IMG/VR virus record: IMGVR_UViG_3300036520_000018
Span: 4,312-68,311 of that record
Length of the DNA stretch: 64,000 nucleotides
Strand: one strand, 5' to 3'
DNA from: a virus
Taxonomy: Duplodnaviria; Caudoviricetes
Shown: positions 1 through 64,000 of the stretch, piece by piece
Layout of the letters: each line of letters starts with the position of its first letter
How positions within the stretch are numbered: position 1 is the stretch's first letter
Position numbers and translations under genes: made by a program
Notes under the pieces: generated by a model
The model's database searches: none
What the model was told of the DNA's origin: nothing
The model's input: only the letters and a program-made list of their open reading frames with translations

Positions 1-27
1 TGATTGAAGTCATAAGCGATATCTGTT

Positions 28-261
28 ATGCAGTCAATAAGCGATATCGCTTTAGGTGGTGCTTTGACAGAAATACCGATATCGGGTAATGCCCCTCGAA
101 TGGGACGCCCGCCAATGAACGTGAAGCCGATGCTCGTGCGCTTGCCGGAAGGCATGGCAGAGCGCATTGACGAACTCGCTGGTCCGAATAGGAGAGCTGA
201 GTTCATCCGCGAGGCTATCGAGCGCGAGATCAAGCGCAGGCAGAGGCAGAAGCCGGAATAG
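28..261 (+). CDS. Ribbon-helix-helix (CopG/Arc-like) DNA-binding protein
   Basis: MGRPP...LVRLPEGMAERIDELAGPNRRAEFIREAIEREI is an RHH pattern; true start may be downstream of 28. Confidence 0.75.
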   Translation: MQSISDIALGGALTEIPISGNAPRMGRPPMNVKPMLVRLPEGMAERIDELAGPNRRAEFIREAIEREIKRRQRQKPE

Positions 262-262
262 C

Positions 263-1600
263 TCATTCCCGCTCTACCTTTGCGTCATCGGGATACAGAG
301 CGTCGGTTAGGACGGCACGAATGAAGCCGCGAATATCGGGTTCCTCCCAATTCGGCCATTCGCTGGCGGCTACCAGTGACAGGTAGACCCGCTCTACGAT
401 TCTTTCCGTTACCTCTACCCCTGTAGGGGCGGGGGAGGCGTAGAGGGGCTGGACTTCCTTGTAGTCGCCTTCCTTTGGCAGCACGGTAGAGAACATCAGT
501 TGATGCGACCAGTGATCCGGGCCATACCGAAGGCGAAAAAGATAGCCGGCAGGCTCCACCCCTATCGGAGTGGCTTCTACAGGCGGGTCACGGAAGGTTT
601 GCTCTTCCTCGTCCCAAACTCGCGCTGCTTTAACCCCTCCCGTTACCTCTACCCCTGTAGGGGCGACGAGGCAGGACATTACGCGGGCGTTGAAGTCGGA
701 TTGAGCTGCGGCTTTGGCTTCGGCTGCGGTCGTGAATTCGACCGCGTTCCGGCTATCCGCCGGCCATTGGCACAACCCATTGAAGTCGGCTGTAAGAACC
801 CGTATTTCGATCAAGTGCCCAAAAGGGTCTTTCGCTGTCCAATACCAGCGCACGCCTCCACCTAGAACATCTGGCTTGGTCGAGGTTGCTTCCCACTCAA
901 GCGCTCTCACGTGGCACCCTATTAGATCGGCTTCTTCCGCCCTCAAGAATGGAGGGTTGGGAGCAGCCGCTAGCATGGCCTGATAAGCGACACGTGAGCA
1001 TAGGGCGTGTGTCGCTTCGCTTGGATAAGGCGCAAAAGGCGCCCCGCTATGCTTGTCTGCCAAACGAGCGTCTAAGTGATCGTCATAAGCTTTCTCGCCC
1101 GCGAGAACCATCGCTTCAGTTGGTTCACGCGGCACCAGAACCCAATTGGCACTCCCATTCTCCACCCCTATCGGAGTGGCTTCTGTGACCCTTGGGGATG
1201 GGGAGGTGCGACGCGGAAGGTTGTTCCACTCAATCACCGCATCAGCAACACTCATGCGTTGCGGCCCTCGCATGGAGCAGATGCGACATTGAACATGGTG
1301 CCGGGCATCATTGTGAGGCTGTCGCACGAATACGTTACGCGCCTCGCAACCGGGACATGGTGACAGGCTTAGTTCGGTTTCTACCTCGCTTCGCACGATA
1401 GGGGTTTCCGCCCCCACTGGATTGGAGCGGAGGGCTTGGAGTTCGGTGAGTGCGGTAGTTAGATCGTCCCACCACGAATATCGCTGCCCGTCGCCCGCAT
1501 CGCCCATTGCAGTGCAAGTCTCGATAAATCGGGCCAGCCGCTCATTCCTCAGCCGCTCGCCCGCTGTTTTGTTCATCGTGGGGGTCATGGGGTTTGTCAC
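263..1600 (-). CDS. Mosaic phage early protein with Lar-like zinc finger
   Basis: LSPCPGCE...VQCRICSMRGP resembles the Lar restriction-alleviation motif; GTG at 1600 overlaps the upstream stop; repeated EATPIGVE and PTGVEVT linkers. Confidence 0.6.
   Translation of the reverse strand: MTNPMTPTMNKTAGERLRNERLARFIETCTAMGDAGDGQRYSWWDDLTTALTELQALRSNPVGAETPIVRSEVETELSLSPCPGCEARNVFVRQPHNDARHHVQCRICSMRGPQRMSVADAVIEWNNLPRRTSPSPRVTEATPIGVENGSANWVLVPREPTEAMVLAGEKAYDDHLDARLADKHSGAPFAPYPSEATHALCSRVAYQAMLAAAPNPPFLRAEEADLIGCHVRALEWEATSTKPDVLGGGVRWYWTAKDPFGHLIEIRVLTADFNGLCQWPADSRNAVEFTTAAEAKAAAQSDFNARVMSCLVAPTGVEVTGGVKAARVWDEEEQTFRDPPVEATPIGVEPAGYLFRLRYGPDHWSHQLMFSTVLPKEGDYKEVQPLYASPAPTGVEVTERIVERVYLSLVAASEWPNWEEPDIRGFIRAVLTDALYPDDAKVERE
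406..1184 (+). repeat. Two pairs of 25-26 bp direct repeats inside the mosaic gene
   Basis: CCGTTACCTCTACCCCTGTAGGGGCG at 406-431 and 640-665; CTCCACCCCTATCGGAGTGGCTTCT at 554-578 and 1160-1184. Confidence 0.9.
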
Positions 1601-1731
1601 AGCCCACCTCCAAACGCGAACCACACCACAGCCCCACCGACGATCGCCGACATGACCATGCCGAACGCAATGATGCTGATGATCAGGCCGCTCTTATCGT
1701 CGCCGCTGTCTTCGTGCCAAACGTCCATCAT
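1597..1731 (-). CDS. Small membrane protein (44 aa)
   Basis: MMDVWHEDSGDDKSGLIISIIAFGMVMSAIVGGAVVWFAFGGGL; 4-bp overlaps with both neighbours. Confidence 0.65.
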   Translation of the reverse strand: MMDVWHEDSGDDKSGLIISIIAFGMVMSAIVGGAVVWFAFGGGL

Positions 1732-1943
1732 GCCACCTCTGCCGAGATGATCTGGACAGCAACGTATTCGCGGCCAGGGTTCAGGCGAGCCATGCGGCGC
1801 GCTTCAGCACGCGCGGACTCAGCCGAACCATGTTCAAAGGGGCAGCGAGGTGCGCGCAAACGGCCGACGCTGTTGCGGCGAATGACGGCATAGCCGCCGC
1901 CTACAACTGCCTCCGGTACGGTGGGTGTGGTGTTCGCATCCAT
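1728..1943 (-). CDS. Hypothetical phage protein
   Basis: 71 aa ORF with CACCACAGGAG RBS upstream; coupled to the next gene. Confidence 0.7.
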   Translation of the reverse strand: MDANTTPTVPEAVVGGGYAVIRRNSVGRLRAPRCPFEHGSAESARAEARRMARLNPGREYVAVQIISAEVA

Positions 1944-1975
1944 AGTCGACTCCTGTGGTGAATGGAATCGACTAT

Positions 1976-1992
1976 ATGCGTTTTTATTCGTT
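1976..1992 (+). promoter_or_regulatory. Dispersed ATGCG-N5-ATGCG motif, copy 1 (one mismatch)
   Basis: ATGCGTTTTTATTCGTT in the intergenic space ahead of the leftward operon. Confidence 0.5.
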
Positions 1993-2022
1993 AGTCAAGC
2001 AGGAAACGAATACCTGCGCATG

Positions 2023-2730
2023 TCATCGCATACGGCCCATGCCTGGTGCCATGGCGAACGACGAAACGACAACACCCTTGATCTCGATGACGTTGCTCTG
2101 CCGATCGAACTTAACAGGCTGCTGATGTTCGGGAGATGTCGAGCGCGGCCACAGCCACTTCTTGCCGTACTCGTCAACCACGTATTCCTTGAGAGTCACT
2201 TCGTACTCACCATGGTTGTGGTTCACGACAGCCACGTGCATACCACTCTTCAAGCCACCAGGGATGTTCTCCACTGGAGCTAGAAAGACGATCGATCCAT
2301 CCGGGTAAAACCTATTCATGGAGTCGCCGTCTACTTCCGCTGCATGCAATGGAACATTGTCCCAGATGCGCGGAAGAATGGCGGGCACCTCGTATCTGTC
2401 GGCTGGTTCCCATTCAGGTGCCGATCTCCATGCGCCGGCCTTTAGACTGGTGACAACCTCTATTCTTCGACCCGGTAGGTTGGAGAGTGGAACGGCCTCT
2501 TGGCCAAGGAACTGCAAACGGGTCTCACCCGCGAGTTCCGCCAGCTTGCCAATTGCATCAGGCCGAGGAATTTGCTTGTCGTTTTCCCACTTGGCGATCG
2601 TCGACTGTGGATAGTCACCGATCTTCTTGGCAAGCTCACCTTGGGTCAGACCAAGTTCTGTTCGTAGGTTCTTGATCTTCCATCCAAGTTTTTTCATTAG
2701 CTGTATCCCCGCATAATGTGCGTCGCTCAT
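2023..2730 (-). CDS. CI-like repressor (XRE HTH plus S24 peptidase)
   Basis: IKNLRTELGLTQGELAKKIGDYPQSTIAKWEND HTH; VDGDSM catalytic Ser and TLK Lys motifs; start at 2730 or 2697. Confidence 0.92.
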   Translation of the reverse strand: MSDAHYAGIQLMKKLGWKIKNLRTELGLTQGELAKKIGDYPQSTIAKWENDKQIPRPDAIGKLAELAGETRLQFLGQEAVPLSNLPGRRIEVVTSLKAGAWRSAPEWEPADRYEVPAILPRIWDNVPLHAAEVDGDSMNRFYPDGSIVFLAPVENIPGGLKSGMHVAVVNHNHGEYEVTLKEYVVDEYGKKWLWPRSTSPEHQQPVKFDRQSNVIEIKGVVVSSFAMAPGMGRMR

Positions 2731-2752
2731 AGCGCATAAATTCGACACGATC

Positions 2753-2769
2753 AACGCATTATTTCGCAT
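2753..2769 (-). promoter_or_regulatory. Dispersed motif copy 2, overlapping a TATAAT on the minus strand
   Basis: Minus strand reads GGTATAATGCGAAATAATGCGTT upstream of the repressor. Confidence 0.6.
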
Positions 2770-2859
2770 TATACCTCTTGCCAAGCGAAACAACACACAG
2801 TCATAAAGTCGAAACCATGCGGAACAGTTCCCTTGGATGCGAAATAAGTTGAGGCGGAT

Positions 2860-3057
2860 ATGGGGAGTTCCATGGGCAGCGCGCTGTCCAACTACGACTA
2901 CGATTTTGTTTTGAACCAGCAAGTTGAGACAGCAGAGGGCCAGGGAATTGTAGTCGGCAGGACCAAGTTCGGTTTCCCAGACGGCATCTACCTTGTCCAG
3001 TTATCCAGTGAGCAACGCTGGATGTATCCAGAAGAAATGGCGCCAGTCGAGGAGTAG
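2860..3057 (+). CDS. Small hypothetical protein divergent from the repressor
   Basis: 65 aa ORF with GAGG RBS; beta-rich, no HTH visible. Confidence 0.55.
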   Translation: MGSSMGSALSNYDYDFVLNQQVETAEGQGIVVGRTKFGFPDGIYLVQLSSEQRWMYPEEMAPVEE

Positions 3058-3113
3058 GCGCTACGGCGGGCAACCGCATAATACACACCACACCACCACT
3101 GAGGAACTACCAT

Positions 3114-3887
3114 ATGGCAATCTCACTAGGATCGTTACGATCCTCAGCCAGCAAGCTTCCGCCGATCGTCCTTCTTTATGGCGTCGGCAAGGTTGGCAAG
3201 ACCAGCCTCGCAGCCGAGTTTCCGGATCCGCTTTACCTGCCCACCGATGGTGAGCGCACTCCCGAGGGTATTGACCTTCCAACACCAGGCACGATCGAGA
3301 GCTTCGACGATCTGCTGAACATCTTCGGCGAACTGCTGACCGAAGAACACGACCGCAAGACGGTGATCGTCGACAGCTTGGATGGCCTTGAGCCACTGGT
3401 GTGGGCGGCCACTTGCCGGCGTTTGGGCGTGGCGAGCATTGAAGAGCCCGGTTTCGGCAAGGGCTACGTCGAAGCCGACACCGAGTGGAACGAGTACTTT
3501 CAGGCCATTTCGGCTCTCAAAAACGCCGGTATCGCCGTGGTGCAGATCGCACACCCGGAAATCGCCCGCTTCGACAGCCCGACCAGCGATCCGTATAGCC
3601 GGTACTCGATCAAGCTGCATAAGCGCGCAGCTGCTCTGGCCCGCGAAAAGGCCGACGTGATTGGCTTCCTGAACTACCGCATCTCTCTCAAGGAGAAAGA
3701 AGTGGGGTTCAATAAGAAGGTGGCCCACGCCGAAGGCGGTTCCGAGCGTCAGATCCACCTGGAAGAGCGCGCAGGCTTCATCGCTGGCAACCGCTACTCA
3801 ATGCCTGCTTCGATCTCATTTAAGCAGGGGCAGGGGTATGTTGAGTTGAGCAAGTACTTCCCTGAGCCAACTGGCGTGGTGGCGTAA
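3114..3887 (+). CDS. Sak4-like AAA ATPase (single-strand annealing recombinase)
   Basis: LYGVGKVGKTS Walker A and TVIVDSLD Walker B; a DUF669-type gene lies downstream. Confidence 0.85.
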   Translation: MAISLGSLRSSASKLPPIVLLYGVGKVGKTSLAAEFPDPLYLPTDGERTPEGIDLPTPGTIESFDDLLNIFGELLTEEHDRKTVIVDSLDGLEPLVWAATCRRLGVASIEEPGFGKGYVEADTEWNEYFQAISALKNAGIAVVQIAHPEIARFDSPTSDPYSRYSIKLHKRAAALAREKADVIGFLNYRISLKEKEVGFNKKVAHAEGGSERQIHLEERAGFIAGNRYSMPASISFKQGQGYVELSKYFPEPTGVVA

Positions 3888-3952
3888 GCCACCTCTTCCA
3901 ATCACCACGGCCGCTCTGCGGCACATTAACTACCACAACTGAGGAGTTCCCT

Positions 3953-5032
3953 ATGGGGAAGTACGGTATTGGCGCACGGGTGCAAGATTGGGCGGGTGAC
4001 ACCGCTACGATCATCGGCAAGCGCAAAGGCGAACGTCAGGTTCGTTATGATAATCCACTCTACTGCCAGGATGGCTGGTTCGACAAAGACTCGTTCACGG
4101 TCATCGACGAACCCACCACTGCGTCTGCTCCAGTGGAGCAATGGGTGCCGAAGGTGGGCGATCGGGTGATCTGGGCTGGTAAGTGGAACCCGTCGATGTA
4201 CACCGCTGGAAAGGAATACTTAGTCCACAAGGAACGCGGTTCAACGCTCTACGTCACCGACGACACTGACGAGCAGAACCACTCGTGGGATGTTGAGTCC
4301 ATTCGTCAGAACTTCACCCTGGTTGAGCCCGAGCCAGCTCTGGAGGAGAAGGCTGCAGTTCCACCCGCACCGGACTTCAAGATCGGTGATCGGGTGAATT
4401 GGACCCGCGTCCGCGGTGAGTTCGATGGTTCCATCATCGAAGAATACGATGGCGGCTTCTACGACTTCAAGCTGCGTGCCACCAACGGCAACCATACTTA
4501 CGCCTTTAAGCATGAGGTTGAGGCCGCTCCGTTCACCATCGAAGCCGGTAAGTTCTACCGCACCCGTGATGGTCGGAAGGTTGGGCCGGTAGTTCACGAA
4601 CCTTGGCACGATCCGCAACCTTGGAGCGCCGCAGACGGGAACTACAATCGCTTCTACAACGAGGATGGCAACTGGTTTGGCGATGGCACAGAGCATGTCA
4701 ACGACCTTGTTGCCGAGTGGGTCGAAGAGCCAATTGTCGCCGTCGAAGCGGTTGAGCCCCAACCCAAGTTCAAGGTCGGTGATCGGGTGCGTATCGCCCG
4801 CAACTCTCGTGGTCACGACTGGCTAGACAAGCACATCGGCGACGAAGTCGTCATCAAAGCCGAAGACGGCTACGACGAATGTCCTGGTTGGTCGTTCGAG
4901 AACCACGGCTGGTGGTGGCCGACGGTCGATCTTGATCCAGTGACCCCAAGCAGCGTCACCCTTACGCTGACCGTCGCAAACGAGAACATCGCTGACGCTC
5001 TGCGCACCCTAGCCGACAACCTAGCCGCCTAA
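3953..5032 (+). CDS. Mosaic protein of repeated KOW/SH3-like modules
   Basis: YGIGARV, PKVGDRV, FKIGDRV and FKVGDRV repeats; ends ANEN...LAA. Confidence 0.75.
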   Translation: MGKYGIGARVQDWAGDTATIIGKRKGERQVRYDNPLYCQDGWFDKDSFTVIDEPTTASAPVEQWVPKVGDRVIWAGKWNPSMYTAGKEYLVHKERGSTLYVTDDTDEQNHSWDVESIRQNFTLVEPEPALEEKAAVPPAPDFKIGDRVNWTRVRGEFDGSIIEEYDGGFYDFKLRATNGNHTYAFKHEVEAAPFTIEAGKFYRTRDGRKVGPVVHEPWHDPQPWSAADGNYNRFYNEDGNWFGDGTEHVNDLVAEWVEEPIVAVEAVEPQPKFKVGDRVRIARNSRGHDWLDKHIGDEVVIKAEDGYDECPGWSFENHGWWWPTVDLDPVTPSSVTLTLTVANENIADALRTLADNLAA

Positions 5033-5083
5033 CCAGCGGGCTCCGGCCCGCACCCTTTTCCATCCCTAATGAGGAGACTTCCC

Positions 5084-5302
5084 ATGGCCAACGTGGTCAC
5101 CGGGCGTGAATCGCTCGCTTCCATTCTCGCGATCTTCGACAAGACGGCCAAGCGCCTCGACACGTTCATCGCTCAGCAACAGGCTGACCGTGAGAAGGCC
5201 AGCGAGAAGGTCAACGCCGCTATTGCCGATCGTGAGACGGCAACTGCCAACATTGAGCAGGCCACCCGCACTCGCGCCAAGATTGCCGAACTGATCGGCT
5301 GA
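5084..5302 (+). CDS. Small coiled-coil protein
   Basis: GAGGAG RBS, 72 aa, helical composition. Confidence 0.7.
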   Translation: MANVVTGRESLASILAIFDKTAKRLDTFIAQQQADREKASEKVNAAIADRETATANIEQATRTRAKIAELIG

Positions 5303-5364
5303 CCCTGCCGGCGGGCCGACACCCGCCAGCCTTTCACCACACCACCACATAGAGGAACTACCCC

Positions 5365-5925
5365 ATGGCAGGACTTGGCCAGAAATTCGATCCGCGCAAC
5401 GTAGACACGGAGCAGCGCAGCTACGACAATCTTCCGGACGGCATCTATAAGCTGGAGGTGTCGGCAGCAGACGTGAAATCAGGTGACGGAAAAACGTCCG
5501 TCAACGCCACCATTCGCGTCATTGAGCCGGAGAACTACGCGGGCCGACAGTTCTTCAGCAACTACAACATCGAACATCCTAATGCGACCACCCAAGAAAT
5601 TGGTGAGAAGCAATTCGGTTCTCTTTGCCGTGCACTTGGCATCGACAAGCCGGTGGAAGACAGCGACGAACTGCTGTTCGAAGCCTTCTTTGGCAAAGTT
5701 GGTATGGGCAAGGACAGCAAGGAAAAGAACGATGATGGCAGCCCACGCTGGCCAGCCCGCAACGAGGTGAAGCGGTACTATTTCCCCGACAAGGAAGAGA
5801 TGCCCACTCCAGTGATCACCGGGTCCACATCTCCAAAGCCGGCCAACGACAACCGTCGTCCCGCTGCAAACGACAATGCCGCCCCCAGCACCGAACAGAA
5901 GAAGCGCCCTTGGGGTCAGAAGTAA
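5365..5925 (+). CDS. DUF669-family single-stranded DNA-binding protein
   Basis: YDNLPDGIYKLEV...GRQFFSNYNIEH...ARNEVKRY pattern; in the Sak4 operon; low-complexity tail with two ANDN. Confidence 0.8.
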   Translation: MAGLGQKFDPRNVDTEQRSYDNLPDGIYKLEVSAADVKSGDGKTSVNATIRVIEPENYAGRQFFSNYNIEHPNATTQEIGEKQFGSLCRALGIDKPVEDSDELLFEAFFGKVGMGKDSKEKNDDGSPRWPARNEVKRYYFPDKEEMPTPVITGSTSPKPANDNRRPAANDNAAPSTEQKKRPWGQK

Positions 5926-6068
5926 TGGTGACCATCGACGCTAAAGCACCCAAGGTCGACCTCGGTACCAAGCTGTGGGCAATCGGCTGGTGGACTCTGA
6001 TCGCGCTCGCGTTTGTCTGGGCAGTGTCCGGCCTAGTCACCGGCATCATTGGCTGGTGGGCTAACTAG
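5925..6068 (+). CDS. Small membrane protein (47 aa)
   Basis: TAATG overlap; LWAIGWWTLIALAFVWAVSGLVTGIIGWW hydrophobic stretch. Confidence 0.6.
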   Translation: MVTIDAKAPKVDLGTKLWAIGWWTLIALAFVWAVSGLVTGIIGWWAN

Positions 6069-6163
6069 CACCCACCAGAAAACACAAAGGCGGCCGGGGG
6101 GAACTACCACGAACCACCTTGCCGCCTTTGTAAATGCTCCCGTCACCACAACAGGAGAGTTCA

Positions 6164-7225
6164 ATGCCGACCACGATCGGACGAACTGAACTATTGCGCA
6201 TACTAGCAGCGGTGTCCAAAGTTGTCGACACTTGCAATACGATTCCTCTGCTTTCTCATGTTCTGATCGAAAGCGTGGATGGTAGGCTCACCGTGCGGGG
6301 TACCGATCTCGATATTCAAGCGGAAGGCACAATCGCTGCCGACGGCGACTTGGCTGTTGTCGCTGTGCCTGGCCGTGACCTCGACGGGATCGTTCGTCGG
6401 CTGGCTGGCACAGAAGTCGTCCTTGAGATGGATGGCGAGCAGTTGATCGTCCGTAGCGGTCGCTCCAAATTCAAGCTGCCCACACTGCCGGTCGATGGCT
6501 TTCCGATGCTTGGGGTCGGGGACTTTCTAGTCTCGTTCACTGCCGACCTAGCTGGTCTGACCAGCCAAGTGTCATTCGCCGCAGGTGCGCATTCGCAGCA
6601 CCCGATGTTGGTTGGCACCTATGTGCACGTCGAGGCGGGTCAACTAGTGGCTGTCGCGACTGACGGTAAGCGCATGGCTCGGGCTGTGGGCGATGACGCA
6701 CCAGAGTTCCCCGGCGTGATCCTGCCACCCAAGTTGTTGGCGCACATTCCCGCTGGTGCAGTGCAGGTCGAAGTCGGCGAGAACCGGATCCGGCTGTCCA
6801 CACCCCACCTGGTCGTGGTCAGCAAGCTGATCGAAGCCAAGTACCCGGCTTACCAGAAGCTCTGGCCGGCTGACTTCTTGGCCAGCGTCACCGTCAACCG
6901 GCGTGAACTCAAAGAAGCTGCCGAGCGCGTAGCTCTGGTGAGCGATGAGAACCTTGGCCGCGGTGTGCGCTTCAGCGTCGTGTCCGGCGCCGTGAACCTC
7001 AGCGTGCGGAGTCACACTCGTGGTGAAGCCAATGAGGAAGTGGCTGCCATCTACAGCGGCGACGAAAAGGACTGGGGATTCAACTGCTCGTCGCTGGCCG
7101 AAATGCTTGGGGCGATCCCCGGCGAGGAAGTGACCTTCAACCTGGCTGCTCGAGCAGCAGATATTCGAGGTTCCGAGCCAGTGGCTGGCGTTTTGACCTA
7201 CTTCGAACTGGGGAGTGCAGCGTGA
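6164..7225 (+). CDS. dnaN: DNA polymerase III beta sliding clamp
   Basis: IPLLSHVLIE, GTDLDI, RSKFKLPTLPVDGFP, VATDGKR, IEAKYPAY and GFN motifs. Confidence 0.92.
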   Translation: MPTTIGRTELLRILAAVSKVVDTCNTIPLLSHVLIESVDGRLTVRGTDLDIQAEGTIAADGDLAVVAVPGRDLDGIVRRLAGTEVVLEMDGEQLIVRSGRSKFKLPTLPVDGFPMLGVGDFLVSFTADLAGLTSQVSFAAGAHSQHPMLVGTYVHVEAGQLVAVATDGKRMARAVGDDAPEFPGVILPPKLLAHIPAGAVQVEVGENRIRLSTPHLVVVSKLIEAKYPAYQKLWPADFLASVTVNRRELKEAAERVALVSDENLGRGVRFSVVSGAVNLSVRSHTRGEANEEVAAIYSGDEKDWGFNCSSLAEMLGAIPGEEVTFNLAARAADIRGSEPVAGVLTYFELGSAA

Positions 7226-7431
7226 TGCGATTCACGGACAACGCAGATGCTCGCGCGGTGCTGGAGGAAGTCGCGGACTGTGCTCTCCATTGGGTGCCTG
7301 ATGCTCGGCTGATCGGCAACGTGCGGGCGGGGGACATCGCTCGCGCGTGTGGTGAAGCGCTCGACTACATGCCGGCGCGGGATGAGCGCTGTGCTTTCAC
7401 TTTGGATATGTTTGAAGGAGCGCCGGTATGA
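7222..7431 (+). CDS. Hypothetical protein
   Basis: Coupled at both ends to neighbours; ends FTLDMFEGAPV. Confidence 0.65.
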   Translation: MMRFTDNADARAVLEEVADCALHWVPDARLIGNVRAGDIARACGEALDYMPARDERCAFTLDMFEGAPV

Positions 7432-8096
7432 CCGTCCGCCTTATCGCCATTAGCCGTCCAGTCGTCGACGACGTACCGGACACCTCAGCCCTACTCGCCT
7501 ACTGCGCCCGCGTGTCCTCCACGGCCAACCAGAACAAGCATGAGACTGGTGGGAAGCTTCTGCGCTCGCTGGTGCGGCGTAAGGAATGGTCGCCCATGGA
7601 GATGGTCAGCCTCACCATGGAGATCGTCACGACGCGTGACATCGCCCGCCAGATTCTGCGCCATCGGTCTTTCTCGTTCCAGGAGTTCAGCCAGAGGTAT
7701 GCAGTCGTCGATGACGAGCCGGTGTTCCGTGAAGCGCGGCTGCAGCATCCCACTGATCGGCAGATGTCGGTTGAACTCGATGACCCGGTGATCGCCGAAA
7801 CTTGGCAGGCTATCCAAGCCGAAGTGCAAGTTACATCGACCAGTGCTTACCACTGGGCTTTAGGTCACGGCGTCGCCAAGGAAGTCGCCCGTGCCGTCCT
7901 GCCCGAAGGCATGACGCCTAGCCGGATGTACATGGCTGGTTCGTTGCGTTCCTGGTTGCACTACGTCGGTCTGCGCACCGAGCAGGGCACTCAAAAAGAG
8001 CATCGCGAGGTCGCTCTTGGTGTGGCCGCGATCCTGCGTGAGCAGTTTCCGGACCTGGCTGATCTAATTGGCGGGCAGGAAGAGGTGGCTGCCTAA
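7428..8096 (+). CDS. thyX: FAD-dependent thymidylate synthase
   Basis: RHRSFSFQEFSQRY signature; KEVARAVLP; RSWLHY. Confidence 0.96.
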   Translation: MTVRLIAISRPVVDDVPDTSALLAYCARVSSTANQNKHETGGKLLRSLVRRKEWSPMEMVSLTMEIVTTRDIARQILRHRSFSFQEFSQRYAVVDDEPVFREARLQHPTDRQMSVELDDPVIAETWQAIQAEVQVTSTSAYHWALGHGVAKEVARAVLPEGMTPSRMYMAGSLRSWLHYVGLRTEQGTQKEHREVALGVAAILREQFPDLADLIGGQEEVAA

Positions 8097-9040
8097 TGGT
8101 CCCAATTCCAAAGCCGCAGCCCAGTACGGTTCGCGCCATCTATGAGGCATACAAGCAGTCGAACGAACACTTTGACTCGCTAGGCATCAGTGTCGGTGAA
8201 ATCGGAACAGAGTGCGATCGCGCACTCTGGTTCGGCTTCCGATGGGCCAGCCAGCCGGAAGAAATCGACGGCCGTAAGATCAGCATCTTCCGCACCGGCG
8301 ACATGTGGGAAGACCGAATGGTTGCCGACCTCGAAGCCATTGGTGCTGAGGTGTTCGACCAGCAGAACCGCATTCGACTGGTAGGTGGGCATGTTCGTGG
8401 GAAAATTGACGGTAAGGCTATTGGTTTGCCGGAAGCGCCCAAAACCATTCACCTCATGGAGTTCAAGTCCAGCAACACCGAGAACTTCAAGGATGTCCAG
8501 AAGAAGGGTTGTAAGGAGTCAAAGCCTCTTCACTACGGTCAATGCCAGATTGGTATGCATGCCGAAGGCTTGGACCGGTGTGGCTACCTGGTGACCGACA
8601 AGGATACAGACAAGCGCTACTTCGAGCGCATCGAGTACGATCCAGTCTACTGCATGCGGCAGTTGGCTCGAGCCGAGCGTATCATCATGATGGACGAGCC
8701 ACCCAGCCGGCTGTGCAACAAGCGCGACGACTTCCGCGGAATGTTCTGCAAGCACGCAGCGGTGTGTTGGGCAGAAGCCTGGTCGAGAGTGACCTGCCGG
8801 TCGTGCCTGCATGCGACTCCGACCATGGATGGAGACGCTGCCTGGAACTGCTCACGCTGGTCGAAGCCGTTGTCAGTCGACGAGCAGAAGCAAGCCTGTG
8901 GTGCCCATTTGTACGTCCCGGCACTGGTGCCTGGCGGCGAGCAGGTTGACGTCGACGAGGAGAACGAAGTGGTCGTTTACCGGATGCCGGATGGCACCCT
9001 CTACCGCGACGGCGCAACCGAGGAGAACAATGCTGCCTGA
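8096..9040 (+). CDS. PD-(D/E)XK exonuclease (Cas4-like fold)
   Basis: RGKIDG...LMEFKS catalytic motif; Cys at ECDR and the C-terminal Cys cluster. Confidence 0.85.
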   Translation: MVPIPKPQPSTVRAIYEAYKQSNEHFDSLGISVGEIGTECDRALWFGFRWASQPEEIDGRKISIFRTGDMWEDRMVADLEAIGAEVFDQQNRIRLVGGHVRGKIDGKAIGLPEAPKTIHLMEFKSSNTENFKDVQKKGCKESKPLHYGQCQIGMHAEGLDRCGYLVTDKDTDKRYFERIEYDPVYCMRQLARAERIIMMDEPPSRLCNKRDDFRGMFCKHAAVCWAEAWSRVTCRSCLHATPTMDGDAAWNCSRWSKPLSVDEQKQACGAHLYVPALVPGGEQVDVDEENEVVVYRMPDGTLYRDGATEENNAA

Positions 9041-9076
9041 AGAAAGTTCCCGAATAAAGTCGATTCAACTTGCAAC

Positions 9077-9093
9077 ATGCGTTTATATGCGAT
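9077..9093 (+). promoter_or_regulatory. Dispersed motif copy 3
   Basis: ATGCGTTTATATGCGAT just before the helicase start. Confidence 0.65.
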
Positions 9094-9105
9094 AGAGACT
9101 CGGAC

Positions 9106-10782
9106 ATGAACTTTCAACCTCGACCATACCAGCGGCAAGCCGTAGACGCGATCAAGTCCGAGCTCGACATTGTCGATGCAACCGTCTTGGTTGCTTCCGT
9201 TGGTGCCGGCAAGACCATCATGCAGGCGATGTTCATCCAGGAGATGATAGGGGTATATCCCGAGGCTCGCTTCGTCTGTGCTGTGCACACCCGTGAATTG
9301 GTGCAGCAGAACGCAGAAGCCATGCTCCGTGCTTGGCCGTCGGCACCGATTGGGATCAACAGCGCAGCGCTAGGGCATCGCAAGACCCGTTCGCAGATAC
9401 TCTTTTGCTCTATCCAGAGCGTCCATAAGGCTGCCGCCGAGATTGGCTGGGTGGACTGCCTGATCGTCGACGAGGGGCATCTGATCAGCCCCAAGGCAAC
9501 AACCATGTACCGCCAGTTCATTGATGCGTTGCGCGCCATCAACCCTGATCTGCGCATCCTCCTGATGTCCGGCACGCCATGGCGGTTAGACAGCGGGGAT
9601 TTGACAGAAGGCGAGAACGCCATTGCCAAGACTGTGGCCTACGAGGTCCAGATCCGCGAGTTGATTGAGCAGGGTTTCCTGACCCGGCCCATCAGCAAAG
9701 GGACCGCAACAACCTTCGATATGACTGGCGTCCACACCCGTGGTGGTGAGTACGTTCTAGGTGAAGCCGAAGCGGCCGTGAACAAGCAGGAAATCACGGA
9801 ATCCGCTGTGCGCGAGATCGTCCAGTATGGTCAGGATCGCAAGGCGTGGCTCTTATTCTGCGCCGGCGTTGACCACGCATATGCCGTCCGCGATGAAGTT
9901 CGTCGGCACGGTGTCACTTGTGAGACTGTAGAAGGCACTATGGAGGCGGCTGAGCGTCGCCGTATCCTGGAAGCCTACAAGCGTGGCGAAATCCGCTGCC
10001 TCACGAACGTGAACGTGCTCAGCGTCGGCTTCGATTTCCCAGGTATTGATCTTGTTGCCCTGATGCGGCCGACCAAATCGCCCAGCCTCTATGTCCAGCA
10101 AGTCGGCCGTGGACTGCGCCTGTCACCTGGTAAGGACAACGTCTTGGTGCTTGACTTCGCCAACGTGGTTCGCACCCTCGGGCCGATTGACGATGTGAAG
10201 GTGAAGAAGCCGGGTAAGGGGCAAGGCGAGGCTCCGGTGCGCCAATGCCCGGACTGCCAGAGTATCTGCCACGCATCGGCGCGCGAGTGCCCCGACTGCG
10301 GCTTCCAGTTCCCCGAGTCCGACAAGCCAAAGCACTCCGCGTCAGCTGACGTGGTGCCGATGCTCTCCACCGAGCCGCCGGCTTGGGAACCCGTTAAGAG
10401 CCAAACCTTCCGCCGTCACGAAAAGCAGGGTGGTCTGCCCAGTGTCCGGATCGACTACATGGTCGGCATGAAGATCAACAAGGTCTGGCTCTGCCCAGAA
10501 CACACCGGATTCCCCAAGTCCAAGGCTGACCGTTGGTGGCACCAACACGGTGGCGCCCGTCCATTCCCGAAGACCGTTGATGAGTTCTTGGACCGGGCAG
10601 GGGAGCTTTGCGCGACTGCCGAGGTGCAGATCAAGTATGGCGGCAAGTGGCCGGAGATCGTCGACTTCCGTGCTGGCGAGCGGGTCGAAGGCAGCAACGA
10701 CAACATGGTTGTGCGCGATAGGAATGAGGAAGAGCGCCACCGCCTACGGAGCTTGGCTGCGGACTTCAATGTGCCGTTTTAG
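9106..10782 (+). CDS. Superfamily 2 DNA helicase (RadD-like) with zinc finger
   Basis: GAGKT, DEGH, SGT and QQVGRGLR motifs; CPDC...CPDC. Confidence 0.93.
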   Translation: MNFQPRPYQRQAVDAIKSELDIVDATVLVASVGAGKTIMQAMFIQEMIGVYPEARFVCAVHTRELVQQNAEAMLRAWPSAPIGINSAALGHRKTRSQILFCSIQSVHKAAAEIGWVDCLIVDEGHLISPKATTMYRQFIDALRAINPDLRILLMSGTPWRLDSGDLTEGENAIAKTVAYEVQIRELIEQGFLTRPISKGTATTFDMTGVHTRGGEYVLGEAEAAVNKQEITESAVREIVQYGQDRKAWLLFCAGVDHAYAVRDEVRRHGVTCETVEGTMEAAERRRILEAYKRGEIRCLTNVNVLSVGFDFPGIDLVALMRPTKSPSLYVQQVGRGLRLSPGKDNVLVLDFANVVRTLGPIDDVKVKKPGKGQGEAPVRQCPDCQSICHASARECPDCGFQFPESDKPKHSASADVVPMLSTEPPAWEPVKSQTFRRHEKQGGLPSVRIDYMVGMKINKVWLCPEHTGFPKSKADRWWHQHGGARPFPKTVDEFLDRAGELCATAEVQIKYGGKWPEIVDFRAGERVEGSNDNMVVRDRNEEERHRLRSLAADFNVPF

Positions 10783-10795
10783 CTTGCCCACAAAT

Positions 10796-10812
10796 ATGCG
10801 TTTGTATGCGTT
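10796..10812 (+). promoter_or_regulatory. Dispersed motif copy 4
   Basis: ATGCGTTTGTATGCGTT between the helicase and the GcrA cluster. Confidence 0.65.
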
Positions 10813-10845
10813 TTCACCACACGTATTCTGAGGAGAAACTACCAC

Positions 10846-11010
10846 ATGAAAAACGCCAGCCCAAAGGACATGCGTGTGCGTGCCAAGCACCTGCTCGGCG
10901 AATGGCGCCAGAACTGGCTTGCCGATCCACACGGCGCGCGTGACGCGCTCGACCAGGCCAACGACCTCTTAGCCTTGGCCGAGGAAGCCGAGAAGGCAGG
11001 TGTGCGGTGA
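10846..11010 (+). CDS. Small hypothetical protein (54 aa)
   Basis: GAGGAG RBS; MKNASPKDMRVRAKHLLGEW... Confidence 0.65.
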   Translation: MKNASPKDMRVRAKHLLGEWRQNWLADPHGARDALDQANDLLALAEEAEKAGVR

Positions 11011-11159
11011 AGTGGGAAACGACCATCGACCTGGACACACTCGTAGTTGCCTGCCGCGAAGTGGCTAGCACGGTGTCCACCAAACAATCCGCCACTGAAA
11101 CGCGCGAACAGTTCGTGCTTCGACTGGCACGTGCCGTTCTCTTGGAGATGCTGAAGTGA
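11007..11159 (+). CDS. Small hypothetical protein (50 aa)
   Basis: GTGA overlaps at both ends; MKWETTIDLDTLVVAC... Confidence 0.55.
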   Translation: MKWETTIDLDTLVVACREVASTVSTKQSATETREQFVLRLARAVLLEMLK

Positions 11160-11725
11160 CCTGGTCTGCCCTCAATACCGCCGAACGTATCTCCCGCATT
11201 CGCCACCTGACCTCCCTAGGCATGAGCCGGACGGAGCAGGCCACCCGCTTAGGTCTGCGCCTGACCTCCTTATCACAGTTCTGCTCCGCCAATGGCTTGG
11301 TGGCGGCCAATGCAAACACCACTAGTGAATGGTCCGGCTTGGACATCGATCAGCGTATCGCCCGTATCCGCGAGCTGCGCGACGATGGCCTGAGCGTGCG
11401 CCAGATCGCGGCCGAACTCGGGGTGTCGCACCCCGTCATCTACGGCTTCTGCCAAGATAACGGCATGGAGCGCCTGTTCGAGCGCCGCGTGAAGGTTGGC
11501 GGACCGCCCATGATCCCGGCTCGCCCTGTAGCGGTCGAGGCTTGGACGCCTGGCGCTAACCCCGTGACCCTGATGGACCTGGAAGATGGCATGTGCCGGT
11601 GGCCGGTCGATGTGGCTGGTGCGACCAAGCAGATGTTCTGCGGCTGTGCCGTGAAGGGCGAAGGCGAGTCTTATTGCTCGGGCCACGGCCGCGTAGCGCA
11701 GTTTGGGTTGGGGGCAGGCCAATGA
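11156..11725 (+). CDS. gcrA: GcrA-family cell cycle regulator with duplicated N-terminal HTH
   Basis: LMDLEDGMCRWPV...FCG...SYCSGH is the GcrA C-terminal signature; two W(S)xL...RI..(I/L)R.L...G(M/L)S...A..LG repeats. Confidence 0.8.
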   Translation: MTWSALNTAERISRIRHLTSLGMSRTEQATRLGLRLTSLSQFCSANGLVAANANTTSEWSGLDIDQRIARIRELRDDGLSVRQIAAELGVSHPVIYGFCQDNGMERLFERRVKVGGPPMIPARPVAVEAWTPGANPVTLMDLEDGMCRWPVDVAGATKQMFCGCAVKGEGESYCSGHGRVAQFGLGAGQ

Positions 11726-12354
11726 GCAACCCACTTCCGACTGTTGAAGGTGGTTTTGGCGTCATCCTGGCTGATCCACCATGGGCGTTCCGCTCATGGT
11801 CGGGCAAGACGGGTACCCCACACCGCAGCGCAAACGATCACTATATAACAACCGAAACAACCAAGTTGTGCGACATCCCTGTTGCCGACGTGGCGGCCAA
11901 GGACTGCTGCCTCTTTATGTGGGTGGTGGATAGCCACATTGGCGAAGCGATCGACCTCGGTCGTGCATGGGGCTTCGACATCAAGACGAAAGCCTTCACC
12001 TGGGTGAAGACCACCAAGACTGGCGTGCCAAAGATCGGCATGGGGTATTGGACGCGCAAGCAGACTGAAATCTGCCTGATGTTCACCCGTGGCAAGCCAA
12101 AGCGGCTCGACATGGGCGTGCGCGAACTGATCATGTCGCCTCGCCGTGAACATAGCCGCAAGCCAGACGAACAGTACGAGCGCATTCAACGCCTGGTTGC
12201 CGGCCCGTACCTAGAGATGTTTGCTCGCCAGGGTCGTCCCGGCTGGGCTGTGTGGGGAAACGAAGTCAACAAGTTCGACGAGCCTGCCAACGACAACACT
12301 CCGTCCACGCCAGTGGATGGTGTAGCCGACCTTTTCTCGGCAGGTGCAGCATGA
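11722..12354 (+). CDS. MT-A70 family N6-adenine methyltransferase
   Basis: VILADPPW, LFMWV, HSRKPDE and LEMFAR motifs. Confidence 0.92.
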   Translation: MSNPLPTVEGGFGVILADPPWAFRSWSGKTGTPHRSANDHYITTETTKLCDIPVADVAAKDCCLFMWVVDSHIGEAIDLGRAWGFDIKTKAFTWVKTTKTGVPKIGMGYWTRKQTEICLMFTRGKPKRLDMGVRELIMSPRREHSRKPDEQYERIQRLVAGPYLEMFARQGRPGWAVWGNEVNKFDEPANDNTPSTPVDGVADLFSAGAA

Positions 12355-12638
12355 CCGCTCCATGCCTCATCTGCAGCCGCCAAACCGGTCACCCCGATAA
12401 GCTGTGTCCGATGTGCTTGCCATGGGTGGAGTACATCCGCGGTGCTCAGCCTATGACCGCCCATGAGCACGCCGCGCTCGACTTCGCCATCGATCAGGCT
12501 GGTCATCACGTCCACGCCAATGGTCCAGACCTGTCGGCCTGGGAAGAACCGCAGGTGCGCAGTTTCGCCCGCGATCTCATTCAAGCATTCGGCGCCGGCC
12601 TGCGGGCTGAGATCGCCAAGTCGGAGGTGCCGTTCTAG
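12351..12638 (+). CDS. Hypothetical zinc-binding protein
   Basis: CLIC...CPMC; ATGA coupling; ends SEVPF. Confidence 0.65.
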   Translation: MTAPCLICSRQTGHPDKLCPMCLPWVEYIRGAQPMTAHEHAALDFAIDQAGHHVHANGPDLSAWEEPQVRSFARDLIQAFGAGLRAEIAKSEVPF

Positions 12639-12640
12639 CC

Positions 12641-13375
12641 ATGGACTACGCGAACGATAATCAGGACGGAAAGGTCTGCACGAAGTGTGGAGAGTGGAAA
12701 GCGCTCGCCCTGTTTTACAACAAGAAGCGACGTTCCGGAAAAATGGCCAAAACTGCTCGATGCAAGCAGTGCATCGATGAGACCAATCGTGCCTGGCGTC
12801 TTGAGAACCGCGAACTTGACCTGGCTCTCAAGCGGACCTACGCAGCGGCAAAATCCGCGGAAGTAGTTGAGCGTGTCAGATTGTGGCGCCTGAAGCCCGG
12901 TAATCGAGAGCGCAAGAACACTCTGGAGCAGGCGAGACGTAAAGCGCAATCCCCCGAGCAGAAGCGCCGAAGCATGGATATGGAGAATGCGCGTCGTCGC
13001 CGCCAGCTCGCCAACGATCCAATAGCAAAGATGCTTAAGAGGATGCGTCAGATGCTTGAGCGCACCTACCGTGCGATTGGAACGCCCAAACAAAAGAAGA
13101 CCAGGGAACTACTAGGTTTCTCGCCTGAGCAACTTCAACTTCGAATGGAGTGTCAGTTCAAGCCAGGCATGTCTTGGGACAATCATGGTCAATGGCACAT
13201 CGATCATAAGAAGCCGATCGCCGCATTTGTGAGGCAGGGCATTCTCGATCCACGGCAGATCAATATGCTTTCCAACCTTCAGCCGCTATGGGCGCCTGAA
13301 AACTACAGCAAGAGCGCTGCGTGGCCGCTGATTGCAGCCAATGACAACCAGAAGCGAGACAAAGATGCAGCCTGA
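12641..13375 (+). CDS. HNH endonuclease
   Basis: N-terminal CTKC/CKQC; WHIDHKKP...NLQPLWAPENYSK. Confidence 0.9.
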   Translation: MDYANDNQDGKVCTKCGEWKALALFYNKKRRSGKMAKTARCKQCIDETNRAWRLENRELDLALKRTYAAAKSAEVVERVRLWRLKPGNRERKNTLEQARRKAQSPEQKRRSMDMENARRRRQLANDPIAKMLKRMRQMLERTYRAIGTPKQKKTRELLGFSPEQLQLRMECQFKPGMSWDNHGQWHIDHKKPIAAFVRQGILDPRQINMLSNLQPLWAPENYSKSAAWPLIAANDNQKRDKDAA

Positions 13376-15689
13376 ATCCAAATCGATGATGGACCTGGCT
13401 CTGGAATATGCTGCCTCTGGGTGGCCGGTATTTCCAGTTAGAGCAGCCGACGAGGAACTGTTCGACGCAAGCACCGGCGAGTTCATCACCTATGGTGCCA
13501 AGAGCCCGCTGACACCTCGCGGCTTCCGCAATGCGACCAAGAATGAGCGGATCATTCGTCGTTTGTGGGAAGACAATCCGACAGCCATGGTCGCCATCCC
13601 AACTGGTGCACCCACCGGTGTTTGGGTACTCGACGTCGACCAGGGCGAGGATGTTGATGGATCGGCGACACTCGCTGCGCTTGAAGCCGAACACGGCAAT
13701 CTGCCTGAGACTGTGACCGTACAGACTCCCTCCGGGGGGCGCCATTTCATTTTCCGCTTGCCTTATGGTCAGCAAGTCCGCAATCGCGGCCGCTTTGCTC
13801 CTGGCCTAGACACTCGAGGAGACGGTGGGTTCATCGTCGCAGCCGGCTCAGTTCGCGCTGACGGTCGCGCCTATACCTGGGAGTCACGTCCGCCTGAACC
13901 GGCCGACGCTCCTCAATGGCTGATCGACATGGTCGTAAAGCAAGACTCTCCCACGCCCGTCGGCGGTACTGCACCATCCACAGGGTACGTAGAGGCGGCC
14001 GTCGAAGCCGAAATCGATCGGCTGGAAAGCACCACGTCTGGGCGCAACACCCAGTTGAACGAGTCTGCCTTTGCGCTGGGCACTTTGGTGGGTGCCGGAG
14101 TTCTGGATCGAGCCACTGCTGAAAGTCGACTGTTTGCTGCCGCCCAGTTCAACGGGTATGTGGCGAAAGACTCCGCAGGGGCAGCCCGTGCCACGATCCG
14201 CTCTGGCCTGGACTCCGGCGCCAAACACCCACGCCAAGTGCCCGAAGAAATGACGGCAGAGGAGGGCGCTCGTCTCGCCGTTAACCTGATCGGCATGGAC
14301 AAGGGCGAACAGGCCGCGCTCGTGGACCTTGGCCGGTATTTGTCCGCAAAGCTGGTCAGCCGCCCACCTTTGGCACCGTCGTTCGTGCCCGAGCCGCAGG
14401 AGAACGAGCCGGCTGCACCACCTATGCACGCGGATCCGTTCAATCCATTGGCTGCCGACGGGCTGCTCCGCCACATCGCTGAGTGGATCACCGAGACTGC
14501 CATCATGCCAGTACCAGAACTCTCCCTGGCGGCCGCATTGGGGCTGCTCGCTGGCCTGTTCGGCGACAAGGCTCTTGGTCCGACCTACACTGGTGTGAAC
14601 CTGTACCTGACTACAATCCTGGGCACGGCCGGTGGCAAAGGCTACCCACCCAAGGCCATCCGTCGCATCAGCGACAAACTGGGCGCCATGGGCGTAGTCA
14701 GCAACGGCGACCACACGTCCTACGCCGCGTTCGAACGCACCCTGCGCAAGTCCAACACCAAGTCGGTGACCGTGGTGATGGATGAGTTCGGCATCACCTT
14801 GCAGGACGTCAACAACAAGCGGAATGGCTCGGCAGCCAGTGCGTCAATCCGCAAATTCCTGCTCGCCATCTATGACCAGGCGAACTCAGTGTTCGACGGT
14901 CGCACCTACGCGTCTGCTGACGCCAAGGGTACCGACGAGCCGATCGAAGGGCCTGCGCTTACCGTGTTGGGTATGACCACGCTCGACACACTGTATGCGG
15001 GTCTGACCGAAGCTAGCATCAGCGACGGCTTCCTCAACCGCTTCGTGTTCGTCACGGCACAGGATCGTGGGCACCAGGTCACCCCGCCACGATTGCACCA
15101 GGACTTCTCGATTCCGGCGCACATCGAGAAGGGTGTGGACTCCGCTGTCCATGCGTTCGCTGCTCGCCGCGGTGACCAGAAGGACAAGTGGCGCGTGCCA
15201 TTCCTCGGCGACGAAGGCGGGGCAGCCTACAAACGCTGGGGCGAAATCTTCGTCTGGCAGTTCGATCCACGCTGGCCATCGGAGAAGCGCGACATTCGAG
15301 CTCGTGCGGCTGAGAACACGCTGCGTCTGGCCACATTGCGGGCCATCAGCAAGTACGCGGCCAATCCTGCGATCACTGTCGAGGACATCGAGTGGGCTTG
15401 GGCCGTGGTCTACCGCTCCATCCTGCTGGTTCAGGAAGGTATCCGCGACCACATGTCGGCGTCACCGGCTGAGACGCTGCGGAAGTCCGTGCTGGAGGCG
15501 CTGCGAGATAGTTCAGAGCCGGTCCCTTACTCCAAGCTGCTGAGCCGACGTGGGGTGCGTGGTTCAGACACGCGCCAGGTCGAGGAGGCTCTTCGGTGGC
15601 TACTTGATGCGAAGGAAATTGTTGATCTCAACGCAAAGCCGAAGGCTGGGGCTGGCAGCAAGTTTGCGGTGTGCGAGGAGGCGGCGTGA
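13365..15689 (+). CDS. Bifunctional primase-polymerase with C-terminal DUF3987-like helicase domain
   Basis: GWPVFP, VLDVD, TPSGGRHFIF and DTRGDGGFIV Prim-Pol motifs; GRNTQLN; MDEFG and DGFLNRF. Confidence 0.88.
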   Translation: MQPESKSMMDLALEYAASGWPVFPVRAADEELFDASTGEFITYGAKSPLTPRGFRNATKNERIIRRLWEDNPTAMVAIPTGAPTGVWVLDVDQGEDVDGSATLAALEAEHGNLPETVTVQTPSGGRHFIFRLPYGQQVRNRGRFAPGLDTRGDGGFIVAAGSVRADGRAYTWESRPPEPADAPQWLIDMVVKQDSPTPVGGTAPSTGYVEAAVEAEIDRLESTTSGRNTQLNESAFALGTLVGAGVLDRATAESRLFAAAQFNGYVAKDSAGAARATIRSGLDSGAKHPRQVPEEMTAEEGARLAVNLIGMDKGEQAALVDLGRYLSAKLVSRPPLAPSFVPEPQENEPAAPPMHADPFNPLAADGLLRHIAEWITETAIMPVPELSLAAALGLLAGLFGDKALGPTYTGVNLYLTTILGTAGGKGYPPKAIRRISDKLGAMGVVSNGDHTSYAAFERTLRKSNTKSVTVVMDEFGITLQDVNNKRNGSAASASIRKFLLAIYDQANSVFDGRTYASADAKGTDEPIEGPALTVLGMTTLDTLYAGLTEASISDGFLNRFVFVTAQDRGHQVTPPRLHQDFSIPAHIEKGVDSAVHAFAARRGDQKDKWRVPFLGDEGGAAYKRWGEIFVWQFDPRWPSEKRDIRARAAENTLRLATLRAISKYAANPAITVEDIEWAWAVVYRSILLVQEGIRDHMSASPAETLRKSVLEALRDSSEPVPYSKLLSRRGVRGSDTRQVEEALRWLLDAKEIVDLNAKPKAGAGSKFAVCEEAA

Positions 15690-16150
15690 TGGTGCGGGTA
15701 CGAGCAAAGAAAACCACCGTCACCCTCGCCAACGGCACCAAGGTGCAGCGCACCACGCTGGTGAAAGCACCGGTTCTCGAGTGGCGTCTGCAAGCTTCGG
15801 CGGTTCGCGCTCTGCGTGCGATGCCGGAGTTTGGGCGACGTTTTACCCTGGCCGGCGACATGGCGGCCGCGCGCCGATCGCCACAGGAGTCCGTCAAGAT
15901 GAAGGCTACTGGACTTGTGCCAGGGGAGCCAGATTTGCGCCTCTACCTGGAGGGTGGCCGGCTCTACTTCATCGAGTTCAAGGGTGAGAAGGGCAGGGAG
16001 TCCGCAGAGCAGATCGACCGCATTGCGCTCCTGGATACGCTCGGGTTCACGGTTGTCGTCGTCCAGGTCGCAACAGAAGAAGAGGCAGCACAACGGGCAG
16101 TGGAACTGGTCCGTGGGTGGCTACCGGCGAATGATAATGAGGTGGTGTGA
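15689..16150 (+). CDS. VRR-NUC domain nuclease
   Basis: GLVPGEPDL...FIEFKGEKGRESAEQ. Confidence 0.88.
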   Translation: MVRVRAKKTTVTLANGTKVQRTTLVKAPVLEWRLQASAVRALRAMPEFGRRFTLAGDMAAARRSPQESVKMKATGLVPGEPDLRLYLEGGRLYFIEFKGEKGRESAEQIDRIALLDTLGFTVVVVQVATEEEAAQRAVELVRGWLPANDNEVV

Positions 16151-16368
16151 TGCAAGAGCAGTACGAGCAGATCGCCATAAGATTGGCTGAACGGCTTGAG
16201 CGAGCCGAGGACTGGGAACAGTACCTTCAGCATAGCGCATTTCTATGGTGGTTCGCCGAACGTCGGGCCGAGAAATTAGGCTATATTTCGCTTTGGTCAC
16301 CAGGATGGGAACTGCGTGAGCGGTTCATCGACTGGGCGATAGATCACACGATAGAGGCTTTTCGGTAA
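16147..16368 (+). CDS. Hypothetical protein
   Basis: Coupled between VRR-NUC and the polymerase. Confidence 0.6.
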   Translation: MMQEQYEQIAIRLAERLERAEDWEQYLQHSAFLWWFAERRAEKLGYISLWSPGWELRERFIDWAIDHTIEAFR

Positions 16369-18245
16369 TGCCCAGCGTCATTCTCGATACCGAGGTCTAC
16401 CCCGGATATTTCCTCGCCGCCTTGAAGAACATCGAGACCGGTGAAGTGGTCGCGCTCGAGCGCATCACGGGCCCGTCCGGCCAAGACACCGAACTCGACA
16501 TAACCACGCTCTCCGACATCATGGAGAACGACCTGACCTATGGCTTCAACTCGCTGCCGTTCGACTGCGTGATCATTGCCGCCGCTATAGCCGGTCTGTC
16601 CAATGCTGACCTGGTGGCGATCCGTGACGCCCTGATCGTTCTCAAGGAGCCAATCTGGGCAGTGGAGCGCAATTTCAAGTTCCGCGTGCCCAAACGCTGG
16701 AACCACATCGACCTTATTGAAGTGGCTCCGCTCGACGCCAGCCTCAAAATCTACAATGGCCGACTGCATGGTAAGCGCATGCAGGATCTGCCGTATGACC
16801 CAAACATGCGGCTCAACGCCGAACAGCGTGAGCAAGTCAAGGATTACTGCATCAACAGCGACATTCCGGCTACGGAATTGCTCCTCAACTCGCTCGCAGA
16901 ACCGTTGGCCCTGCGGAATGAGATGTCCATCCAGTACAGCATGGACCTGCGCTCCAAGTCAGACGCGCAGATCGCTGAGGCGGTGATCAAGAAGGAAGTC
17001 GAAAAGATAACCCGCCGAGAGGTCGCCAAGCCCCCGGTGGAAGAACCCGGCGAGTTCAACTACACGCCGCCGGCATTCATCGGCTACAGCACCCCATACA
17101 TGCAGGATGTCCTGCGCCAAGCCTGCGCTGTGCCGATCGTCATCGATTACAACGGCCGGGTGTCCGCGCCAGGGTTCGATGCGTTCAACATTCGTATCAA
17201 CAAATCCACCTATAAGATCGGCATCGGCGGCATTCACAGCCAGGAGTCCTGCCGCACCCTGCAAAGCACGGAGACGCACACGCTGCTGGATCGTGACGTG
17301 GCCAGCTACTACCCGGCGCTGATCATTAACAACGACCTGGCGCCTTCGGCATTGGGCGAGCACTTCATGCCGATTTACCGCGGTATCCGCGACAGGCGCC
17401 TCGATGCCAAGCGTGCGAAACGAAAAACCACAGCCGAGTCCCTCAAGATCGTGATCAACGGGACCTTCGGAAAGCTCGGCCAGCCTGGCTCGATCCTTTA
17501 CGCACCGCGACAGATGATCAACACGACGCTGACCGGCCAGTTGGCGTTGCTTATGGCGATCGAGGAGGTTGAAGCTGCCGGCATTGAAGTGGTCAGCGCC
17601 AATACCGACGGCTTCACGTCCATGGTGCCGCACGACCAACGCGAGCAGTTCAACGCGATCATGTCTGACTGGGAAGAGCGCACCAACTTCGAGACCGAAG
17701 AGGTTGCCTATCGCTCGATGCACAATCGGGATGTGAACAACTACATCGCGATCAAGGATGACGGCAGCCACAAGGGTAAGGGCGTGTTTGCGAACCCTTG
17801 GTCAGCCAGCCCGCCGGACTATCGTGGGCAATTGTCCAAGAACCCGCAGACCACGATCTGCATCGAAGCAGTCGTGGCTTACCTCACGCACGGCACGCCG
17901 TTACGCACCACCATAGAAGCCTGCCAGGACATCCGGCAGTTCGTCACCGTGCGCAAGGTCAACGGTGGCGCAACCTGGAATGGGCAGTACCTCGGGAAGG
18001 CGATCCGCTGGTACTATGCTGCACGCCAGTACGCTCCCATCCACTATGCCAGTAACGGCAACCGCGTGCCAAAGTCCGACGGTGCAATGCCGATCATGGA
18101 GTTGCCGGAAGCGCTGCCTAACGACATCGACTACGACTGGTATGTGCGCGAGGCTGAGAGCATGTTGGTCGACATCGGTGCGGTGCCTGGGATGCGTCGT
18201 AAAGGTGAGCCCGACGAGCGCGAGATGGACTTGTTCGCGGCTTAG
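16368..18245 (+). CDS. Family B DNA polymerase
   Basis: DTE exonuclease motif, DVASYYP motif A, KIVINGTFG motif B, ANTDG motif C. Confidence 0.92.
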   Translation: MPSVILDTEVYPGYFLAALKNIETGEVVALERITGPSGQDTELDITTLSDIMENDLTYGFNSLPFDCVIIAAAIAGLSNADLVAIRDALIVLKEPIWAVERNFKFRVPKRWNHIDLIEVAPLDASLKIYNGRLHGKRMQDLPYDPNMRLNAEQREQVKDYCINSDIPATELLLNSLAEPLALRNEMSIQYSMDLRSKSDAQIAEAVIKKEVEKITRREVAKPPVEEPGEFNYTPPAFIGYSTPYMQDVLRQACAVPIVIDYNGRVSAPGFDAFNIRINKSTYKIGIGGIHSQESCRTLQSTETHTLLDRDVASYYPALIINNDLAPSALGEHFMPIYRGIRDRRLDAKRAKRKTTAESLKIVINGTFGKLGQPGSILYAPRQMINTTLTGQLALLMAIEEVEAAGIEVVSANTDGFTSMVPHDQREQFNAIMSDWEERTNFETEEVAYRSMHNRDVNNYIAIKDDGSHKGKGVFANPWSASPPDYRGQLSKNPQTTICIEAVVAYLTHGTPLRTTIEACQDIRQFVTVRKVNGGATWNGQYLGKAIRWYYAARQYAPIHYASNGNRVPKSDGAMPIMELPEALPNDIDYDWYVREAESMLVDIGAVPGMRRKGEPDEREMDLFAA

Positions 18246-18254
18246 TGCCGGAAA

Positions 18255-18656
18255 CTATTCCGCAAGCTGCCCAGTCTCCAGCACGCCCCATTCTGCCTGC
18301 CATAGCTGCGAGCTCTCAATGTCGATCGCTACAGCCTGATAGCCATACTCGTGGGCGTAGTCGTCCACGAGCTGCAGCGCGATGTCCATCGTGTGCGGGC
18401 CGTCCCACATCTCGGGTATTTCGTACCACTGTGGAAGAACAACTGTTCCTCGGAGAACGCCATCAGCAGACGTCCTGATGATCAGCAGGATTGAGCGTTC
18501 ATCTGGATCGTCAACCACAAGGATGTAGGTGGGCTTGGATGCTTGCCTGGCCAATGGTTCACTGGGCGGTTCGGCGCCCTTTTCTAGGCGACCAATCAGG
18601 TCCGCAAGGTCACTTTTCGGGTCGATCATTGCCGCTGATTTCAGCTCATTATGCAC
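18255..18656 (-). CDS. Hypothetical protein, paralogue of 19915-20238
   Basis: Shares GP....AL...Y..V.I......WQ..WG.L with 19915-20238. Confidence 0.6.
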   Translation of the reverse strand: MHNELKSAAMIDPKSDLADLIGRLEKGAEPPSEPLARQASKPTYILVVDDPDERSILLIIRTSADGVLRGTVVLPQWYEIPEMWDGPHTMDIALQLVDDYAHEYGYQAVAIDIESSQLWQAEWGVLETGQLAE

Positions 18657-18816
18657 AAAGGATAGTGTTTTTGCCGTTCAGCGAGCTTTGCACCAAATTT
18701 CGCGACTTGACAGCGCCACCTACGAGTCTTGCCGACCAGCCGAGACGCAAAAGAGTCAGCGCTAGCAATCAGTTAGGTAGGTGTGTTCGCCTCACACCGA
18801 CGCCATCATCGGTCTA

Positions 18817-18832
18817 TTAAGCTTTCGTTAAC
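18817..18832 (+). promoter_or_regulatory. CtrA binding site
   Basis: TTAA-GCTTTCG-TTAAC, an exact match to TTAA-N7-TTAAC, intergenic. Confidence 0.7.
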
Positions 18833-18851
18833 CCTTAGTGTCGCTCGCCGG

Positions 18852-18860
18852 TTATCCACA
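18852..18860 (+). promoter_or_regulatory. DnaA box
   Basis: TTATCCACA, perfect consensus, about 20 bp from the CtrA box. Confidence 0.6.
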
Positions 18861-19135
18861 CTATCCCCATATCTAACACTAGCATTTGCGTCCTACACCA
18901 GAGCAAGGACCACAAGTTGTGTCTTTTGGGGAAAACAGCGCAAAAAATCTTAGAGTCGACACCGACGCATTTCGGCATAGATTCGAATTGTTCAGATGAA
19001 CAACCCACGGGTGGCGCTCAGTTCCAAGGCCGACACCGCCCGTGGGCTCAACAGCCCGAAGGAAAGGCCGCACGATGGACCCTATCAGTGACATCAAACA
19101 GGTCAACCGAGGGTACGTCAAAAAGGTTGGTCGAA

Positions 19136-19363
19136 ATGACTTATAATTTGCTTGCGTCGATCGATGGCCATCTGGCCCCCAATGCTCTGATCACGGCGGA
19201 ACGGACCCTGTCCAAGATGGGGAAGGTTACGCAACGGCTCAGCAATGTCTTTGAATTGCAAACACCTCTGGAGCCGAAACGGGTCCATGCTGCGCTGCGT
19301 GACGAGCTCGACTCAGACGCTCACATCTGTGTGGCCTATGCCGCTGTGATCTGCGCGTCGTAA
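19136..19363 (+). CDS. Hypothetical protein
   Basis: 75 aa C-terminal part of a longer ORF; globular composition. Confidence 0.45.
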   Translation: MTYNLLASIDGHLAPNALITAERTLSKMGKVTQRLSNVFELQTPLEPKRVHAALRDELDSDAHICVAYAAVICAS

Positions 19364-19424
19364 TACCCAAGGGTGGGTCCATGTGGCCCACCCAATCTTT
19401 CTGCTTGGAGCGGTTGCAGTGGGT

Positions 19425-19622
19425 TCAGTTCAACCGCGCCGCTTCATACTGCGCCAGTAAGCGGAGACCCGTTCCCGTTGCATGTACCTTCGCCGGCGAT
19501 CCCATGATAACCCTGTCCGCAAGCAAGAGCTGCAGCAAGGGGCTGTCCTCAATCGGGTGCGGGTTGTTGACTAGGCTGCGGAGAATGGCAACGGCTTCGG
19601 GGGTGAGTTCTTGCATAGTCAT
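19425..19622 (-). CDS. Hypothetical protein
   Basis: 65 aa ORF in the accessory island. Confidence 0.55.
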   Translation of the reverse strand: MTMQELTPEAVAILRSLVNNPHPIEDSPLLQLLLADRVIMGSPAKVHATGTGLRLLAQYEAARLN

Positions 19623-19651
19623 GAGCCGTGACTACACGATTCGACCAAAGA

Positions 19652-19688
19652 AAAAGGCCCCGTCGCTGCAAAGCGCCAGAGCCTTTCC
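19652..19688 (-). terminator. Probable intrinsic terminator
   Basis: Minus strand AAAGGCTCTGGCGC-TTTGCA-GCGACGGGGCCTTTT followed by more T. Confidence 0.45.
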
Positions 19689-19914
19689 TTTGTGCCGGCG
19701 CTGCGTGGAGGGACTTCGCGCACCGGCCTGACTGATAGATAGAGCGGCGTCCATGGCCTTCAATGTCGCTCGCCTATCCGTGATCATTGCCGAACGAGCG
19801 CCTGCACATGGCTCTCCTATGGAACGTAGAGCAGGATTGTGCACGACACTACTGCGACAAAAACAAAGATAATCAGAGCGATCCATTTCAGAACTCCAAC
19901 GCCCTGTTCCTCAG

Positions 19915-20238
19915 TCAATCCAGCCCCTCCACCTCTGCTAGTTCGCCCCACTGCGGCTGCCATGTCTCGCGCCGCTGCAGGGCAATGACAACCCGGTTGT
20001 AGGCCCATAAGGCGCACAGCACTTCTGCCCGCTTCAGAGCCTCTGGGACGGAGTAGGGGCCTTCCATAGATGCTTTGATCTTGTCGCCCCGACCGATCCA
20101 GTCTGGCCAGTACACATTGGCGGTTGGCTCTACCAGCGTTGCGCCGACTTCAATCAGGGCAGGACTGTCGTCACCAATCCCGACAGTGATGGCGTCTAGC
20201 GCCACTTCGTCGTCGTCAGTAGTCCATTGGTAGATCAA
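19915..20238 (-). CDS. Hypothetical protein, paralogue of 18255-18656
   Basis: EGPYSVPEAL...YNRVVIAL...WQPQWGEL. Confidence 0.65.
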   Translation of the reverse strand: MIYQWTTDDDEVALDAITVGIGDDSPALIEVGATLVEPTANVYWPDWIGRGDKIKASMEGPYSVPEALKRAEVLCALWAYNRVVIALQRRETWQPQWGELAEVEGLD

Positions 20239-20522
20239 TACGGGCTCCGATCAGCCGGTCCCTTGGGGAACCGTTCGTTCAGATCAATACGATCTTCGAT
20301 GCTGATTAGATGACCTTTGAAGATGGCGATTGTGCCGCGTGTTTCGATGCCCGTCTTGTCGGTGCGGAAAGCGCCTCGCCAGAGGATCACCGAGCCTTCC
20401 TCGTCCATGGCCTGGATGATCTTGGCCTTGGGTCGGTCATCATAGACGATGAGAATGCGCCCGCCGGTCACATAGTCCTTCTTGTGCTCGGGCGTGATCC
20501 TGAGCTCATACCAGTTGCTCAC
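20235..20522 (-). CDS. Hypothetical protein
   Basis: 95 aa, coupled to neighbours. Confidence 0.65.
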   Translation of the reverse strand: MSNWYELRITPEHKKDYVTGGRILIVYDDRPKAKIIQAMDEEGSVILWRGAFRTDKTGIETRGTIAIFKGHLISIEDRIDLNERFPKGPADRSPY

Positions 20523-20713
20523 TTCTTCCGAGCCCGTTCTTCCTCGATCGCCTTGATGAGCAAAGCCTTCACCTGAGCTGTCGTGAACATGCTGTATTCA
20601 CCGGCATGACCCAGCAGGCGGGTGGCGGTCTGTTCGGGTGTTTCGGTCATGTCAGAAGGTCGTCCCAATCGGGCCACGAAATGATGTCCATCGGATATCT
20701 CATCAACGTTCAA
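20519..20713 (-). CDS. Hypothetical protein
   Basis: Coupled to the downstream ORF; start may be the internal Met near 20650. Confidence 0.5.
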   Translation of the reverse strand: MNVDEISDGHHFVARLGRPSDMTETPEQTATRLLGHAGEYSMFTTAQVKALLIKAIEEERARKK

Positions 20714-20798
20714 GCAGGCATTTAATGGTTAGCGCGTCGACATCCAACTCCCAGCAAGGCAAGAGCGACTATTCATCCGAAAAGAGTCGTTTTAAGAG

Positions 20799-20826
20799 TT
20801 GACATGCGTTATAATGCGTTTATAAC
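20799..20826 (+). promoter_or_regulatory. Sigma70-like promoter containing dispersed motif copy 5
   Basis: TTGACA-N16-TATAAC, with ATGCGTTATAATGCGTT (20804-20820) filling the spacer. Confidence 0.75.
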
Positions 20827-20921
20827 AATGCTCATGAAAGCCGACGTGCTGGTCACCATCCAGCAACACCACCGCCGGCTCAGCCTGTCACCACCAGGCA
20901 AGAACGCAAGGAACTACCACA

Positions 20922-21464
20922 ATGCGCAAACCCGCAGACAGCGGCTTATTATCTGTCACCAAGGCTAAAGATCGAGCCACGATGACGTCCATGGTGCACG
21001 GCATCTTCGCTCAGTCCACCAACATAGCGAAGCTCGATATTGAGCGAGACGGCTCCAATTCGATGTTCCCCCGGCGCTCCACGGTGCATTTTGTCCACGG
21101 TGGAGGTGTGGCTGTGCACATCGAGTTCGACGCGGAGTCCTCGCTTGATCGGGATGGGATATTCTGCATGCCATGGTACACCATCCTGAACACCGACGCA
21201 TGCCTCTCGGACGCATTTGGACTAGCCGTCGGCGGTAGCATCAACCCACACCACTTCGGCAAGTGCACGGTATTTGCAGACAGTTTCGACGAGCTCTGCG
21301 AAACGCTCCGCAAGGCTGTTGCATGCCTCGACTCTGGTGAAGCCTACGATCGTGACCGTGAAGCTGGCAAAGTGGTGGAGAATGGCACCTGGAAGGAGCG
21401 GGCGGCTAGGTTTGAGCAATGGCGTGCAGATTGGCAAGCTGAGCGAGTGGAGATCGCAGCATGA
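20922..21464 (+). CDS. Hypothetical protein
   Basis: 180 aa, downstream of the promoter, ends VEIAA. Confidence 0.7.
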   Translation: MRKPADSGLLSVTKAKDRATMTSMVHGIFAQSTNIAKLDIERDGSNSMFPRRSTVHFVHGGGVAVHIEFDAESSLDRDGIFCMPWYTILNTDACLSDAFGLAVGGSINPHHFGKCTVFADSFDELCETLRKAVACLDSGEAYDRDREAGKVVENGTWKERAARFEQWRADWQAERVEIAA

Positions 21465-21619
21465 ACGGTCGTACATTGCACCATCGACTTGCCAGCCAAG
21501 CACTACCCCGTAACCGGTTATTAGCCCTTACCAGTCACTTGGCGGATGGGATTGCGTTGGCCTCCACACTAGCTCTGATCGTCGTACTTACCGTTGGTGC
21601 TGACGTGCTGTTATTATGA
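21461..21619 (+). CDS. Small membrane protein (52 aa)
   Basis: ATGA overlap; hydrophobic C-terminus; followed by a terminator. Confidence 0.5.
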   Translation: MNGRTLHHRLASQALPRNRLLALTSHLADGIALASTLALIVVLTVGADVLLL

Positions 21620-21647
21620 CTTTCTATCATGCAGAAAGCTCCAACCT

Positions 21648-21671
21648 GGGCGCCCTTGTGGCGCCCTTTTT
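21648..21671 (+). terminator. Intrinsic terminator
   Basis: GGGCGCC-CTTGT-GGCGCCC-TTTTT. Confidence 0.8.
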
Positions 21672-21703
21672 GTTGTGCTTTCCACCCTCGGCGCATACTC
21701 ATT

Positions 21704-22011
21704 CCGTTCCCACAGCACGAGAACGGATGGGAATGAACAGGAACGGAACACAGAAGCGCCACCCAGGAGCCACAATATAAGGCATTCCAGAGCCGCGCCG
21801 TTCCCACCGTTCTCACTCGTTCCTATGCTGTGGGAACGGCTAAAGGGCCGGTAGGCATAGGCTATCTATATATAATACTTATATATTTTTTCTCTTTTCC
21901 TGACGTGAGTCTATTCCGTTCCCACGTTCTCACGTTCTCAGAAGTTGTTCTGTTTTTCCCCTTTTAGGGTGTGTGCCCCCTAAACGTGGGAACGTGGGAA
22001 CGTAGGAACGG
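21704..22011. repeat. Iteron-like repeat region, putative replication origin
   Basis: Many CGTTC(C/T)CA(C) units in both orientations; 14-bp inverted repeat at 21704-21717 and 21826-21839; central AT-rich stretch near 21862-21898. Confidence 0.65.
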
Positions 22012-22033
22012 CGACACTGGCCAGCCAAACTGC

Positions 22034-22050
22034 ATGCGTTTTTATGCGTT
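22034..22050 (+). promoter_or_regulatory. Dispersed motif copy 6
   Basis: ATGCGTTTTTATGCGTT just upstream of a TTGACT hexamer. Confidence 0.65.
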
Positions 22051-22125
22051 TGTGCTTGACTGGAGAAACAAAAAACAGGTCTAGTTTGGGTAGTCCAGCG
22101 ATACCCGCTGATCTGGAGCCTGACC

Positions 22126-22692
22126 ATGACTGCCGACACCTTCAAACCAGCCAACGACAATGGCTTTGTTCAAATGCTTGGCGGCGGCAACACTAACCCA
22201 ACTCAAGCAATGCTAGAGCGTATGCACGATGATGTTTCATACGTGAATCCCAACCTCGCAGTGCAAAAGTCATCAGGTGCATTCAACGTTTATGTAATTG
22301 GGAGCGTCGACCCTGAGTTCATAAAGATTGGCAAAGCCGGCAGTGTCGTTTCGAGGCTTCGTTCAATCCAGACTGGCAATCCATTGAAGCTCTACGTGCA
22401 TCGGATATTCGGCTTCGACAGCACAAGAGACGCAACAAGGGTTGAGGCTTGGGCGCACCAAGATGCTGCGAGAATTTACGGTGGGGCTGTGGGCGAATGG
22501 TTTTCCTGTGGCCCTGTCGAGGCCCACATCCTAATCGCGGATATTTGCGAAAATGAACGGATCAAGTGCTGCATTCGCACCCCAGAAATCGAGCAGCAAT
22601 GGAGGATCGACGAACCTGTTGGCCAAGCTCACCTAAAGAGATTGGCGGAGTGGAGGCAAAGATACTGGGGAGATCAAGCTCGAAGCGTATGA
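22126..22692 (+). CDS. GIY-YIG / T5orf172 domain protein
   Basis: VYVIG...IKIGKA...RLRSIQTGNP...E..AH...GEWF. Confidence 0.8.
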   Translation: MTADTFKPANDNGFVQMLGGGNTNPTQAMLERMHDDVSYVNPNLAVQKSSGAFNVYVIGSVDPEFIKIGKAGSVVSRLRSIQTGNPLKLYVHRIFGFDSTRDATRVEAWAHQDAARIYGGAVGEWFSCGPVEAHILIADICENERIKCCIRTPEIEQQWRIDEPVGQAHLKRLAEWRQRYWGDQARSV

Positions 22693-22732
22693 ATATACAC
22701 CAGAGGAAACCTAAACACCTTGGAGTAGGGAG

Positions 22733-23677
22733 ATGAGCATTACCACGCCGCCCACCAAACTAGCCGAACAATTAACTGCTTTCCTGGCCTATGTGACCAC
22801 GCCCGACCATAAGCCAGAACCGTTGAAGTCCAGCTTTGCTTTTGTGCCAGCGAACGACAACGGCGTGGTTTCCAAGATAGAACGCTTGGCAAATGAAAAG
22901 CTGCTCAAGGTGACGCCGTCTGTTGAGGAAATACTCCGCAACATGAAAGGCGATTGGACATGGGGTGATCCTGAGTTTGTAGTAGACCCCAAAACCGGGG
23001 AAAAAACGCAGTTGGCCAGCACAGGCCCGCTAAAGTCCATCGGCGATCTGAAGTTCAGCGACGGCAAGCAGACGGAGAAGGCACATATGCGCGGACCAGA
23101 CGGCGACACCATTCAATACGACCGACGTATGCCACGCGGCGCAATGCTCGGAACGACAGAAAGCCTTATCGAAGATGCTGGTGGCACGTCTGTTGCCATC
23201 ACCATTGGCAACGGCGCGTTCTGCGAGCGCTTCGGAGTAGATCGGCACGAGTATGTGCCGGGCGGACGCCGGCGCCGTGGAAGGTCATATACCGCAGATG
23301 AGTCCAAGGTCTTGCTGGCCGAGGCTATTGCCAACACGACCGTGTTGCCTGAAGTCAAGAAGTTGCCGCCGGGCATGGCTGCTGGAACGGCGCAATTCTC
23401 CGACCAATTTATCGGTATGAAGATCGGCTCGACCGGGAGTAGCGGGGCGCCTAGCTGGATCGATATCTTCATGGCTGGGGTAGACTGGGAGGAGGATCGG
23501 CGAGCTCATGACGAGATGAGCACGCAGGACAAGTCGGTGTTCGCAGCGGCAATGGAAGCGCAAACTTTGGCCGACATATCGCCAGGAGGGTCTACCTTCC
23601 GAGCGAGAGAGCGTGGAAAACGGCTTCTTGTGGCTGCAAACGACAATTACGCGGCCAACCTGAGAAAACTTGGCTGA
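22733..23677 (+). CDS. Hypothetical protein at a Q-like position (possible late regulator)
   Basis: 314 aa ORF with GGAG RBS, last gene before the structured RNA and late genes; function inferred from position only. Confidence 0.6.
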   Translation: MSITTPPTKLAEQLTAFLAYVTTPDHKPEPLKSSFAFVPANDNGVVSKIERLANEKLLKVTPSVEEILRNMKGDWTWGDPEFVVDPKTGEKTQLASTGPLKSIGDLKFSDGKQTEKAHMRGPDGDTIQYDRRMPRGAMLGTTESLIEDAGGTSVAITIGNGAFCERFGVDRHEYVPGGRRRRGRSYTADESKVLLAEAIANTTVLPEVKKLPPGMAAGTAQFSDQFIGMKIGSTGSSGAPSWIDIFMAGVDWEEDRRAHDEMSTQDKSVFAAAMEAQTLADISPGGSTFRARERGKRLLVAANDNYAANLRKLG

Positions 23678-23711
23678 GTACCGTGCGATTTCGCCGTTTG
23701 GCTGGACATAT

Positions 23712-24210
23712 ATGTGAAGGGGGAGAAATCCCCCGCACATTTCCGCTGCGGCGGACCCGAAGCCATGCTGCACTTCGTTGCAGCCGCTGAGCGTCGGGTA
23801 ACTAAAGATGCGAGGCGAGGGACGTTTGTTACCCCTGGCGCATCTACCCAACCCAGACGGCAATCGGTGGCCCCGCTGTGGTGGCGGAGATATTGTGGCT
23901 TCACCAGCTACAGCCGAGCGTCTGGCCTACATCACCTGGCGCTGTCTCCTCCAGCGACGGTTGATCGCCGGTCTCCCAGCAATGGTTGAGACCGGCAGAA
24001 CATACGGCGGCGAAAGCTGTCCGCTCTTCGCCGGTCCGGGTGGAAACCCCTCGGACATCAGCCCCTGGGCTGTAAGCGGGTCCGCGGCCCCACCGGCGAT
24101 CCAAATCCCGCGAGGGATGTAAGACCTGTTGGCGTATGTCGCAGGCCGTCCGAGTTGATCGCCGGACGTTGATCCCGCCACGCCTCTCAACGATGCGCAC
24201 CCCGGCGGGA
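23712..24210 (+). ncRNA. Candidate large structured RNA or structured late leader
   Basis: More than 12 helices read by eye, several with GNRA loops (GAAA 23725, GCAA 23979, GAAA 24012, GCGA 24110); no convincing ORF. Confidence 0.6.
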
Positions 24211-24243
24211 CAGATTTTGCTTCAACGACGAGGAGAGCCAGCA

Positions 24244-24465
24244 ATGGTCGTCACGCACAATCAACGTATCATCGATGCTTACGACATCTTCGTCGAAGGC
24301 CAAGTGGTACGCTTGCTCACCGGTGGCCCGCCTATGACGGTCATTGAGGTCTGTGAAGGCTGTGGCGATGTCACAGTCGCTTACACGACCAGCGATGGCG
24401 ACATTGACGTGCTGGACTTGCCACCTGTTGCGGTCCGCATCGATGAAACGTGGAGCCCGGAATGA
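24244..24465 (+). CDS. YodC/DUF2158 family protein
   Basis: GQVVRLLTGGPPMTV pattern; GAGGAG RBS. Confidence 0.7.
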   Translation: MVVTHNQRIIDAYDIFVEGQVVRLLTGGPPMTVIEVCEGCGDVTVAYTTSDGDIDVLDLPPVAVRIDETWSPE

Positions 24466-24619
24466 GGCGCCAGCCCAGAACGCTGCTTGGCAAGCTCATT
24501 CGCTGGCTGCGTGGCGGACCATACGCCGACGTTCATTTTGCATAACTTATTTGGGCCTTCGCATTTCTAGAAGCCCGAAACCCGTAAGACCGAAACATCG
24601 ACTGCGTGAGGAGAAACGC

Positions 24620-24850
24620 ATGAACAACATCGAACTTCAACGCCAACATGACGGCAGCCTTAACCTGTTTGTGGCTGGTAATTACGCTGTTGGCTCACGT
24701 GTGAGTGGCATCCAGGAGACGGCTGATGGCATGGCTGCCATCGTGGTAATCCCGCTCAAGCATGCGACAGTATCTGAGCGGAACAACGTGGTGCCTTTTG
24801 TGCCGCGGGTCGTGGCAGGCGATCCGATCGCACCGTTGCAGGCTCGCTAA
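24620..24850 (+). CDS. Hypothetical protein
   Basis: GAGGAG RBS, 76 aa. Confidence 0.6.
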   Translation: MNNIELQRQHDGSLNLFVAGNYAVGSRVSGIQETADGMAAIVVIPLKHATVSERNNVVPFVPRVVAGDPIAPLQAR

Positions 24851-24882
24851 TCACCCCCACTCGCTGCTCATGCAGGCTCAAG

Positions 24883-25455
24883 ATGCAAATAGCCCTCAAA
24901 TTTACCGGCGACGGACTGCCGAAGTTTGAGCGGGCAGTTGAGGCATTGGGTAGCGAGGCAAAGGCCAGGAGCGCCTACCGCAAGGTCATCAATGCGCAGG
25001 GCACCAAGCTTCGGCAGGACGCCTTGCGCATCATGCCTGACATGGTTGGCTTGCCGCGTAAGACCATCAACAGGGCGCTTGGCGCTCCTGTACGCGCCTC
25101 GAATGCGGCGTTGAGATACATACTCACCACAAAAGGTGGGTACATTTCCTACAAGTACTTTTCTCCCCGAGAAACCCGGCAAGGCGTGTTTGCCAAGCCA
25201 CGAAATCAGAACACTTTTTTACCCAAGAATTTCACCAAGGGTGGCAGGTTTCCGAACCGCGTCGACATCCCGCTTGGTGGGCATGTGTTCAAGAACGTGG
25301 GTGGACGCAAGATCGAGAAGCAGCGCTCCGATGTGCGTATCCCAGAAGAGATGACGCGTGGCTCGATGGCTCGAGCCTTCAACTCCGCGAGCAGCAGGAT
25401 GCTGCCGGCCATAGAGGCCGAGATCAAGAGGTTGACTGGTGGTGCGGTGAGTTGA
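24883..25455 (+). CDS. Minor tail/neck protein (gpZ or HK97 gp10-like)
   Basis: Basic protein, size and composition typical of the family; upstream of terminase. Confidence 0.55.
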   Translation: MQIALKFTGDGLPKFERAVEALGSEAKARSAYRKVINAQGTKLRQDALRIMPDMVGLPRKTINRALGAPVRASNAALRYILTTKGGYISYKYFSPRETRQGVFAKPRNQNTFLPKNFTKGGRFPNRVDIPLGGHVFKNVGGRKIEKQRSDVRIPEEMTRGSMARAFNSASSRMLPAIEAEIKRLTGGAVS

Positions 25456-25504
25456 TGGGGCGATCAAGGGGCAGGCAGGGTGTGTTGCATTTATGCACCA
25501 CCCC

Positions 25505-25560
25505 TAGGGTAGGTTCTTCCTACCACCCGGCACCCTCTGCGGGCGCGACGGCCCGCGGTT
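25505..25560. other. Probable cos (packaging) region
   Basis: GGTTCTTCC...TGCGGG...GCCCGCGG block directly upstream of a Nu1-like terminase small subunit. Confidence 0.45.
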
Positions 25561-25643
25561 TGTCTAGTCACGAGTTTTTTCAAACGCATTTCGCTTTCGC
25601 TGGTCGCGTCTGAAAAAATATAACGATAGCAATAGGTTACGAG

Positions 25644-26210
25644 ATGGCGCAAGGCAAAGTCGTAACCCAAGCTGACTTGGCCGATATCTTTGGGGTCACG
25701 ACAGCGACCATTCGGGCCTGGGCTAAGCGCGGGATGCCAGTCTTAGAAGCTGGTGGTTCCGGCCGGCCATCCAAGTTCAACACTGCTGATTGCATCCGCT
25801 GGCGTGAAGCACAAGCCTCGATTGACGCCGCGGATGATGGCGACGACAAGGTTTCCGAGGAGGAAGCCAAGCGGCGGAAGACTTTGGCTGAGGCCATGCT
25901 TGCAGAGCTCAAGCTTGAAGTCGCCCGTGGTCGGCTGGTTCGCATTGATGTTGTGGCGGACGAGGTCGAAGACGCCTTCGCTAATGTGCGGGCGCGCATG
26001 ATCGCCATTGCCGGCAACTTGGCGCTGACCCTGACCAACGAGCCTTCGCCTGCAGCCATCCGAGACCGCATCTATCAAGAGATTTCCAAGGCCCTGAATG
26101 AGCTCGCTATCGACGCCGAGTATATCGGACGATCGGATGACGCTTCGGAAGAGGCTGAAGACGGTGAGGCTGAGAGCGCTGAGGCCACCGCCGAAGCTGA
26201 CCTTAGTTGA
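25644..26210 (+). CDS. terS: Terminase small subunit (Nu1-like)
   Basis: QADLADIFGVTTATIRAW..RGMP HTH; ELKLEVARGRLV. Confidence 0.9.
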   Translation: MAQGKVVTQADLADIFGVTTATIRAWAKRGMPVLEAGGSGRPSKFNTADCIRWREAQASIDAADDGDDKVSEEEAKRRKTLAEAMLAELKLEVARGRLVRIDVVADEVEDAFANVRARMIAIAGNLALTLTNEPSPAAIRDRIYQEISKALNELAIDAEYIGRSDDASEEAEDGEAESAEATAEADLS

Positions 26211-28206
26211 GTGGGCCGATACCTACCGTGAACTGAGTTCTGAGTCCTCGTCCATGCCAGGACGGTGGCAGACCTCAAACGTGGAGGTTGCCCGCGGGCC
26301 GATGCTCGCTGTGACCGACCCGACCGTGCACACCGTGACGGTGATGTCGTCTACCCAGTTGATGAAGACCGAGTTGCTCAACAACACGGTTGGATTCCAC
26401 ATTCACCAAGACCCGGCTCCGATGCTGTTGATTCAGCCGACGGACAAGCTTGGCGAGTCCTGGTCCAAGGACCGCTTCGACAAGATGCGGCGCGACAGCG
26501 CGGTGATCCGCGAGAAGGTTCGCGATCCGCGTTCGCGCGACAGTACAACCACGCTGACGCATAAAGATTTTCCGGGCGGTCACCTGACGATTGTTGGTGC
26601 GAACAGCCCCGTCGACCTAGCCTCCCGCCCTATTCGTATCGTGCTTGCTGACGAGGTCGACAAGTATCCGGCAAGCGCCGGTGAAGAAGGCGACCCGCTC
26701 TCGCTGGCAGAGGAACGCACGGCGGTCTTTTGGAACCGCAAGATGGTGCGGGCATGCTCGCCAACTATCGCCGGCGCCTCGAAAATCGAGGCGGAGTACG
26801 AAAGCTCCGATCAACGTAAACCGTTCATGGCTTGCCCACACTGCGGGACCCATCAGGTTCTCGAGTGGGAGCGCGTAAAGTGGGACAAGACAGAGACTGG
26901 GCAGCACCTGCCAGAAACGGCGCGCTACCATTGCATTGAGTGCGAGGAGCCATGGGAGGAACGCGACCGCCAGCGACTGCTGAGGACGGAGAACTCCATC
27001 TCCTGGCGTCAGACAAAACCGTTCACGTGCTGCGAGGTTGAGCAAACACCTGCAGCCTGGGACTCTGAAGGTCGCTCGCTGTGCAACGTTTGTGGCTCGC
27101 TGTCACCGTTTGACGGTCATGCGGGCTTCTGGGGATCCAAGCTATACTCGCCTTGGGGCGGATTGGCTGACATCGCCAAGAAGTGGCTTGCTGCCACCCG
27201 CAAGAAGAACGTCAACTTGCTCAAGGTGTTCTACAATACCCAGCTTGGCTTGCCCTTCCAAGGTGAGCATGAGGCGCCGGAATGGCGCCAACTCTACGAG
27301 CGTCGCGATCGGTATGATCTCGGCACTGTGCCCAAAGGTGCAGTGTTCCTGACTGCTGGCATCGACGTGCAGCGCAATCGCGTTGAAATGCATGTGTGGG
27401 GTTGGGGCAGAGGCATGGAGTCCTGGCTTGTCGACGTCATCATTCTTGAGGGTGTGTCGGCTGACATCAACAACTCCATGTGGACCGAGCTTGAAGCCAA
27501 GATTGCGCAGACCTGGCCACATGAGGGTGGTAAGGATATGCCGCTCACCCGAGTAGCAATCGACACTGGTGACGGTCTGACCATGTCAGTCGTTTACGAG
27601 TGGGTGCGCCGCCAGGGCAGGGGTTTGGTCACTGCCATCAAGGGTGATCGCGAAAAGGTCAACGCCGTTTCACCGGTGGACGGCCCCAAGTGGATGGACG
27701 TAACCATCAAGGGCAAGAAGATCCGCAGGGGTCTCGCGCTCTATATGGTTTCTGGCCCAGTCTACAAGTCCGAGACCTATCGTTATCTGCGGCTGGAAAA
27801 GCCGACAGATGAGGACATTGCCGAGAACGGCGTGTGCTATCCGGATGGTTACATCCACATACCCCAAGGCGTTACGTCCGAGTGGGTAGAGCAGCTTGTT
27901 GCTGAGCAACTGGTCACAGAGAAGAAAAAGACCTCGGGCTTCACAACGCTGAGGTGGGTAAAGACCCGCGAGCGTAACGAAGCATTGGATTGCCGAGTGT
28001 ACGCCAGGGCCATGGCCAACCTAATCGGTGCAGACCGATGGGGGGATAAACAGTGGACCAAGCTTGAAATTCAAGCGGGAACCTACGGTGAGACCAAGCT
28101 CAAGCGGAAGGTCGAGGTGGAGCCAGCGGCCACCGAAACAGCACCCAAGCCTATAACCGAAAGCATCCGGCCACCAGTTCGCAGACGCGAGTCCAGTTGG
28201 CTCTGA
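26137..28206 (+). CDS. terL: Terminase large subunit (lambda gpA family)
   Basis: STQLMKTE, ADEVD, TAGIDVQ and NEALDCRVYA motifs. Confidence 0.96.
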   Translation: MTLRKRLKTVRLRALRPPPKLTLVEWADTYRELSSESSSMPGRWQTSNVEVARGPMLAVTDPTVHTVTVMSSTQLMKTELLNNTVGFHIHQDPAPMLLIQPTDKLGESWSKDRFDKMRRDSAVIREKVRDPRSRDSTTTLTHKDFPGGHLTIVGANSPVDLASRPIRIVLADEVDKYPASAGEEGDPLSLAEERTAVFWNRKMVRACSPTIAGASKIEAEYESSDQRKPFMACPHCGTHQVLEWERVKWDKTETGQHLPETARYHCIECEEPWEERDRQRLLRTENSISWRQTKPFTCCEVEQTPAAWDSEGRSLCNVCGSLSPFDGHAGFWGSKLYSPWGGLADIAKKWLAATRKKNVNLLKVFYNTQLGLPFQGEHEAPEWRQLYERRDRYDLGTVPKGAVFLTAGIDVQRNRVEMHVWGWGRGMESWLVDVIILEGVSADINNSMWTELEAKIAQTWPHEGGKDMPLTRVAIDTGDGLTMSVVYEWVRRQGRGLVTAIKGDREKVNAVSPVDGPKWMDVTIKGKKIRRGLALYMVSGPVYKSETYRYLRLEKPTDEDIAENGVCYPDGYIHIPQGVTSEWVEQLVAEQLVTEKKKTSGFTTLRWVKTRERNEALDCRVYARAMANLIGADRWGDKQWTKLEIQAGTYGETKLKRKVEVEPAATETAPKPITESIRPPVRRRESSWL

Positions 28207-28218
28207 AAGGAATGAACG

Positions 28219-28410
28219 ATGGCGACTATCGACGATCAGATTGCCGCCATCGAAGAAGCCGTGGCCACCGGTGCCAAGCGCGTCGTTTTTACTTCTGGCG
28301 GCACGCGCCGCGAGGTCGAGTACGATTCACTTAAGATGATGCTGGACGCTCTGGAGCGTCTTAAGGCGCAGAAGTCACCACGTCGGCGCATCACCCTGGC
28401 GTCGCTTTAG
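28219..28410 (+). CDS. gpW-like head-tail joining protein
   Basis: AIEEAVATGAKRV...REVEY; between terminase and portal. Confidence 0.8.
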   Translation: MATIDDQIAAIEEAVATGAKRVVFTSGGTRREVEYDSLKMMLDALERLKAQKSPRRRITLASL

Positions 28411-28419
28411 GGAGCCGGC

Positions 28420-29940
28420 ATGAAACCCAACATTATTGACCGGGCGGTCGCATGGATCGCGCCGGCAGCTGGCGTTCGCCGATTGCGGCAACGAGCGGCC
28501 ATGGACGTGCTTCAGCGCGGGTATGACGGTGCCGCTCAGGGTAGGAACACCGGCTCTTGGAACTCGCGCGCCACATCGGCTGATGCTGAGGTCGGCGCCA
28601 ATGCCGCATTGCTGCGTGATCGCATGCGGGACTTGGTGCGAAACAATCCGCACGCCGCCAATGCCTTGTCCGTGCTGGTGGAGAGCGCGATCGGCAATGG
28701 CATTGTGCCGCGTGCCAAAGACCCCAAGATCAACAGACTGTTCAAGGAATGGGTGCGCAAGTGCGACGCCGATGGGCAGTTGGATTTTTACGGAATCCAG
28801 GCGCTCGCGGCGCGCGGCATGTTTGAATCTGGCGACGGCATCATCCGCAGACGCCGGCGCACACGGGCAGATAAGTTGCCAGTGCCCCTGCAATTGCAGG
28901 TGCTCGAAACCGACATGCTGGACAACACCAAGGACGGTGTGCAGTCCAACGGCCGGGTAGCTATTCAGGGCGTTGAGTTCGACGCGCTGGGCAAGCGTAC
29001 CGGTTACTGGATGTATCCGACACATCCCGGCAACAGCCACCTCGACCTTAAGAATGCTTGGCAGTCGACGTTCATTCCGGCGGCTGACATCGCCCATGTT
29101 TACGAGAAGCAGCGGACGCAGGTTCGCGGCGTTCCATGGGGTACCCCGGCGATCAGCACGATCTACGACCTCGGGTCGTATGAAGCGGCCGAACTTATGC
29201 GCAAGCGCATTGAAGCTTGCCTAGTCGGAGTGGTGGTCGGCGGCGACGAGGATGGCCTTGGCCTTGACATCCCGACGGACGGCAAGCCTGGCGTCTATGA
29301 CGGCACCGGTGCGATCGTCGAGAAGTTCGAAGCTGGCATGTTCCTGCACGCGCAGGGCGGCAAGGACATCAAATTCAACCAGCCGGCAGCAACCGGCGGA
29401 TACGATGCGTGGAAGAACTCAAACCTCCACACGATTGCCGCCGGTTTCCGCGTTCCGCACTTTCTGCTCACGCAGAGGCTCGATGGAGTGAACTACTCCT
29501 CTAGCAAGGTGGGGCTGGAATATTTCAACCGCACGATCGCTGCGCTGCAATGGCGTGTGATCATCCCAATGCTTTGCCAGCCCTTGTGGGACTGGTTCAT
29601 CGAAGCGGCTTACCTGGACGGAAAGATCAAAACCATGGACGTGCCAGTCGAATGGTGCCCGCCGCGGTTCTACTCCGCCGATCCCAAGAAGGACGCCGAA
29701 GCCGTTAAGGCTGAAGTTCGCGCTGGCACAAAGACGCTCGCCGAAGCAATCGCCGAGACCGGACGCGATCCGGATGAGGTGCTGCTTGAGCACGCCGAAA
29801 TGAACGAGAAGCTCGACGATTTAGGTCTCGTCTTCGACAGCGACCCTCGAAAAATGTCTGGCAACGGGCAAGTGCAACAGATCGGCGGCTCCCCTGATGG
29901 GGACGCCGATGAGCCGCCTGACAAGGAAGAAGCAGCATGA
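28420..29940 (+). CDS. Portal protein (lambda family)
   Basis: RMRDLVRNNPHA, QVRGVPW, VNYSS and DPKKD motifs. Confidence 0.95.
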   Translation: MKPNIIDRAVAWIAPAAGVRRLRQRAAMDVLQRGYDGAAQGRNTGSWNSRATSADAEVGANAALLRDRMRDLVRNNPHAANALSVLVESAIGNGIVPRAKDPKINRLFKEWVRKCDADGQLDFYGIQALAARGMFESGDGIIRRRRRTRADKLPVPLQLQVLETDMLDNTKDGVQSNGRVAIQGVEFDALGKRTGYWMYPTHPGNSHLDLKNAWQSTFIPAADIAHVYEKQRTQVRGVPWGTPAISTIYDLGSYEAAELMRKRIEACLVGVVVGGDEDGLGLDIPTDGKPGVYDGTGAIVEKFEAGMFLHAQGGKDIKFNQPAATGGYDAWKNSNLHTIAAGFRVPHFLLTQRLDGVNYSSSKVGLEYFNRTIAALQWRVIIPMLCQPLWDWFIEAAYLDGKIKTMDVPVEWCPPRFYSADPKKDAEAVKAEVRAGTKTLAEAIAETGRDPDEVLLEHAEMNEKLDDLGLVFDSDPRKMSGNGQVQQIGGSPDGDADEPPDKEEAA

Positions 29941-31982
29941 CCACGGAAACTATCAAGCTGCCGCGATCGTGGCAGCCCGGCGAGGTTCGCTCTGCCTCGT
30001 TCAATTCGGAGGACAACAGCGTCGAGGTCATCTGGACCACTGGCGCTCCGGTTCGCCGCTACTCCTGGCGCGATGAGTCCTATTACACCGAAGTGCTGGA
30101 CGTTACGCCAGAGGCCGTCGACCTCGGTAGGCTGAACAGCGGCGCACCGCTCCTGAACTCCCACCAGAGCTATTCTCTGGAGTCGGTTATTGGCACCGTG
30201 GTGCCAGGCTCTGCCCGCATCGAGGATGGCAAGGGCTTTGCGCGAGTTAAGCTTTCCAACTCTCCGGAAGACGCAAGTATTGCCGGCAAGATCCGCGACG
30301 GGATCATCCGGAATATCTCCGTTGGCTACGCCATTCGGGAGATCGTGAAGACCGTCAGCGATGACGGAAGCGACCAGGAATGGCGAGCAACGAAGTGGGA
30401 GCCGTTTGAGCTTTCCGCGGTGCCCATCCCGGCCGACGCCGGCGCGCAGATTCGCGCAGCCGCAGACGACGGCGCCGAGTGCGTCGTGATCGACAAGCGC
30501 GCTGCGCCGGTCGATCCCTCAACCCCAACACAGGAGCCCGCAGTGGCCACCGAAAATACTGCTGCGGACGAACTCCGCAATACCGATCCCATCGTGAACA
30601 AGGATGCCCCGCTCGTGGAAACTCGCGCAAACGAAGTCGACCCCGCAGTTGCCACTCGCGCTGCACAGGAAGCAGTGGCCGCCGAGCGCGCTCGCGCCGC
30701 TGACATCAGCGCCTTGGCTGAGCAGTTCGGCGAACGCGCTTTTGCCCGGACTTTCCTGAACGAAGGCAAGTCGGTCGAAGAGTTCCGCTCCGCTCTCCTG
30801 ACGCACCTTGCTGCCAAGGAACCCAAGACCGACGGTAATGTCCGCGCTTCTGTTGGCACTGAACACGCCGAAAAGCGTGGCGCCGTGATCGAAGCAGTGT
30901 TGCTTCACCGTGTCGACCCCGCAGCTAACCCGCTGCCAGAAGGTGCAGGTGAGTTCCGCGGTATGTCCCTGACGGACTTGGCCAAGGAATCGCTCGAAGC
31001 TGTTGGCGTTAGCACTCGTGGCATGAACAAACTGGACATCGCCGCTGAAGCACTTACCCCTCGCGCCGGTGGCCTTCACACCACGGCTGACTTCACGGTC
31101 ATCCTCGGCAACACCGTTGCCCGCACGCTCCGCGCCGCTTACGAAGCTGCTCCGCAGACGTTCCGCCCTCTAGTTCGCGAAACCACTGTTTCGGACTTCA
31201 AGACCGTGACTCGCGCCCAACTGGGTGAAGCACCGCAGCTCGAGAAGGTCAACGAGGCTGGTGAGTTCAAGCGCGGCACCATCGGTGAAGGCAAGGAAAG
31301 CTATAAGGTCACCACGTTCGGTAAGATCGTCGGCATTACCCGACAGGCACTTATCAACGACGACCTTGGTGCTTTCTCCCGCCTTGCACAGATGTTCGGC
31401 GTTCAGGCTGCGCAGCTTGAATCCGATCTGGTCTGGGCAGAAATCCTGAGCAATCCGAACATGGGTGACGGCAAGGCTCTGTTCCACGCCGACCACAAGA
31501 ACCTCGCTGCCGCCGCGGCATTTGGTGAAGCCCCGCTCAGCCTCATGCGCGCCGCGATGTCGAAGCAGGTTGGTATCGACGGCAAGACTGTGCTGAACAT
31601 TCGCCCGTCGTATCTGCTCGTACCGGTCGATCTGGAAAATGCCGCCGAAAAGCTGCTGACTGCGATCACCCCGAACCAGACGTCGAGCGTTGTCGCTGCC
31701 TCAATCCGCAGCCTGACCCCGATTTCCGAGCCACGCATCGACAACGGCCTGAAGCATCCCGTCACCGGTGCGGCGATTGCTGGTAGCTCGACCGCGTTCT
31801 ACCTGGCGGCCGCACCCGGCCAAACTGATACTGTCGAGCTCGCGTACCTTGAAGGCAACCGCGGCGTCTACACGGAGTCCAAGATGGGCTTCAACACTGA
31901 CGGTGTTGAGATCAAGGTCCGCATGGATGCTGGTGCCAAGGTCATTGACTGGCGCGCGTTCCAGAAGAACGCCGGTCAGTAA
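29937..31982 (+). CDS. Prohead protease-major capsid protein fusion
   Basis: PLLNSH...ISVGY...ELSAVPIPAD protease domain; HTTADF, VSDFK and INDDLGAF capsid motifs. Confidence 0.92.
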   Translation: MTTETIKLPRSWQPGEVRSASFNSEDNSVEVIWTTGAPVRRYSWRDESYYTEVLDVTPEAVDLGRLNSGAPLLNSHQSYSLESVIGTVVPGSARIEDGKGFARVKLSNSPEDASIAGKIRDGIIRNISVGYAIREIVKTVSDDGSDQEWRATKWEPFELSAVPIPADAGAQIRAAADDGAECVVIDKRAAPVDPSTPTQEPAVATENTAADELRNTDPIVNKDAPLVETRANEVDPAVATRAAQEAVAAERARAADISALAEQFGERAFARTFLNEGKSVEEFRSALLTHLAAKEPKTDGNVRASVGTEHAEKRGAVIEAVLLHRVDPAANPLPEGAGEFRGMSLTDLAKESLEAVGVSTRGMNKLDIAAEALTPRAGGLHTTADFTVILGNTVARTLRAAYEAAPQTFRPLVRETTVSDFKTVTRAQLGEAPQLEKVNEAGEFKRGTIGEGKESYKVTTFGKIVGITRQALINDDLGAFSRLAQMFGVQAAQLESDLVWAEILSNPNMGDGKALFHADHKNLAAAAAFGEAPLSLMRAAMSKQVGIDGKTVLNIRPSYLLVPVDLENAAEKLLTAITPNQTSSVVAASIRSLTPISEPRIDNGLKHPVTGAAIAGSSTAFYLAAAPGQTDTVELAYLEGNRGVYTESKMGFNTDGVEIKVRMDAGAKVIDWRAFQKNAGQ

Positions 31983-32037
31983 GGGCTAACGGGCGGCCTA
32001 GTGCCGCCCACTTCCATCAAATTCAAGGAGGCCCTTC

Positions 32038-32364
32038 ATGGCCAAGAATTTCATCCAGCCGGGTGCAACTGTCACCGTGCTGGCTCCCTACGACGTTGCA
32101 TCCGGTGCCGGCGCACTTGTTGGCAAGCTGTTTGGCGTTGCTCAGACGGCAGCCACCTCTGGCGCCGAAGTTGAGATCAAGACCGACGGCGTCTGGGAAC
32201 TCCCCAAGACTTCCGCCCAAGCTTGGACCGTCGGCGCGGACATCTATTGGGATGACGCTGCTAAGGTCGCGACCACGACCACTACCAGCAACACGCTGAT
32301 CGGCAAGGCGCTCGCTGTTGCAGCCAATCCTTCCGCGACCGGCATTGTTCGTTTGAACGGCTAA
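32038..32364 (+). CDS. DUF2190 capsid cement/decoration protein
   Basis: MAKNFIQPG...GVWELPK. Confidence 0.88.
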   Translation: MAKNFIQPGATVTVLAPYDVASGAGALVGKLFGVAQTAATSGAEVEIKTDGVWELPKTSAQAWTVGADIYWDDAAKVATTTTTSNTLIGKALAVAANPSATGIVRLNG

Positions 32365-32379
32365 CTCAGGACAGCAAGC

Positions 32380-32751
32380 ATGGACTGGCTCGCACTGGAG
32401 CGCAAAGTCGACCGCGTGGTGGGCAATGCCTTCGGCGAGTCGGTTCGGCTGTCTTTTCTCAAGAATGGCACGGTGGACCCGTCAAGGTCCGCCGTCGACA
32501 TCGTCGCACAACTCCATGTTGGCGGCGATAACTCTGCAAGTCTGGAAGGCGGCCGCGGTGATGGCTACCGCTCGCGCCTGGCCGCGGGCATGGGTGAACT
32601 GTTTCTGGATCGCTCCCGCTATACCGGCCCCATGCCAAGGGCAGGGGACAAGGTTCGCGCCAATGCGCGTGCCGGCCAGCCATGGTTTGAAGTCAGCATG
32701 GTGGGCGACCACGACACCAACATCATCGTGGTGTCTTTGACCCGGGGGTAA
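32380..32751 (+). CDS. Head-tail joining protein
   Basis: Position after the capsid genes; size and beta-rich composition. Confidence 0.65.
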   Translation: MDWLALERKVDRVVGNAFGESVRLSFLKNGTVDPSRSAVDIVAQLHVGGDNSASLEGGRGDGYRSRLAAGMGELFLDRSRYTGPMPRAGDKVRANARAGQPWFEVSMVGDHDTNIIVVSLTRG

Positions 32752-32755
32752 GACT

Positions 32756-33523
32756 ATGTCCTTGATCCGCATCGCCGCGCGCATTGCCGCAGTTGAAGCG
32801 CTCAAGGGCAAGACCCTAGTCGGCGACAATGTCCTGGACAGCGAGATCGGCGCCATTGATGTGGATTCGTCCGGCGCGATGCGCACCGATGAGGACCGCC
32901 CGTTCATCGCGGTCTACACCGACGCAGCGAACACAGAAGGCGCGACACTCCGCAGCCTCAGTGTGAACGGCGTCACAGACTTTCTTTTCGAGACCGGCAT
33001 CACGGCGGCGATGACCGAGCGGAATGAGGAGACGGGCGAGACCACGCTTCTTGGCGTTGGTATCCCAGCCACCGATGCCGCATTTGAATTTCAGACGGAC
33101 ATGGTTGTGCGCCAGATCGGCGACGCCCTGACCGACCCCAACAATGAATGGTCGGACATATTCCGCGCGCTTGCTGGCAAGTTCGTCAGCATCAAGCGCG
33201 CCCGCACGAGCGGCGACTCTTCCGGTGTTCGCTTGGCTGGCCAGCAACTGGCTATCCGCTCGGAACTGTTCAACGAGCCGGTGCAGGGTGCCCCTTTAGC
33301 AGCGACGCACCCATTGGCTCGCTTTTTCACCAAGGCTGCTGAACTCGACAGTCCAGTTGTGACCACACAGGTCACGTTGATGCAGGCGCAGCTTGCCGGC
33401 AATGCCACGGACTTCAAGATCATGCAGCAACGCTTCGGCCGTACTGGCGCGGAGGCTGCCGCATCGGGACTGGAAGTGGTCGGTTCGCCGATCACCACGC
33501 CGGAACTGCCGGAGGCGCCATGA
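32756..33523 (+). CDS. Tail completion/terminator-like protein
   Basis: Position between the head-tail joiner and gpV. Confidence 0.55.
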   Translation: MSLIRIAARIAAVEALKGKTLVGDNVLDSEIGAIDVDSSGAMRTDEDRPFIAVYTDAANTEGATLRSLSVNGVTDFLFETGITAAMTERNEETGETTLLGVGIPATDAAFEFQTDMVVRQIGDALTDPNNEWSDIFRALAGKFVSIKRARTSGDSSGVRLAGQQLAIRSELFNEPVQGAPLAATHPLARFFTKAAELDSPVVTTQVTLMQAQLAGNATDFKIMQQRFGRTGAEAAASGLEVVGSPITTPELPEAP

Positions 33524-34053
33524 CCATTCCGGGCGATCTGGCTGGCCAGATAACCTATCTATTTGAGCGCATCGGCGAAATCGAGCGGCGCGATCGCAAT
33601 CGCAAGCGCACCGGGCGCATCGCTGACTTGGATCTTGCGAAAGGCTTGGCCCGGGTCGAGTTCCAAGAGGCGGACGGCAAGCCCTATAAGGGGCCATGGA
33701 TGCCATGGAAAGAAGTCGCAGCGGGCGGCATCAAGAGCCATATTCCCCCAACGGTGGGCGAGCAGGTTGATGTGACCTCAGAAAATGGCGATATGACGGA
33801 CGGCATCATCGATATGTCGACGCCGTCCAACGAGAACCCCCGCCCGCATGACGGGCCGGAGGCGGTGATCACGCACGGCGGCAGTCGGCTTGTTATCGGC
33901 GACGGCGTGGTCACGATCACCGCGGACGTCGAGATCAACGGCGCGCTGCGCATCTCTGGTGACGAAGTTACGCACAACGGCACCAACATCGGCGACACGC
34001 ACGTCCACGGCGGCGTCATGGCCGGCGGATCAGACACAGAAACACCCCACTAA
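33520..34053 (+). CDS. Baseplate spike gpV
   Basis: W.PW.E..AG...HIPPTVGEQV; C-terminal HNG.NIG.THVHGGV. Confidence 0.92.
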   Translation: MTIPGDLAGQITYLFERIGEIERRDRNRKRTGRIADLDLAKGLARVEFQEADGKPYKGPWMPWKEVAAGGIKSHIPPTVGEQVDVTSENGDMTDGIIDMSTPSNENPRPHDGPEAVITHGGSRLVIGDGVVTITADVEINGALRISGDEVTHNGTNIGDTHVHGGVMAGGSDTETPH

Positions 34054-34064
34054 ACGGAGCCAGC

Positions 34065-34226
34065 ATGGCCAACTATAAAGCAACTCGCGACGGCTTCATC
34101 GTCGGCAAGCACTACAAGAAGGGCGATGCGGTTCCTCTGACCGCAAACCAGGCCAAGTACCTTTCAGCGCCCTATGGCAACGACGTGGTGCTGGATAAAC
34201 CCAAGCCAGCCGATAAGGCGAAGTAA
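34065..34226 (+). CDS. Small hypothetical protein (53 aa)
   Basis: GGAG RBS; MANYKATRDGFIVGKHY... Confidence 0.65.
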   Translation: MANYKATRDGFIVGKHYKKGDAVPLTANQAKYLSAPYGNDVVLDKPKPADKAK

Positions 34227-34595
34227 ATGCCCGGCGTCGGCATCAATGAGACGACCGGCGCCCCGCTTGATGGCTGGCCGCATGTGCTGCAGTCGATCCG
34301 CAAGATACTAACCACGTCGATCGGCACGCGAGTCATGCGCCGCGAGTTCGGCTCGGAGGTCATGTCGCTAATCGATGCTCCCATGGAGGGCCGCGTTCTG
34401 CTGGCCGTCTATGTGGCTGTGGCGAATGCTATTGCACGCTGGGAGCCGCGTTTCAGGCTGTCAGAAGTGCAGGTTGATAGCGCGGCAGCAAGCGGCACGC
34501 TGAGTATCAGCCTCTATGGCACCTATTACCCCCGCGGGCATCTCGGGGATTTCACAAGTTCAGATGAGCGACAGGCCAATGTGCTGATCGCATAG
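34227..34595 (+). CDS. Baseplate wedge gpW/gp25
   Basis: QSIRKILTTSIGTRVMRREFGS...WEPRF. Confidence 0.93.
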   Translation: MPGVGINETTGAPLDGWPHVLQSIRKILTTSIGTRVMRREFGSEVMSLIDAPMEGRVLLAVYVAVANAIARWEPRFRLSEVQVDSAAASGTLSISLYGTYYPRGHLGDFTSSDERQANVLIA

Positions 34596-34613
34596 TTTTC
34601 CGGAGCAGATTAA

Positions 34614-35597
34614 ATGAGCTTCCGTTTCGCTGCTCCTCCGCTACTAAACCTTGGGTCTCCCCCCGATCTCGCCTCGGTTAATTATGAGGTCCAACTGGCC
34701 GCAGCTAAGGCGCTTCTGGTGCAAGGTATAACGGCTCGCGGCGGAACATTCGATACTGACGTACTAGAGTCTGAGCCTGCGGTCATTCTGACCGAGGATG
34801 CAGTGTATCGAGATGGACTTCGTCGGCGTGAAATCGATGATGCGGTTGCACAGACCTATCTAAGCTCTGCATCTGGAGAGCATCTGGATGCGCGTGCGGC
34901 GGATTATGGTGTGGTGCGGCGGGTTGTTCAGTTCGCCAATCCGCTCACGAACACGCCAGAGATCCTCGAAGATGACGACAGCTTGCGGTTGCGAGCGCAT
35001 CTGGCTTGGGAAGCATTGTCGGTGGCTGGTCCAAGTGGAGCCTACGTTTTCCATGCGCTGGATGCTCATCCAAGCCTTCTCGATGCTGTCGCTTATGGTC
35101 CTGAGAGCGGCTTTGTCGCTCCAGGGGAGGTCCTGGTCGTGCTGCAGGCTCGGGGTGGCAATTCCATCGCCACTGATGGCATGGTAGATGCTGTCGCTGC
35201 TCGACTAGACGCCATCGAGGTCGTGTACGCTAACGGTTCTAGCCAGTTAGTGGCGGGTCGTAATGACCAGTCAGTGCGACCACTAGGTGCCAGAGTAACG
35301 GTGATGGCAGGTCAACCGCTGATCTACAATACGACGGCAACCCTCTACGTAGAGGGGTCTGTCGACAGAGAAGGCGTCAGGACAGCCGCCTTGGAGCGCT
35401 TGGAAGCGTATCAGGCAAGCCGTCGGCGCATCGGCGCTCGTGTCCCAGCATCAGGTCGGGAAGCTGCGCTCACCCTCATGGATCTGGACGGATTGGCTGC
35501 TGTCGAGGATGTTGATGTGGTGGAAGGAGATATCATTCCGAACCACACCCAAATTCCGATACCTGGCGACAATCTCATAAGTGTGGTGGTGCGGTAA
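34614..35597 (+). CDS. Baseplate protein gpJ
   Basis: EDDDSLRLR...EALSVAGPSGAYVFHA. Confidence 0.9.
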   Translation: MSFRFAAPPLLNLGSPPDLASVNYEVQLAAAKALLVQGITARGGTFDTDVLESEPAVILTEDAVYRDGLRRREIDDAVAQTYLSSASGEHLDARAADYGVVRRVVQFANPLTNTPEILEDDDSLRLRAHLAWEALSVAGPSGAYVFHALDAHPSLLDAVAYGPESGFVAPGEVLVVLQARGGNSIATDGMVDAVAARLDAIEVVYANGSSQLVAGRNDQSVRPLGARVTVMAGQPLIYNTTATLYVEGSVDREGVRTAALERLEAYQASRRRIGARVPASGREAALTLMDLDGLAAVEDVDVVEGDIIPNHTQIPIPGDNLISVVVR

Positions 35598-36298
35598 TGT
35601 CGGATGGTCTGATGGTGCTGACGTATCCGCCGCTCTGGTGGCAGACCAGCTTCGACCCTGCATGGACCGTGTCGCTGCTACCGCCCAGCAACAGCACGCC
35701 TTGGGAGCTCGCGGTCGAAGCGGTGGATGCCGATCTTGTGGCGCGTGATCCCACCGATCTTGTTACCATATCCCGATCACCCGTACACGTGCCGAGCCAG
35801 TGGCTCAGGTATTTGGCCGCAGAACGCTCCGTCGATGAGTTCTCGTCAAGTTGGAGCGATCAGCGACAGCGACAAGTGGTGGCCGGAAGCTTCCAGTTGC
35901 ATCGCTCCAAAGGCACTCGGCCGGCGTTGGACAGAGCCCTGGCACCTCTTGGCTATCGACCCACTGTTACGGAATGGTTCGAGGTCAGTTCGTATCGGCG
36001 GCCTTACACGTTCCGCATCATTGTAGACATCGATGACGATCAGGAATGGATTGGCGGGCGTGAGGAGTTTATCCGCGTTGCCAACCACGCCAAGAACGCG
36101 CACACCATGCTGGAGGTGCTGGAGCTCCGGCGCCGCACTACGCCAGCCGCAGTCTATATCGGCGGCCTTACCCGCCGAAGCCGCACAATCCGGGTAGGTC
36201 AACTCCCCAAAGTTGAGACCATCCACTTGCCGTCGATTCTTTATGTCGGCGTCGCTCAAACTCGCCGCCGCACGCTGCGCATCGGCCCTCGCCCTTAA
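35597..36298 (+). CDS. Tail protein gpI
   Basis: LLPPSNST.WE, HRSKGT..AL, EWFE and PYTF motifs. Confidence 0.88.
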   Translation: MSDGLMVLTYPPLWWQTSFDPAWTVSLLPPSNSTPWELAVEAVDADLVARDPTDLVTISRSPVHVPSQWLRYLAAERSVDEFSSSWSDQRQRQVVAGSFQLHRSKGTRPALDRALAPLGYRPTVTEWFEVSSYRRPYTFRIIVDIDDDQEWIGGREEFIRVANHAKNAHTMLEVLELRRRTTPAAVYIGGLTRRSRTIRVGQLPKVETIHLPSILYVGVAQTRRRTLRIGPRP

Positions 36299-36307
36299 GG
36301 AACACAC

Positions 36308-37291
36308 ATGGCTTTTCAAGCTATCCCGACGCTTGCTGGGCAAGCGGCGATTGCGGCTGCGCTCGATCCGGATACCCCGGTCCCGCTGGTCATCTCCAAG
36401 CTGGTCGTGGGTGACGGAAACGGCAACGAAACGACGCCTCTGGAAACTCAGACGTCGTTGGTCAATGAATGCGCCGAGGTGCCGATTGCGGCCACAACGC
36501 GCGACAGCAACAAGCTCACTATTGATGCTATCGTTGATGAGAGCATCGGCGGCTTCACAATCCGGGAGGTCGGGGTCGAAGACGAGAATGGCGTTCTGTT
36601 GTTCGTGGCAAATGTACCTGCCACCGAAAAGCAGATGATTGCGCAAGGCGTTCAGGATATCCTGACCCTCGGTCTGATCGTCGTCGTGTCTGACACCGCC
36701 CAGGTTGTTCTGAGCGTCAGTGGCACCACCTATGCGACCCACGACTACGTCAATCAAGCGGTTCTGGCGATCCGCACCAACATCAACACCCCACTGCGAC
36801 CATATCACATAGCGGTCAAGAGCCTTGGCGTAGCAACCCCGCCTAATGTTCCTGCTCCTGGTGACGCCTACATCGTAGCTGCCGATGCTACTGGCCTTTG
36901 GGCTGGCAGGGTAGGACAACTGGCGCAGTATATCAGTGGCGCGGTTGGCTGGGTGTTCGCCACCCCGCCTCGTGCCTTCATCGTGTCCAACGAAGCCGAC
37001 GACCTGCTCTACCAGCGTCGCACCAATGGTACTTGGGTGCCTTTCATTCCAGTGAACGCGTCTGGCAAGGCCCTCTGGCTGCGAGATGATGGCGCAGGCA
37101 ACAAGAGCTGGACCGATCCTTTCGACATCGCCGGGCTCGACACGATCGATGCGCTCAACATTGCAGACTTTGTGGGCGTGCATGACGTGTCGGTGAACGG
37201 CAAACGCAAAACCACCATTCAGGCTTTCGCGACGTTTGTGGCGCTTGTCGCGTCGCGTACCGGCGAGCAATTCTTCATGTCAGGACACTAA
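36308..37291 (+). CDS. Tail fibre gpH-like protein (collar domain plus DUF2793-like domain)
   Basis: GGFTIREVG collar motif; TPPNVPAPGDAYIVAADATGLWAGR. Confidence 0.82.
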   Translation: MAFQAIPTLAGQAAIAAALDPDTPVPLVISKLVVGDGNGNETTPLETQTSLVNECAEVPIAATTRDSNKLTIDAIVDESIGGFTIREVGVEDENGVLLFVANVPATEKQMIAQGVQDILTLGLIVVVSDTAQVVLSVSGTTYATHDYVNQAVLAIRTNINTPLRPYHIAVKSLGVATPPNVPAPGDAYIVAADATGLWAGRVGQLAQYISGAVGWVFATPPRAFIVSNEADDLLYQRRTNGTWVPFIPVNASGKALWLRDDGAGNKSWTDPFDIAGLDTIDALNIADFVGVHDVSVNGKRKTTIQAFATFVALVASRTGEQFFMSGH

Positions 37292-37600
37292 ATGGCCCAG
37301 TCAGTTACTCTCGTTTCTGAGAGCAGCAATCGGTTCTTGCGCATCGCCGGGACATTGGTGGCCTCCGCATGGGCAAACGGCGCCGTTATCTACACGGTGC
37401 CCGCCGGGAAGCGGCTTGTTGTAAAGACCAATATCCAGATCAGTTGGCAGGGAACGCCTGCGGCACCGCATTTCCTCTTCAACAACGTTCAAACGCAGCC
37501 CTACGAGTTGAGTTACGTCCTCAGCGCAGGGGTGCGGATCGTTGAACAGAACTCTGGTGGCAGCGGCTACTTCACCGGCTTTCTCGAGGATGACATCTGA
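37292..37600 (+). CDS. Tail fibre-associated hypothetical protein
   Basis: Directly coupled within the fibre cluster; YTVPAGK motif. Confidence 0.6.
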   Translation: MAQSVTLVSESSNRFLRIAGTLVASAWANGAVIYTVPAGKRLVVKTNIQISWQGTPAAPHFLFNNVQTQPYELSYVLSAGVRIVEQNSGGSGYFTGFLEDDI

Positions 37601-39309
37601 TGAGTGAGGCAGCACGCGCCGAAGCGTTCGCGGCCCAGGCCGATCGCTCCCGCGAGATGTCTGCAGGCTATATTCAACAGGCAATAGCTGTTGCTCGGCA
37701 GGTGGCAGACATCCGTGACAACGTCGCCAGATCACTGTCCTCAGCTTCCATTGCTCATCGCTGGGTAGGAACGCGGCTGGAGATACTTAGCCCTGACGGG
37801 ACCTGGGCCGAAGGACCGGATTTGCAGGGAATTGCAGGGTCAGGCATCACTTCGGCCGTCATAGATGAGGAGTATCATCTCATCCTCACAATCGAGGGCG
37901 TCGGAGATGTTGATGCTGGCTACCTCCGCGGTGCGCCGGGCAATGATGGCGTGGACGGAACAGACGGCATTTCCGTCACCGCGGCGCAGATCGACAGCAA
38001 TGGGCATCTAGTCCTGTCGTTTAGTACCGGATCACCAGTCGATGTTGGCCAGGTAGTTGGTCAAGACGGCACTGACGGAGCAGACGGAAGCGATGGTGAC
38101 GACGGCCTCGCGGCAACCGTGAGCATCGGGAGTGTCGCAACGCTCCCTGCAGGTAGTTCAGCCACCGTAGAGAACGTCGGCACGCCGAACGCCGCGGTTC
38201 TAAATATTGGACTTCCTAAGGGCGACAAGGGCGACAGTTCAGGAACTGTTACTTCGATCGGCGTTGCCATGCCAACTGGCTTTCAGGTCACAAATTCTCC
38301 GGTGACAACTGCGGGCACTATCACGGTCGCATTTTCGGCGGGCTATGCGCCATTCACAACCGGTGAGCAGGTCAAGCTTGGCCACATCAGCGTCACCCAG
38401 CCGGTGGATTTGGACGCTATTGAGAGCCGCATCATTGCGCTTGACGCTGTGGTCATCCTTAAAGGCACCTGGTCTGCGGCAAGCGGGACGTTCCCTGGTG
38501 GCGGAACGGCTCAGGCGGGTGAAAGTTGGATCGTTTCTACCGACGGAACCGTCAACGGTGTTGCGTTTGCAGCCGGCGATCGCCTGATAGCTGTTACGGA
38601 CAATGCCTCCACGACAGCGTTTGCAGGCAATTGGTTCAAGGCGGACTACACCGACCAGGTGCTGTCGGTTGACGGCGCTGTCGGCGCCGTCACGGTTGGC
38701 GCAATTATCGCCGCGTCTACATCCAAAGCAACGCCGGTTGATGCCGACAAGTTGGCCATCTCTGATAGCGCGGCCTCAAACGGTTCCAAGCACGTCACCT
38801 TCGCCAACCTGAAGACTTGGATTTGGACGGCGCTGGGCGGATTGATCAATGGCGGCACAGCCAAGACCACCCCGGTTGATGCTGACATGTTTGCCTTGGC
38901 GGACAGTGCGGCATCAAACGCCACCAAGAAAGTCACTTGGGCGAACATCAAGGCCACACTGAACAGCCTCTATGTTCGACTTGGCACTGATGGTGCATTG
39001 ACGGCGGGCTTCACCGCTACAGCGGTAAATGATGGCACAAAGTCGAGTGGGACTTATACGCCGACCCCGGCGGGTGGGAACTTCAAGCGGGCAGTAAATG
39101 GAGGGGCTCACACTTTGGCGGCGCCTGACGCCAGTGGCGACTACACAATGATCATACAGTACACCAACAGCGGGACTGCTGGAGCAGTCACCCTCTCTGG
39201 GTTCTCGAAAACGTCCGGAATATTCACCACCACAAGTGGTGACGACTTCATGGTCTACATCAGCAAGGTGAACGGCTTCACCCACGCTAATATCGTGGCT
39301 CTGCAATGA
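37600..39309 (+). CDS. Collagen-like tail fibre protein
   Basis: GxD triplets, GLPKGDKGD, and two TPVDAD...DSAASN...VT(F/W)AN(L/I)K repeats. Confidence 0.8.
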   Translation: MSEAARAEAFAAQADRSREMSAGYIQQAIAVARQVADIRDNVARSLSSASIAHRWVGTRLEILSPDGTWAEGPDLQGIAGSGITSAVIDEEYHLILTIEGVGDVDAGYLRGAPGNDGVDGTDGISVTAAQIDSNGHLVLSFSTGSPVDVGQVVGQDGTDGADGSDGDDGLAATVSIGSVATLPAGSSATVENVGTPNAAVLNIGLPKGDKGDSSGTVTSIGVAMPTGFQVTNSPVTTAGTITVAFSAGYAPFTTGEQVKLGHISVTQPVDLDAIESRIIALDAVVILKGTWSAASGTFPGGGTAQAGESWIVSTDGTVNGVAFAAGDRLIAVTDNASTTAFAGNWFKADYTDQVLSVDGAVGAVTVGAIIAASTSKATPVDADKLAISDSAASNGSKHVTFANLKTWIWTALGGLINGGTAKTTPVDADMFALADSAASNATKKVTWANIKATLNSLYVRLGTDGALTAGFTATAVNDGTKSSGTYTPTPAGGNFKRAVNGGAHTLAAPDASGDYTMIIQYTNSGTAGAVTLSGFSKTSGIFTTTSGDDFMVYISKVNGFTHANIVALQ

Positions 39310-39731
39310 TGTTCATGCCGATGTTTAGCCCAGTGGTGGAGGTTGCTGGGCCTGCTGGTATCACGTTGGTGGCAGGCGATCCCGCGCCGCCGAGCAACAC
39401 TTCTGGCTGGTTTAGCGCCGCGGACACCTACTACAACACGACCGGCGCGGAAGTCGGCAGCATCTCGGCACCATTGTTCGCAGATAGGACGGCGCTTTAT
39501 CTGCAGGCGACCAACACCGGCGACTATATAGGGGTTGAGTTAGGGTTGAGTGGAAACCATCTTGGATACCTTGCCGGAAAGTCCATTTTGGTAGACGGAA
39601 TACTTATTCTCTCCTCATCCATGACTGGTTACTACGAAGATTATGACTCAGGATCGGGGCTGACCTACTTCGGCTGCCCGGGTACGTTCATTTTTAATGA
39701 TGCGCAAAGTTACACTATCAGTATTGCATAG
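39306..39731 (+). CDS. Fibre-associated hypothetical protein
   Basis: ATGA overlap with the fibre gene. Confidence 0.6.
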   Translation: MMFMPMFSPVVEVAGPAGITLVAGDPAPPSNTSGWFSAADTYYNTTGAEVGSISAPLFADRTALYLQATNTGDYIGVELGLSGNHLGYLAGKSILVDGILILSSSMTGYYEDYDSGSGLTYFGCPGTFIFNDAQSYTISIA

Positions 39732-39755
39732 CCTATCTGCTTACTAGGAACTCCC

Positions 39756-40793
39756 ATGATCACCGCAACATACAACACGCCTGCGTCGGACTGGACGCGG
39801 GCCATCGATGCTGCCTTGGTGGAATGGTCCAAGCACATCGTAGGCAACGCTGTTCTTCGGATCACTTTGGTGGTCGACAAAGGCCTTGGTTTTCTTGCGT
39901 CTCACACGGCTGGCAACTGCGTCAGCCTCGGCCAGCATCAGGGAAGGGCGGTTGCTCTTCCCAATGCTGCGGCTCGGCTGCAAGGGTGGGATGGTCCAGG
40001 CCCGGACTTCACCATCAAGATCAATCCTACCTATCCGTGGAGCTTTGGTCCGATCCCTGAGGCGGACAAGTATTGGGCGCCAGGCGTGATGCTCCATGAA
40101 CTCGGCCATGCCCTGTTCATGACGCAGAACCTGCAAAGCGTCACAACGCCGTTCGAGATCTGGGCTTCGCAGCAGGATCAGGATCTGTTCCACAATGTGC
40201 ATCACTTCGATGATGAAGACATGCTCATGTCCAAGACGGTTCTAAAGGGGCAAAGTCAGGCAGCCACAGCGCTCGACTTGCAAGCGGCTGCAGCAAGCAG
40301 CATCCCAACCAAGGGCAACAACACGATCTACCTGATCCCAGGAGCCCGCGTGTCTGGTGGTGGCGGTAACGACGTTGCGGTGTGGCTCGGGCCATTCTCT
40401 CGGTTCAATGCTGTTCTGACCAACATCCAGACGCTGGAACTACGAGGTGACAATCCGCTGACCCAGACTGAGGCCGATCTCTACCGGCTCTACCGAGCAG
40501 CTTTCGGCCGGATTCCTGATCTCGGTGGCTACACATGGTGGTCAAAGCAGAACCGAGCGCTTGACGACATCGCTCGGGCTTTTGTGGACTCGCCTGAGTT
40601 CAAAGCGATGTTTGGTGGCGCAACGAGATCAGCCTTGGTCGAGAAGCTTTACCGGCACATTCTTGGCCGAGCACCTGACCCAAGCGGATACCAATACTGG
40701 GTAGGCCGAACTGACCTGAGCGATGCCGAACTGCTGGTGCGGTTCACATTGGCCGAGGAGAACGTGATCGGAGTGCCAACTTTCGCACCGTAA
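39756..40793 (+). CDS. Zincin metallopeptidase with C-terminal DUF4214 domain
   Basis: VMLHELGHAL; LYRLYRAAFGRIPDLGGYTWW; LYRHILGRAPDPSGYQYW. Confidence 0.85.
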   Translation: MITATYNTPASDWTRAIDAALVEWSKHIVGNAVLRITLVVDKGLGFLASHTAGNCVSLGQHQGRAVALPNAAARLQGWDGPGPDFTIKINPTYPWSFGPIPEADKYWAPGVMLHELGHALFMTQNLQSVTTPFEIWASQQDQDLFHNVHHFDDEDMLMSKTVLKGQSQAATALDLQAAAASSIPTKGNNTIYLIPGARVSGGGGNDVAVWLGPFSRFNAVLTNIQTLELRGDNPLTQTEADLYRLYRAAFGRIPDLGGYTWWSKQNRALDDIARAFVDSPEFKAMFGGATRSALVEKLYRHILGRAPDPSGYQYWVGRTDLSDAELLVRFTLAEENVIGVPTFAP

Positions 40794-40797
40794 GCCT

Positions 40798-41427
40798 CTA
40801 CTTGGAACTCATAGCTTTGCTTCGCGCAGGCTTTAACGCTTCTTCTGCACTTTTTCCCCGGCGAAGGCGCGAGAAAATCGTTGCTGAATCGATACCAAGT
40901 TCCTTTGCCCACGCGGTGATTGTCTTGGTAGCGCCGCGGTAGGTTAGTGTCTCTGGTGCTCTTTCCCCATTCCGTTTCGAACTCCAGAAGCAATTAGCTT
41001 TGTCGAAGTCCTTTGTCTCATCATGCCGCGCAATAAAGCCCCCAGCGGGTCGTTCCCCCATATCTTGTAAGAAAGCTTCAAACTCGTTCCAGCGAGGGTC
41101 GAAGCCAATGCCGCGCGCGCCCACCTTCTTGTAAACGGTGGAAGAAGTTTGTGTGCACGCGTTCATGATCTGGCGCCAGGCGGTGTAGGTAGGCGATTGG
41201 TTGCCTAATTGCGCATGGCCGTGCTTGGACAATCGCCCACTGCTGACTTCAGACCTGTAACATCCGCAGGATAGGGATTTGCCGCTTCTCAGCGCCCCGA
41301 CAAAAACTTGTCGCTCCACTCCGCAGACGCAGCGACAGTTCCAATACTTTGGTTTGGAAATCACCGGCGACAATACTGCCCAGCGACCATATTGTTGCCC
41401 CGTGAGGTCTGCCGCCACGCGAACCAT
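40798..41427 (-). CDS. HNH-type homing endonuclease-like protein
   Basis: DLTGQQYGRW...YWNCRCVCG...SCGC...RGI...RW..FEAF..DMGERP; ORF extends to 41472. Confidence 0.8.
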   Translation of the reverse strand: MVRVAADLTGQQYGRWAVLSPVISKPKYWNCRCVCGVERQVFVGALRSGKSLSCGCYRSEVSSGRLSKHGHAQLGNQSPTYTAWRQIMNACTQTSSTVYKKVGARGIGFDPRWNEFEAFLQDMGERPAGGFIARHDETKDFDKANCFWSSKRNGERAPETLTYRGATKTITAWAKELGIDSATIFSRLRRGKSAEEALKPARSKAMSSK

Positions 41428-41516
41428 GAACAATCCCGAAAACGGTAAAGAGGAGTAATGATGTATGACCAAAAGAACTCGTCAAGCGAATAATTGCAGC
41501 AAGACGGCCTTTGGCA

Positions 41517-41531
41517 TTAACCGTCCGTTAA
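41517..41531. promoter_or_regulatory. CtrA binding site
   Basis: TTAA-CCGTCCG-TTAA, 82 bp upstream of the RTX gene start. Confidence 0.6.
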
Positions 41532-41613
41532 ATTCTTCCTTGCTTTGAGAGGGTAAATAAACTGTTACTGCCGACCTCACCGCGACTAGACGCAGGGTTT
41601 GGGGTAAATATAA

Positions 41614-44600
41614 ATGGCAAGCATTCAGGGTATCTACATCGCGCTTTTTGGGCGCCCGGCAGATCCAGAAGGTCTGGAATACTGGACCTTCCAGACTAAG
41701 GGTGGCACCGATCTTTCGTTCTTGATCGGCCGACTCACTGCAGCAGATGAATACACGGACCTCGTTGCAAACAAGACGCCTACCGAAGTCATCAACGCGA
41801 TCTACCAGCACCTCTTCGATCGTGACGCTGACGCTGACGGCCTGGCCCACTACCTTGCCCTGCTGGAAAGCGGCGCGCAGACCATTGAAACAATCGCCAT
41901 CAACATTCTCGATGGTGCTGGCGGCTCGGACATTGCTCGTATCAATGCCAAGATCGCTGCCGCCGATCTGTTTACAACAAACCTCGATCTTGATGTTGAG
42001 GTTGTGGCTTACGCCGGAACAACCGCAGAAACCGTTGGCCGTGACTACATCAACGCGGTTGATGAGACCAAGCCTGCTAACGGTGCCCTTGCTGACGAGT
42101 ACATCCTCAAGCTGCTGCCCGACGAAGGTCAGGGTCCAGGTGAAGAGCCTGGTGGTAATCCGGGCGGGAACCCTGGTGGTAATCCTGGAGGTAATCCAGG
42201 CGGCGGTGGGAACCCACCTGCTGAAGAGGCGCCAATCGCCCTTGATGACGTGCTTGCCGCAACCAACGAAGACGCGGCGCGCACCTATGCATCTGTTGAT
42301 CTTTGGGGCAACGACACCGATGCGAACGGTGACCCACGCACCGTTATCGCAGTCAGCAATGCTCAGAACGGGACTGTCATTCTTAACCAGGACGGCACCG
42401 TAACGTTCACGCCTGCTGCCAACTACAATGGCCCAGCAAGCTTTGAATACACCATCACCGATGGCAAGGGTGGCACCGACGTCGGCAAAGCAACGCTCAA
42501 CGTTGTGGCTGTAAATGACGCGCCAGAAGCAGGCGTGGTTACCGCAAAGACCGATGAAGACACCTCGGTGAGCATCAACGTTCTTGCCGGCGCTTCGGAC
42601 GTTGAAGGCACTGCCTTGACGGTTATTGAAGCCACCGCAGCAAACGGCAAGGTCACCATCGAAGCTGACGGAACCCTGACTTACACGCCCAACGCGGAAT
42701 TTAACGGCTCTGACACCATCAGCTACAAGCTGTCGGATGGCACCGATACGACCGATGCAACAGTTTCGGTGACAATCAATCCGATCAACGACAAGCCTAT
42801 AGCCAACGCGGACACCGCAACCGTAGCAGAAGACGGATCGGTGACCTTCAACGTTCTTGCGAACGACAGCGACATCGACAAGGATGGTCTGTCAGTTCTC
42901 AGCGTAGCCAACGTTGTTGGTGGCACCGTGAAGGTAAACCTGGACAACACCATCACCTTCACTGCCACCCCGAACTCCAATGCAGCCGGCAGCTTTGACT
43001 ACACTGTATCGGACGGCAATGGCGGTACAGCCACGGCAACTGCGACAATCAACGTCACGCCTGTCAATGACGATCCGACCAATTCGGTGGTGATCTTGCC
43101 AGCTGTGGCCGAGGACAGCGGCGCTCTGACCATTACGCTGGAACAGCTGTTGGCCGAAGTTAAGGACGTGGACAACACCACGTTTACGCTCAGCGGTCTG
43201 ACCTCATCGAGCGGGACGTTGGTTCCCAACCAAGACGGGACCGCGTGGACCTTTACGCCAGCTGCCGATGACGATACTTCGGTGACGTTTACCTACACGG
43301 TGTCTGATGGTGCAGGTGGTAGTGTTGCAGGCTCTGCAACCCTCGAGCTTACTTCGGTCAACGATGCTCCAGTAGTTTCCGATTCTTCGGTGTCGGGCGA
43401 TGAAGACAACACGATCTCTGGTAAGGTCACTGGGACTGATGTCGACAATCCTGCTGCTTCTCTGACCTACACTCTGGTCAGCGATGTTGCTCCAGCGGCT
43501 GGCGTTCTGACCTTCAACGCTGATGGCTCATACAGCTTTGTACCAACCGAAAACTTCAATGGCGAAGCTAGCTTCACCTACAAGGCAAACGACGGTACGG
43601 ATGACAGCCTGCTCGCCAAAGTCACGATTACCATCAACCCGATCAATGACGGGCCAGTGATCAACATCGTCACAGAAACGAAGTTTGTTGATGAAAATAG
43701 CGGCGAAGCCGTTGTTGCAACTGGCTCAATCTCGGACCCCGAAGGCGACAACTATACCTATGAGATCACCGGCGAAGATAAAGATCTCTTCTTTGTCAAT
43801 GCCAAAGGAGAATTGGTACTGCGCGATGTCGACTTTGAAGCCCTTTCGCCTGACAAGGTGGTGAATGCCACTGTTGTAGCGACTGACGACAAAGGTGCAT
43901 CTACCAGCCGGGACTTCTCGGTTACTATCCAGGACGTGAACGAGAAACCAACCAACTCGGCCATAACGTTGGCTGCTTCTGATGAGGATAAGGTCCGTAT
44001 CATTACGGCAGACGAACTGCTGGCCAACGCCAAAGATGTGGATGCAGGCACTACCTTCTCGGTTGCCGATCTGGTCGCATCAAGCGGCACACTAGTTCCC
44101 AACCAGGATGGCACCTCATGGAGCTTCACGCCAGCCAAGAACGATGACACCTCGGTATCGTTCACCTACACCGTCAAAGACGGTGCCGGAGAGAGTGTTG
44201 CAGGATCTGCTACGCTGGATCTCACGCCTGTCAATGATGCGCCCGACTTGCAGATAGTTGGTACAGCCTTGACGATAGTCAAAGAAAACAACACAACTGC
44301 TACTCGGATTGCTGACCTCAAGGTTGTTGATGTCGATGGCCCTGGCATAGAGTTGACGCTCTCAGGAGCGGACAAGAACTTCTTTGATTTCGACCAGAAC
44401 GGTGATCTAGTTCTGAAAGCCGGCGTGGACTTTGACAATCTTACCCCAGACAAGATTTTGGAGGTAACTGTCACTGCAAACGATAAGTCAGGCGCTGCTA
44501 ATGCTACGGATAGCATGGACTTCGTCGTTACAATCACCAATGACACTGCTGATGATTTTGATACGAATGATTTCGATAATCGGGGTGCTGCTGGAAGCCA

Positions 44601-45129
44601 AACTCTAGACGGAACCACCGATTGGTTTTGGGGAACTCACAATGCTGACACACTCTACGGAGGTGCAGGCAATGACACACTCAACGGCCTCGGCAATACG
44701 GACACGCTCTACGGCGGGTCAGGCGATGACATCCTGAACGGTGGAGCGAACAACGACACCCTTTATGGCGGCTCTGGCAACGATACCCTCCGTGGAGGCA
44801 CCGGTGGCGACACACTCTACGGAGGAATTGGCAACGACAAATTCGTCTTCTATGCAGGTGAGAGTACCACTGGTAGCGCGGACGTGATTATGGATTGGAA
44901 CGCCGGCGACCAGATTGACTTCTCCAATGTCGACTCGCGTCTAGGCAATGCTTCGTTCAATCCCTTCACCTTCGGGGGAAGTGACAGTACTCCAGACGAG
45001 ACTGAAGTTTCATACTGGTTTGACGGATCCAACACGATTGTCACTGCAAACGTGGTCAATGGCACCGACCTGACGATTGTTCTAGTAGGTCAGCATACAT
45101 TGAGCGCAGGCGATTTCATCTTTGAATAA
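41614..45129 (+). CDS. RTX adhesin / S-layer-like type I secretion substrate (DUF4214, cadherin-like repeats, RTX repeats)
   Basis: IYIALFGRPADPEGLEYW N-terminus; repeated V..VNDAP Ig/cadherin units; GG.GNDTL.G nonapeptides; D.I.D...GDQIDFS C-terminus; no signal peptide. Confidence 0.9.
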   Translation: MASIQGIYIALFGRPADPEGLEYWTFQTKGGTDLSFLIGRLTAADEYTDLVANKTPTEVINAIYQHLFDRDADADGLAHYLALLESGAQTIETIAINILDGAGGSDIARINAKIAAADLFTTNLDLDVEVVAYAGTTAETVGRDYINAVDETKPANGALADEYILKLLPDEGQGPGEEPGGNPGGNPGGNPGGNPGGGGNPPAEEAPIALDDVLAATNEDAARTYASVDLWGNDTDANGDPRTVIAVSNAQNGTVILNQDGTVTFTPAANYNGPASFEYTITDGKGGTDVGKATLNVVAVNDAPEAGVVTAKTDEDTSVSINVLAGASDVEGTALTVIEATAANGKVTIEADGTLTYTPNAEFNGSDTISYKLSDGTDTTDATVSVTINPINDKPIANADTATVAEDGSVTFNVLANDSDIDKDGLSVLSVANVVGGTVKVNLDNTITFTATPNSNAAGSFDYTVSDGNGGTATATATINVTPVNDDPTNSVVILPAVAEDSGALTITLEQLLAEVKDVDNTTFTLSGLTSSSGTLVPNQDGTAWTFTPAADDDTSVTFTYTVSDGAGGSVAGSATLELTSVNDAPVVSDSSVSGDEDNTISGKVTGTDVDNPAASLTYTLVSDVAPAAGVLTFNADGSYSFVPTENFNGEASFTYKANDGTDDSLLAKVTITINPINDGPVINIVTETKFVDENSGEAVVATGSISDPEGDNYTYEITGEDKDLFFVNAKGELVLRDVDFEALSPDKVVNATVVATDDKGASTSRDFSVTIQDVNEKPTNSAITLAASDEDKVRIITADELLANAKDVDAGTTFSVADLVASSGTLVPNQDGTSWSFTPAKNDDTSVSFTYTVKDGAGESVAGSATLDLTPVNDAPDLQIVGTALTIVKENNTTATRIADLKVVDVDGPGIELTLSGADKNFFDFDQNGDLVLKAGVDFDNLTPDKILEVTVTANDKSGAANATDSMDFVVTITNDTADDFDTNDFDNRGAAGSQTLDGTTDWFWGTHNADTLYGGAGNDTLNGLGNTDTLYGGSGDDILNGGANNDTLYGGSGNDTLRGGTGGDTLYGGIGNDKFVFYAGESTTGSADVIMDWNAGDQIDFSNVDSRLGNASFNPFTFGGSDSTPDETEVSYWFDGSNTIVTANVVNGTDLTIVLVGQHTLSAGDFIFE
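42151..42216 (+). repeat. (GGNP)n linker repeat
   Basis: Four 12-bp units with synonymous variation plus one GGGGNPP. Confidence 0.9.
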
Positions 45130-45203
45130 AATTGGCGAAGGGAACCGTTTGCAGTTCCCTACCAAATGACTAGCCAAACCACCCCCTGAATGGTGGCCAG
45201 AGA

Positions 45204-45229
45204 AGCCCGGTGTTCGCACCGGGCTTTTT
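45204..45229 (+). terminator. Intrinsic terminator after the RTX gene
   Basis: AGCCCGGTG-TTCG-CACCGGGCT-TTTT; neighbouring hairpins at 45139-45160 and 45242-45263. Confidence 0.85.
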
Positions 45230-45301
45230 CATACACGCAACAACCCGCTCCGGCGGGTTTTTTGTTGCCCATTTTTACCTACCCAACCCAAGGAAACCGA
45301 C

Positions 45302-46720
45302 ATGGCTGCAGTAGCCTTTCACCATGGCGCCCGCGTCTTCCAGTCTGGCGAAACGCCGGTTCTGGTCTCGCTTGGCGACACCTCCGTTGTTGGCCTGCTG
45401 TGCACGGCGCCTGACGCCGACGCCACGTTGTGGCCACTCGATACCCCCGTTCTAATCACCAGCCCTACGCAGGCCGCCACCCTTGGCGCAACCGGCACGG
45501 CAAAGGATGCTCTGGACAGCATCTTCGACCAGGTGACCACACGGGTTGTGCTGGTTCGCATCGACGAGGGCGAAGACGCTTCCGAGCTCACAGCAAACGC
45601 CGTGGGCGACTTTGCCGCTCTGACCGGCATCCACGCCTTCCTCAAGGCTGAATCCCTTTCCTTGCCCCGTCCCAAGCTGTTGCTGGCGCCGGGTATCGGG
45701 CTTCCGACGGCTGCTGACGGCATTGCCAGCGCGGCAGTATCGGCTGGCGGTACGGATTACAACCAGGATACGGTCACTGCTACGGTTGCTCACGCAACGG
45801 GTAGCGGCGCCGAGATTGATGTTATCGTCACCGCTGGCGTTGTGACCAGCCTTGTGGTGCGCAAGCCTGGCTCGGGTTATACCGGCACGACGCCAACAAT
45901 CACGATTAACGGCAATGGTTCGGGAAGCGGCTCCACCGGCACTGCGACCGTCGGCACCACGGTCGGCCCAGTTATCGCCGAAGCGCAGGGTATTGCTGAA
46001 AAGCTGCGCGCCATGTTCTACGCGGACGGTCCAGACGGCACTGATGTGCAGGCGGTCCAGGCTCGCGCCAAGATCAACTCGCGCCGCGTGTTCTTCTCGG
46101 ATCCGCGCGTGCTGAAGTCCATTGACGGCTCCAACGTTCCTTCGCCGTCCAGCCCGATCTTTGTTGGCCTCCAGGCCAAGCGCGATCGTGAGCGTGGGCC
46201 GCACTGGCCCGGTTCGAACATGGGCATCAACGGCATCGTTGGGACGAACCGCGGCGTGCTCTATGGCGATCAGGCCAACTACCTCAACGAGAACCGCGTC
46301 AACACCATCATCAACAAGAACGGCCTTCGTGCTTGGGGTGTGTGGACCTGCGATAGCGATCCGATCTGGCAGTTCGTAAACGTGGTTCGCACCACGGACG
46401 CGGTCAACGAAGCCATCGAGAACGCATTCCTCGAGTTCATCGATCGGCCGATGACCCGCGCCAATCTGGACTTTATGGTCTGGTCCGGCGTGCAGGCGCT
46501 GCGCAACTTTGAAAACGACGGCATGCTTCTGCCAGGTTCGATCTTCCGGCTGTCCAACGACAATACGCCGACCACGGGCGCGCAGGGCATTGTGAAGTTT
46601 GCTATGGCGCTAGAAGTACCTAGTCCAATCGTTGACTTGCGCATCCAAGGCCACCGCAACATTGAGATCGCCTACGAAGCGCTCTTCAACAGCGTCACCG
46701 GCGAGTTCATCTCTGCCTGA
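45302..46720 (+). CDS. Tail sheath protein
   Basis: FHHGARV, LTGIHAFL, GLRAWG and WQFVNVVRT motifs. Confidence 0.95.
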   Translation: MAAVAFHHGARVFQSGETPVLVSLGDTSVVGLLCTAPDADATLWPLDTPVLITSPTQAATLGATGTAKDALDSIFDQVTTRVVLVRIDEGEDASELTANAVGDFAALTGIHAFLKAESLSLPRPKLLLAPGIGLPTAADGIASAAVSAGGTDYNQDTVTATVAHATGSGAEIDVIVTAGVVTSLVVRKPGSGYTGTTPTITINGNGSGSGSTGTATVGTTVGPVIAEAQGIAEKLRAMFYADGPDGTDVQAVQARAKINSRRVFFSDPRVLKSIDGSNVPSPSSPIFVGLQAKRDRERGPHWPGSNMGINGIVGTNRGVLYGDQANYLNENRVNTIINKNGLRAWGVWTCDSDPIWQFVNVVRTTDAVNEAIENAFLEFIDRPMTRANLDFMVWSGVQALRNFENDGMLLPGSIFRLSNDNTPTTGAQGIVKFAMALEVPSPIVDLRIQGHRNIEIAYEALFNSVTGEFISA

Positions 46721-46773
46721 CACCGCGCAAATGGCCTGCCTTCGGGCGGGCCGCACTCATTTAGGAGCCATCA

Positions 46774-47286
46774 ATGGCAAAAAATCTTCCTGCTTATGTG
46801 CTGCGCGACTGCACACTGTTCGTCGACGCTGAATCACAGATCGGCCAGACCGATGAAATCGTCCTGCCCGTTCTCGAGGTGAAGTCTGAAGAGATGCGCA
46901 ACGGCGGCATGATCAAGCCGCGCCGCATCCACATGGGCTATAACACCACGGACGCAAGCTTCACCTTTACCAGCTTTGACCCTGCGCTGATCGCCTTGTT
47001 CGGTCTTGAAGCCGGCAAGGAAATCCCGATCATCGCCTACGGCTACTTCCAGGACGAAGACGGCGCAGAGCACGAAGGTCGCGCCGAGATGCGCGGCTTC
47101 TTCACCAAGAATGACGCCGGCACCTGGAAGGCCGGCGACGTAGCATCGAACTCCACCGAGTTCACTGCGCACGCCTACCGCATCTTCATGGACGATGAAG
47201 AAATCCTGTCGGTCGACGACTTCGACGTGAAGCGCAATGGCGTGTCAGAACGTCCGGGCCGTCGTGCTGCGCTGCGGTTTGATTAG
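46774..47286 (+). CDS. Tail tube protein (P2 FII family)
   Basis: LP.LEVKSEEMRNGGM; GTWKAGD. Confidence 0.92.
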   Translation: MAKNLPAYVLRDCTLFVDAESQIGQTDEIVLPVLEVKSEEMRNGGMIKPRRIHMGYNTTDASFTFTSFDPALIALFGLEAGKEIPIIAYGYFQDEDGAEHEGRAEMRGFFTKNDAGTWKAGDVASNSTEFTAHAYRIFMDDEEILSVDDFDVKRNGVSERPGRRAALRFD

Positions 47287-47786
47287 CTGCAGTAGCGGGG
47301 ATCGCGCAGCTTCCATCTTTGGCAGTACGCTTGTGCCATCTGAGTTCCCAGCCCATGGAGCGACGCTTCTGTAGCAAGCGGGAAGAGGAAGGGTTGCGGC
47401 GTTTCTGGATTGAGCTGCGCAAGATCGTCAGCCTTCCAGGTGATGGTGCCAGCATCATCCATGATCGGGTTTCCGAACTTGTCGTAGGCTGGAACCGTGA
47501 TCATCACGTCCAGATAATCGAAGTCGATCCCACTATTTTCCATAACCTTGGCGACGGACAAGACGTCCTTGCCAAGGTTGTAGAAATCCAAGTTCGCACC
47601 ATCCAGACCAGCGATCTTGATGTCTACCATCAGCTTCTTGAAGTCCGGCTGATCCACAAAGTCACCGCTTACGAAGCGCTCGCCGACAGCGCTTTGAACA
47701 GTGCTCATGTCGAACGCCTGTTGCGCGCCAGCCGGGGTAACCAGCATCAGCGCGCCCAACACCCCACAAATTCTCAGAGGAACCAT
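47283..47786 (-). CDS. Exported hypothetical protein (moron)
   Basis: Signal-peptide-like N-terminus MVPLRICGVLGALMLVTPAGA; antisense inside the tail operon. Confidence 0.65.
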   Translation of the reverse strand: MVPLRICGVLGALMLVTPAGAQQAFDMSTVQSAVGERFVSGDFVDQPDFKKLMVDIKIAGLDGANLDFYNLGKDVLSVAKVMENSGIDFDYLDVMITVPAYDKFGNPIMDDAGTITWKADDLAQLNPETPQPFLFPLATEASLHGLGTQMAQAYCQRWKLRDPRYCS

Positions 47787-48087
47787 GCCCATCACCCCAG
47801 TTACGGTTACATTGACCGAAGAAGTCGAACACGGCAAGGTCATCTATCGCGAAGTCACCTTTGCCCGACGCATGAAGGGCAAGGACATGGTTGCCATGGA
47901 TGCCGTCCAAGGCGGCATGCGAAAGACCTACGCGCTATATGCCAGCATGGCCGGCGTACCTATGCAGGTTTTCCTGGAGATGAATGCAGAAGACCTCGAG
48001 GCAGTCGCGCAGGCGGTCGCGGATCTGACGGGAAAGTCTTCAGCGGCGAGGGAGACCCCAGAGCAAAGTCCGGCGGCAACGGCGTAG
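47785..48087 (+). CDS. Tail assembly chaperone (gpE/gp41-like)
   Basis: VTLTEEV...R.M.GKDMVA...MNAEDL. Confidence 0.85.
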   Translation: MPITPVTVTLTEEVEHGKVIYREVTFARRMKGKDMVAMDAVQGGMRKTYALYASMAGVPMQVFLEMNAEDLEAVAQAVADLTGKSSAARETPEQSPAATA

Positions 48088-48233
48088 GTAGCCAATGGCG
48101 CGATGTCATTGCGCGGATTGCTCGCTACCTGAGCACACCAATACCGATGGTTGAGGATATGGATGGGGATGACGTCATCGCCTACCACGCTGCAGTCATG
48201 CGGATTCTAGAAGCCGAGCAGCCGCAAGGATAA
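48030..48233 (+). other. -1 programmed frameshift site and extended chaperone
   Basis: G-GGA-AAG slippery heptamer at 48030-48036; the -1 frame stays open to 48233 and encodes WRDVIARIARYLSTP...M...VIAY. Confidence 0.85.
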
Positions 48234-48236
48234 CCG

Positions 48237-50357
48237 ATGGTCAGGTTAAAATCAGAACTCGAGCTTAGCCTCGTCGATCATGTCTCGCCGGGTGCTCGCC
48301 GTATCGAGCAGAATCTGCAGCGTCTGCAAGATCAGCAGATGCTCAACGCGCAGCGGTTCGACCAACACCGCAACGCTATGCTGGGTGCGGCCGCGGCGGG
48401 CTACGTCATGGCGCGAGCTCTAGCAACTCCAATCCAGTCATCCATAGAATTCTCCACCCAGCTTGAAGACATCCGCCAGAAGGCAGATATGTCGGCCGAA
48501 GCGATCGAGCGGTTAGGCCGCGCCGGGCGAGACGTTGGGCTGGAAACCGCGCAGGGCGCTGGCACCATAGCCGGCGCAATTGACTCGATGGTTGGATCCG
48601 GTGCTGTGTCGCCGGACCAAGCCGTTGCTATTTCCACACCGCTTGGCAAAGCGTCGACCGCATACGAGGCTGACCCGACTGAGATGGCAAACGCCACTTC
48701 TGCGATGGTGCTTCAAATGGGCATCGCCGCCGAGGATATGGAAAAAGCCTACGACATTATGGCCGTGGCCGGGAAGCAGGGTTCATTCGAACTCAAGGAT
48801 ATGGCGGCCGAGTTCCCAGGTGTTTTGGCGAACGCCAAATCGCTTGGCATCGAGGGTGAAAAGGGTATTGCCTCTGTTGTGGCTTGGCTCCAGATCGCCC
48901 GTCGAGGTACGGCCACGGGCTCTGAAGCCGCAACTAACATGTCCAATTTCATGGGCAAGGTGCTTGCTCCAGACTCAATTAAGAATTTCGGGGAAGCCGG
49001 CGTAAACATCGTCAACGAGATGAATCGCGCCTTAGAGGCAAATGTCGACCCGATCGAGCACGTCATCGGTATTATCAACGGCTTAACTGACGGTCAGCGC
49101 GACAAAATGGGCGAACTGTTCGCCGACAAGCAGGTGATGGACTTCATCCTGCAGGCTACTAAGGGCTTGGAGGAATATAGACGCATCCGCGATGAAGCTT
49201 TGGCAGCAGACGGCACCGTGGAGGCTGACTTCCAAGCTCGTCTCGCCACTCCGGCTGGCGCAATTGCTCGCTTCGAAGCATCAATCGAGAACCTAAACAT
49301 CGCGGTTGGTAACTCGCTTGTCCCGGCGTTGGCGCGGTTTGCTGAGTCTGTCACACCGATGATTGACGGTGTAGCCTCCTTTGTTGATGCCAATGCCGAG
49401 CTCGTTGCCGCAGTCGTCGAGATCACTGCTGCACTCATTGGTTTGCGACTCCTGGCATCCGCCGGCGGTCTTGCCGGTGCGTTATTCGGAATGGGCGGCG
49501 GCAAAGATGGCGGCTTGTTTGGCTTGGGTGGCGGAGCAGGAAACGGCGGCCCCAACGGCAAACCCGGCGGGCGCACCGGCGGCAAGGGGTTTGCCTGGTG
49601 GGGCTTCGCTGGCTTCAATGCGATTGCTGCAGCGCAGGATTACCTGGCCGCAGGCGAGGGGATCAAGATGCGCAAGCCTGGACAGTCCGATGAGGACTGG
49701 TCTGCGCAGACCAAGGCGAGCGCGGACGCGCTGGCAGCTCAGAACAAGGCGCTTGAAGACACTCTGCTCAATTGGGACGTTGGTGGATTTAAGCCGTTCC
49801 AGGCAGTAAAGGCGGCTTCTGACGTATTCAATAACCGCGAAGGCGGCATCGGCGGCGGTTACACTGGTGCCACGCAGGGTCAGATCGACGCCTTGAAGGC
49901 AGAGATGGCCCGCCTTGATGCGGAGATTGCTGACTGGGGGCTGGAGCCGGCGCTAGAAGAGCGTCGGGCAAACCTCCAAGCCAAGCTCGCGCAGATGGAA
50001 GCCGAACTTCGCTCTTCGGGCGAGGGCATGGGCACCCAGATGACCGAAGGTATGGCGGCTACGCTCCCAGGTCTGAATGCGCAAATGATGGCGATCATGG
50101 ATCGACTGCGGTTTACTGCAGCATCTGGCGTCAGGATACCCGTGACGATGTCCGCACCGGGTGGGGTTGCGCCACCTGCTGGGCCAGGTCCGAGGGCGGC
50201 TCCGTCCGGTAGCGGCACAACCGTCATCAACAACACCTTTGGGCCGACTAACGTTCAGACGCCCACGAACGCCAACCCACGTCAGATCGCCCAAGCCATG
50301 GGTGACCAGGTGGGAGCGAAAGTTCGGGCGGCACACACCAACGGAGGCATGGCATAA
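48237..50357 (+). CDS. Tape measure protein (TP901 type)
   Basis: Ala/Gly-rich; AGKQGSFELKDMA..FP; EAATNMSNF..K. Confidence 0.92.
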   Translation: MVRLKSELELSLVDHVSPGARRIEQNLQRLQDQQMLNAQRFDQHRNAMLGAAAAGYVMARALATPIQSSIEFSTQLEDIRQKADMSAEAIERLGRAGRDVGLETAQGAGTIAGAIDSMVGSGAVSPDQAVAISTPLGKASTAYEADPTEMANATSAMVLQMGIAAEDMEKAYDIMAVAGKQGSFELKDMAAEFPGVLANAKSLGIEGEKGIASVVAWLQIARRGTATGSEAATNMSNFMGKVLAPDSIKNFGEAGVNIVNEMNRALEANVDPIEHVIGIINGLTDGQRDKMGELFADKQVMDFILQATKGLEEYRRIRDEALAADGTVEADFQARLATPAGAIARFEASIENLNIAVGNSLVPALARFAESVTPMIDGVASFVDANAELVAAVVEITAALIGLRLLASAGGLAGALFGMGGGKDGGLFGLGGGAGNGGPNGKPGGRTGGKGFAWWGFAGFNAIAAAQDYLAAGEGIKMRKPGQSDEDWSAQTKASADALAAQNKALEDTLLNWDVGGFKPFQAVKAASDVFNNREGGIGGGYTGATQGQIDALKAEMARLDAEIADWGLEPALEERRANLQAKLAQMEAELRSSGEGMGTQMTEGMAATLPGLNAQMMAIMDRLRFTAASGVRIPVTMSAPGGVAPPAGPGPRAAPSGSGTTVINNTFGPTNVQTPTNANPRQIAQAMGDQVGAKVRAAHTNGGMA

Positions 50358-50788
50358 TGGCAGGACCAGTAGTTGCCGCCCTTGGCGCGTTCGCTTTCGA
50401 GGCTCACGGCTTTGGCCTGACAGAGCTTGCTCGAAGCACCAGAACAGAGTGGGCAGCCATTCAGGTTGCAGGCGGCATGGACCGCCTGCAATGGACTGGC
50501 GGAGAAAGCGACACCCTTTCAATCAAGGGCGTGCTGTTCCCGGAAACTTTCGGGGGGCTTGCTTCGCTGAACGGTATTCGCGATGCGGCGATGGCCGGAA
50601 CTCCGCTGATGTTCGTCAACTACGCCGGCCAGATATTCGGGCTGCACGTGATCGAAAGCATCGACGAGGACCGCAGTCTCCTCGACCGCAATGGCCTGCC
50701 ACGGCGTGACGCTTATACGCTGAACCTCCGCCGATACCAGGGCGGTGACTTCTCGCCGCAGTCTGTGCTGATCGGCCTCTTCAACTAG
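50357..50788 (+). CDS. Tail protein gpU
   Basis: LQWTGGESDTLSIKGVLFP; G..VIESIDE. Confidence 0.9.
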   Translation: MAGPVVAALGAFAFEAHGFGLTELARSTRTEWAAIQVAGGMDRLQWTGGESDTLSIKGVLFPETFGGLASLNGIRDAAMAGTPLMFVNYAGQIFGLHVIESIDEDRSLLDRNGLPRRDAYTLNLRRYQGGDFSPQSVLIGLFN

Positions 50789-50795
50789 GTGACTC

Positions 50796-51002
50796 ATGGA
50801 GACTGAAATCAGCGTGCAGGGCGACACGGTCGACCTGATCTGCCGGCGCGTCTATGGCGACGAGAGCGGCTATGTTGAGGCGGTGCTAAATGCCAACCCT
50901 GGCCTCGCGGCAATTGGACCCATCCTGCCGATCGGCACTGCGGTACAGATGCCGGAACTCGAAAAGCCAGCCGAACTTCCGACCATCTCGCTCTGGGATT
51001 AA
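50796..51002 (+). CDS. Tail protein X
   Basis: GDTVDLICRRVYG...VL.ANPGLA...LP.GTAV.MP...LWD. Confidence 0.92.
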   Translation: METEISVQGDTVDLICRRVYGDESGYVEAVLNANPGLAAIGPILPIGTAVQMPELEKPAELPTISLWD

Positions 51003-51003
51003 C

Positions 51004-51729
51004 ATGAGACCACAGTGCAAGATCACCATCGACGGCAAGCTGGCGTCCGGCGTGTTCATGGAGCGGTTAATCTCGTGCGAGGTCACCGACAAGGACGGCT
51101 TCACGTCTGACTCGGTGTCTATTGAGTTGAACGACTTCCCGCCGGCGGCCATTCCGCGCAAGGGCGCCAAGATCCGGGTCTGGATGGGCTACACCGCCGG
51201 GTCGCTGTCGTTCATGGGCGCCTTCACCGTGGACGAGGTAACGGTCACCTGCCTGCCGTACACCATGTCTATCTCCGGCAAAGGCGCCGACTTCAAGGGC
51301 GATGCAAAAACGCAGAAGGCACGGCACTGGGACGACAAGACCCTGAAGGACATCGTCGGCGACATTGCTGGGGACCTCGGCTTGTCGGCGAAGGTCGACT
51401 CCGTCATCGGGGCGTTCAAGTACCCGTGGTTAGGGCAGGAGACAGAAAGCCCGCTCGAGTTCCTGGAGCGCTTAGCCAAACGGCACAACGCACTGTTCTC
51501 GATCAAGGACGGCAATCTCGTATTCTCCGAGAAGGGCAGCGGTAAGAATGCCGGCGGGACGGCGCTAAGCCCCGTCACCATCCGGCCGGCGGACCTAGTT
51601 GAAGGCTCAGCCAAGATACGCTTCGCTGATCGCTCGGAAGTCGAGGCCGTAAAAGCCAATTGGTATGACCGCGTCGAGGCGCGGCTTAAAACCGTCGAAG
51701 AAACCATTGAGGAGGCCGCCGATGAGTAA
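51004..51729 (+). CDS. Late control protein gpD, N-terminal part
   Basis: RLIS..VTD..G..SD; Q..ES..EFL.RLA; stops before the family C-terminus. Confidence 0.85.
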   Translation: MRPQCKITIDGKLASGVFMERLISCEVTDKDGFTSDSVSIELNDFPPAAIPRKGAKIRVWMGYTAGSLSFMGAFTVDEVTVTCLPYTMSISGKGADFKGDAKTQKARHWDDKTLKDIVGDIAGDLGLSAKVDSVIGAFKYPWLGQETESPLEFLERLAKRHNALFSIKDGNLVFSEKGSGKNAGGTALSPVTIRPADLVEGSAKIRFADRSEVEAVKANWYDRVEARLKTVEETIEEAADE

Positions 51730-51988
51730 GTTCGAGATCGGCGTGCCTTTGATGGACGAACCAGAGGCCAAGGCGACAGCCAAGGCTAAAGCCAAGAACC
51801 TAAAGCGCGAGACCATCACCGCAAGCTGCACTGTGATTGGTGATCCAAACATCAGGGCAGGGGCGCCGATGTCGTTCTCAGGGGTGCGTCCGGGGGTGGA
51901 CGGGCTGCAGTTCATTATCGAGAGCGCCACTCATAGCTTCAGCAAGTCGGGCTACACGACTGACATCGAAGCCAAGCTGAAGGTTTAG
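51722..51988 (+). CDS. gpD C-terminal part as a separate +1-frame ORF
   Basis: EAKA.AKAK...GDPNIRAGAP...GVRPGVDG...H.FSKSGYTT. Confidence 0.8.
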   Translation: MSKFEIGVPLMDEPEAKATAKAKAKNLKRETITASCTVIGDPNIRAGAPMSFSGVRPGVDGLQFIIESATHSFSKSGYTTDIEAKLKV

Positions 51989-52212
51989 CGCTCCGGCGGG
52001 TCCAGTACGGCATAGCCTTGCGAAGCCAATTGCGCTTCCAGCGACACGGCATCTGTGTCGCCAAACATGCGGTCTTCGGTGTTCGTTGTTACGAAGTACG
52101 TCCAGCCAGATCGGTATTGCTCCGGAACTGGAAACATGGGAGCCGCTGGCAAGACCAGCAACTGGTTTTGCAACTTCCCATCCTTCCGAGTGATGAATAC
52201 GTTGACCTGCAT
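51985..52212 (-). CDS. Hypothetical protein
   Basis: 75 aa, downstream of the nuclease gene on the same strand. Confidence 0.6.
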   Translation of the reverse strand: MQVNVFITRKDGKLQNQLLVLPAAPMFPVPEQYRSGWTYFVTTNTEDRMFGDTDAVSLEAQLASQGYAVLDPPER

Positions 52213-52217
52213 GTTCG

Positions 52218-52607
52218 CTAGTTACACCACGACCGCCTGCCCTCATAGGGTCGAGCAACGCCCGCACTGATCAGTGCGGCAGTGACGTCAACGCCACCTG
52301 CATAGACATCGGCCAGCGTTCGACCATAACGATCTTCGCCGTGTCGCTCGACAGCGATGTCGCCGCTGTTGAGCACGGCGAGAAGGGTGTCTCGCGCCTG
52401 ATTGCCTAAGGCACGTTCGGCGCTGCATTGCGGCTGCGAAATCTCCGGCGCATCCAAACCCTCGATCCTGATCTTCTCGCCTTGCAGCCAGAACGTGTCG
52501 CCATCAACGACGCAGGTCACGCGCTTGCCTGACCCGCAAAGGCTCATCGCCGAAGCGGGCGCGCAGAGCGAAACAGCAAGTGCGGCCGCGAGCAAGGTCC
52601 TAAGCAT
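52218..52607 (-). CDS. Secreted thermonuclease (SNase) family protein
   Basis: Signal peptide; VVDGDT, IRIEGLDAPE and DRYGRTLA motifs. Confidence 0.92.
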   Translation of the reverse strand: MLRTLLAAALAVSLCAPASAMSLCGSGKRVTCVVDGDTFWLQGEKIRIEGLDAPEISQPQCSAERALGNQARDTLLAVLNSGDIAVERHGEDRYGRTLADVYAGGVDVTAALISAGVARPYEGRRSWCN

Positions 52608-52663
52608 TCCTGTTGGCTCCTCCAGAGTCGACCAAACCATATCCCCACATTGAGGAGCATACC

Positions 52664-53401
52664 ATGCCCGCTTCACAAGCGGCGCTTCCGCTCGTCGACT
52701 TCGACGTAGCGATCGAAGTTGCCAGTCACGAGGCGCTGATCCGCCAAACTTACAAGGACTCGGTCGGTGTGCTGACCTGGTGTGTTGGAATGACCAATGC
52801 GACGGGCCACTCGGTTGAGCGGTACATCAGCAAGCCCGCCTCGGTAGAGCACTGCATGCGGCTGTTCGCTTGGGCGCTGCGCAACTACGCCGTTGGTGTT
52901 TACCGCGCCTTTGAAGGCCACACGCTCACCAAGGCTCAGTTCGCCGCAGCGTTGTCGTTCCATTGGAACACCGGTGCGATCGAGACAGCATCCTGGGTGA
53001 AGCATTGGAAAGCCGGTCGCATCGACCAATCCAAAGAAGCCTTCATGCACTGGAACAAGCCGAGGGAAATTACCGGCCGACGCGAGAAGGAGCGTGACCT
53101 GTTCTTCGACGGTAAGTGGTCGAACAACGGCACGATGACCGAGTACACCCGGCTAACCAAGAAGATGACTCCCGTCTGGTCGAGCGCCAAGAAGCTCGAC
53201 GTCAGCAAGGAACTGCGCGCTGCTTTCGCTGGAACGCCTGCGGTCATCATCGACCAGGCTCCTCAACCGAACGCACCTGTAACCACCCCAACCTTGTCCC
53301 CCAACCACAGCCCGCAAGCTCTGCTTGTGATCGCTGTTATCGGCGCCGTTGCGGCAGCTGGCACTTGGGTGTGGACGAAGATCAAAGGTAAACTGAAATG
53401 A
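52664..53401 (+). CDS. Endolysin (GH24 lysozyme) with C-terminal hydrophobic segment
   Basis: HEA...YKDSVGVLT..VG.T; QFAAALSF.WNTG; RR.KE..LF. Confidence 0.9.
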   Translation: MPASQAALPLVDFDVAIEVASHEALIRQTYKDSVGVLTWCVGMTNATGHSVERYISKPASVEHCMRLFAWALRNYAVGVYRAFEGHTLTKAQFAAALSFHWNTGAIETASWVKHWKAGRIDQSKEAFMHWNKPREITGRREKERDLFFDGKWSNNGTMTEYTRLTKKMTPVWSSAKKLDVSKELRAAFAGTPAVIIDQAPQPNAPVTTPTLSPNHSPQALLVIAVIGAVAAAGTWVWTKIKGKLK

Positions 53402-53598
53402 GCGTCTACGTTCGTATCGGCCTGCGCTACCTCGCAGGCTATCTCGCCTTACATGGCATTCTGAGCCAAGACCTAGCTGACACCCTCGCCGGTGATCCAG
53501 ACATCGTCGCAGCAGTCGAGACCTTGGCAGGCTTCGCAGTCGCAGCGGGCACGGAACTCTACTATCGCGCTGCCAAGAAATACGGCTGGCCAACGTGA
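53398..53598 (+). CDS. Putative holin
   Basis: 66 aa with two hydrophobic helices, immediately after the endolysin. Confidence 0.6.
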   Translation: MSVYVRIGLRYLAGYLALHGILSQDLADTLAGDPDIVAAVETLAGFAVAAGTELYYRAAKKYGWPT

Positions 53599-53957
53599 GC
53601 CTGCTCGCGCTTATTCCAGTCATCGGTGCCATCCTCGATCCGGTTGGCCGGATCGGGGAACTCATCGCCAAGACCAAGTACCAGTCCACTGTGGCTGGTA
53701 ATGATCGCGAAAAGATCGCCGCTGATGAGCGTGTTCGCACGCTCGAGCTAAAGCGCGACAGCCTCGTGCTCGATCCGTGGGCGCCACTGGTTCGCCTTGG
53801 CTTCGCGCTCCCATTTGTTATCTACAACATCAAGCTGGTGCTGTGGGACAAACTGCTGGGGTGGGGCGTCACGGACCCGCTCAGCGATCACCTGATGACC
53901 GTCCAATTGGCGGCCATCGGCTTCTACTTTCTCCACTCCATCTTCTCGCGTCGCTGA
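53595..53957 (+). CDS. Lysis-cassette membrane protein
   Basis: N- and C-terminal hydrophobic segments. Confidence 0.6.
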   Translation: MSLLALIPVIGAILDPVGRIGELIAKTKYQSTVAGNDREKIAADERVRTLELKRDSLVLDPWAPLVRLGFALPFVIYNIKLVLWDKLLGWGVTDPLSDHLMTVQLAAIGFYFLHSIFSRR

Positions 53958-53981
53958 TGGGCCGTACTGAACACTAGCCAA

Positions 53982-54302
53982 ATGCAGGCAGAACGTATGA
54001 CCACCCCACCCAATCCGGCGATCTGGGATCAGATTCAGTTACTCGCCATCTCAGGCGTCGCCGGCGCTTTCTTCCGCGCTGTCATAGCGCCCGAACAGCA
54101 ATGGAAGCGCCGTGTAGCGCAGGGCGTTGCGGGTGCCTTCTCAGCGCTGTTTCTCGGCGGCTTGGTCGGCCACGCAGTTGATGCTGTCACGCACGCTGGA
54201 CCCTACGCCTACCTTAGTGCCGGCTTCATCATGGGCTCGGGGGGTGAACTTGCCGTGAAGGCGATCCAGGATCGCATCCTGGGTGGGAGCATCAAGAAAT
54301 GA
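53982..54302 (+). CDS. Holin-like membrane protein
   Basis: Three hydrophobic segments; start may be 53997. Confidence 0.6.
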   Translation: MQAERMTTPPNPAIWDQIQLLAISGVAGAFFRAVIAPEQQWKRRVAQGVAGAFSALFLGGLVGHAVDAVTHAGPYAYLSAGFIMGSGGELAVKAIQDRILGGSIKK

Positions 54303-54583
54303 ATGATCTGATCCTCTGGGGCAACAACGTCACCTCGTTTATCGTGGTCATGCTGTGCTGGTGGTTGGCCCATGCCCATGCAGGCTCAGCGTACTTCTTG
54401 CGCAGGGTTCTTGCTACCGCCTACGGCGCCTTTGGGTTCACCACATTCGGTATCATGTTGTACCGCAACATCGTAGACGACATGCCTTGGCTGGCCATCT
54501 GCGGTAAGCTGGCGCTGATCTACTTGTTCAGCGTGCTTGTGTATCGGCAGTACCACAAAACGTTAGCTATGCGCGTCAAGTAG
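54299..54583 (+). CDS. Membrane protein
   Basis: Three hydrophobic segments and a basic C-terminus. Confidence 0.6.
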   Translation: MNDLILWGNNVTSFIVVMLCWWLAHAHAGSAYFLRRVLATAYGAFGFTTFGIMLYRNIVDDMPWLAICGKLALIYLFSVLVYRQYHKTLAMRVK

Positions 54584-54598
54584 CATAATCGCAATAAG

Positions 54599-54623
54599 AT
54601 GCGATAATATGCGTTTCAATGCA
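54599..54623 (+). promoter_or_regulatory. Dispersed motif copy 7 (triple)
   Basis: ATGCG-ATAAT-ATGCG-TTTCA-ATGCA ahead of the protease and nucleotide genes. Confidence 0.65.
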
Positions 54624-54670
54624 AAACGACACACAACCATAGTTCTCCTACACCACAACAGGAGGGCTCC

Positions 54671-55330
54671 GTGTCCACCGACTCTCTCGAATACCTCGCC
54701 TCGCGATACGGCGACGATCGGCCGAACTACTTACTCTGTGCTGCGGCACTGATGGCTGTGATCGCCATTGGCACCCTTGTCTACACCGCTCCGACCGGCC
54801 CTTCCATCCCGCCCATCACCTCAGCTCACGTCAAGGTCGAGACCAAGCTTGGTCACGGTAGCGCAACGCACATCGGCGAAGGTTTGTATGTGACCGCTGC
54901 TCATGTCGTCGGCAGCAACAAGACTGCTCAGATCAACGGTGTCGAAGTCGAAGCCCTTTGGGCTAACGACACCTATGACATTGCTGTGCTGTCTGGTCCC
55001 AATCAGGCCGCTAGTGTTCCGCTGGCCTGCTATACGCCAACAATCGGCGAGACTGGCGAAGCGCATGGTAATCCCATGGCGTTCAACGACATCACTACAC
55101 GTGTCGTGGTCGCTGGTGCGCCAGCCACCATTGGCGAGTGGAAGGTTGCTGTGCCAGTTGACGGCACCGTTGGTCCCGGCATGTCCGGCGGCGCATTCGT
55201 TATCGGTGGTGCTTTGGTAGGCGTTAACGTTGGCGCTGCACTAGCGCCTGCCGGTTCGTTCCCTTCTTACTTCGGTCTTTCCATCATCGTCCCCGGTTCG
55301 GTCGTCTGCGATCTGCTTGGGCGTAAGTGA
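54671..55330 (+). CDS. Membrane-anchored trypsin-like serine protease
   Basis: TM segment; VTAAHVV (His), YDIAVL (Asp), GMSGG (Ser). Confidence 0.88.
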   Translation: MSTDSLEYLASRYGDDRPNYLLCAAALMAVIAIGTLVYTAPTGPSIPPITSAHVKVETKLGHGSATHIGEGLYVTAAHVVGSNKTAQINGVEVEALWANDTYDIAVLSGPNQAASVPLACYTPTIGETGEAHGNPMAFNDITTRVVVAGAPATIGEWKVAVPVDGTVGPGMSGGAFVIGGALVGVNVGAALAPAGSFPSYFGLSIIVPGSVVCDLLGRK

Positions 55331-55335
55331 AATCG

Positions 55336-55369
55336 TGCCCGCTGCCCTTCTGGGTGGCGGGCATTTTTT
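55336..55369 (+). terminator. Intrinsic terminator
   Basis: TGCCCGCTGCCC-TTCT-GGGTGGCGGGCA-TTTTTT. Confidence 0.85.
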
Positions 55370-55400
55370 GTCTCTGGGATTCCGAGGAGCCTCCCAAAAC

Positions 55401-56672
55401 ATGACCACCCAATTCACCACTCAACAGATCGCCGAGGCGTTCATCGCCCATGATCGCAATCAGTCTGCTACGGCGGTTGCTGTCGGCTGCAGCCGCGAGA
55501 CTGTCCAGCGTCACTTACGTTTGGCGAGCGAGCAGGGCTTGCTTGGCACAGCACCGGTGCTGCCTGGTTTCCGGATCAGCAAGCTGACGAGTACGCCCAA
55601 CGGCGACTTCATTCAGCAGAAGCCCGAACTTGGGCCGGAATATACCCCGACAGACGGCCTTGGGCTGAAGGGTAAGACTACCTGGGTCGGCGCCGATGGG
55701 CGTGTCGAGCGTCAAGTCTTCATGGAGCGCTCCAGCGCAGAGCAGCAACGTGCGGTGCTCGACGCTATAATCGCCAGCCTGAAAGAGGAACTGCCGCGGG
55801 TCGCGCCTGTCCCGCTTAACGAAGCTGCCACTTTATGGAACGACGAACTCCTGAACCAATACACCGTCACGGACAATCATTTCGGGATGCTGTCCTGGCG
55901 TGAGGAAACGGGCGCCGACTACGATCTGCGCATCGCAGAGGCTCTGCTTCTTGATTGGTTTGCTGCCGCTATTCAAACTGCCCCAAACTCCCACACGGCA
56001 GTGCTGGCTCAACTGGGTGACCTGCTGCACCATGATGGCTTGGAGAGCGTTACGCCGACCAGCAACCATGTACTTGACGCTGACTCGCGCCTGCAGAAGG
56101 TTATCCGAGTGGTGATCCGTTGCTTCCGCCGGATCATCGACATGCTGCTTGCCAAGCATCAGCACGTTCATGTCGTGATGGCGTCCGGCAACCACGATCC
56201 CGCATCGTCAGCCTGGCTGCGCGAGTTGTTCGCCACGCTTTATGAGAATGAGCCTCGGGTCACTGTCGACACCAGCCCTGACCTCTACTACGCCTTCGAA
56301 TGGGGGCAGACCGGTCTTTACTACCACCACATGCACAAGCGTGGGGTGAAGGATCTGGACCGTACCTTCGCCGGTAAGTTCCGCGAGATGTTCGGCCGCT
56401 GCCGCTACAACTATGGGCACGGTGGACATCTGCATTCTGACGCAGTCGTCGAGACTGCTCTTATGCACATCGAACGTCATGAAACGTTGGCAGCACCCGA
56501 TGCCTACGCAAGTGGCGGCGGCTGGATGTCTGGGCGCTCTGCCAAGGTTATCACTTACAGCAAGCGGTTCGGCGAAGTTGGGCGGTCCACCCTACGACCA
56601 GAGATGGTCGTTGGTGCCTCAGCCGTTGGCGTACCAGCCAACGACAACGTCAAGTTCGATAAGGCTGCGTGA
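55401..56672 (+). CDS. Calcineurin-like metallophosphoesterase with N-terminal HTH
   Basis: TDNHFG, LGDLLH, GNHD and GHLH motifs; ends PANDNVKFDKAA. Confidence 0.8.
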   Translation: MTTQFTTQQIAEAFIAHDRNQSATAVAVGCSRETVQRHLRLASEQGLLGTAPVLPGFRISKLTSTPNGDFIQQKPELGPEYTPTDGLGLKGKTTWVGADGRVERQVFMERSSAEQQRAVLDAIIASLKEELPRVAPVPLNEAATLWNDELLNQYTVTDNHFGMLSWREETGADYDLRIAEALLLDWFAAAIQTAPNSHTAVLAQLGDLLHHDGLESVTPTSNHVLDADSRLQKVIRVVIRCFRRIIDMLLAKHQHVHVVMASGNHDPASSAWLRELFATLYENEPRVTVDTSPDLYYAFEWGQTGLYYHHMHKRGVKDLDRTFAGKFREMFGRCRYNYGHGGHLHSDAVVETALMHIERHETLAAPDAYASGGGWMSGRSAKVITYSKRFGEVGRSTLRPEMVVGASAVGVPANDNVKFDKAA

Positions 56673-56797
56673 TGGACGAAGTTACTGCCACTATTCTCGG
56701 CTTTGCCGTCATATTTGTCGGCTTCCCAGCTTCATGGGCGCTCATCTGGGCGTTCGTCAGATGGGTTAAGCACAAGGTACCCTACCGTAATTGGTAG
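56672..56797 (+). CDS. Small membrane protein (41 aa)
   Basis: TGATG overlap; hydrophobic core. Confidence 0.55.
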   Translation: MDEVTATILGFAVIFVGFPASWALIWAFVRWVKHKVPYRNW

Positions 56798-56840
56798 CCG
56801 CCTAACCACCACACCACACCAAACTACCACAAGGACAATA

Positions 56841-58886
56841 ATGCAGAACTCTCCTGCACCATCCACTCGCGCTCAGATTACCGAGCGTCGCACTTACCTG
56901 CGGCCGACCAACGACGCGGGCACCGAGTTCGAGACCTTCGAGCAATCGGTGGACCGCATGATTGGCCACCAACGTTGGCTGTGGGAACGCGCCAAGGCTG
57001 GTATGCGCCGTGACGAATACGGCGATTGGATGCTTGCGCCGCTCAATGCTGAGCAGGAATCGGAGCTCGAAGAACTCCGCGCCTTGCTGCTCGACCGCAA
57101 GGTCAACCTGTCCGGCCGCACTCGTTGGTTGGGTGGCACCGATGTCTCCAAGACTCGCGAAAGCAGCCAGTTCAACTGCAGCTTCTTGGAAGTGCGCACC
57201 GTCCATGACGTGGTCGACGTGCTCTGGCTGCTGCTTCAGGGCTGCGGTGTTGGCTTCCGCCCGATCGTCGGCAACCTGAACGGCTTTGGGCACTTCATTC
57301 CCGAGGTAGAAGTCATCCGTTCGACGCGCACTGGTAAGGGCGGTCGCGCCAAGAACCGCGAGAAGTTCGATCCGGACACAGGCACCTGGACACTCAGCGT
57401 TGGTGACAGCGCCGAAGCTTGGGCCAAGTCGGTTGGAAAGCTTGTAGCCGGCAAGTTCAAGGCGAAGAAGCTCGTTATCGACCTAAGCCAGATCCGTCCA
57501 GCCGGCGAACGCCTCAAAGGTTATGGTTGGATCAGTTCGGGTGACGAACAGATCGCCAAAGCTTACCCAGCCATTGCGGCCATCCTGAACAAGCGGGCAG
57601 GGCAGTTGCTTACTCGCATGGACATCCTCGACATCGTCAACTGGCTCGGCACTGTGCTGTCCAGCCGTCGGTCGGCCGAGATTGCTCTGTTCGAAGTTGG
57701 CGAACCGGAATGGGAGGAGTTTGCCGTCGCCAAAAAGGACTTCTGGCTACATGACAACGGTCACCGCACTCAGTCCAACAACTCACTGATCTTTTCGCAC
57801 ACGCCGTCGCGGAGTGAACTCGAGTACATCTTCAACCTCATGGTTGAAGCTGGAGGGTCCGAACCAGGCTTCATGAACATCCAGGAAGCCTTGCGCCGCG
57901 GTCCATGGACCAAGGGCACCAATCCTTGTGGTGAGATTCTTCTGGGCGACCACAACTTCTGTAACCTGGTCGAAACGGTTCTGAGCCGGTTTAACGGAGA
58001 CTTGGCGGGATTAAAGCGCGCTCATTGGGTAGTTGCTCGCGCCAACTATCGGCAGACATGCGTGTGGCTCGACGATGGCATCCTGCAGCGCTCCTGGCAT
58101 GAACTGAACGAGTTCCTGCGGCTCTGCGGCGTGGGCGTCACCGGTGTGGTTGCTTGGTCAGGAGCCAACAACGCGTTTGCATGGCAGGCTCTTCGTGAGG
58201 CCGCCCACACCGGCGCCAACAGTATGGCTGACGAACTCGGCATGCCGCGGTCCAAGGCGATCACCACGATCAAGCCGTCTGGCACGCAGTCAAAGGCCTC
58301 TGGCATCGTCGGATTCGAGGTTCCTGAAGGTGTGCACAAGCCGCTCGGCCGCTACATCTTCAACAACATCAACATGAGCAGGCACGATCCGCTCGTCGGC
58401 ATCTTGCAGCGTGCAGGCTACTACACGTTTCCCAACCCAGGTGACTCAACCGGCGTGCTCGTTCGCGTGCCCGTGGAGTACGGCAACATTCCTTTCGAAC
58501 GCGTTGAACGCAACGGACGTGTGCTTGAGGTCAACCTGGAAAGCGCGGTGGCTCAACTCGAGCGCTACAAGCTCGTGATGCAGCACTACGTCGACCACAA
58601 CTGTTCGATAACGGTTTCCTACGATCGGAGCGAAGTGCCTGCCATCATCGACTGGCTGCAGGAGAACTGGGACACCACAATCGGTGTTTCGTTCCTATTC
58701 CGCAACGATCCGACCAAGACGGCTGCCGACCTTGGGTACCAGTACCTCCCCCAAGAAGTTGTGACGGCCGAAGTTTACCACGCCTACGCCGACACGCTGC
58801 GCCCGATCGACTGGTCTGGTTCGGCCGGCGAGTTCGGCGTGGACTCTGGCCCCGACTGTGCAACTGGCGCGTGCCCGGTGATCTGA
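56841..58886 (+). CDS. nrdJ: Class II (adenosylcobalamin-dependent) ribonucleotide reductase
   Basis: RTYLRP, QFNCSF, GTNPCGEI, TTIKPSGT and C-terminal CATGACP motifs. Confidence 0.93.
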   Translation: MQNSPAPSTRAQITERRTYLRPTNDAGTEFETFEQSVDRMIGHQRWLWERAKAGMRRDEYGDWMLAPLNAEQESELEELRALLLDRKVNLSGRTRWLGGTDVSKTRESSQFNCSFLEVRTVHDVVDVLWLLLQGCGVGFRPIVGNLNGFGHFIPEVEVIRSTRTGKGGRAKNREKFDPDTGTWTLSVGDSAEAWAKSVGKLVAGKFKAKKLVIDLSQIRPAGERLKGYGWISSGDEQIAKAYPAIAAILNKRAGQLLTRMDILDIVNWLGTVLSSRRSAEIALFEVGEPEWEEFAVAKKDFWLHDNGHRTQSNNSLIFSHTPSRSELEYIFNLMVEAGGSEPGFMNIQEALRRGPWTKGTNPCGEILLGDHNFCNLVETVLSRFNGDLAGLKRAHWVVARANYRQTCVWLDDGILQRSWHELNEFLRLCGVGVTGVVAWSGANNAFAWQALREAAHTGANSMADELGMPRSKAITTIKPSGTQSKASGIVGFEVPEGVHKPLGRYIFNNINMSRHDPLVGILQRAGYYTFPNPGDSTGVLVRVPVEYGNIPFERVERNGRVLEVNLESAVAQLERYKLVMQHYVDHNCSITVSYDRSEVPAIIDWLQENWDTTIGVSFLFRNDPTKTAADLGYQYLPQEVVTAEVYHAYADTLRPIDWSGSAGEFGVDSGPDCATGACPVI

Positions 58887-59104
58887 TGACCCAGTACCGC
58901 ATCATCAGCCAGCCAGGTTGCAAGTACTGCCGCATGGCCAAGGAACTGCTCACCAGCCGTGGGTTGACCTACAGCGAAGAACTTCTGCTCCACCCGGAAC
59001 AGAAGGCATCCTTCAAGGCTCAAGGCTTCGCCACCGTCCCGCAAATCTGGGACGCCGACCGCCATATCGGCGGTTACACCGAACTAGCCGCTGAACTCGG
59101 CTAA
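58886..59104 (+). CDS. Glutaredoxin
   Basis: CKYC, TVPQIW and IGGYTEL motifs. Confidence 0.92.
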   Translation: MTQYRIISQPGCKYCRMAKELLTSRGLTYSEELLLHPEQKASFKAQGFATVPQIWDADRHIGGYTELAAELG

Positions 59105-59156
59105 CCTAGGGCGGCTACGGCCGCTCCTCACTACACCACTGAGGAGAACTACCACT

Positions 59157-59579
59157 ATGACAACCTGGCAAGTACCAGCTTCTATGATCCCGTCGAACGA
59201 CAATCTCGACCACGCCGCCAACATCAACGCGCTTTGCGCAGAGATTCACGCCGACAACATCGCAGCCGGCTGGTGGACAGACATCAACACTGGGGAGAGC
59301 ATCGTCGCGACACGCAACGTCCCCGAAATGCTTTGCCTGATCCACTCCGAGATCAGCGAGGCCATGGAGGGTCACCGTAAGGACCTCCAAGACGACAAGC
59401 TGCCGCATCGCAAGATGATGGAAGTGGAGCTCGCCGACGCCGTGATCCGCATCTTCGACTTGGCTGGCTCACGCGGCTATGACCTCGGCGGCGTCATCCA
59501 GGAGAAGCGTGCCTTCAACAAGACTCGTGCTGACCACAAGATTGAGAACCGGAAGGCTGCCGGCGGGAAGGCGTTCTGA
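59157..59579 (+). CDS. MazG-like NTP pyrophosphohydrolase
   Basis: LIHSEISEAMEG; EVELADAVIRIFD. Confidence 0.85.
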   Translation: MTTWQVPASMIPSNDNLDHAANINALCAEIHADNIAAGWWTDINTGESIVATRNVPEMLCLIHSEISEAMEGHRKDLQDDKLPHRKMMEVELADAVIRIFDLAGSRGYDLGGVIQEKRAFNKTRADHKIENRKAAGGKAF

Positions 59580-60172
59580 TGTTTGGGTTGGCAGGAAAAG
59601 ACGAAATCAATCTGCAGAACAACGGTGCACCGCGCATCGGCGACTGGATTGCCACCTACACCGGCAAGGCGGTCTTCCCGATGGACCTTCGCGCTGAAGA
59701 CATCGACATCATTGACATCGCGCACAGCTTATCCCTGCAGTGCCGCTTTAATGGCCACTGCTTAAGGTTCTACAGCGTGGCTGAGCATTCAGTCCTAGTC
59801 AGTCGTTGGCTGCTTGAAGAGTACGGTCATACGGCTGCCTTGTGCGGTTTGCTGCACGACGCCACCGAAGCATACCTAACTGACGTGCCGAGGCCGGTGA
59901 AGCCATTCTTGCACGGCTACAAAGAAGCTGAATTGAACGCTTGGTATGCTGTCGCAGCGCGGTTTGGCCTCGATGCTGTGTTTGCGGAAGGGGTTCATGA
60001 GGCGGACAATCGTATCTTGTTCGATGAAAAAGCTCAGAACATGGGAGTGGGTCCAGACTGGTCCTGGGCCATGGAACCACTTGGAGTAAGCCTCCAGTTT
60101 TGGACGCCGGAGCAAGCCAAAGCTGAGTTTTTGAAGACCTTCTGGAATCTAATCGAAACGGGGACATTGTGA
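59579..60172 (+). CDS. HD-domain 5'-deoxynucleotidase (YfbR-like)
   Basis: CRFNGH, YSVAEHS and LLHDATEAY motifs. Confidence 0.9.
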   Translation: MFGLAGKDEINLQNNGAPRIGDWIATYTGKAVFPMDLRAEDIDIIDIAHSLSLQCRFNGHCLRFYSVAEHSVLVSRWLLEEYGHTAALCGLLHDATEAYLTDVPRPVKPFLHGYKEAELNAWYAVAARFGLDAVFAEGVHEADNRILFDEKAQNMGVGPDWSWAMEPLGVSLQFWTPEQAKAEFLKTFWNLIETGTL

Positions 60173-60822
60173 TGTTTGCAAGTGAATTGACCGTCGGCGA
60201 AGTTTCACCTGTCCACCCATCTGGTGACACGCCGTTCTGCCGCAGTTGGGAACAACGGCACCTACCACCACTTACCGCGGCCAATGACAACAGCAAGTTG
60301 CCCCGTGTCGTCGCCTTGGCAGGTGTTGCTGGCTCGGGCAAGTCCACACTGGCCGAATACCTCATTGAACGTCATGGCTATCAGCGCATCAAATTTGCTG
60401 GCCCGCTCAAAGCCATGTGCCGCGCGATCGGTATGACTGAAGCCATGATTGAGGGCGACCAAAAGGAACTGCCAGTGTCGTGGCTGGAAGGCCGTTCACC
60501 GCGGTACGTCATGCAGCGGCTGGGAGGCGACTGGGGCAGGGACCTGATCGGCCCTAACCTTTGGACCGGACTTTGGACCAAGGCTGCCAACGACGTTCTC
60601 AAGGCTGGCGGCCGTGTAGTCACCGATGACTGTCGCTATGACAACGAAGCTCTGACTGTCCAGGCTCTTGGAGGATTGGTGATCAAGCTGCAGGGCAGGG
60701 GTGGTATTGGCACCGGCCATGCGTCCGAACAGATCACTGACGAAGTGGACGTGGTGCTGCGCAACCAAGGTACGATCCGCGAGCTCTATGATCGTTTGGA
60801 CGAGGTGTTGTTCGCGGGTTAG
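60169..60822 (+). CDS. Deoxynucleoside monophosphate kinase
   Basis: LAGVAGSGKST, FAGPLK, MQRLG, DCRYDNE and HASE motifs. Confidence 0.9.
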   Translation: MMFASELTVGEVSPVHPSGDTPFCRSWEQRHLPPLTAANDNSKLPRVVALAGVAGSGKSTLAEYLIERHGYQRIKFAGPLKAMCRAIGMTEAMIEGDQKELPVSWLEGRSPRYVMQRLGGDWGRDLIGPNLWTGLWTKAANDVLKAGGRVVTDDCRYDNEALTVQALGGLVIKLQGRGGIGTGHASEQITDEVDVVLRNQGTIRELYDRLDEVLFAG

Positions 60823-61770
60823 TCAAAGCTTACCCAAAGCGTGAGCCAAAAACGTGTATATCTTTCCCCTGGCGGAGGTAACCTCTTCATGAGCCTTACC
60901 TTCAGTCAGGGGATCTTTTAGGTAACTGTCCAAGTAGCGCTCGTAATCATCAACGTATCTGGATGCCGCGGCCTTATATCGGGGTATTGCTTGGATTTTC
61001 CCTGCTAAACCCTGCAGGCTACTTCTACCTTCCTCGGTGAATACGATTGGTGGTAGCTTGGTTTTACCATTGAAGGTTCTCCAAAACTCCGCAAGTGCTT
61101 CAGGATTGAAGGCTCTCACAATAAGACTCTGCATTTCGTCGAGCGGTGATGACAGAGTGGGAGCGGTCGGTGAAATACGAGCCACTTCCCGCTCCATTAT
61201 TTTCTCCAAAGCCTCTATTTCTTTGTCTACATTTCTTGCAGCGACCCTAAGTGGTTCTCTTGGTACCACACGGTAAGGTTCGACAGGCACCCTAACTTGA
61301 AAGGGCGACGGTGAAGGTGTGCGCTCTACGACCCGTGTCTCCTGTTCTTTCTTCTCGGCAGCTTTTGCTAGCAGAGATTCACCTGGCTTCAGTTCCAAAG
61401 AACTCTGCTTGACCCACTCCAGTGTCTGATTAAGGTCATCTATGTCGACCTCCTGCCCGTGTACGACCCGGTTCAGGATGTCTCGAATTTGTGCCTCGGC
61501 CGCATTATTTACGCCCTGGAAGTGTTCTTCCAACAGCTTACGTAGATGCGCCAAAGAGTGTTGAAACGGTGGGTTGCCGACTACTACCTCTTGCGGCAAC
61601 TTCTCTACTAGTTCACTCGCGGCATCAGGAATGCGCATGCCGGCTTCCACCAGCTTGCGGATAGCATCCGCACGCGTCGGGATCTTGTGGGCGTGTCGCC
61701 ACTCATCGATTTTCTGCAGGAAAGCGTCGTCGACACGCATCTGCAACTGTTTATCGTTCTTAAGTGCCAT
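60823..61770 (-). CDS. RHH domain fused to an unknown helical domain
   Basis: QLQMRVDDAFLQKIDEWR...TRADAIRKLVEAG; visibly lower GC. Confidence 0.7.
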   Translation of the reverse strand: MALKNDKQLQMRVDDAFLQKIDEWRHAHKIPTRADAIRKLVEAGMRIPDAASELVEKLPQEVVVGNPPFQHSLAHLRKLLEEHFQGVNNAAEAQIRDILNRVVHGQEVDIDDLNQTLEWVKQSSLELKPGESLLAKAAEKKEQETRVVERTPSPSPFQVRVPVEPYRVVPREPLRVAARNVDKEIEALEKIMEREVARISPTAPTLSSPLDEMQSLIVRAFNPEALAEFWRTFNGKTKLPPIVFTEEGRSSLQGLAGKIQAIPRYKAAASRYVDDYERYLDSYLKDPLTEGKAHEEVTSARGKIYTFLAHALGKL

Positions 61771-61849
61771 GGCGCATGTGTAGCATGTATTGACACGGAG
61801 TCCAGCTCCGGTTTAGGTAAATACATGCTATACGCGTACGAGGCCGATT

Positions 61850-62092
61850 ATGCCAGCAAGAACAAGCCTGCAGCCTGAATTATCTTCTTTGACCCTTTCT
61901 CAGGAAGCGGCGGACTTGTTGGTCCGGCTGATCGAGAAGATGGAGACCCGTGACGTGGCAGGTATGCCGATCCTCGTTATCGAAACTAACGAGGCTCTGA
62001 TGGAAGACCTGCAGGACTGGACCAACCGCTTCGACGAGTTGGATGAGGCAGAGGCCGAACTGGTCCTGGATCCGAACAAGAAGTTGCACTAA
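61850..62092 (+). CDS. Acidic hypothetical protein
   Basis: 80 aa, divergent from the RHH gene. Confidence 0.6.
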   Translation: MPARTSLQPELSSLTLSQEAADLLVRLIEKMETRDVAGMPILVIETNEALMEDLQDWTNRFDELDEAEAELVLDPNKKLH

Positions 62093-62201
62093 CCGTACTC
62101 GCGCGAACGCAGCACTCACACCTAAGTTCCGCTCGCTACCAAATATTTTCGTGAGAGTGTCACAATTACACTGTCCGCGAATCCAGCAGACGTGTATCAA
62201 T

Positions 62202-62461
62202 GTCCGTGGGCGTGGAAACCCGGACTTGAGATAGGCAGCATCACTGGTCGCGACACAACGATTGGCGTCGTTGTGCAGCCCTGTGCGCTGAAACCTGATT
62301 GCGCATTGGCGTGCGCATCTTCCTGGCCATTTGGCCGGGTGCGATGCGCTATGTCCAGATGATTCCTGTGCTGATCCCACAGGATAGTTAAAGGCCGTCG
62401 GCCTGTCTCTCGAGCAGGTTTCCAACACCCGGCTGCCGGTCTGTTACCGGCTAACGGCCTT
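62202..62461 (+). ncRNA. Second candidate structured RNA or leader
   Basis: About 8 hairpins and nested helices, e.g. CACAACGA/TCGTTGTG, GCGCATC/GATGCGC, AAGGCCGT/ACGGCCTT. Confidence 0.45.
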
Positions 62462-62484
62462 GGAAAGCCACCTTGAGAACCACC

Positions 62485-62691
62485 ATGCTTGCTATCACCA
62501 CAGAAACGCACCAAGCACTCACCAGGCAACTTGCCTTCTACCCTGGTCAGTTGTCCTTCCCTCAGCCCCACGTGATCACGACAGTAGTGCAAACCACGCC
62601 AGACTATTTTGGCGGTGGATCTCAAACCGTCGACGTTATGCTCACAGTGGAAGCCTATAACCGCTTCGCTGCGCGGCGGCCGAAACGCTGA
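62485..62691 (+). CDS. Hypothetical protein
   Basis: 68 aa after the structured region. Confidence 0.45.
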   Translation: MLAITTETHQALTRQLAFYPGQLSFPQPHVITTVVQTTPDYFGGGSQTVDVMLTVEAYNRFAARRPKR

Positions 62692-62725
62692 ACGTCTTGG
62701 CGCGCAGTGGACGATGCGCGCCTTT

Positions 62726-63007
62726 TCACTCCATGGTCGGTATCTCACCATACTGAGCAATGATCACTGGCTCGCCGTATTCGCCGAGCACCGGATCAGC
62801 CTCCCTCGACCAAGCAACGACCCCGACGTGATCTTCTGACAGCGCTCTCGCTGCCCGTCTTGCTCGGTCCTCGCTCTGCCATTGAGTTGCTTCAGTGGCC
62901 GGCACCAGGTCCCCCGTATCATCCCGATCAAACGCCAGCACCACAATCAATGTAGTGCGTTTGGTGTCCTTCTTTACCGGGGCGTTATCCACACTTTCCA
63001 CAAGCAT
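62726..63007 (-). CDS. Hypothetical protein
   Basis: VLAFDRDDTGDLVPA...GVVAWSRE.DP..GEY. Confidence 0.6.
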   Translation of the reverse strand: MLVESVDNAPVKKDTKRTTLIVVLAFDRDDTGDLVPATEATQWQSEDRARRAARALSEDHVGVVAWSREADPVLGEYGEPVIIAQYGEIPTME

Positions 63008-63088
63008 CTAGGAACCTCCTTGTTCTCTTTTTGTTCTGGTCTTAGACTCTTCGTCAGAGTCAAGAGGTCGCAGACAAAGGAGAAGGAA

Positions 63089-63259
63089 GTGGCCGGTGAG
63101 AGTGGGATCAAGATCAAACCACGCATGAAGGAGATGGTGCGCTCAGCTAAAGAGCGCTACCCAAACCTGACAGCCAGCGACATCGCAAAGATCACCGGCT
63201 TGCGTCCAGCTTATGTACGCACTGCATTGGCTCGGGCTGATGGTAAGCGGCTCGACTGA
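63089..63259 (+). CDS. Small HTH-like protein
   Basis: LTASDIAKITGLRPAYVRTAL; AGGAG RBS. Confidence 0.55.
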   Translation: MAGESGIKIKPRMKEMVRSAKERYPNLTASDIAKITGLRPAYVRTALARADGKRLD

Positions 63260-63570
63260 TGTCCATGACCCCAAGCCGCCGGACGGTCGAGTCAGTCACT
63301 GTGGCAGGCGTTGCAGCCGACAACAGGATATTCGTTGTGCGCTGCTCACTATGCCGGCGACTGGACAACTACGCTGCGCGTGACCTGCTGGCAGTCTATG
63401 CCGATACCACGCCGATCCACGGGCTGTTCCGCACATGCAGGCACTGCGGCAAGCCAGAGTGGGTAAGCGTCAAGATAAGGCTGCCCAACTTCGACGACGT
63501 CGGGCACTTGAAGGTGCTGCGGCCTGTGAGGAAGAGCGTGGTAGCTTGGGAGGAGGGTTGGTTTGGGTAG
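63259..63570 (+). CDS. Zinc-binding hypothetical protein
   Basis: CSLC and CRHC. Confidence 0.6.
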   Translation: MSMTPSRRTVESVTVAGVAADNRIFVVRCSLCRRLDNYAARDLLAVYADTTPIHGLFRTCRHCGKPEWVSVKIRLPNFDDVGHLKVLRPVRKSVVAWEEGWFG

Positions 63571-63579
63571 CGGTGCCCG

Positions 63580-63783
63580 CTACCCTTTCTTAGCCGTGTA
63601 GCGGGCGTTGTTCGCCTCAAGCCAGGCGATCGCTTCTTCCTCAGTTGGGATGCGCCCCATTGGGCTAGCCTGGCGCTTCTTGCGTGCTGCGAGCATCGCA
63701 GTCTGGGCTGCCGTCATAGGTACATGCAGGTTGGGGTTCACCCGCTTCAGCTTGGCGGTTGGCTTGGGGAGGGGAGCCATCAT
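63580..63783 (-). CDS. Hypothetical protein
   Basis: 67 aa, coupled to the upstream small ORF. Confidence 0.55.
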   Translation of the reverse strand: MMAPLPKPTAKLKRVNPNLHVPMTAAQTAMLAARKKRQASPMGRIPTEEEAIAWLEANNARYTAKKG

Positions 63784-63896
63784 CCCACCCTCAGCATGTA
63801 ACCACCCTCAACGGGTACGATGCAGACAATCGCGTCGAGCTTCCTTGCCAGTTCGCCACGAGCTCGCTTCGCGTCTTCAAAGCTGGTGTAGATCAC
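63780..63896 (-). CDS. Small hypothetical protein (38 aa)
   Basis: GTGA and ATGA overlaps; MIYTSFEDAKRARGELARKL... Confidence 0.5.
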   Translation of the reverse strand: MIYTSFEDAKRARGELARKLDAIVCIVPVEGGYMLRVG

Positions 63897-64000
63897 AGAT
63901 GTACTCCCGTCCGAGATGCGCGGAGAGCAAGTTCAACCAGCACTGCAAGAAGCACTGCTGCACTCACTGCGTTGATGATCAGAATTGTTGCGATGCACAT
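63893..64000 (-). CDS. Small membrane protein, possibly truncated at the window edge
   Basis: Hydrophobic ILIINAVSAAVLLAVLVELAL. Confidence 0.35.
   Translation of the reverse strand: MCIATILIINAVSAAVLLAVLVELALRASRTGVHL

Follow-up and report, generated by a model that had tools for sequence, protein, structure and literature searches.

To our knowledge, SspB-alpha is the sole reader of the head of the alphaproteobacterial ssrA tag (Lessner et al. 2007, Chien et al. 2007). In Caulobacter the tag is AANDNFAEEFAVAA, and deletion of sspB slows the decay of ssrA-tagged protein (PMC9393093). Engineered SspB-dependent degrons, namely ssrA-DAS+4 and its Caulobacter-optimised versions (PMC8138137), keep the SspB-binding head intact and follow it with a spacer and a weakened ClpX end, a design leading to adaptor-dependent degradation. 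The nearest precedent in a virus is the set of ssrA-like tags on the repressor of mycobacteriophage BPs, where the virally encoded repressor with such a C-terminal tag is part of a system of integration-dependent immunity (PMC4557955). As in the phage considered here, a temperate phage encodes an ssrA-like degron, and in BPs the stability is set via the host protease; however, in BPs one regulator is tagged, the tag comprises the C-terminal end only, the host has no SspB, and the tag is lost on integration, when attP, situated inside the gene, recombines. The BPs integrase is reportedly tagged too.

We analysed a 64,000-nt stretch (the window) of an IMG/VR record. The phage is temperate and infects a Rhizobium-type bacterium; an alphaproteobacterial host is indicated by a phage GcrA homologue and by the nearest named homologues (Mesorhizobium, Allorhizobium, Kaustia, Falsochrobactrum). 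Unlike BPs, phages of this kind have a dozen enzymes per genome carrying the tetrapeptide ANDN, the putative adaptor-binding head, with or without the tag end. A tag of the BPs type was not observed, as neither the repressor (2023-2922, minus strand) nor the integrase (1403-2557 of record G000) has ANDN or ends in Ala-Ala. In a preliminary description of this DNA, ANDN had been interpreted as a docking motif for timed turnover of early enzymes by the host SspB-ClpXP pathway, or as an SspB decoy. Every coordinate given there for ANDN, SNDN and ANEN is correct, and the protein labels, from the SSB-like protein to the dNMP kinase, hold broadly. The sites are as follows.

3953-5032, plus strand: 359-aa protein; ANEN followed by terminal LAA (ANENIADALRTLADNLAA-stop) at 4976-5029.
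5365-5925, plus strand: DUF669/SSB-like protein; two ANDN (PANDNRRPAANDN) in the C-terminal tail at 5842-5877 (starts 5842 and 5866; aa 160 and 168 of 186).
9070-10782, plus strand: helicase; SNDN in the C-terminal tail at 10693-10704, 29 aa from the end.
About 11728-12354, plus strand: MT-A70 methyltransferase; tail PANDNTPSTPVDGVADLFSAGAA-stop at 12286-12351.
12641-13375, plus strand: endonuclease VII-like protein; N-terminal ANDN (MDYANDN, aa 4) at 12650-12661, and a C-terminal whole-tag look-alike AANDNQKRDKDAA-stop at 13334-13372 (ANDN start 13337; 12 aa long, counted from the A of ANDN).
15671-16150, plus strand: VRR-NUC nuclease; C-terminal ANDNEVV-stop preceded by P, at 16127-16147.
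22126-22692, plus strand: T5orf172/GIY-YIG-like protein; N-terminal ANDN (aa 9) at 22150-22161.
22733-23677, plus strand: 314-aa protein (phrog_36072); ANDN at aa 40 (22850-22861), and C-terminal ANDNYAANLRKLG-stop preceded by A (23636-23674), 13 aa, a native-like length, ending in LG, not AA.
55317-56672, plus strand: SbcD-like DNA repair exonuclease; C-terminal whole-tag look-alike ANDNVKFDKAA-stop preceded by P, at 56637-56669.
59157-59579, plus strand: MazG-like pyrophosphatase; SNDN (aa 13) at 59193-59204.
60169-60822, plus strand: dNMP kinase; ANDN (aa 38) at 60280-60291, in an N-terminal extension directly before the P-loop.

The tetrapeptide occurs 11 times in the crude proteome (92 ORFs, 21,421 aa), with 0.18 occurrences expected from the composition (Poisson P ~1e-16); the initial estimate of well under one chance hit agrees with this expectation of about 0.2. 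Within-protein shuffling yielded 0.23 copies on average and never more than four (n = 5000), a reversed-pattern control gave about zero, and ANDN ranked as the most over-represented tetrapeptide of the phage proteome. All 11 copies are read in frame within genes on the plus strand, and none was found in other frames, on the minus strand or in intergenic DNA of the 64,000-nt window. They are encoded by seven distinct 12-mers differing at wobble positions only, hence selection acts on the peptide, as had been proposed from the codon variation, and there is no similarity between the copies in the flanking DNA. If ANDN were an element acting at the level of DNA or RNA (a binding site, a Chi-like signal or a repeat), one would expect nucleotide conservation independent of frame, which it lacks; the location of every copy on one strand would fit such an element, but the carrier genes all lie on that strand. 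The frame and codon data effectively refute this alternative together with chance or composition, and we assign to them a negligible probability. On these data ANDN behaves as a peptide-level short linear motif rather than a DNA element.

The context of the motif is also restricted. The preceding residue is P in six cases, A in four and Y in one, matching the earlier impression that ANDN usually follows P or A, and each of the 14 NDN in the proteome has A or S in front of it. All 11 sites are close to protein ends (terminal or linker segments in the first description), the distance being 4-40 aa to the N-terminus or 7-27 aa to the C-terminus. The reported absence from virion proteins is borne out by the lack of ANDN in the 27-kb virion block at 26.1-53.4 kb (P = 0.003); the tail sheath has an SNDN (start 46553), which was missing from the original list.

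A second, independent hallmark of ssrA/ClpX degrons in this phage is terminal Ala-Ala, observed in 12 of the 92 ORFs (11-12 proteins) with 1.1 expected. Among the proteins listed above it is present in the endonuclease (DAA), the exonuclease (KAA), the methyltransferase (GAA) and the ANEN protein (LAA), and absent from the VRR-NUC nuclease (EVV), the 314-aa protein (KLG) and the SSB-like protein, so that three or four C-terminal sites of the window resemble whole tags. The following proteins with this end have no ANDN and, except for the portal protein, are products of early genes in the block 6134-21464.

6134-7225, plus strand: beta clamp, ending in SAA.
7428-8096, plus strand: ThyX, ending in VAA.
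8096-9040, plus strand: Cas4-like exonuclease, ending in NAA.
13332-15689, plus strand: primase-polymerase, ending in EAA.
16368-18245, plus strand: DNA polymerase, ending in FAA.
20922-21464, plus strand: 180-aa protein, ending in IAA.
28420-29940, outside the early block: portal, ending in EAA.

We pooled 100 ANDN sites from ten phage records. A or P precedes the motif in 88 of them, and 75 lie at most 45 aa from a terminus (38% expected). The distance from ANDN to the protein end is 11-14 aa in 27 of the 53 C-terminal sites (P = 2e-14 compared with a uniform spread, although the pooled P-values overstate independence, since many sites are inherited between related phages); 25 of these 27 tails end in A, and 17 in AA. 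For comparison, the tmRNA genes of the same IMG/VR match set encode native ANDN tags (ARAGORN) of 13-15 aa, almost all of them with an AA end, in most cases LAA. The phage tails thus share with native alphaproteobacterial tags the [A]ANDN head, identical to that of the Caulobacter and ARAGORN-read tags, as well as the native-like spacing and the terminal Ala-Ala. Here the tag of the host is presumed to follow alphaproteobacterial tags in general.

There are also differences. The residues after ANDN are polar, with Pro at position +2 in 37% of the sites, whereas the corresponding residues of native tags are mostly aromatic or hydrophobic. In the third-last position D, K or E often replaces L or V. 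Roughly half of the sites are N-terminal or internal heads without the tag end, or belong to proteins not ending in AA, and for these a role in degradation is less obvious. Finally, a native tag is added by tmRNA-SmpB in trans-translation, whereas the phage tails are encoded in the ORFs, and the phage record contains no tmRNA gene. A true ssrA tag is therefore rejected, and the tails are mimics. We found no published description of such a phage system, in line with what had been supposed; the excess of AA ends, the whole-tag look-alikes and the 11-14-residue spacing across ten records are new here.

Enrichment in ANDN is seen in the panel phages 16-3 (14 copies), NV1.1.1 (19), TM3_3_14B (12) and X2_25 (13). 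It would have counted against the tag reading if the motif were equally common in phages of hosts whose tag lacks ANDN; in our small panel this was not the case, eight phages of beta- and gammaproteobacteria having 0-1 copies. Alphaproteobacterial phages without enrichment also exist (Rhodobacter RcMeacham, 0; Sphingomonas Carli, 0; Rhizobium RHph_TM3_3_3, 1). Among alphaproteobacterial phages the trait is not universal; it is found in 16-3-like temperate phages of rhizobia and in some unrelated contigs. The original interpretation is partly supported: ANDN is a peptide motif copying the tag head, and at C-termini it comes with native-like spacing and terminal Ala-Ala, while docking on SspB and turnover by ClpXP are putative.

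The 85 proteins with ANDN represent 41 unrelated families, and between homologues some sites are conserved, while others have been gained, lost or moved. The tails of the DUF669/SSB-like homologues in 16-3, NV1.1.1 and TM3_3_14B have ANDN too; the aa-40 site of the 314-aa protein is kept in NV1.1.1 and TM3_3_14B, and that of the dNMP kinase in 16-3, NV1.1.1 and X2_25. All four panel homologues of the exonuclease retain ANDN unchanged, amid variable flanking residues. Helicase homologues of 16-3-like phages have ANDN at the place of SNDN, and those of Pseudomonas and Variovorax phages have none. More generally, ANDN was not found in homologues from phages of Pseudomonas, Variovorax, Bordetella, Salmonella, Mannheimia and Rhodobacter. 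The 120 MT-A70 homologues have a conserved core followed by variable tails, with ANDN in 21 and an AA end in 49 (for example, AANDNVLAAA-stop). No phage gene was common to all phages rich in ANDN, suggesting that the reader is encoded by the host, and we found no SspB gene in any phage record examined.

We suggest that ANDN in the flexible ends of early, mostly DNA-handling proteins copies the head of the host ssrA tag and serves for turnover by SspB-alpha and ClpXP, a reading to which we give a probability of about 0.58; the lifetimes of these enzymes are probably tied to the host SspB-ClpXP. The host adaptor, which we infer to be SspB-alpha acting on protein stability, would bind the [A/P]ANDN head and tether the protein to ClpXP, and ClpX would take hold of the terminal Ala-Ala. 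Tails such as ...KDAA and ...DKAA may be weak ClpX degrons, in which case their degradation would be strongly adaptor-dependent, as it is for the engineered DAS+4 tags; those are synthetic, whereas the phage tails are natural. N-terminal and internal ANDN would be tethers only. If SspB-alpha also reads the residues after ANDN, its affinity for the phage tails could be low. The presumed benefit is that nucleases, methylases and replication proteins would be short-lived, with a lifetime set by the host, which may keep leaky expression in lysogens from doing much harm and set the timing of early functions. Somewhat more tentatively, at a little under even odds, this temperate lineage and some unrelated phages may program early-protein lifetimes in this way, with the ANDN head alone or combined with a weak ClpX end.

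Two of the remaining alternatives, absent from the preliminary description, arise from the annotation, and both are weakened by the data. ANDN could dock its carriers on a replisome hub, the phage DNA polymerase III beta clamp or the host clamp, gathering enzymes at the fork. The window phage has its own beta clamp gene, as do the four isolates rich in ANDN and every large complete IMG/VR record with such enrichment, whereas the ANDN-poor phages of the panel have none; most carriers handle DNA, and clamp-binding motifs (Qx[SD]LF), like SSB tails (DDDIPF), are short motifs on flexible termini of replication and repair enzymes. However, ANDN is polar, unlike the hydrophobic Qx[SD]LF, and fits neither this consensus, nor QLxLxL, nor that of SSB tails. 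Both kinds of docking motif coexist with it in the same tails: the MT-A70 tail combines the ANDN head, a DLF clamp-binding-like motif and terminal AA (ANDN...ADLFSAGAA), the polymerase has EMDLFAA, and the helicase ends in the SSB-tail-like DFNVPF. Moreover, tag-like ANDN tails also occur in the complete 44-kb record G009, which has no clamp gene, and clamp docking leaves unexplained the 11-14-residue spacing to Ala-Ala and the AA ends of the clamp itself, ThyX and the portal; we consider it improbable. Even less probable is a processing site for the phage trypsin-like protease (54671-55330; phrog_9683, with a weak Pfam Trypsin_2 match), which would trim the termini of early proteins. The window phage and the four isolates rich in ANDN all keep the protease, and the ANDN-poor panel phages lack it, but in the complete ANDN-rich records G003, G004, G014, G015 and G009 we detected no homologue, though a very divergent one may have been missed. 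Trimming of 3-7 end residues (MDY/ANDN, ANDNEVV-stop) would have no obvious purpose, and neither the terminal Ala-Ala nor the native-tag spacing would be explained.

It is less unlikely, though still unlikely, that ANDN is read by another host factor, such as a protease adaptor, a chaperone or a modifying enzyme, or that the tagged proteins are mainly decoys saturating SspB and sparing ssrA-tagged or other SspB cargo. Many sites have no C-terminal degron and the residues after ANDN are unlike those of native tags, both of which would fit this explanation; on the other hand, we know of no tag-head reader in alphaproteobacteria other than SspB-alpha, and the whole-tag look-alikes with AA ends favour delivery to ClpXP over pure competition.

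If SspB-ClpXP-linked turnover is correct, the stability of phage proteins, and perhaps the lysis-lysogeny balance, would track the host SspB-ClpXP capacity and the trans-translation load, linking phage development to ribosome rescue in the host. It would also be the first network of adaptor-dependent degrons in bacteria that is natural and encoded by a virus, would provide a graded series of natural SspB-dependent degrons, and would account for how toxic nucleases and methylases of temperate phages are made short-lived. Phages would then use adaptor-mediated proteolysis as eukaryotic viruses use degron mimicry. In annotation, the signature is ANDN enrichment together with AA ends; Rhizobium phage 16-3, in which 13 proteins end in AA, has the same signature and forms a tractable pair with Sinorhizobium meliloti.

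The preliminary description had noted the tetrapeptide Ala-Asn-Asp-Asn (ANDN), the head of the alphaproteobacterial tmRNA (ssrA) tag, at eleven places, and six-frame translation returned exactly these, in plus-strand frames only, all (11/11) in frame with a called gene. No tetrapeptide is more over-represented than ANDN in the crude proteome (92 ORFs, 21,421 aa). The earlier estimate of well under one chance hit held, as 0.18 are expected by composition (Poisson 1e-16). Across 5000 shuffles of the residues within each protein, ANDN occurred 0.23 times on average and at most 4 times. Each of the 14 NDN follows an A or an S. As had been claimed, the codons vary: seven different 12-mers encode the eleven sites, differing at wobble positions only, and the DNA flanking the sites is unrelated, hence selection acts on the peptide. 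As a peptide motif, ANDN is real and far from random.

The window covers bases 4312-68311 of the source record, a 68.3-kb IMG/VR provirus, and the phage is of the temperate myovirus type, with the following features (window positions unless the record is named):

1403-2557 of the full record (G000), minus strand: integrase
2023-2922, minus strand: S24/HTH repressor
3-24 kb: early block (AAA_24 ATPase, DUF669/SSB-like protein, DNA polymerase III beta clamp, ThyX, Cas4-like exonuclease, helicase, GcrA homologue, MT-A70 methylase, endonuclease VII-like protein, primase-polymerase, VRR-NUC, DNA polymerase)
25.6-53 kb: virion block (Nu1-like small terminase, large terminase, lambda-type portal, protease-capsid fusion, tail sheath)
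54.6-60.8 kb: nucleotide-metabolism block (protease, SbcD-like exonuclease, class II ribonucleotide reductase, MazG-like pyrophosphatase, dNMP phosphatase, dNMP kinase)
54671-55330, plus strand: trypsin-like protease (phrog_9683; Pfam Trypsin_2, 26 bits, just below the cut-off)

The fusion is a single 681-aa ORF (29937-31982, plus strand) that joins an N-terminal S78 prohead protease domain to the major capsid protein. Directly upstream of the MT-A70 methylase, and overlapping it, is the GcrA homologue (PF07750, 57 bits; 11156-12354 for the pair, plus strand). To judge from the length of its homologues (about 190-208 aa), the methylase probably begins near 11728.

The large terminase shares 47% identity with that of Rhodobacter RcMeacham-type phages, and the replication genes match those of the Rhizobium phage 16-3 group (16-3, Sinorhizobium NV1.1.1, RHph_TM3_3_14B and RHph_X2_25) at 36-42% identity. 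Since the nearest named homologues come from Mesorhizobium, Allorhizobium, Kaustia, Corticibacterium and Falsochrobactrum, and since a GcrA gene is present, the host is in the Alphaproteobacteria; it probably belongs to the Hyphomicrobiales. Megablast against phages and plasmids found no close relatives of the window, and when related loci were sought by means of the 314-aa protein and the terminase, the sole matches were a distant 4-kb viral contig and a Megasphaera prophage. Neither a tmRNA gene nor an SspB gene was found in the phage record.

The sites, first described as being in terminal or linker segments, lie 4-40 residues from the N-terminus or 7-27 residues from the C-terminus, and the reported lack of ANDN in the window's virion proteins was borne out (0 among 8,821 virion-block residues, P=0.003). 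An internal SNDN in the tail sheath (46553), absent from the variants listed earlier, may be due to chance.

Twelve of the 92 window ORFs end in Ala-Ala, versus 1.1 expected; one of the twelve, a minus-strand ORF of 85 aa, is doubtful. Thus, several ANDN sites are whole tag look-alikes:

exonuclease (SbcD-like) tail: PANDNVKFDKAA-stop
endonuclease (VII-like) tail: AANDNQKRDKDAA-stop
MT-A70 methylase tail: PANDNTPSTPVDGVADLFSAGAA-stop
variant tail: ANENIADALRTLADNLAA-stop

The window portal has the Ala-Ala end only, without ANDN. Such ends are moderately enriched also in ANDN-free phages, each against about 0.6-1 expected; AA-ending ORFs number 6/71 in lambda (including portal B, Bet and NinG), 5/66 in P22 and 8/80 in RHph_TM3_3_3. 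To judge from this enrichment, AA-end degrons may be a common feature of phage proteins.

Among homologues of the carriers, the site is conserved amid drifting flanks in the exonuclease, 314-aa protein, kinase, SSB-like protein and helicase, and has been gained, lost or moved in the endonuclease VII-like protein, VRR-NUC, T5orf172, Cas4-like exonuclease and dNMP phosphatase. No ANDN was found in homologues from phages of other hosts. The 120 homologues of the MT-A70 methylase have cores 63-96% identical and a tail that is variable after WGNEVGKFD; ANDN is present in 21 of these tails and the AA end in 49, one tail reading AANDNVLAAA-stop. At the level of sequence, such turnover is the behaviour expected of a short linear motif under selection.

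Fifteen isolate genomes were compared in full. The four members of the 16-3 group are rich in ANDN (observed/expected: 16-3, 14/0.12; NV1.1.1, 19/0.13; RHph_TM3_3_14B, 12/0.13; RHph_X2_25, 13/0.13), and in each of them 11-18 proteins end in AA, versus about 1.2 expected. The preliminary description would have been contradicted by ANDN being equally common in phages of hosts whose tag lacks it; it was not contradicted, as we observed only 0-1 in eight phages of gamma/beta hosts (lambda, P22, 66FD, D3, PAJD-1, Mannheimia 535AP2, Bordetella PBb001 and Variovorax VPv62). Among alphaproteobacterial phages the trait is lineage-specific and not general, since Rhodobacter RcMeacham (0), Sphingomonas Carli (0) and Rhizobium RHph_TM3_3_3 (1) carry almost no ANDN. 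The tag head of gamma/beta hosts, AND[DE]N, is absent from the same eight phages, so there is no sign of an equivalent trick there. A scan of IMG/VR for NDN followed by 7-9 codons and AA-stop yielded further ANDN-rich records, with 7-22 pattern matches apiece, and about 17 genuine tmRNA genes (ARAGORN), whose native ANDN tags are 13-15 residues long and nearly all AA-ended (mostly LAA).

We pooled 100 ANDN sites from ten phage records. The preceding residue is A in 55 and P in 33 of them, and in 75 no more than 45 residues separate the site from a terminus (38% expected). Among the 53 C-terminal sites, 27 are placed 11-14 residues from the end (P=2e-14 versus a uniform spread; pooled P-values overstate independence, because related phages share some sites by descent, but the 85 carrier proteins still represent 41 unrelated families). 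Of these 27, 25 end in Ala and 17 in Ala-Ala. As read from the sequences, head, spacing and end together reproduce the native tag. Unlike native tags, the pooled sites favour proline at the second position after the motif (ANDN-x-P in 37/100); this proline may adjust affinity or hold the tail in an extended form. The residues following ANDN are more polar and Pro-rich than those of native tags, and hence could weaken binding.

A gene family of about 400 aa (16-3, 2202-3392; TM3_3_14B, 46161-47429; also IMG/VR records G008, G013, G015 and G018) carries ANDN tails of 12-19 residues, mostly 13 and AA-ended (PANDNNPDDEAQAA-stop). It probably encodes the portal, because in 16-3 the gene sits just after the terminase genes; if so, the motif is not strictly limited to non-virion proteins in the relatives.

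Other origins were rejected: chance by the excess (11 ANDN versus 0.18 expected) and the shuffles, a DNA-level repeat by the different 12-mers and unrelated flanks, and prophage capture of an ssrA sequence because it predicts a single copy, not 11 with different codons. ANDN is unlikely to be a docking motif for the beta clamp, although the phage encodes its own clamp (6134-7225, plus strand; all three Pfam clamp domains) and a clamp gene is likewise present in each of the four ANDN-rich isolates and in every large complete ANDN-rich IMG/VR record. ANDN does not look like a clamp motif; the tails themselves, and the polymerase, carry a distinct Qx[SD]LF-like DLF motif; and tag-like tails (PANDNLRKGNRFAA-stop, AANDNMRASEAAAA-stop) occur in a complete 44-kb record (G009) that lacks a clamp gene. 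It is still less probable that ANDN is a cleavage site for the trypsin-like protease; the gene is conserved across the 16-3 group, but a search of five complete ANDN-rich records found no homologue. Neither docking nor cleavage predicts the combination of head, spacing and Ala end.

From sequence, the best reading of the ANDN tails is that the phage genome encodes mimics of the host ssrA tag, some of the head alone and some of head and end. G009 shares with the window only virion genes and a phosphatase, and it has next to nothing in common with the 16-3 group; no phage gene accompanying the motif everywhere was found among these three, which points to a host-encoded reader. From what is established for the tag pathway, this reader would be the adaptor SspB-alpha, and ClpXP would degrade the tagged proteins. 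SspB-alpha reportedly relies on the NDN residues of the tag. The Caulobacter tag sequence, and the slower degradation of ssrA-tagged protein upon sspB deletion, are given in PMC9393093, and the general pathway and the DAS+4 design in PMC8138137. A full-text literature search (SspB/phage mimicry, ssrA-like/prophage) found no published description of ANDN tag mimicry by phages; the nearest precedent is mycobacteriophage BPs, with an ssrA-like tag on its virally encoded repressor (PMC4557955).

Some other tails deserve mention. Clamp-binding-like C-termini are present on the DNA polymerase (EMDLFAA-stop, 18222-18242) and the MT-A70 methylase (ADLFSAGAA-stop, 12325-12351), with similar tails (QADLFAA, QPSLFAYAA, ADLFGVVA) in related phages. 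The helicase ends in DFNVPF (10762-10779, plus strand), where its homologues have DDEVPF or DDDIPF, the C-terminal tail motif of bacterial SSB; this suggests that the helicase borrows the SSB docking peptide. The trypsin-like protease ends in AA in 16-3, NV1.1.1, TM3_3_14B and X2_25 alike. Genes for tmRNA with ANDN-type tags lie on large IMG/VR records, some with terminal repeats (L095, of 578 kb with direct terminal repeats, L137, L102, L094, L120 and others; the native tag in L120 is ANDNFVASEIRLAA). No SspB gene was found in these records, which look like jumbo phages encoding their own tmRNA.

Follow-up and report, generated by a model that had tools for sequence, protein, structure and literature searches.

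What occupies the gene-free gap that lies at the head of the late genes in this temperate phage: one large structured RNA, a series of small ones, a leader for the genes downstream, or debris? The phage is a provirus of 68.3 kb from IMG/VR that CheckV scores as 100% complete, and the window, by which we mean the whole stretch of 64,000 nt analyzed here, is its last 64 kb. In type the phage is lambda-like. The gap spans about 566–568 nt, from the end of a 314-aa open reading frame (ORF) at position 23677 to the start of a 73-aa ORF at 24244. Further downstream are a neck/tail-completion gene at 24883, assigned with Pfam and PHROGs, a small terminase gene of the Nu1 type starting at 25644, and a large terminase gene of the gpA type starting at 26098. 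A preliminary description of the locus had placed a densely structured, non-coding region, read from the + strand, at the head of the late genes. The stated position holds, given the packaging genes downstream.

The gap appears to be non-coding. The longest ORF on its + strand (104 aa, 23808–24122) had no homologue among 5.8 billion proteins, and neither this ORF nor a 105-aa ORF on the − strand matched Pfam or PHROGs. A coding region was therefore rejected as an explanation. Hidden tRNA genes were rejected as well: ARAGORN and the Rfam model RF00005 identified no tRNA gene in the window and no tRNA remnant. Scans for sigma-70 promoters and intrinsic terminators recognized none in or beside the region. 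A DNA search of cultured phages returned only two short matches, which correspond to the elements called modules A and B below.

The + strand of the gap (23678–24245) has a minimum free energy of −258.9 kcal/mol, compared with −227.5 ± 7.2 kcal/mol for 100 dinucleotide shuffles (z = −4.34), and none of the 100 shuffles folds as well; the − strand gives z = −2.80. The support is uneven by segment. Segments 23706–23812, 23926–24000 and 24000–24075 have z values of −4.27, −4.35 and −3.07, respectively, and segments 23850–23928, 24070–24135 and 24130–24215 have values of about 0 to −0.8. With 23850–23928 and 24070–24215 at the level of the shuffles, energy alone backs only part of the region. Module B, within 23850–23928, is backed instead by covariation, and the abiF hairpin, within 24130–24215, by its score against an Rfam model. 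The stretch 24072–24172 is mostly without support from energy or covariation, and only a 12-mer at 24154–24165 recurs. For the roughly 170 nt between 24000 and 24172 no relatives were found, and part of this stretch has a folding energy at the level of chance. In modules A and B some G-U pairs are invariant or frequent, which favors the + strand. All of the helices named in the preliminary description are present (23712–23740, 23806–23845, 23853/23925, 23967–23996 and 24105–24118, together with the GAAA hairpin near 24008–24033 and the outer stem 24173/24210). The region is structured on the + strand and appears to be non-coding, as had been proposed.

The gap and its borders comprise the following features.

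22733–23677, + strand: 314-aa gene (phrog_36072), the constant upstream partner of module A.
23684–23715, + strand: conserved box of shared upstream sequence, a candidate promoter or protein-binding site.
23708–23807, + strand: module A, a putative leader RNA of three hairpins (covariation, covariance model, z = −4.27).
23806–23845, + strand: hairpin A2, with the closing stem AGAUGCG/CGCAUCU (z = −2.0); a similar hairpin with an altered closing stem follows module A in locus L122.
23853–23925, + strand: module B, a tRNA-sized three-way junction (covariation, copies in other phages).
23931–23965, + strand: module C1, a hairpin with an invariant CU-rich loop that is conserved on variable stems.
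23967–23996, + strand: module C2, a GC-rich hairpin with the loop CCAGCAAUGGUU, which is the same in loci L121, L122 and L185.
24008–24071, + strand: three short hairpins at 24008–24033, 24034–24056 and 24059–24071 (z = −3.07), without similarity in any collection searched.
24072–24172, + strand: weakly supported hairpins at 24105–24118 and 24147–24168 (z = −0.8 and 0.0).
24174–24210, + strand: orphan abiF RNA hairpin (RF03085; Rfam 52.5 bits).
24244–24465, + strand: 73-aa ORF, the right boundary, with the ribosome-binding site GAGGAGA at 24230–24236, weak DUF2158/phrog_3261 matches, and DNA that is conserved in L121.

Some short sequences recur within the window. Hairpin 24034–24056 has a near-copy at 62202–62225 on the + strand (GUCCG stem, GUGGAAACCC core), located in a second gene-poor stretch near the end of the provirus. 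The combined pattern of both GUCCG hairpins gives two matches where none is expected, a count that applies to a pattern written after both copies had been seen. The 12-mer GTTGATCGCCGG occurs twice in the window (23960–23971 and 24154–24165; 0.01 expected), in each case as the 5′ side of a GC-rich hairpin, the first being module C2 and the second lying just before the abiF hairpin. The same words follow the C1 hairpin in L120, and the 12-mer may be a module joint or a processing signal. The C2 loop (23976–23986) and the start-codon region of the 73-aa ORF (24238–24248) share the 11-mer CCAGCAATGGT, which could be a case of operator mimicry or a duplicated gene start.

Module A consists of helices P1 (23712–23740) and P2 (about 23743–23756) and a long bipartite helix P3 (about 23756–23801), which has an invariant internal loop (CAUG opposite C-N-CUGA-R); an invariant 3′ tail, GUAACUA, follows at 23798–23804. 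In an alignment of 48 sequences, in which P1 has a variable apical insert and P2 is short, 92.2% of cells are paired under the specified structure, and double changes occur in 17 of the 28 pairs. Covariation scores 0.336, compared with 0.140 ± 0.008 for shuffled alignments (0 of 500 reach it) and at most 0.067 when the pairing partners are slid. Frequent G-U pairs again place this RNA on the + strand. A covariance model built for module A scores the window copy at 102.7 bits and finds only this one copy in the window.

The association of module A with the upstream gene is tight. The model identifies module A in 79 of 81 loci that carry a homologue of the 314-aa gene, always on the same strand and directly downstream, about 50–110 nt after the mapped end of the protein match in these 79 loci. 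A pattern scan yielded eight further copies, each with an ORF of 315–340 aa located 22–27 nt upstream. Of these ORFs, three are clearly homologous to the 314-aa protein, and a fourth matches the profile weakly. Positions 23748–23804 of the window are about 85% identical in loci whose 314-aa protein is only about 35% identical. When 36 loci were aligned at the start of module A, the box at 23684–23715 appeared as a TGCGAT-type element followed by an A/T-rich, TATAGT-like part that runs into P1, and it may serve as a promoter or a protein-binding site.

The 314-aa protein matches phrog_36072, a family of unknown function in that collection, with an E-value of 9e-62, and has no Pfam match. A search with the single sequence gave no relatives, and a profile of homologues gave 80 viral loci. 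The 192 homologues come mostly from Hyphomicrobiales-type prophages (Mesorhizobium, Rhizobium, Sinorhizobium and Devosia-type genomes). In an AlphaFold (AF2) model with a mean pLDDT of 71, the protein has a β-rich middle and a helical C-terminal domain. Residues 237–314 of the model resemble the sigma-4 domain of 3hug_A with a Z score of 6.6, which is weak and below the caution line of Z 8 given for the tool. Many other ECF sigma-4 entries match the same residues at Z 4–5, and one Q-engaged RNA polymerase complex is among the weak matches. This weak, region-4-like C-terminus is the only sigma-like part seen in the protein, which has no Pfam sigma match. A Foldseek comparison with the PDB returned nothing at E ≤ 0.001, and the protein atlas lists only “hypothetical protein”. 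Because a Z score of 6.6 falls below the caution line, the predicted role as a transcription factor is only a lead.

Members of the 314-aa family share a nearly invariant AANDN motif near the C-terminus, which is kept in divergent members that precede module A (L328 and L331). Rfam places ar35, an alphaproteobacterial sRNA, just above threshold upstream of the 314-aa gene in L137 (1359–1467) and L167 (328–425). In the window, a 188-aa ORF with a T5orf172/MUG113 (GIY-YIG-like) domain is located just upstream of the 314-aa gene, at 22126–22692.

Module B recurs in other phages, for the most part within tRNA arrays. Its conserved junction strands are GGUGGC, GAUAU and CUACAGCC; double changes are seen in 12 of the 23 pairs of an 11-sequence alignment, and two pairs are G-U in every sequence. 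Positions 23860–23918 of the window match an unannotated gap between the tRNA-Phe and tRNA-Met genes of Microcystis phage Mwe-JY26, and the same three-way junction is present in L120. Looser patterns identified true copies in 10 viral contigs, and five of these copies lie within large tRNA arrays. They also identified 12 copies in metagenome contigs, 10 of which are flanked by tRNA genes on the same strand. The module is tRNA-sized and resides in tRNA slots, but its junction is different from that of a tRNA. Within what was searched, it was seen only in phage or unclassified metagenome DNA. The possibility that module B is a bacterial toxin leader was rejected: the pattern gave a single match in 401 Pseudomonadota genomes, the same number as the control and hence at chance level.

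The C1 loop, UCUCCUCC (23945–23952), is CU-rich, invariant and complementary to Shine-Dalgarno sequences, including the GAGGAGA at 24230–24236. It occurs in 44 distinct sequences of related phages with 26 different 5′ arms, and it is exposed in 35 of the 44 folds when each sequence is folded individually, an approach used in place of alignment pair counting, which was dropped because the MAFFT stems were inconsistent. The C2 loop is likewise kept on changed, still complementary stems in L121, L122 and L185. Alphaproteobacterial small RNAs of the CcsR or “cuckoo” type have CCUCCUCCC-type anti-Shine-Dalgarno loops. C1 resembles them in presenting an invariant CU-rich loop, complementary to ribosome-binding sites of the GGAGG type, on a variable stem, but it differs in being phage-borne, a single hairpin and without an Rfam family at E ≤ 10. 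The C1 loop may pair with ribosome-binding sites.

The same position in related phages is used for tRNA genes. In 16 of 20 relatives, Rfam identifies one to three tRNA genes on the same strand in this slot, a few hundred nucleotides after the 314-aa gene. In two of the loci (L137 and L166) the tRNA gene starts 1 nt past the model-aligned end of module A, and in relatives tRNA genes stand between modules A and C.

The preliminary description had named large phage RNAs such as GOLLD and ROOL. On a reading of that kind, the whole 500 nt would be one large ornate RNA that folds as a unit. The whole region does beat its shuffles, and its minimum-energy fold closes long-range helices. However, several pieces of evidence speak against such a unit: (i) No Rfam family of large RNAs matches the window at the gathering threshold, or positions 23400–24700 at E ≤ 10. 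(ii) Module A was seen only alongside the 314-aa gene, and its covariance model finds it in 0 of 97 viral loci that bear the abiF hairpin. (iii) Module B occurs in the tRNA arrays of unrelated phages, and the abiF hairpin in still other phages. (iv) The relatives have tRNA genes between modules A and C, and none of them keeps the long-range helices. We therefore rejected a single large RNA, which we regard as extremely improbable, because its parts are inherited separately. Pieces that are conserved separately in different phages and swapped with tRNA genes indicate a small-RNA array, and the comparison with GOLLD and ROOL fails for this reason.

Each of the elements, namely modules A, B, C1/C2 and the abiF hairpin, is conserved on its own in other phages and shows compensatory changes there. 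The best explanation of the gap is that it is the small-RNA gene slot of a temperate phage, made up of co-oriented, independently folding and exchangeable modules. It is best read as a backbone of modules A and C, fixed in this phage group, and an exchangeable cargo of tRNAs, module B and abiF hairpins. A new class of non-coding RNA had also been suggested, and this idea survives for modules A, B and C1 taken singly, which show covariation and have no Rfam match even at E ≤ 10, but not for the region as a whole. Phage tRNA arrays can include stable RNAs other than tRNAs, as in the tRNA cluster of T4, and in Stx phages tRNA genes are located just after the late promoter. The present array is like these in that it occupies the same slot as the co-oriented tRNAs of 16 of 20 relatives, and in that module B and abiF hairpins lie between tRNAs in other phages. 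It differs in that all of its members are non-tRNA modules. With the slot of this phage free of tRNAs, cleavage by RNase P or RNase Z cannot be taken for granted.

A further account sees the region chiefly as a leader that acts in cis on the late operon, with module A, alone or with the 314-aa protein, acting as an antiterminator and the rest serving as passive spacer. In its favor, the region stands at the start of the packaging genes and contains no terminator-like site, and module A invariably comes first, in tight linkage with the sigma-4-like gene (whose weak fold matches include the Q-engaged polymerase). A long untranslated transcript would also need protection from Rho. The put RNA of phage HK022 and the qut/6S region of lambda are known processive antitermination RNAs or late-operon leaders. 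Like them, module A is a compact multi-hairpin RNA that starts a long rightward unit into the late genes and adjoins a putative transcription-factor gene, and its position is compatible with a put-type element. On the other hand, it has no sequence, structure or fold similarity to a known antitermination RNA, the promoter scan recognized none, and in relatives a tRNA follows module A at once, so that RNase P would cut module A off. Moreover, the other modules are conserved with covariation and hence are not spacer. As an account of the whole region, a cis-acting leader is therefore unlikely; for module A it is compatible with the small-RNA array, and RNA-based antitermination, which the preliminary description had offered for the region at large, is possible for module A only.

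The 3′ end of the array does belong to a known family, contrary to what had first been stated. Positions 24174–24210 match the abiF RNA (RF03085) in a local search at 52.5 bits, compared with a gathering threshold of 37, over model positions 1–37 of 37 (E = 1.4e-08), and this is the only Rfam family found in the window. The hairpin has a 6-bp outer stem, a 3-bp inner stem, the conserved 11-nt loop and a 3′ bulge. All nine pairs are standard; in the inner stem, one A-U pair of the consensus is replaced by C-G, a compensatory change. No further copy was found in 23400–24700 at E ≤ 10, so the hairpin is single and does not form a ToxI-type tandem repeat.

The abiF RNA is the antitoxin of AbiF, an HEPN RNase of the Abi_2 family that causes abortive infection; the RNA binds this protein directly and neutralizes it in trans (PMC12373285; PMC12737573). 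In AbiF type III toxin-antitoxin systems the RNA stands directly upstream of the Abi_2/AbiF HEPN gene. Here, no Abi_2 gene was found in the whole 68-kb provirus, and the neighboring ORFs have no Abi_2 match, in a search that could overlook very divergent HEPN toxins. As a control, the same search finds Abi_2 in all three of three alphaproteobacterial genomes with a true motif, in which the ORF just past the hairpin is Abi_2 with E-values of 1e-50 to 1e-54. The phage hairpin is identical at 34 of 36 positions to two hairpins just upstream of Abi_2 in Sphingomonadaceae/Sphingobium genomes. It shares the 37-nt architecture of characterized members of the family, namely AbiFr of a Prevotellaceae AbiF and RCd22 of Clostridioides difficile. 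RCd22, however, has two copies, and whereas these RNAs occupy a toxin leader position, the phage hairpin ends a small-RNA array without an AbiF/Abi_2 gene.

The orphan state is also the rule in the viral records examined. More than 117 viral contigs contain the 15-nt core of the abiF loop, and in nearly all of them the outer stems covary around this fixed loop. Abi_2 is present anywhere in the record in only two of 100 viral records with the loop core, and in two of 31 when only records at least 90% complete are considered. When ORFs of at least 100 aa are considered, the first one after the hairpin is Abi_2 in 0 of 73 viral loci and in 28 of 69 bacterial loci (Fisher p = 5e-11). A tRNA on the same strand within 300 nt is found in 30 of 117 viral loci, often at a distance of 16–37 nt, and in 3 of 120 bacterial loci (p = 1e-7).

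The neighborhoods of the viral hairpins have some recurring members. The first sizeable ORF after the hairpin is most commonly an HNH endonuclease (roughly 18 of 73), and in three of 73 it is a small terminase. The hairpin thus frequently stands immediately upstream of the packaging module. This is the case here and also in L174, where an abiF-like hairpin with a changed loop (5260–5296), below the Rfam threshold, follows two tRNA genes and precedes an HNH gene.

Two alternatives to a function in trans were weighed for this hairpin. According to the first, it is the leftover of an AbiF module, the other hairpins are decayed tRNA genes, and the array is junk. Complete AbiF systems are carried by some prophages (PMC12373285), two of the 100 viral records do contain Abi_2, and the slot of the relatives holds tRNAs. 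Against this, the hairpin scores 52.5 bits with every pair intact, and nearly all of the 117 viral copies keep the fixed loop and covarying stems without a toxin, which points to selection on the hairpin as an orphan. Conservation of modules A, B and C1 extends to phages in which the neighboring protein is only about 35% identical, and no tRNA remnant was recognized by ARAGORN or Rfam. Decay is thus a very improbable explanation.

According to the second, the hairpin acts in cis on the 73-aa ORF as a terminator, an attenuator or a translational operator. The bacterial abiF RNA also lowers abiF expression in cis by premature termination (PMC12373285). In the phage, the stem is followed by a run of four U, the 73-aa ORF starts 33 nt downstream, and HNH or terminase genes are often next in phages, in the proportions given above. 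However, the downstream neighbors are very varied, with tRNAs in about a quarter of the loci, and the terminator scan does not call the hairpin. The loop is strictly conserved across unrelated phages, which fits a common partner in trans better than many targets in cis. We therefore consider action on the 73-aa ORF to be improbable, although less so than decay.

Abi_2, the predicted target in trans, is present in 12 of 201 genomes (about 6%) of the likely host order, that of a Hyphomicrobiales genome. The probable hosts thus belong to a clade in which the target exists but is sparse. Phage RNAs that act against abortive-infection RNases have precedents. Pseudo-ToxI of Pectobacterium phage PhiTE is a phage RNA countermeasure to a type III system. 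The likeness is that of a phage RNA standing in for the host antitoxin RNA so that the abortive-infection RNase stays inactive, but pseudo-ToxI is a tandem-repeat mimic directed at another toxin family. In lactococcal phage sk1, a hairpin located close to the cos site is reported to inhibit AbiF itself and, according to a review, is unlike the AbiF ncRNA (PMC13064643). The hairpin studied here is also near the packaging region. Unlike the sk1 hairpin, it is a full member of the abiF family, with a predicted function.

Taken together, we favor, with a probability of about 0.6, an array of small RNAs that is transcribed as one unit ahead of the late genes and in which the abiF hairpin is an anti-AbiF decoy. 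The array would be made as a single rightward transcript and then cut into small RNAs, in the manner of tRNA arrays. The abiF hairpin, made without a toxin gene, would bind the host AbiF RNase in place of its own antitoxin RNA, keeping AbiF silent when infection stops the host supply of antitoxin and thereby blocking abortive infection. Such antitoxin mimicry would be the most economical mechanism for the hairpin. Module A, always first and coupled to the gene for a sigma-4-like protein, may be a leader that starts or secures transcription, either by binding a protein or by antitermination over the long untranslated stretch.

A broader and more tentative extension, which we consider possible but doubtful, is that the tRNA-type slots of phages are RNA islands carrying several decoys. 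The abiF hairpin would then disarm AbiF, module B would mimic or decoy another RNA-directed host nuclease, and module A with the 314-aa protein would form an undescribed RNA–protein device by which Hyphomicrobiales phages launch or protect their late transcription.

AbiF has been proposed as the ancestor of Cas13, and its RNA antitoxin was characterized only in 2025. A full-text literature search found no paper on orphan abiF hairpins in phage tRNA arrays as decoys; nearest to this reading are the sk1 cos-region hairpin (PMC13064643) and a cyanophage genome note that gives an abiF match beside other RNA motifs without interpretation (PMC9964418). In addition, the analysis yields three covariation-supported RNA motifs absent from Rfam, modules A, B and C1. 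Module A is tied to a conserved phage protein, possibly a late transcription factor, and module B lives in tRNA arrays from cyanophages to alphaproteobacterial prophages. These motifs offer concrete ways to study what RNAs other than tRNAs do in phage tRNA arrays. Should solitary antitoxin hairpins prove common in phage RNA arrays and act as decoys, they would constitute a widespread form of RNA-based counter-defense.
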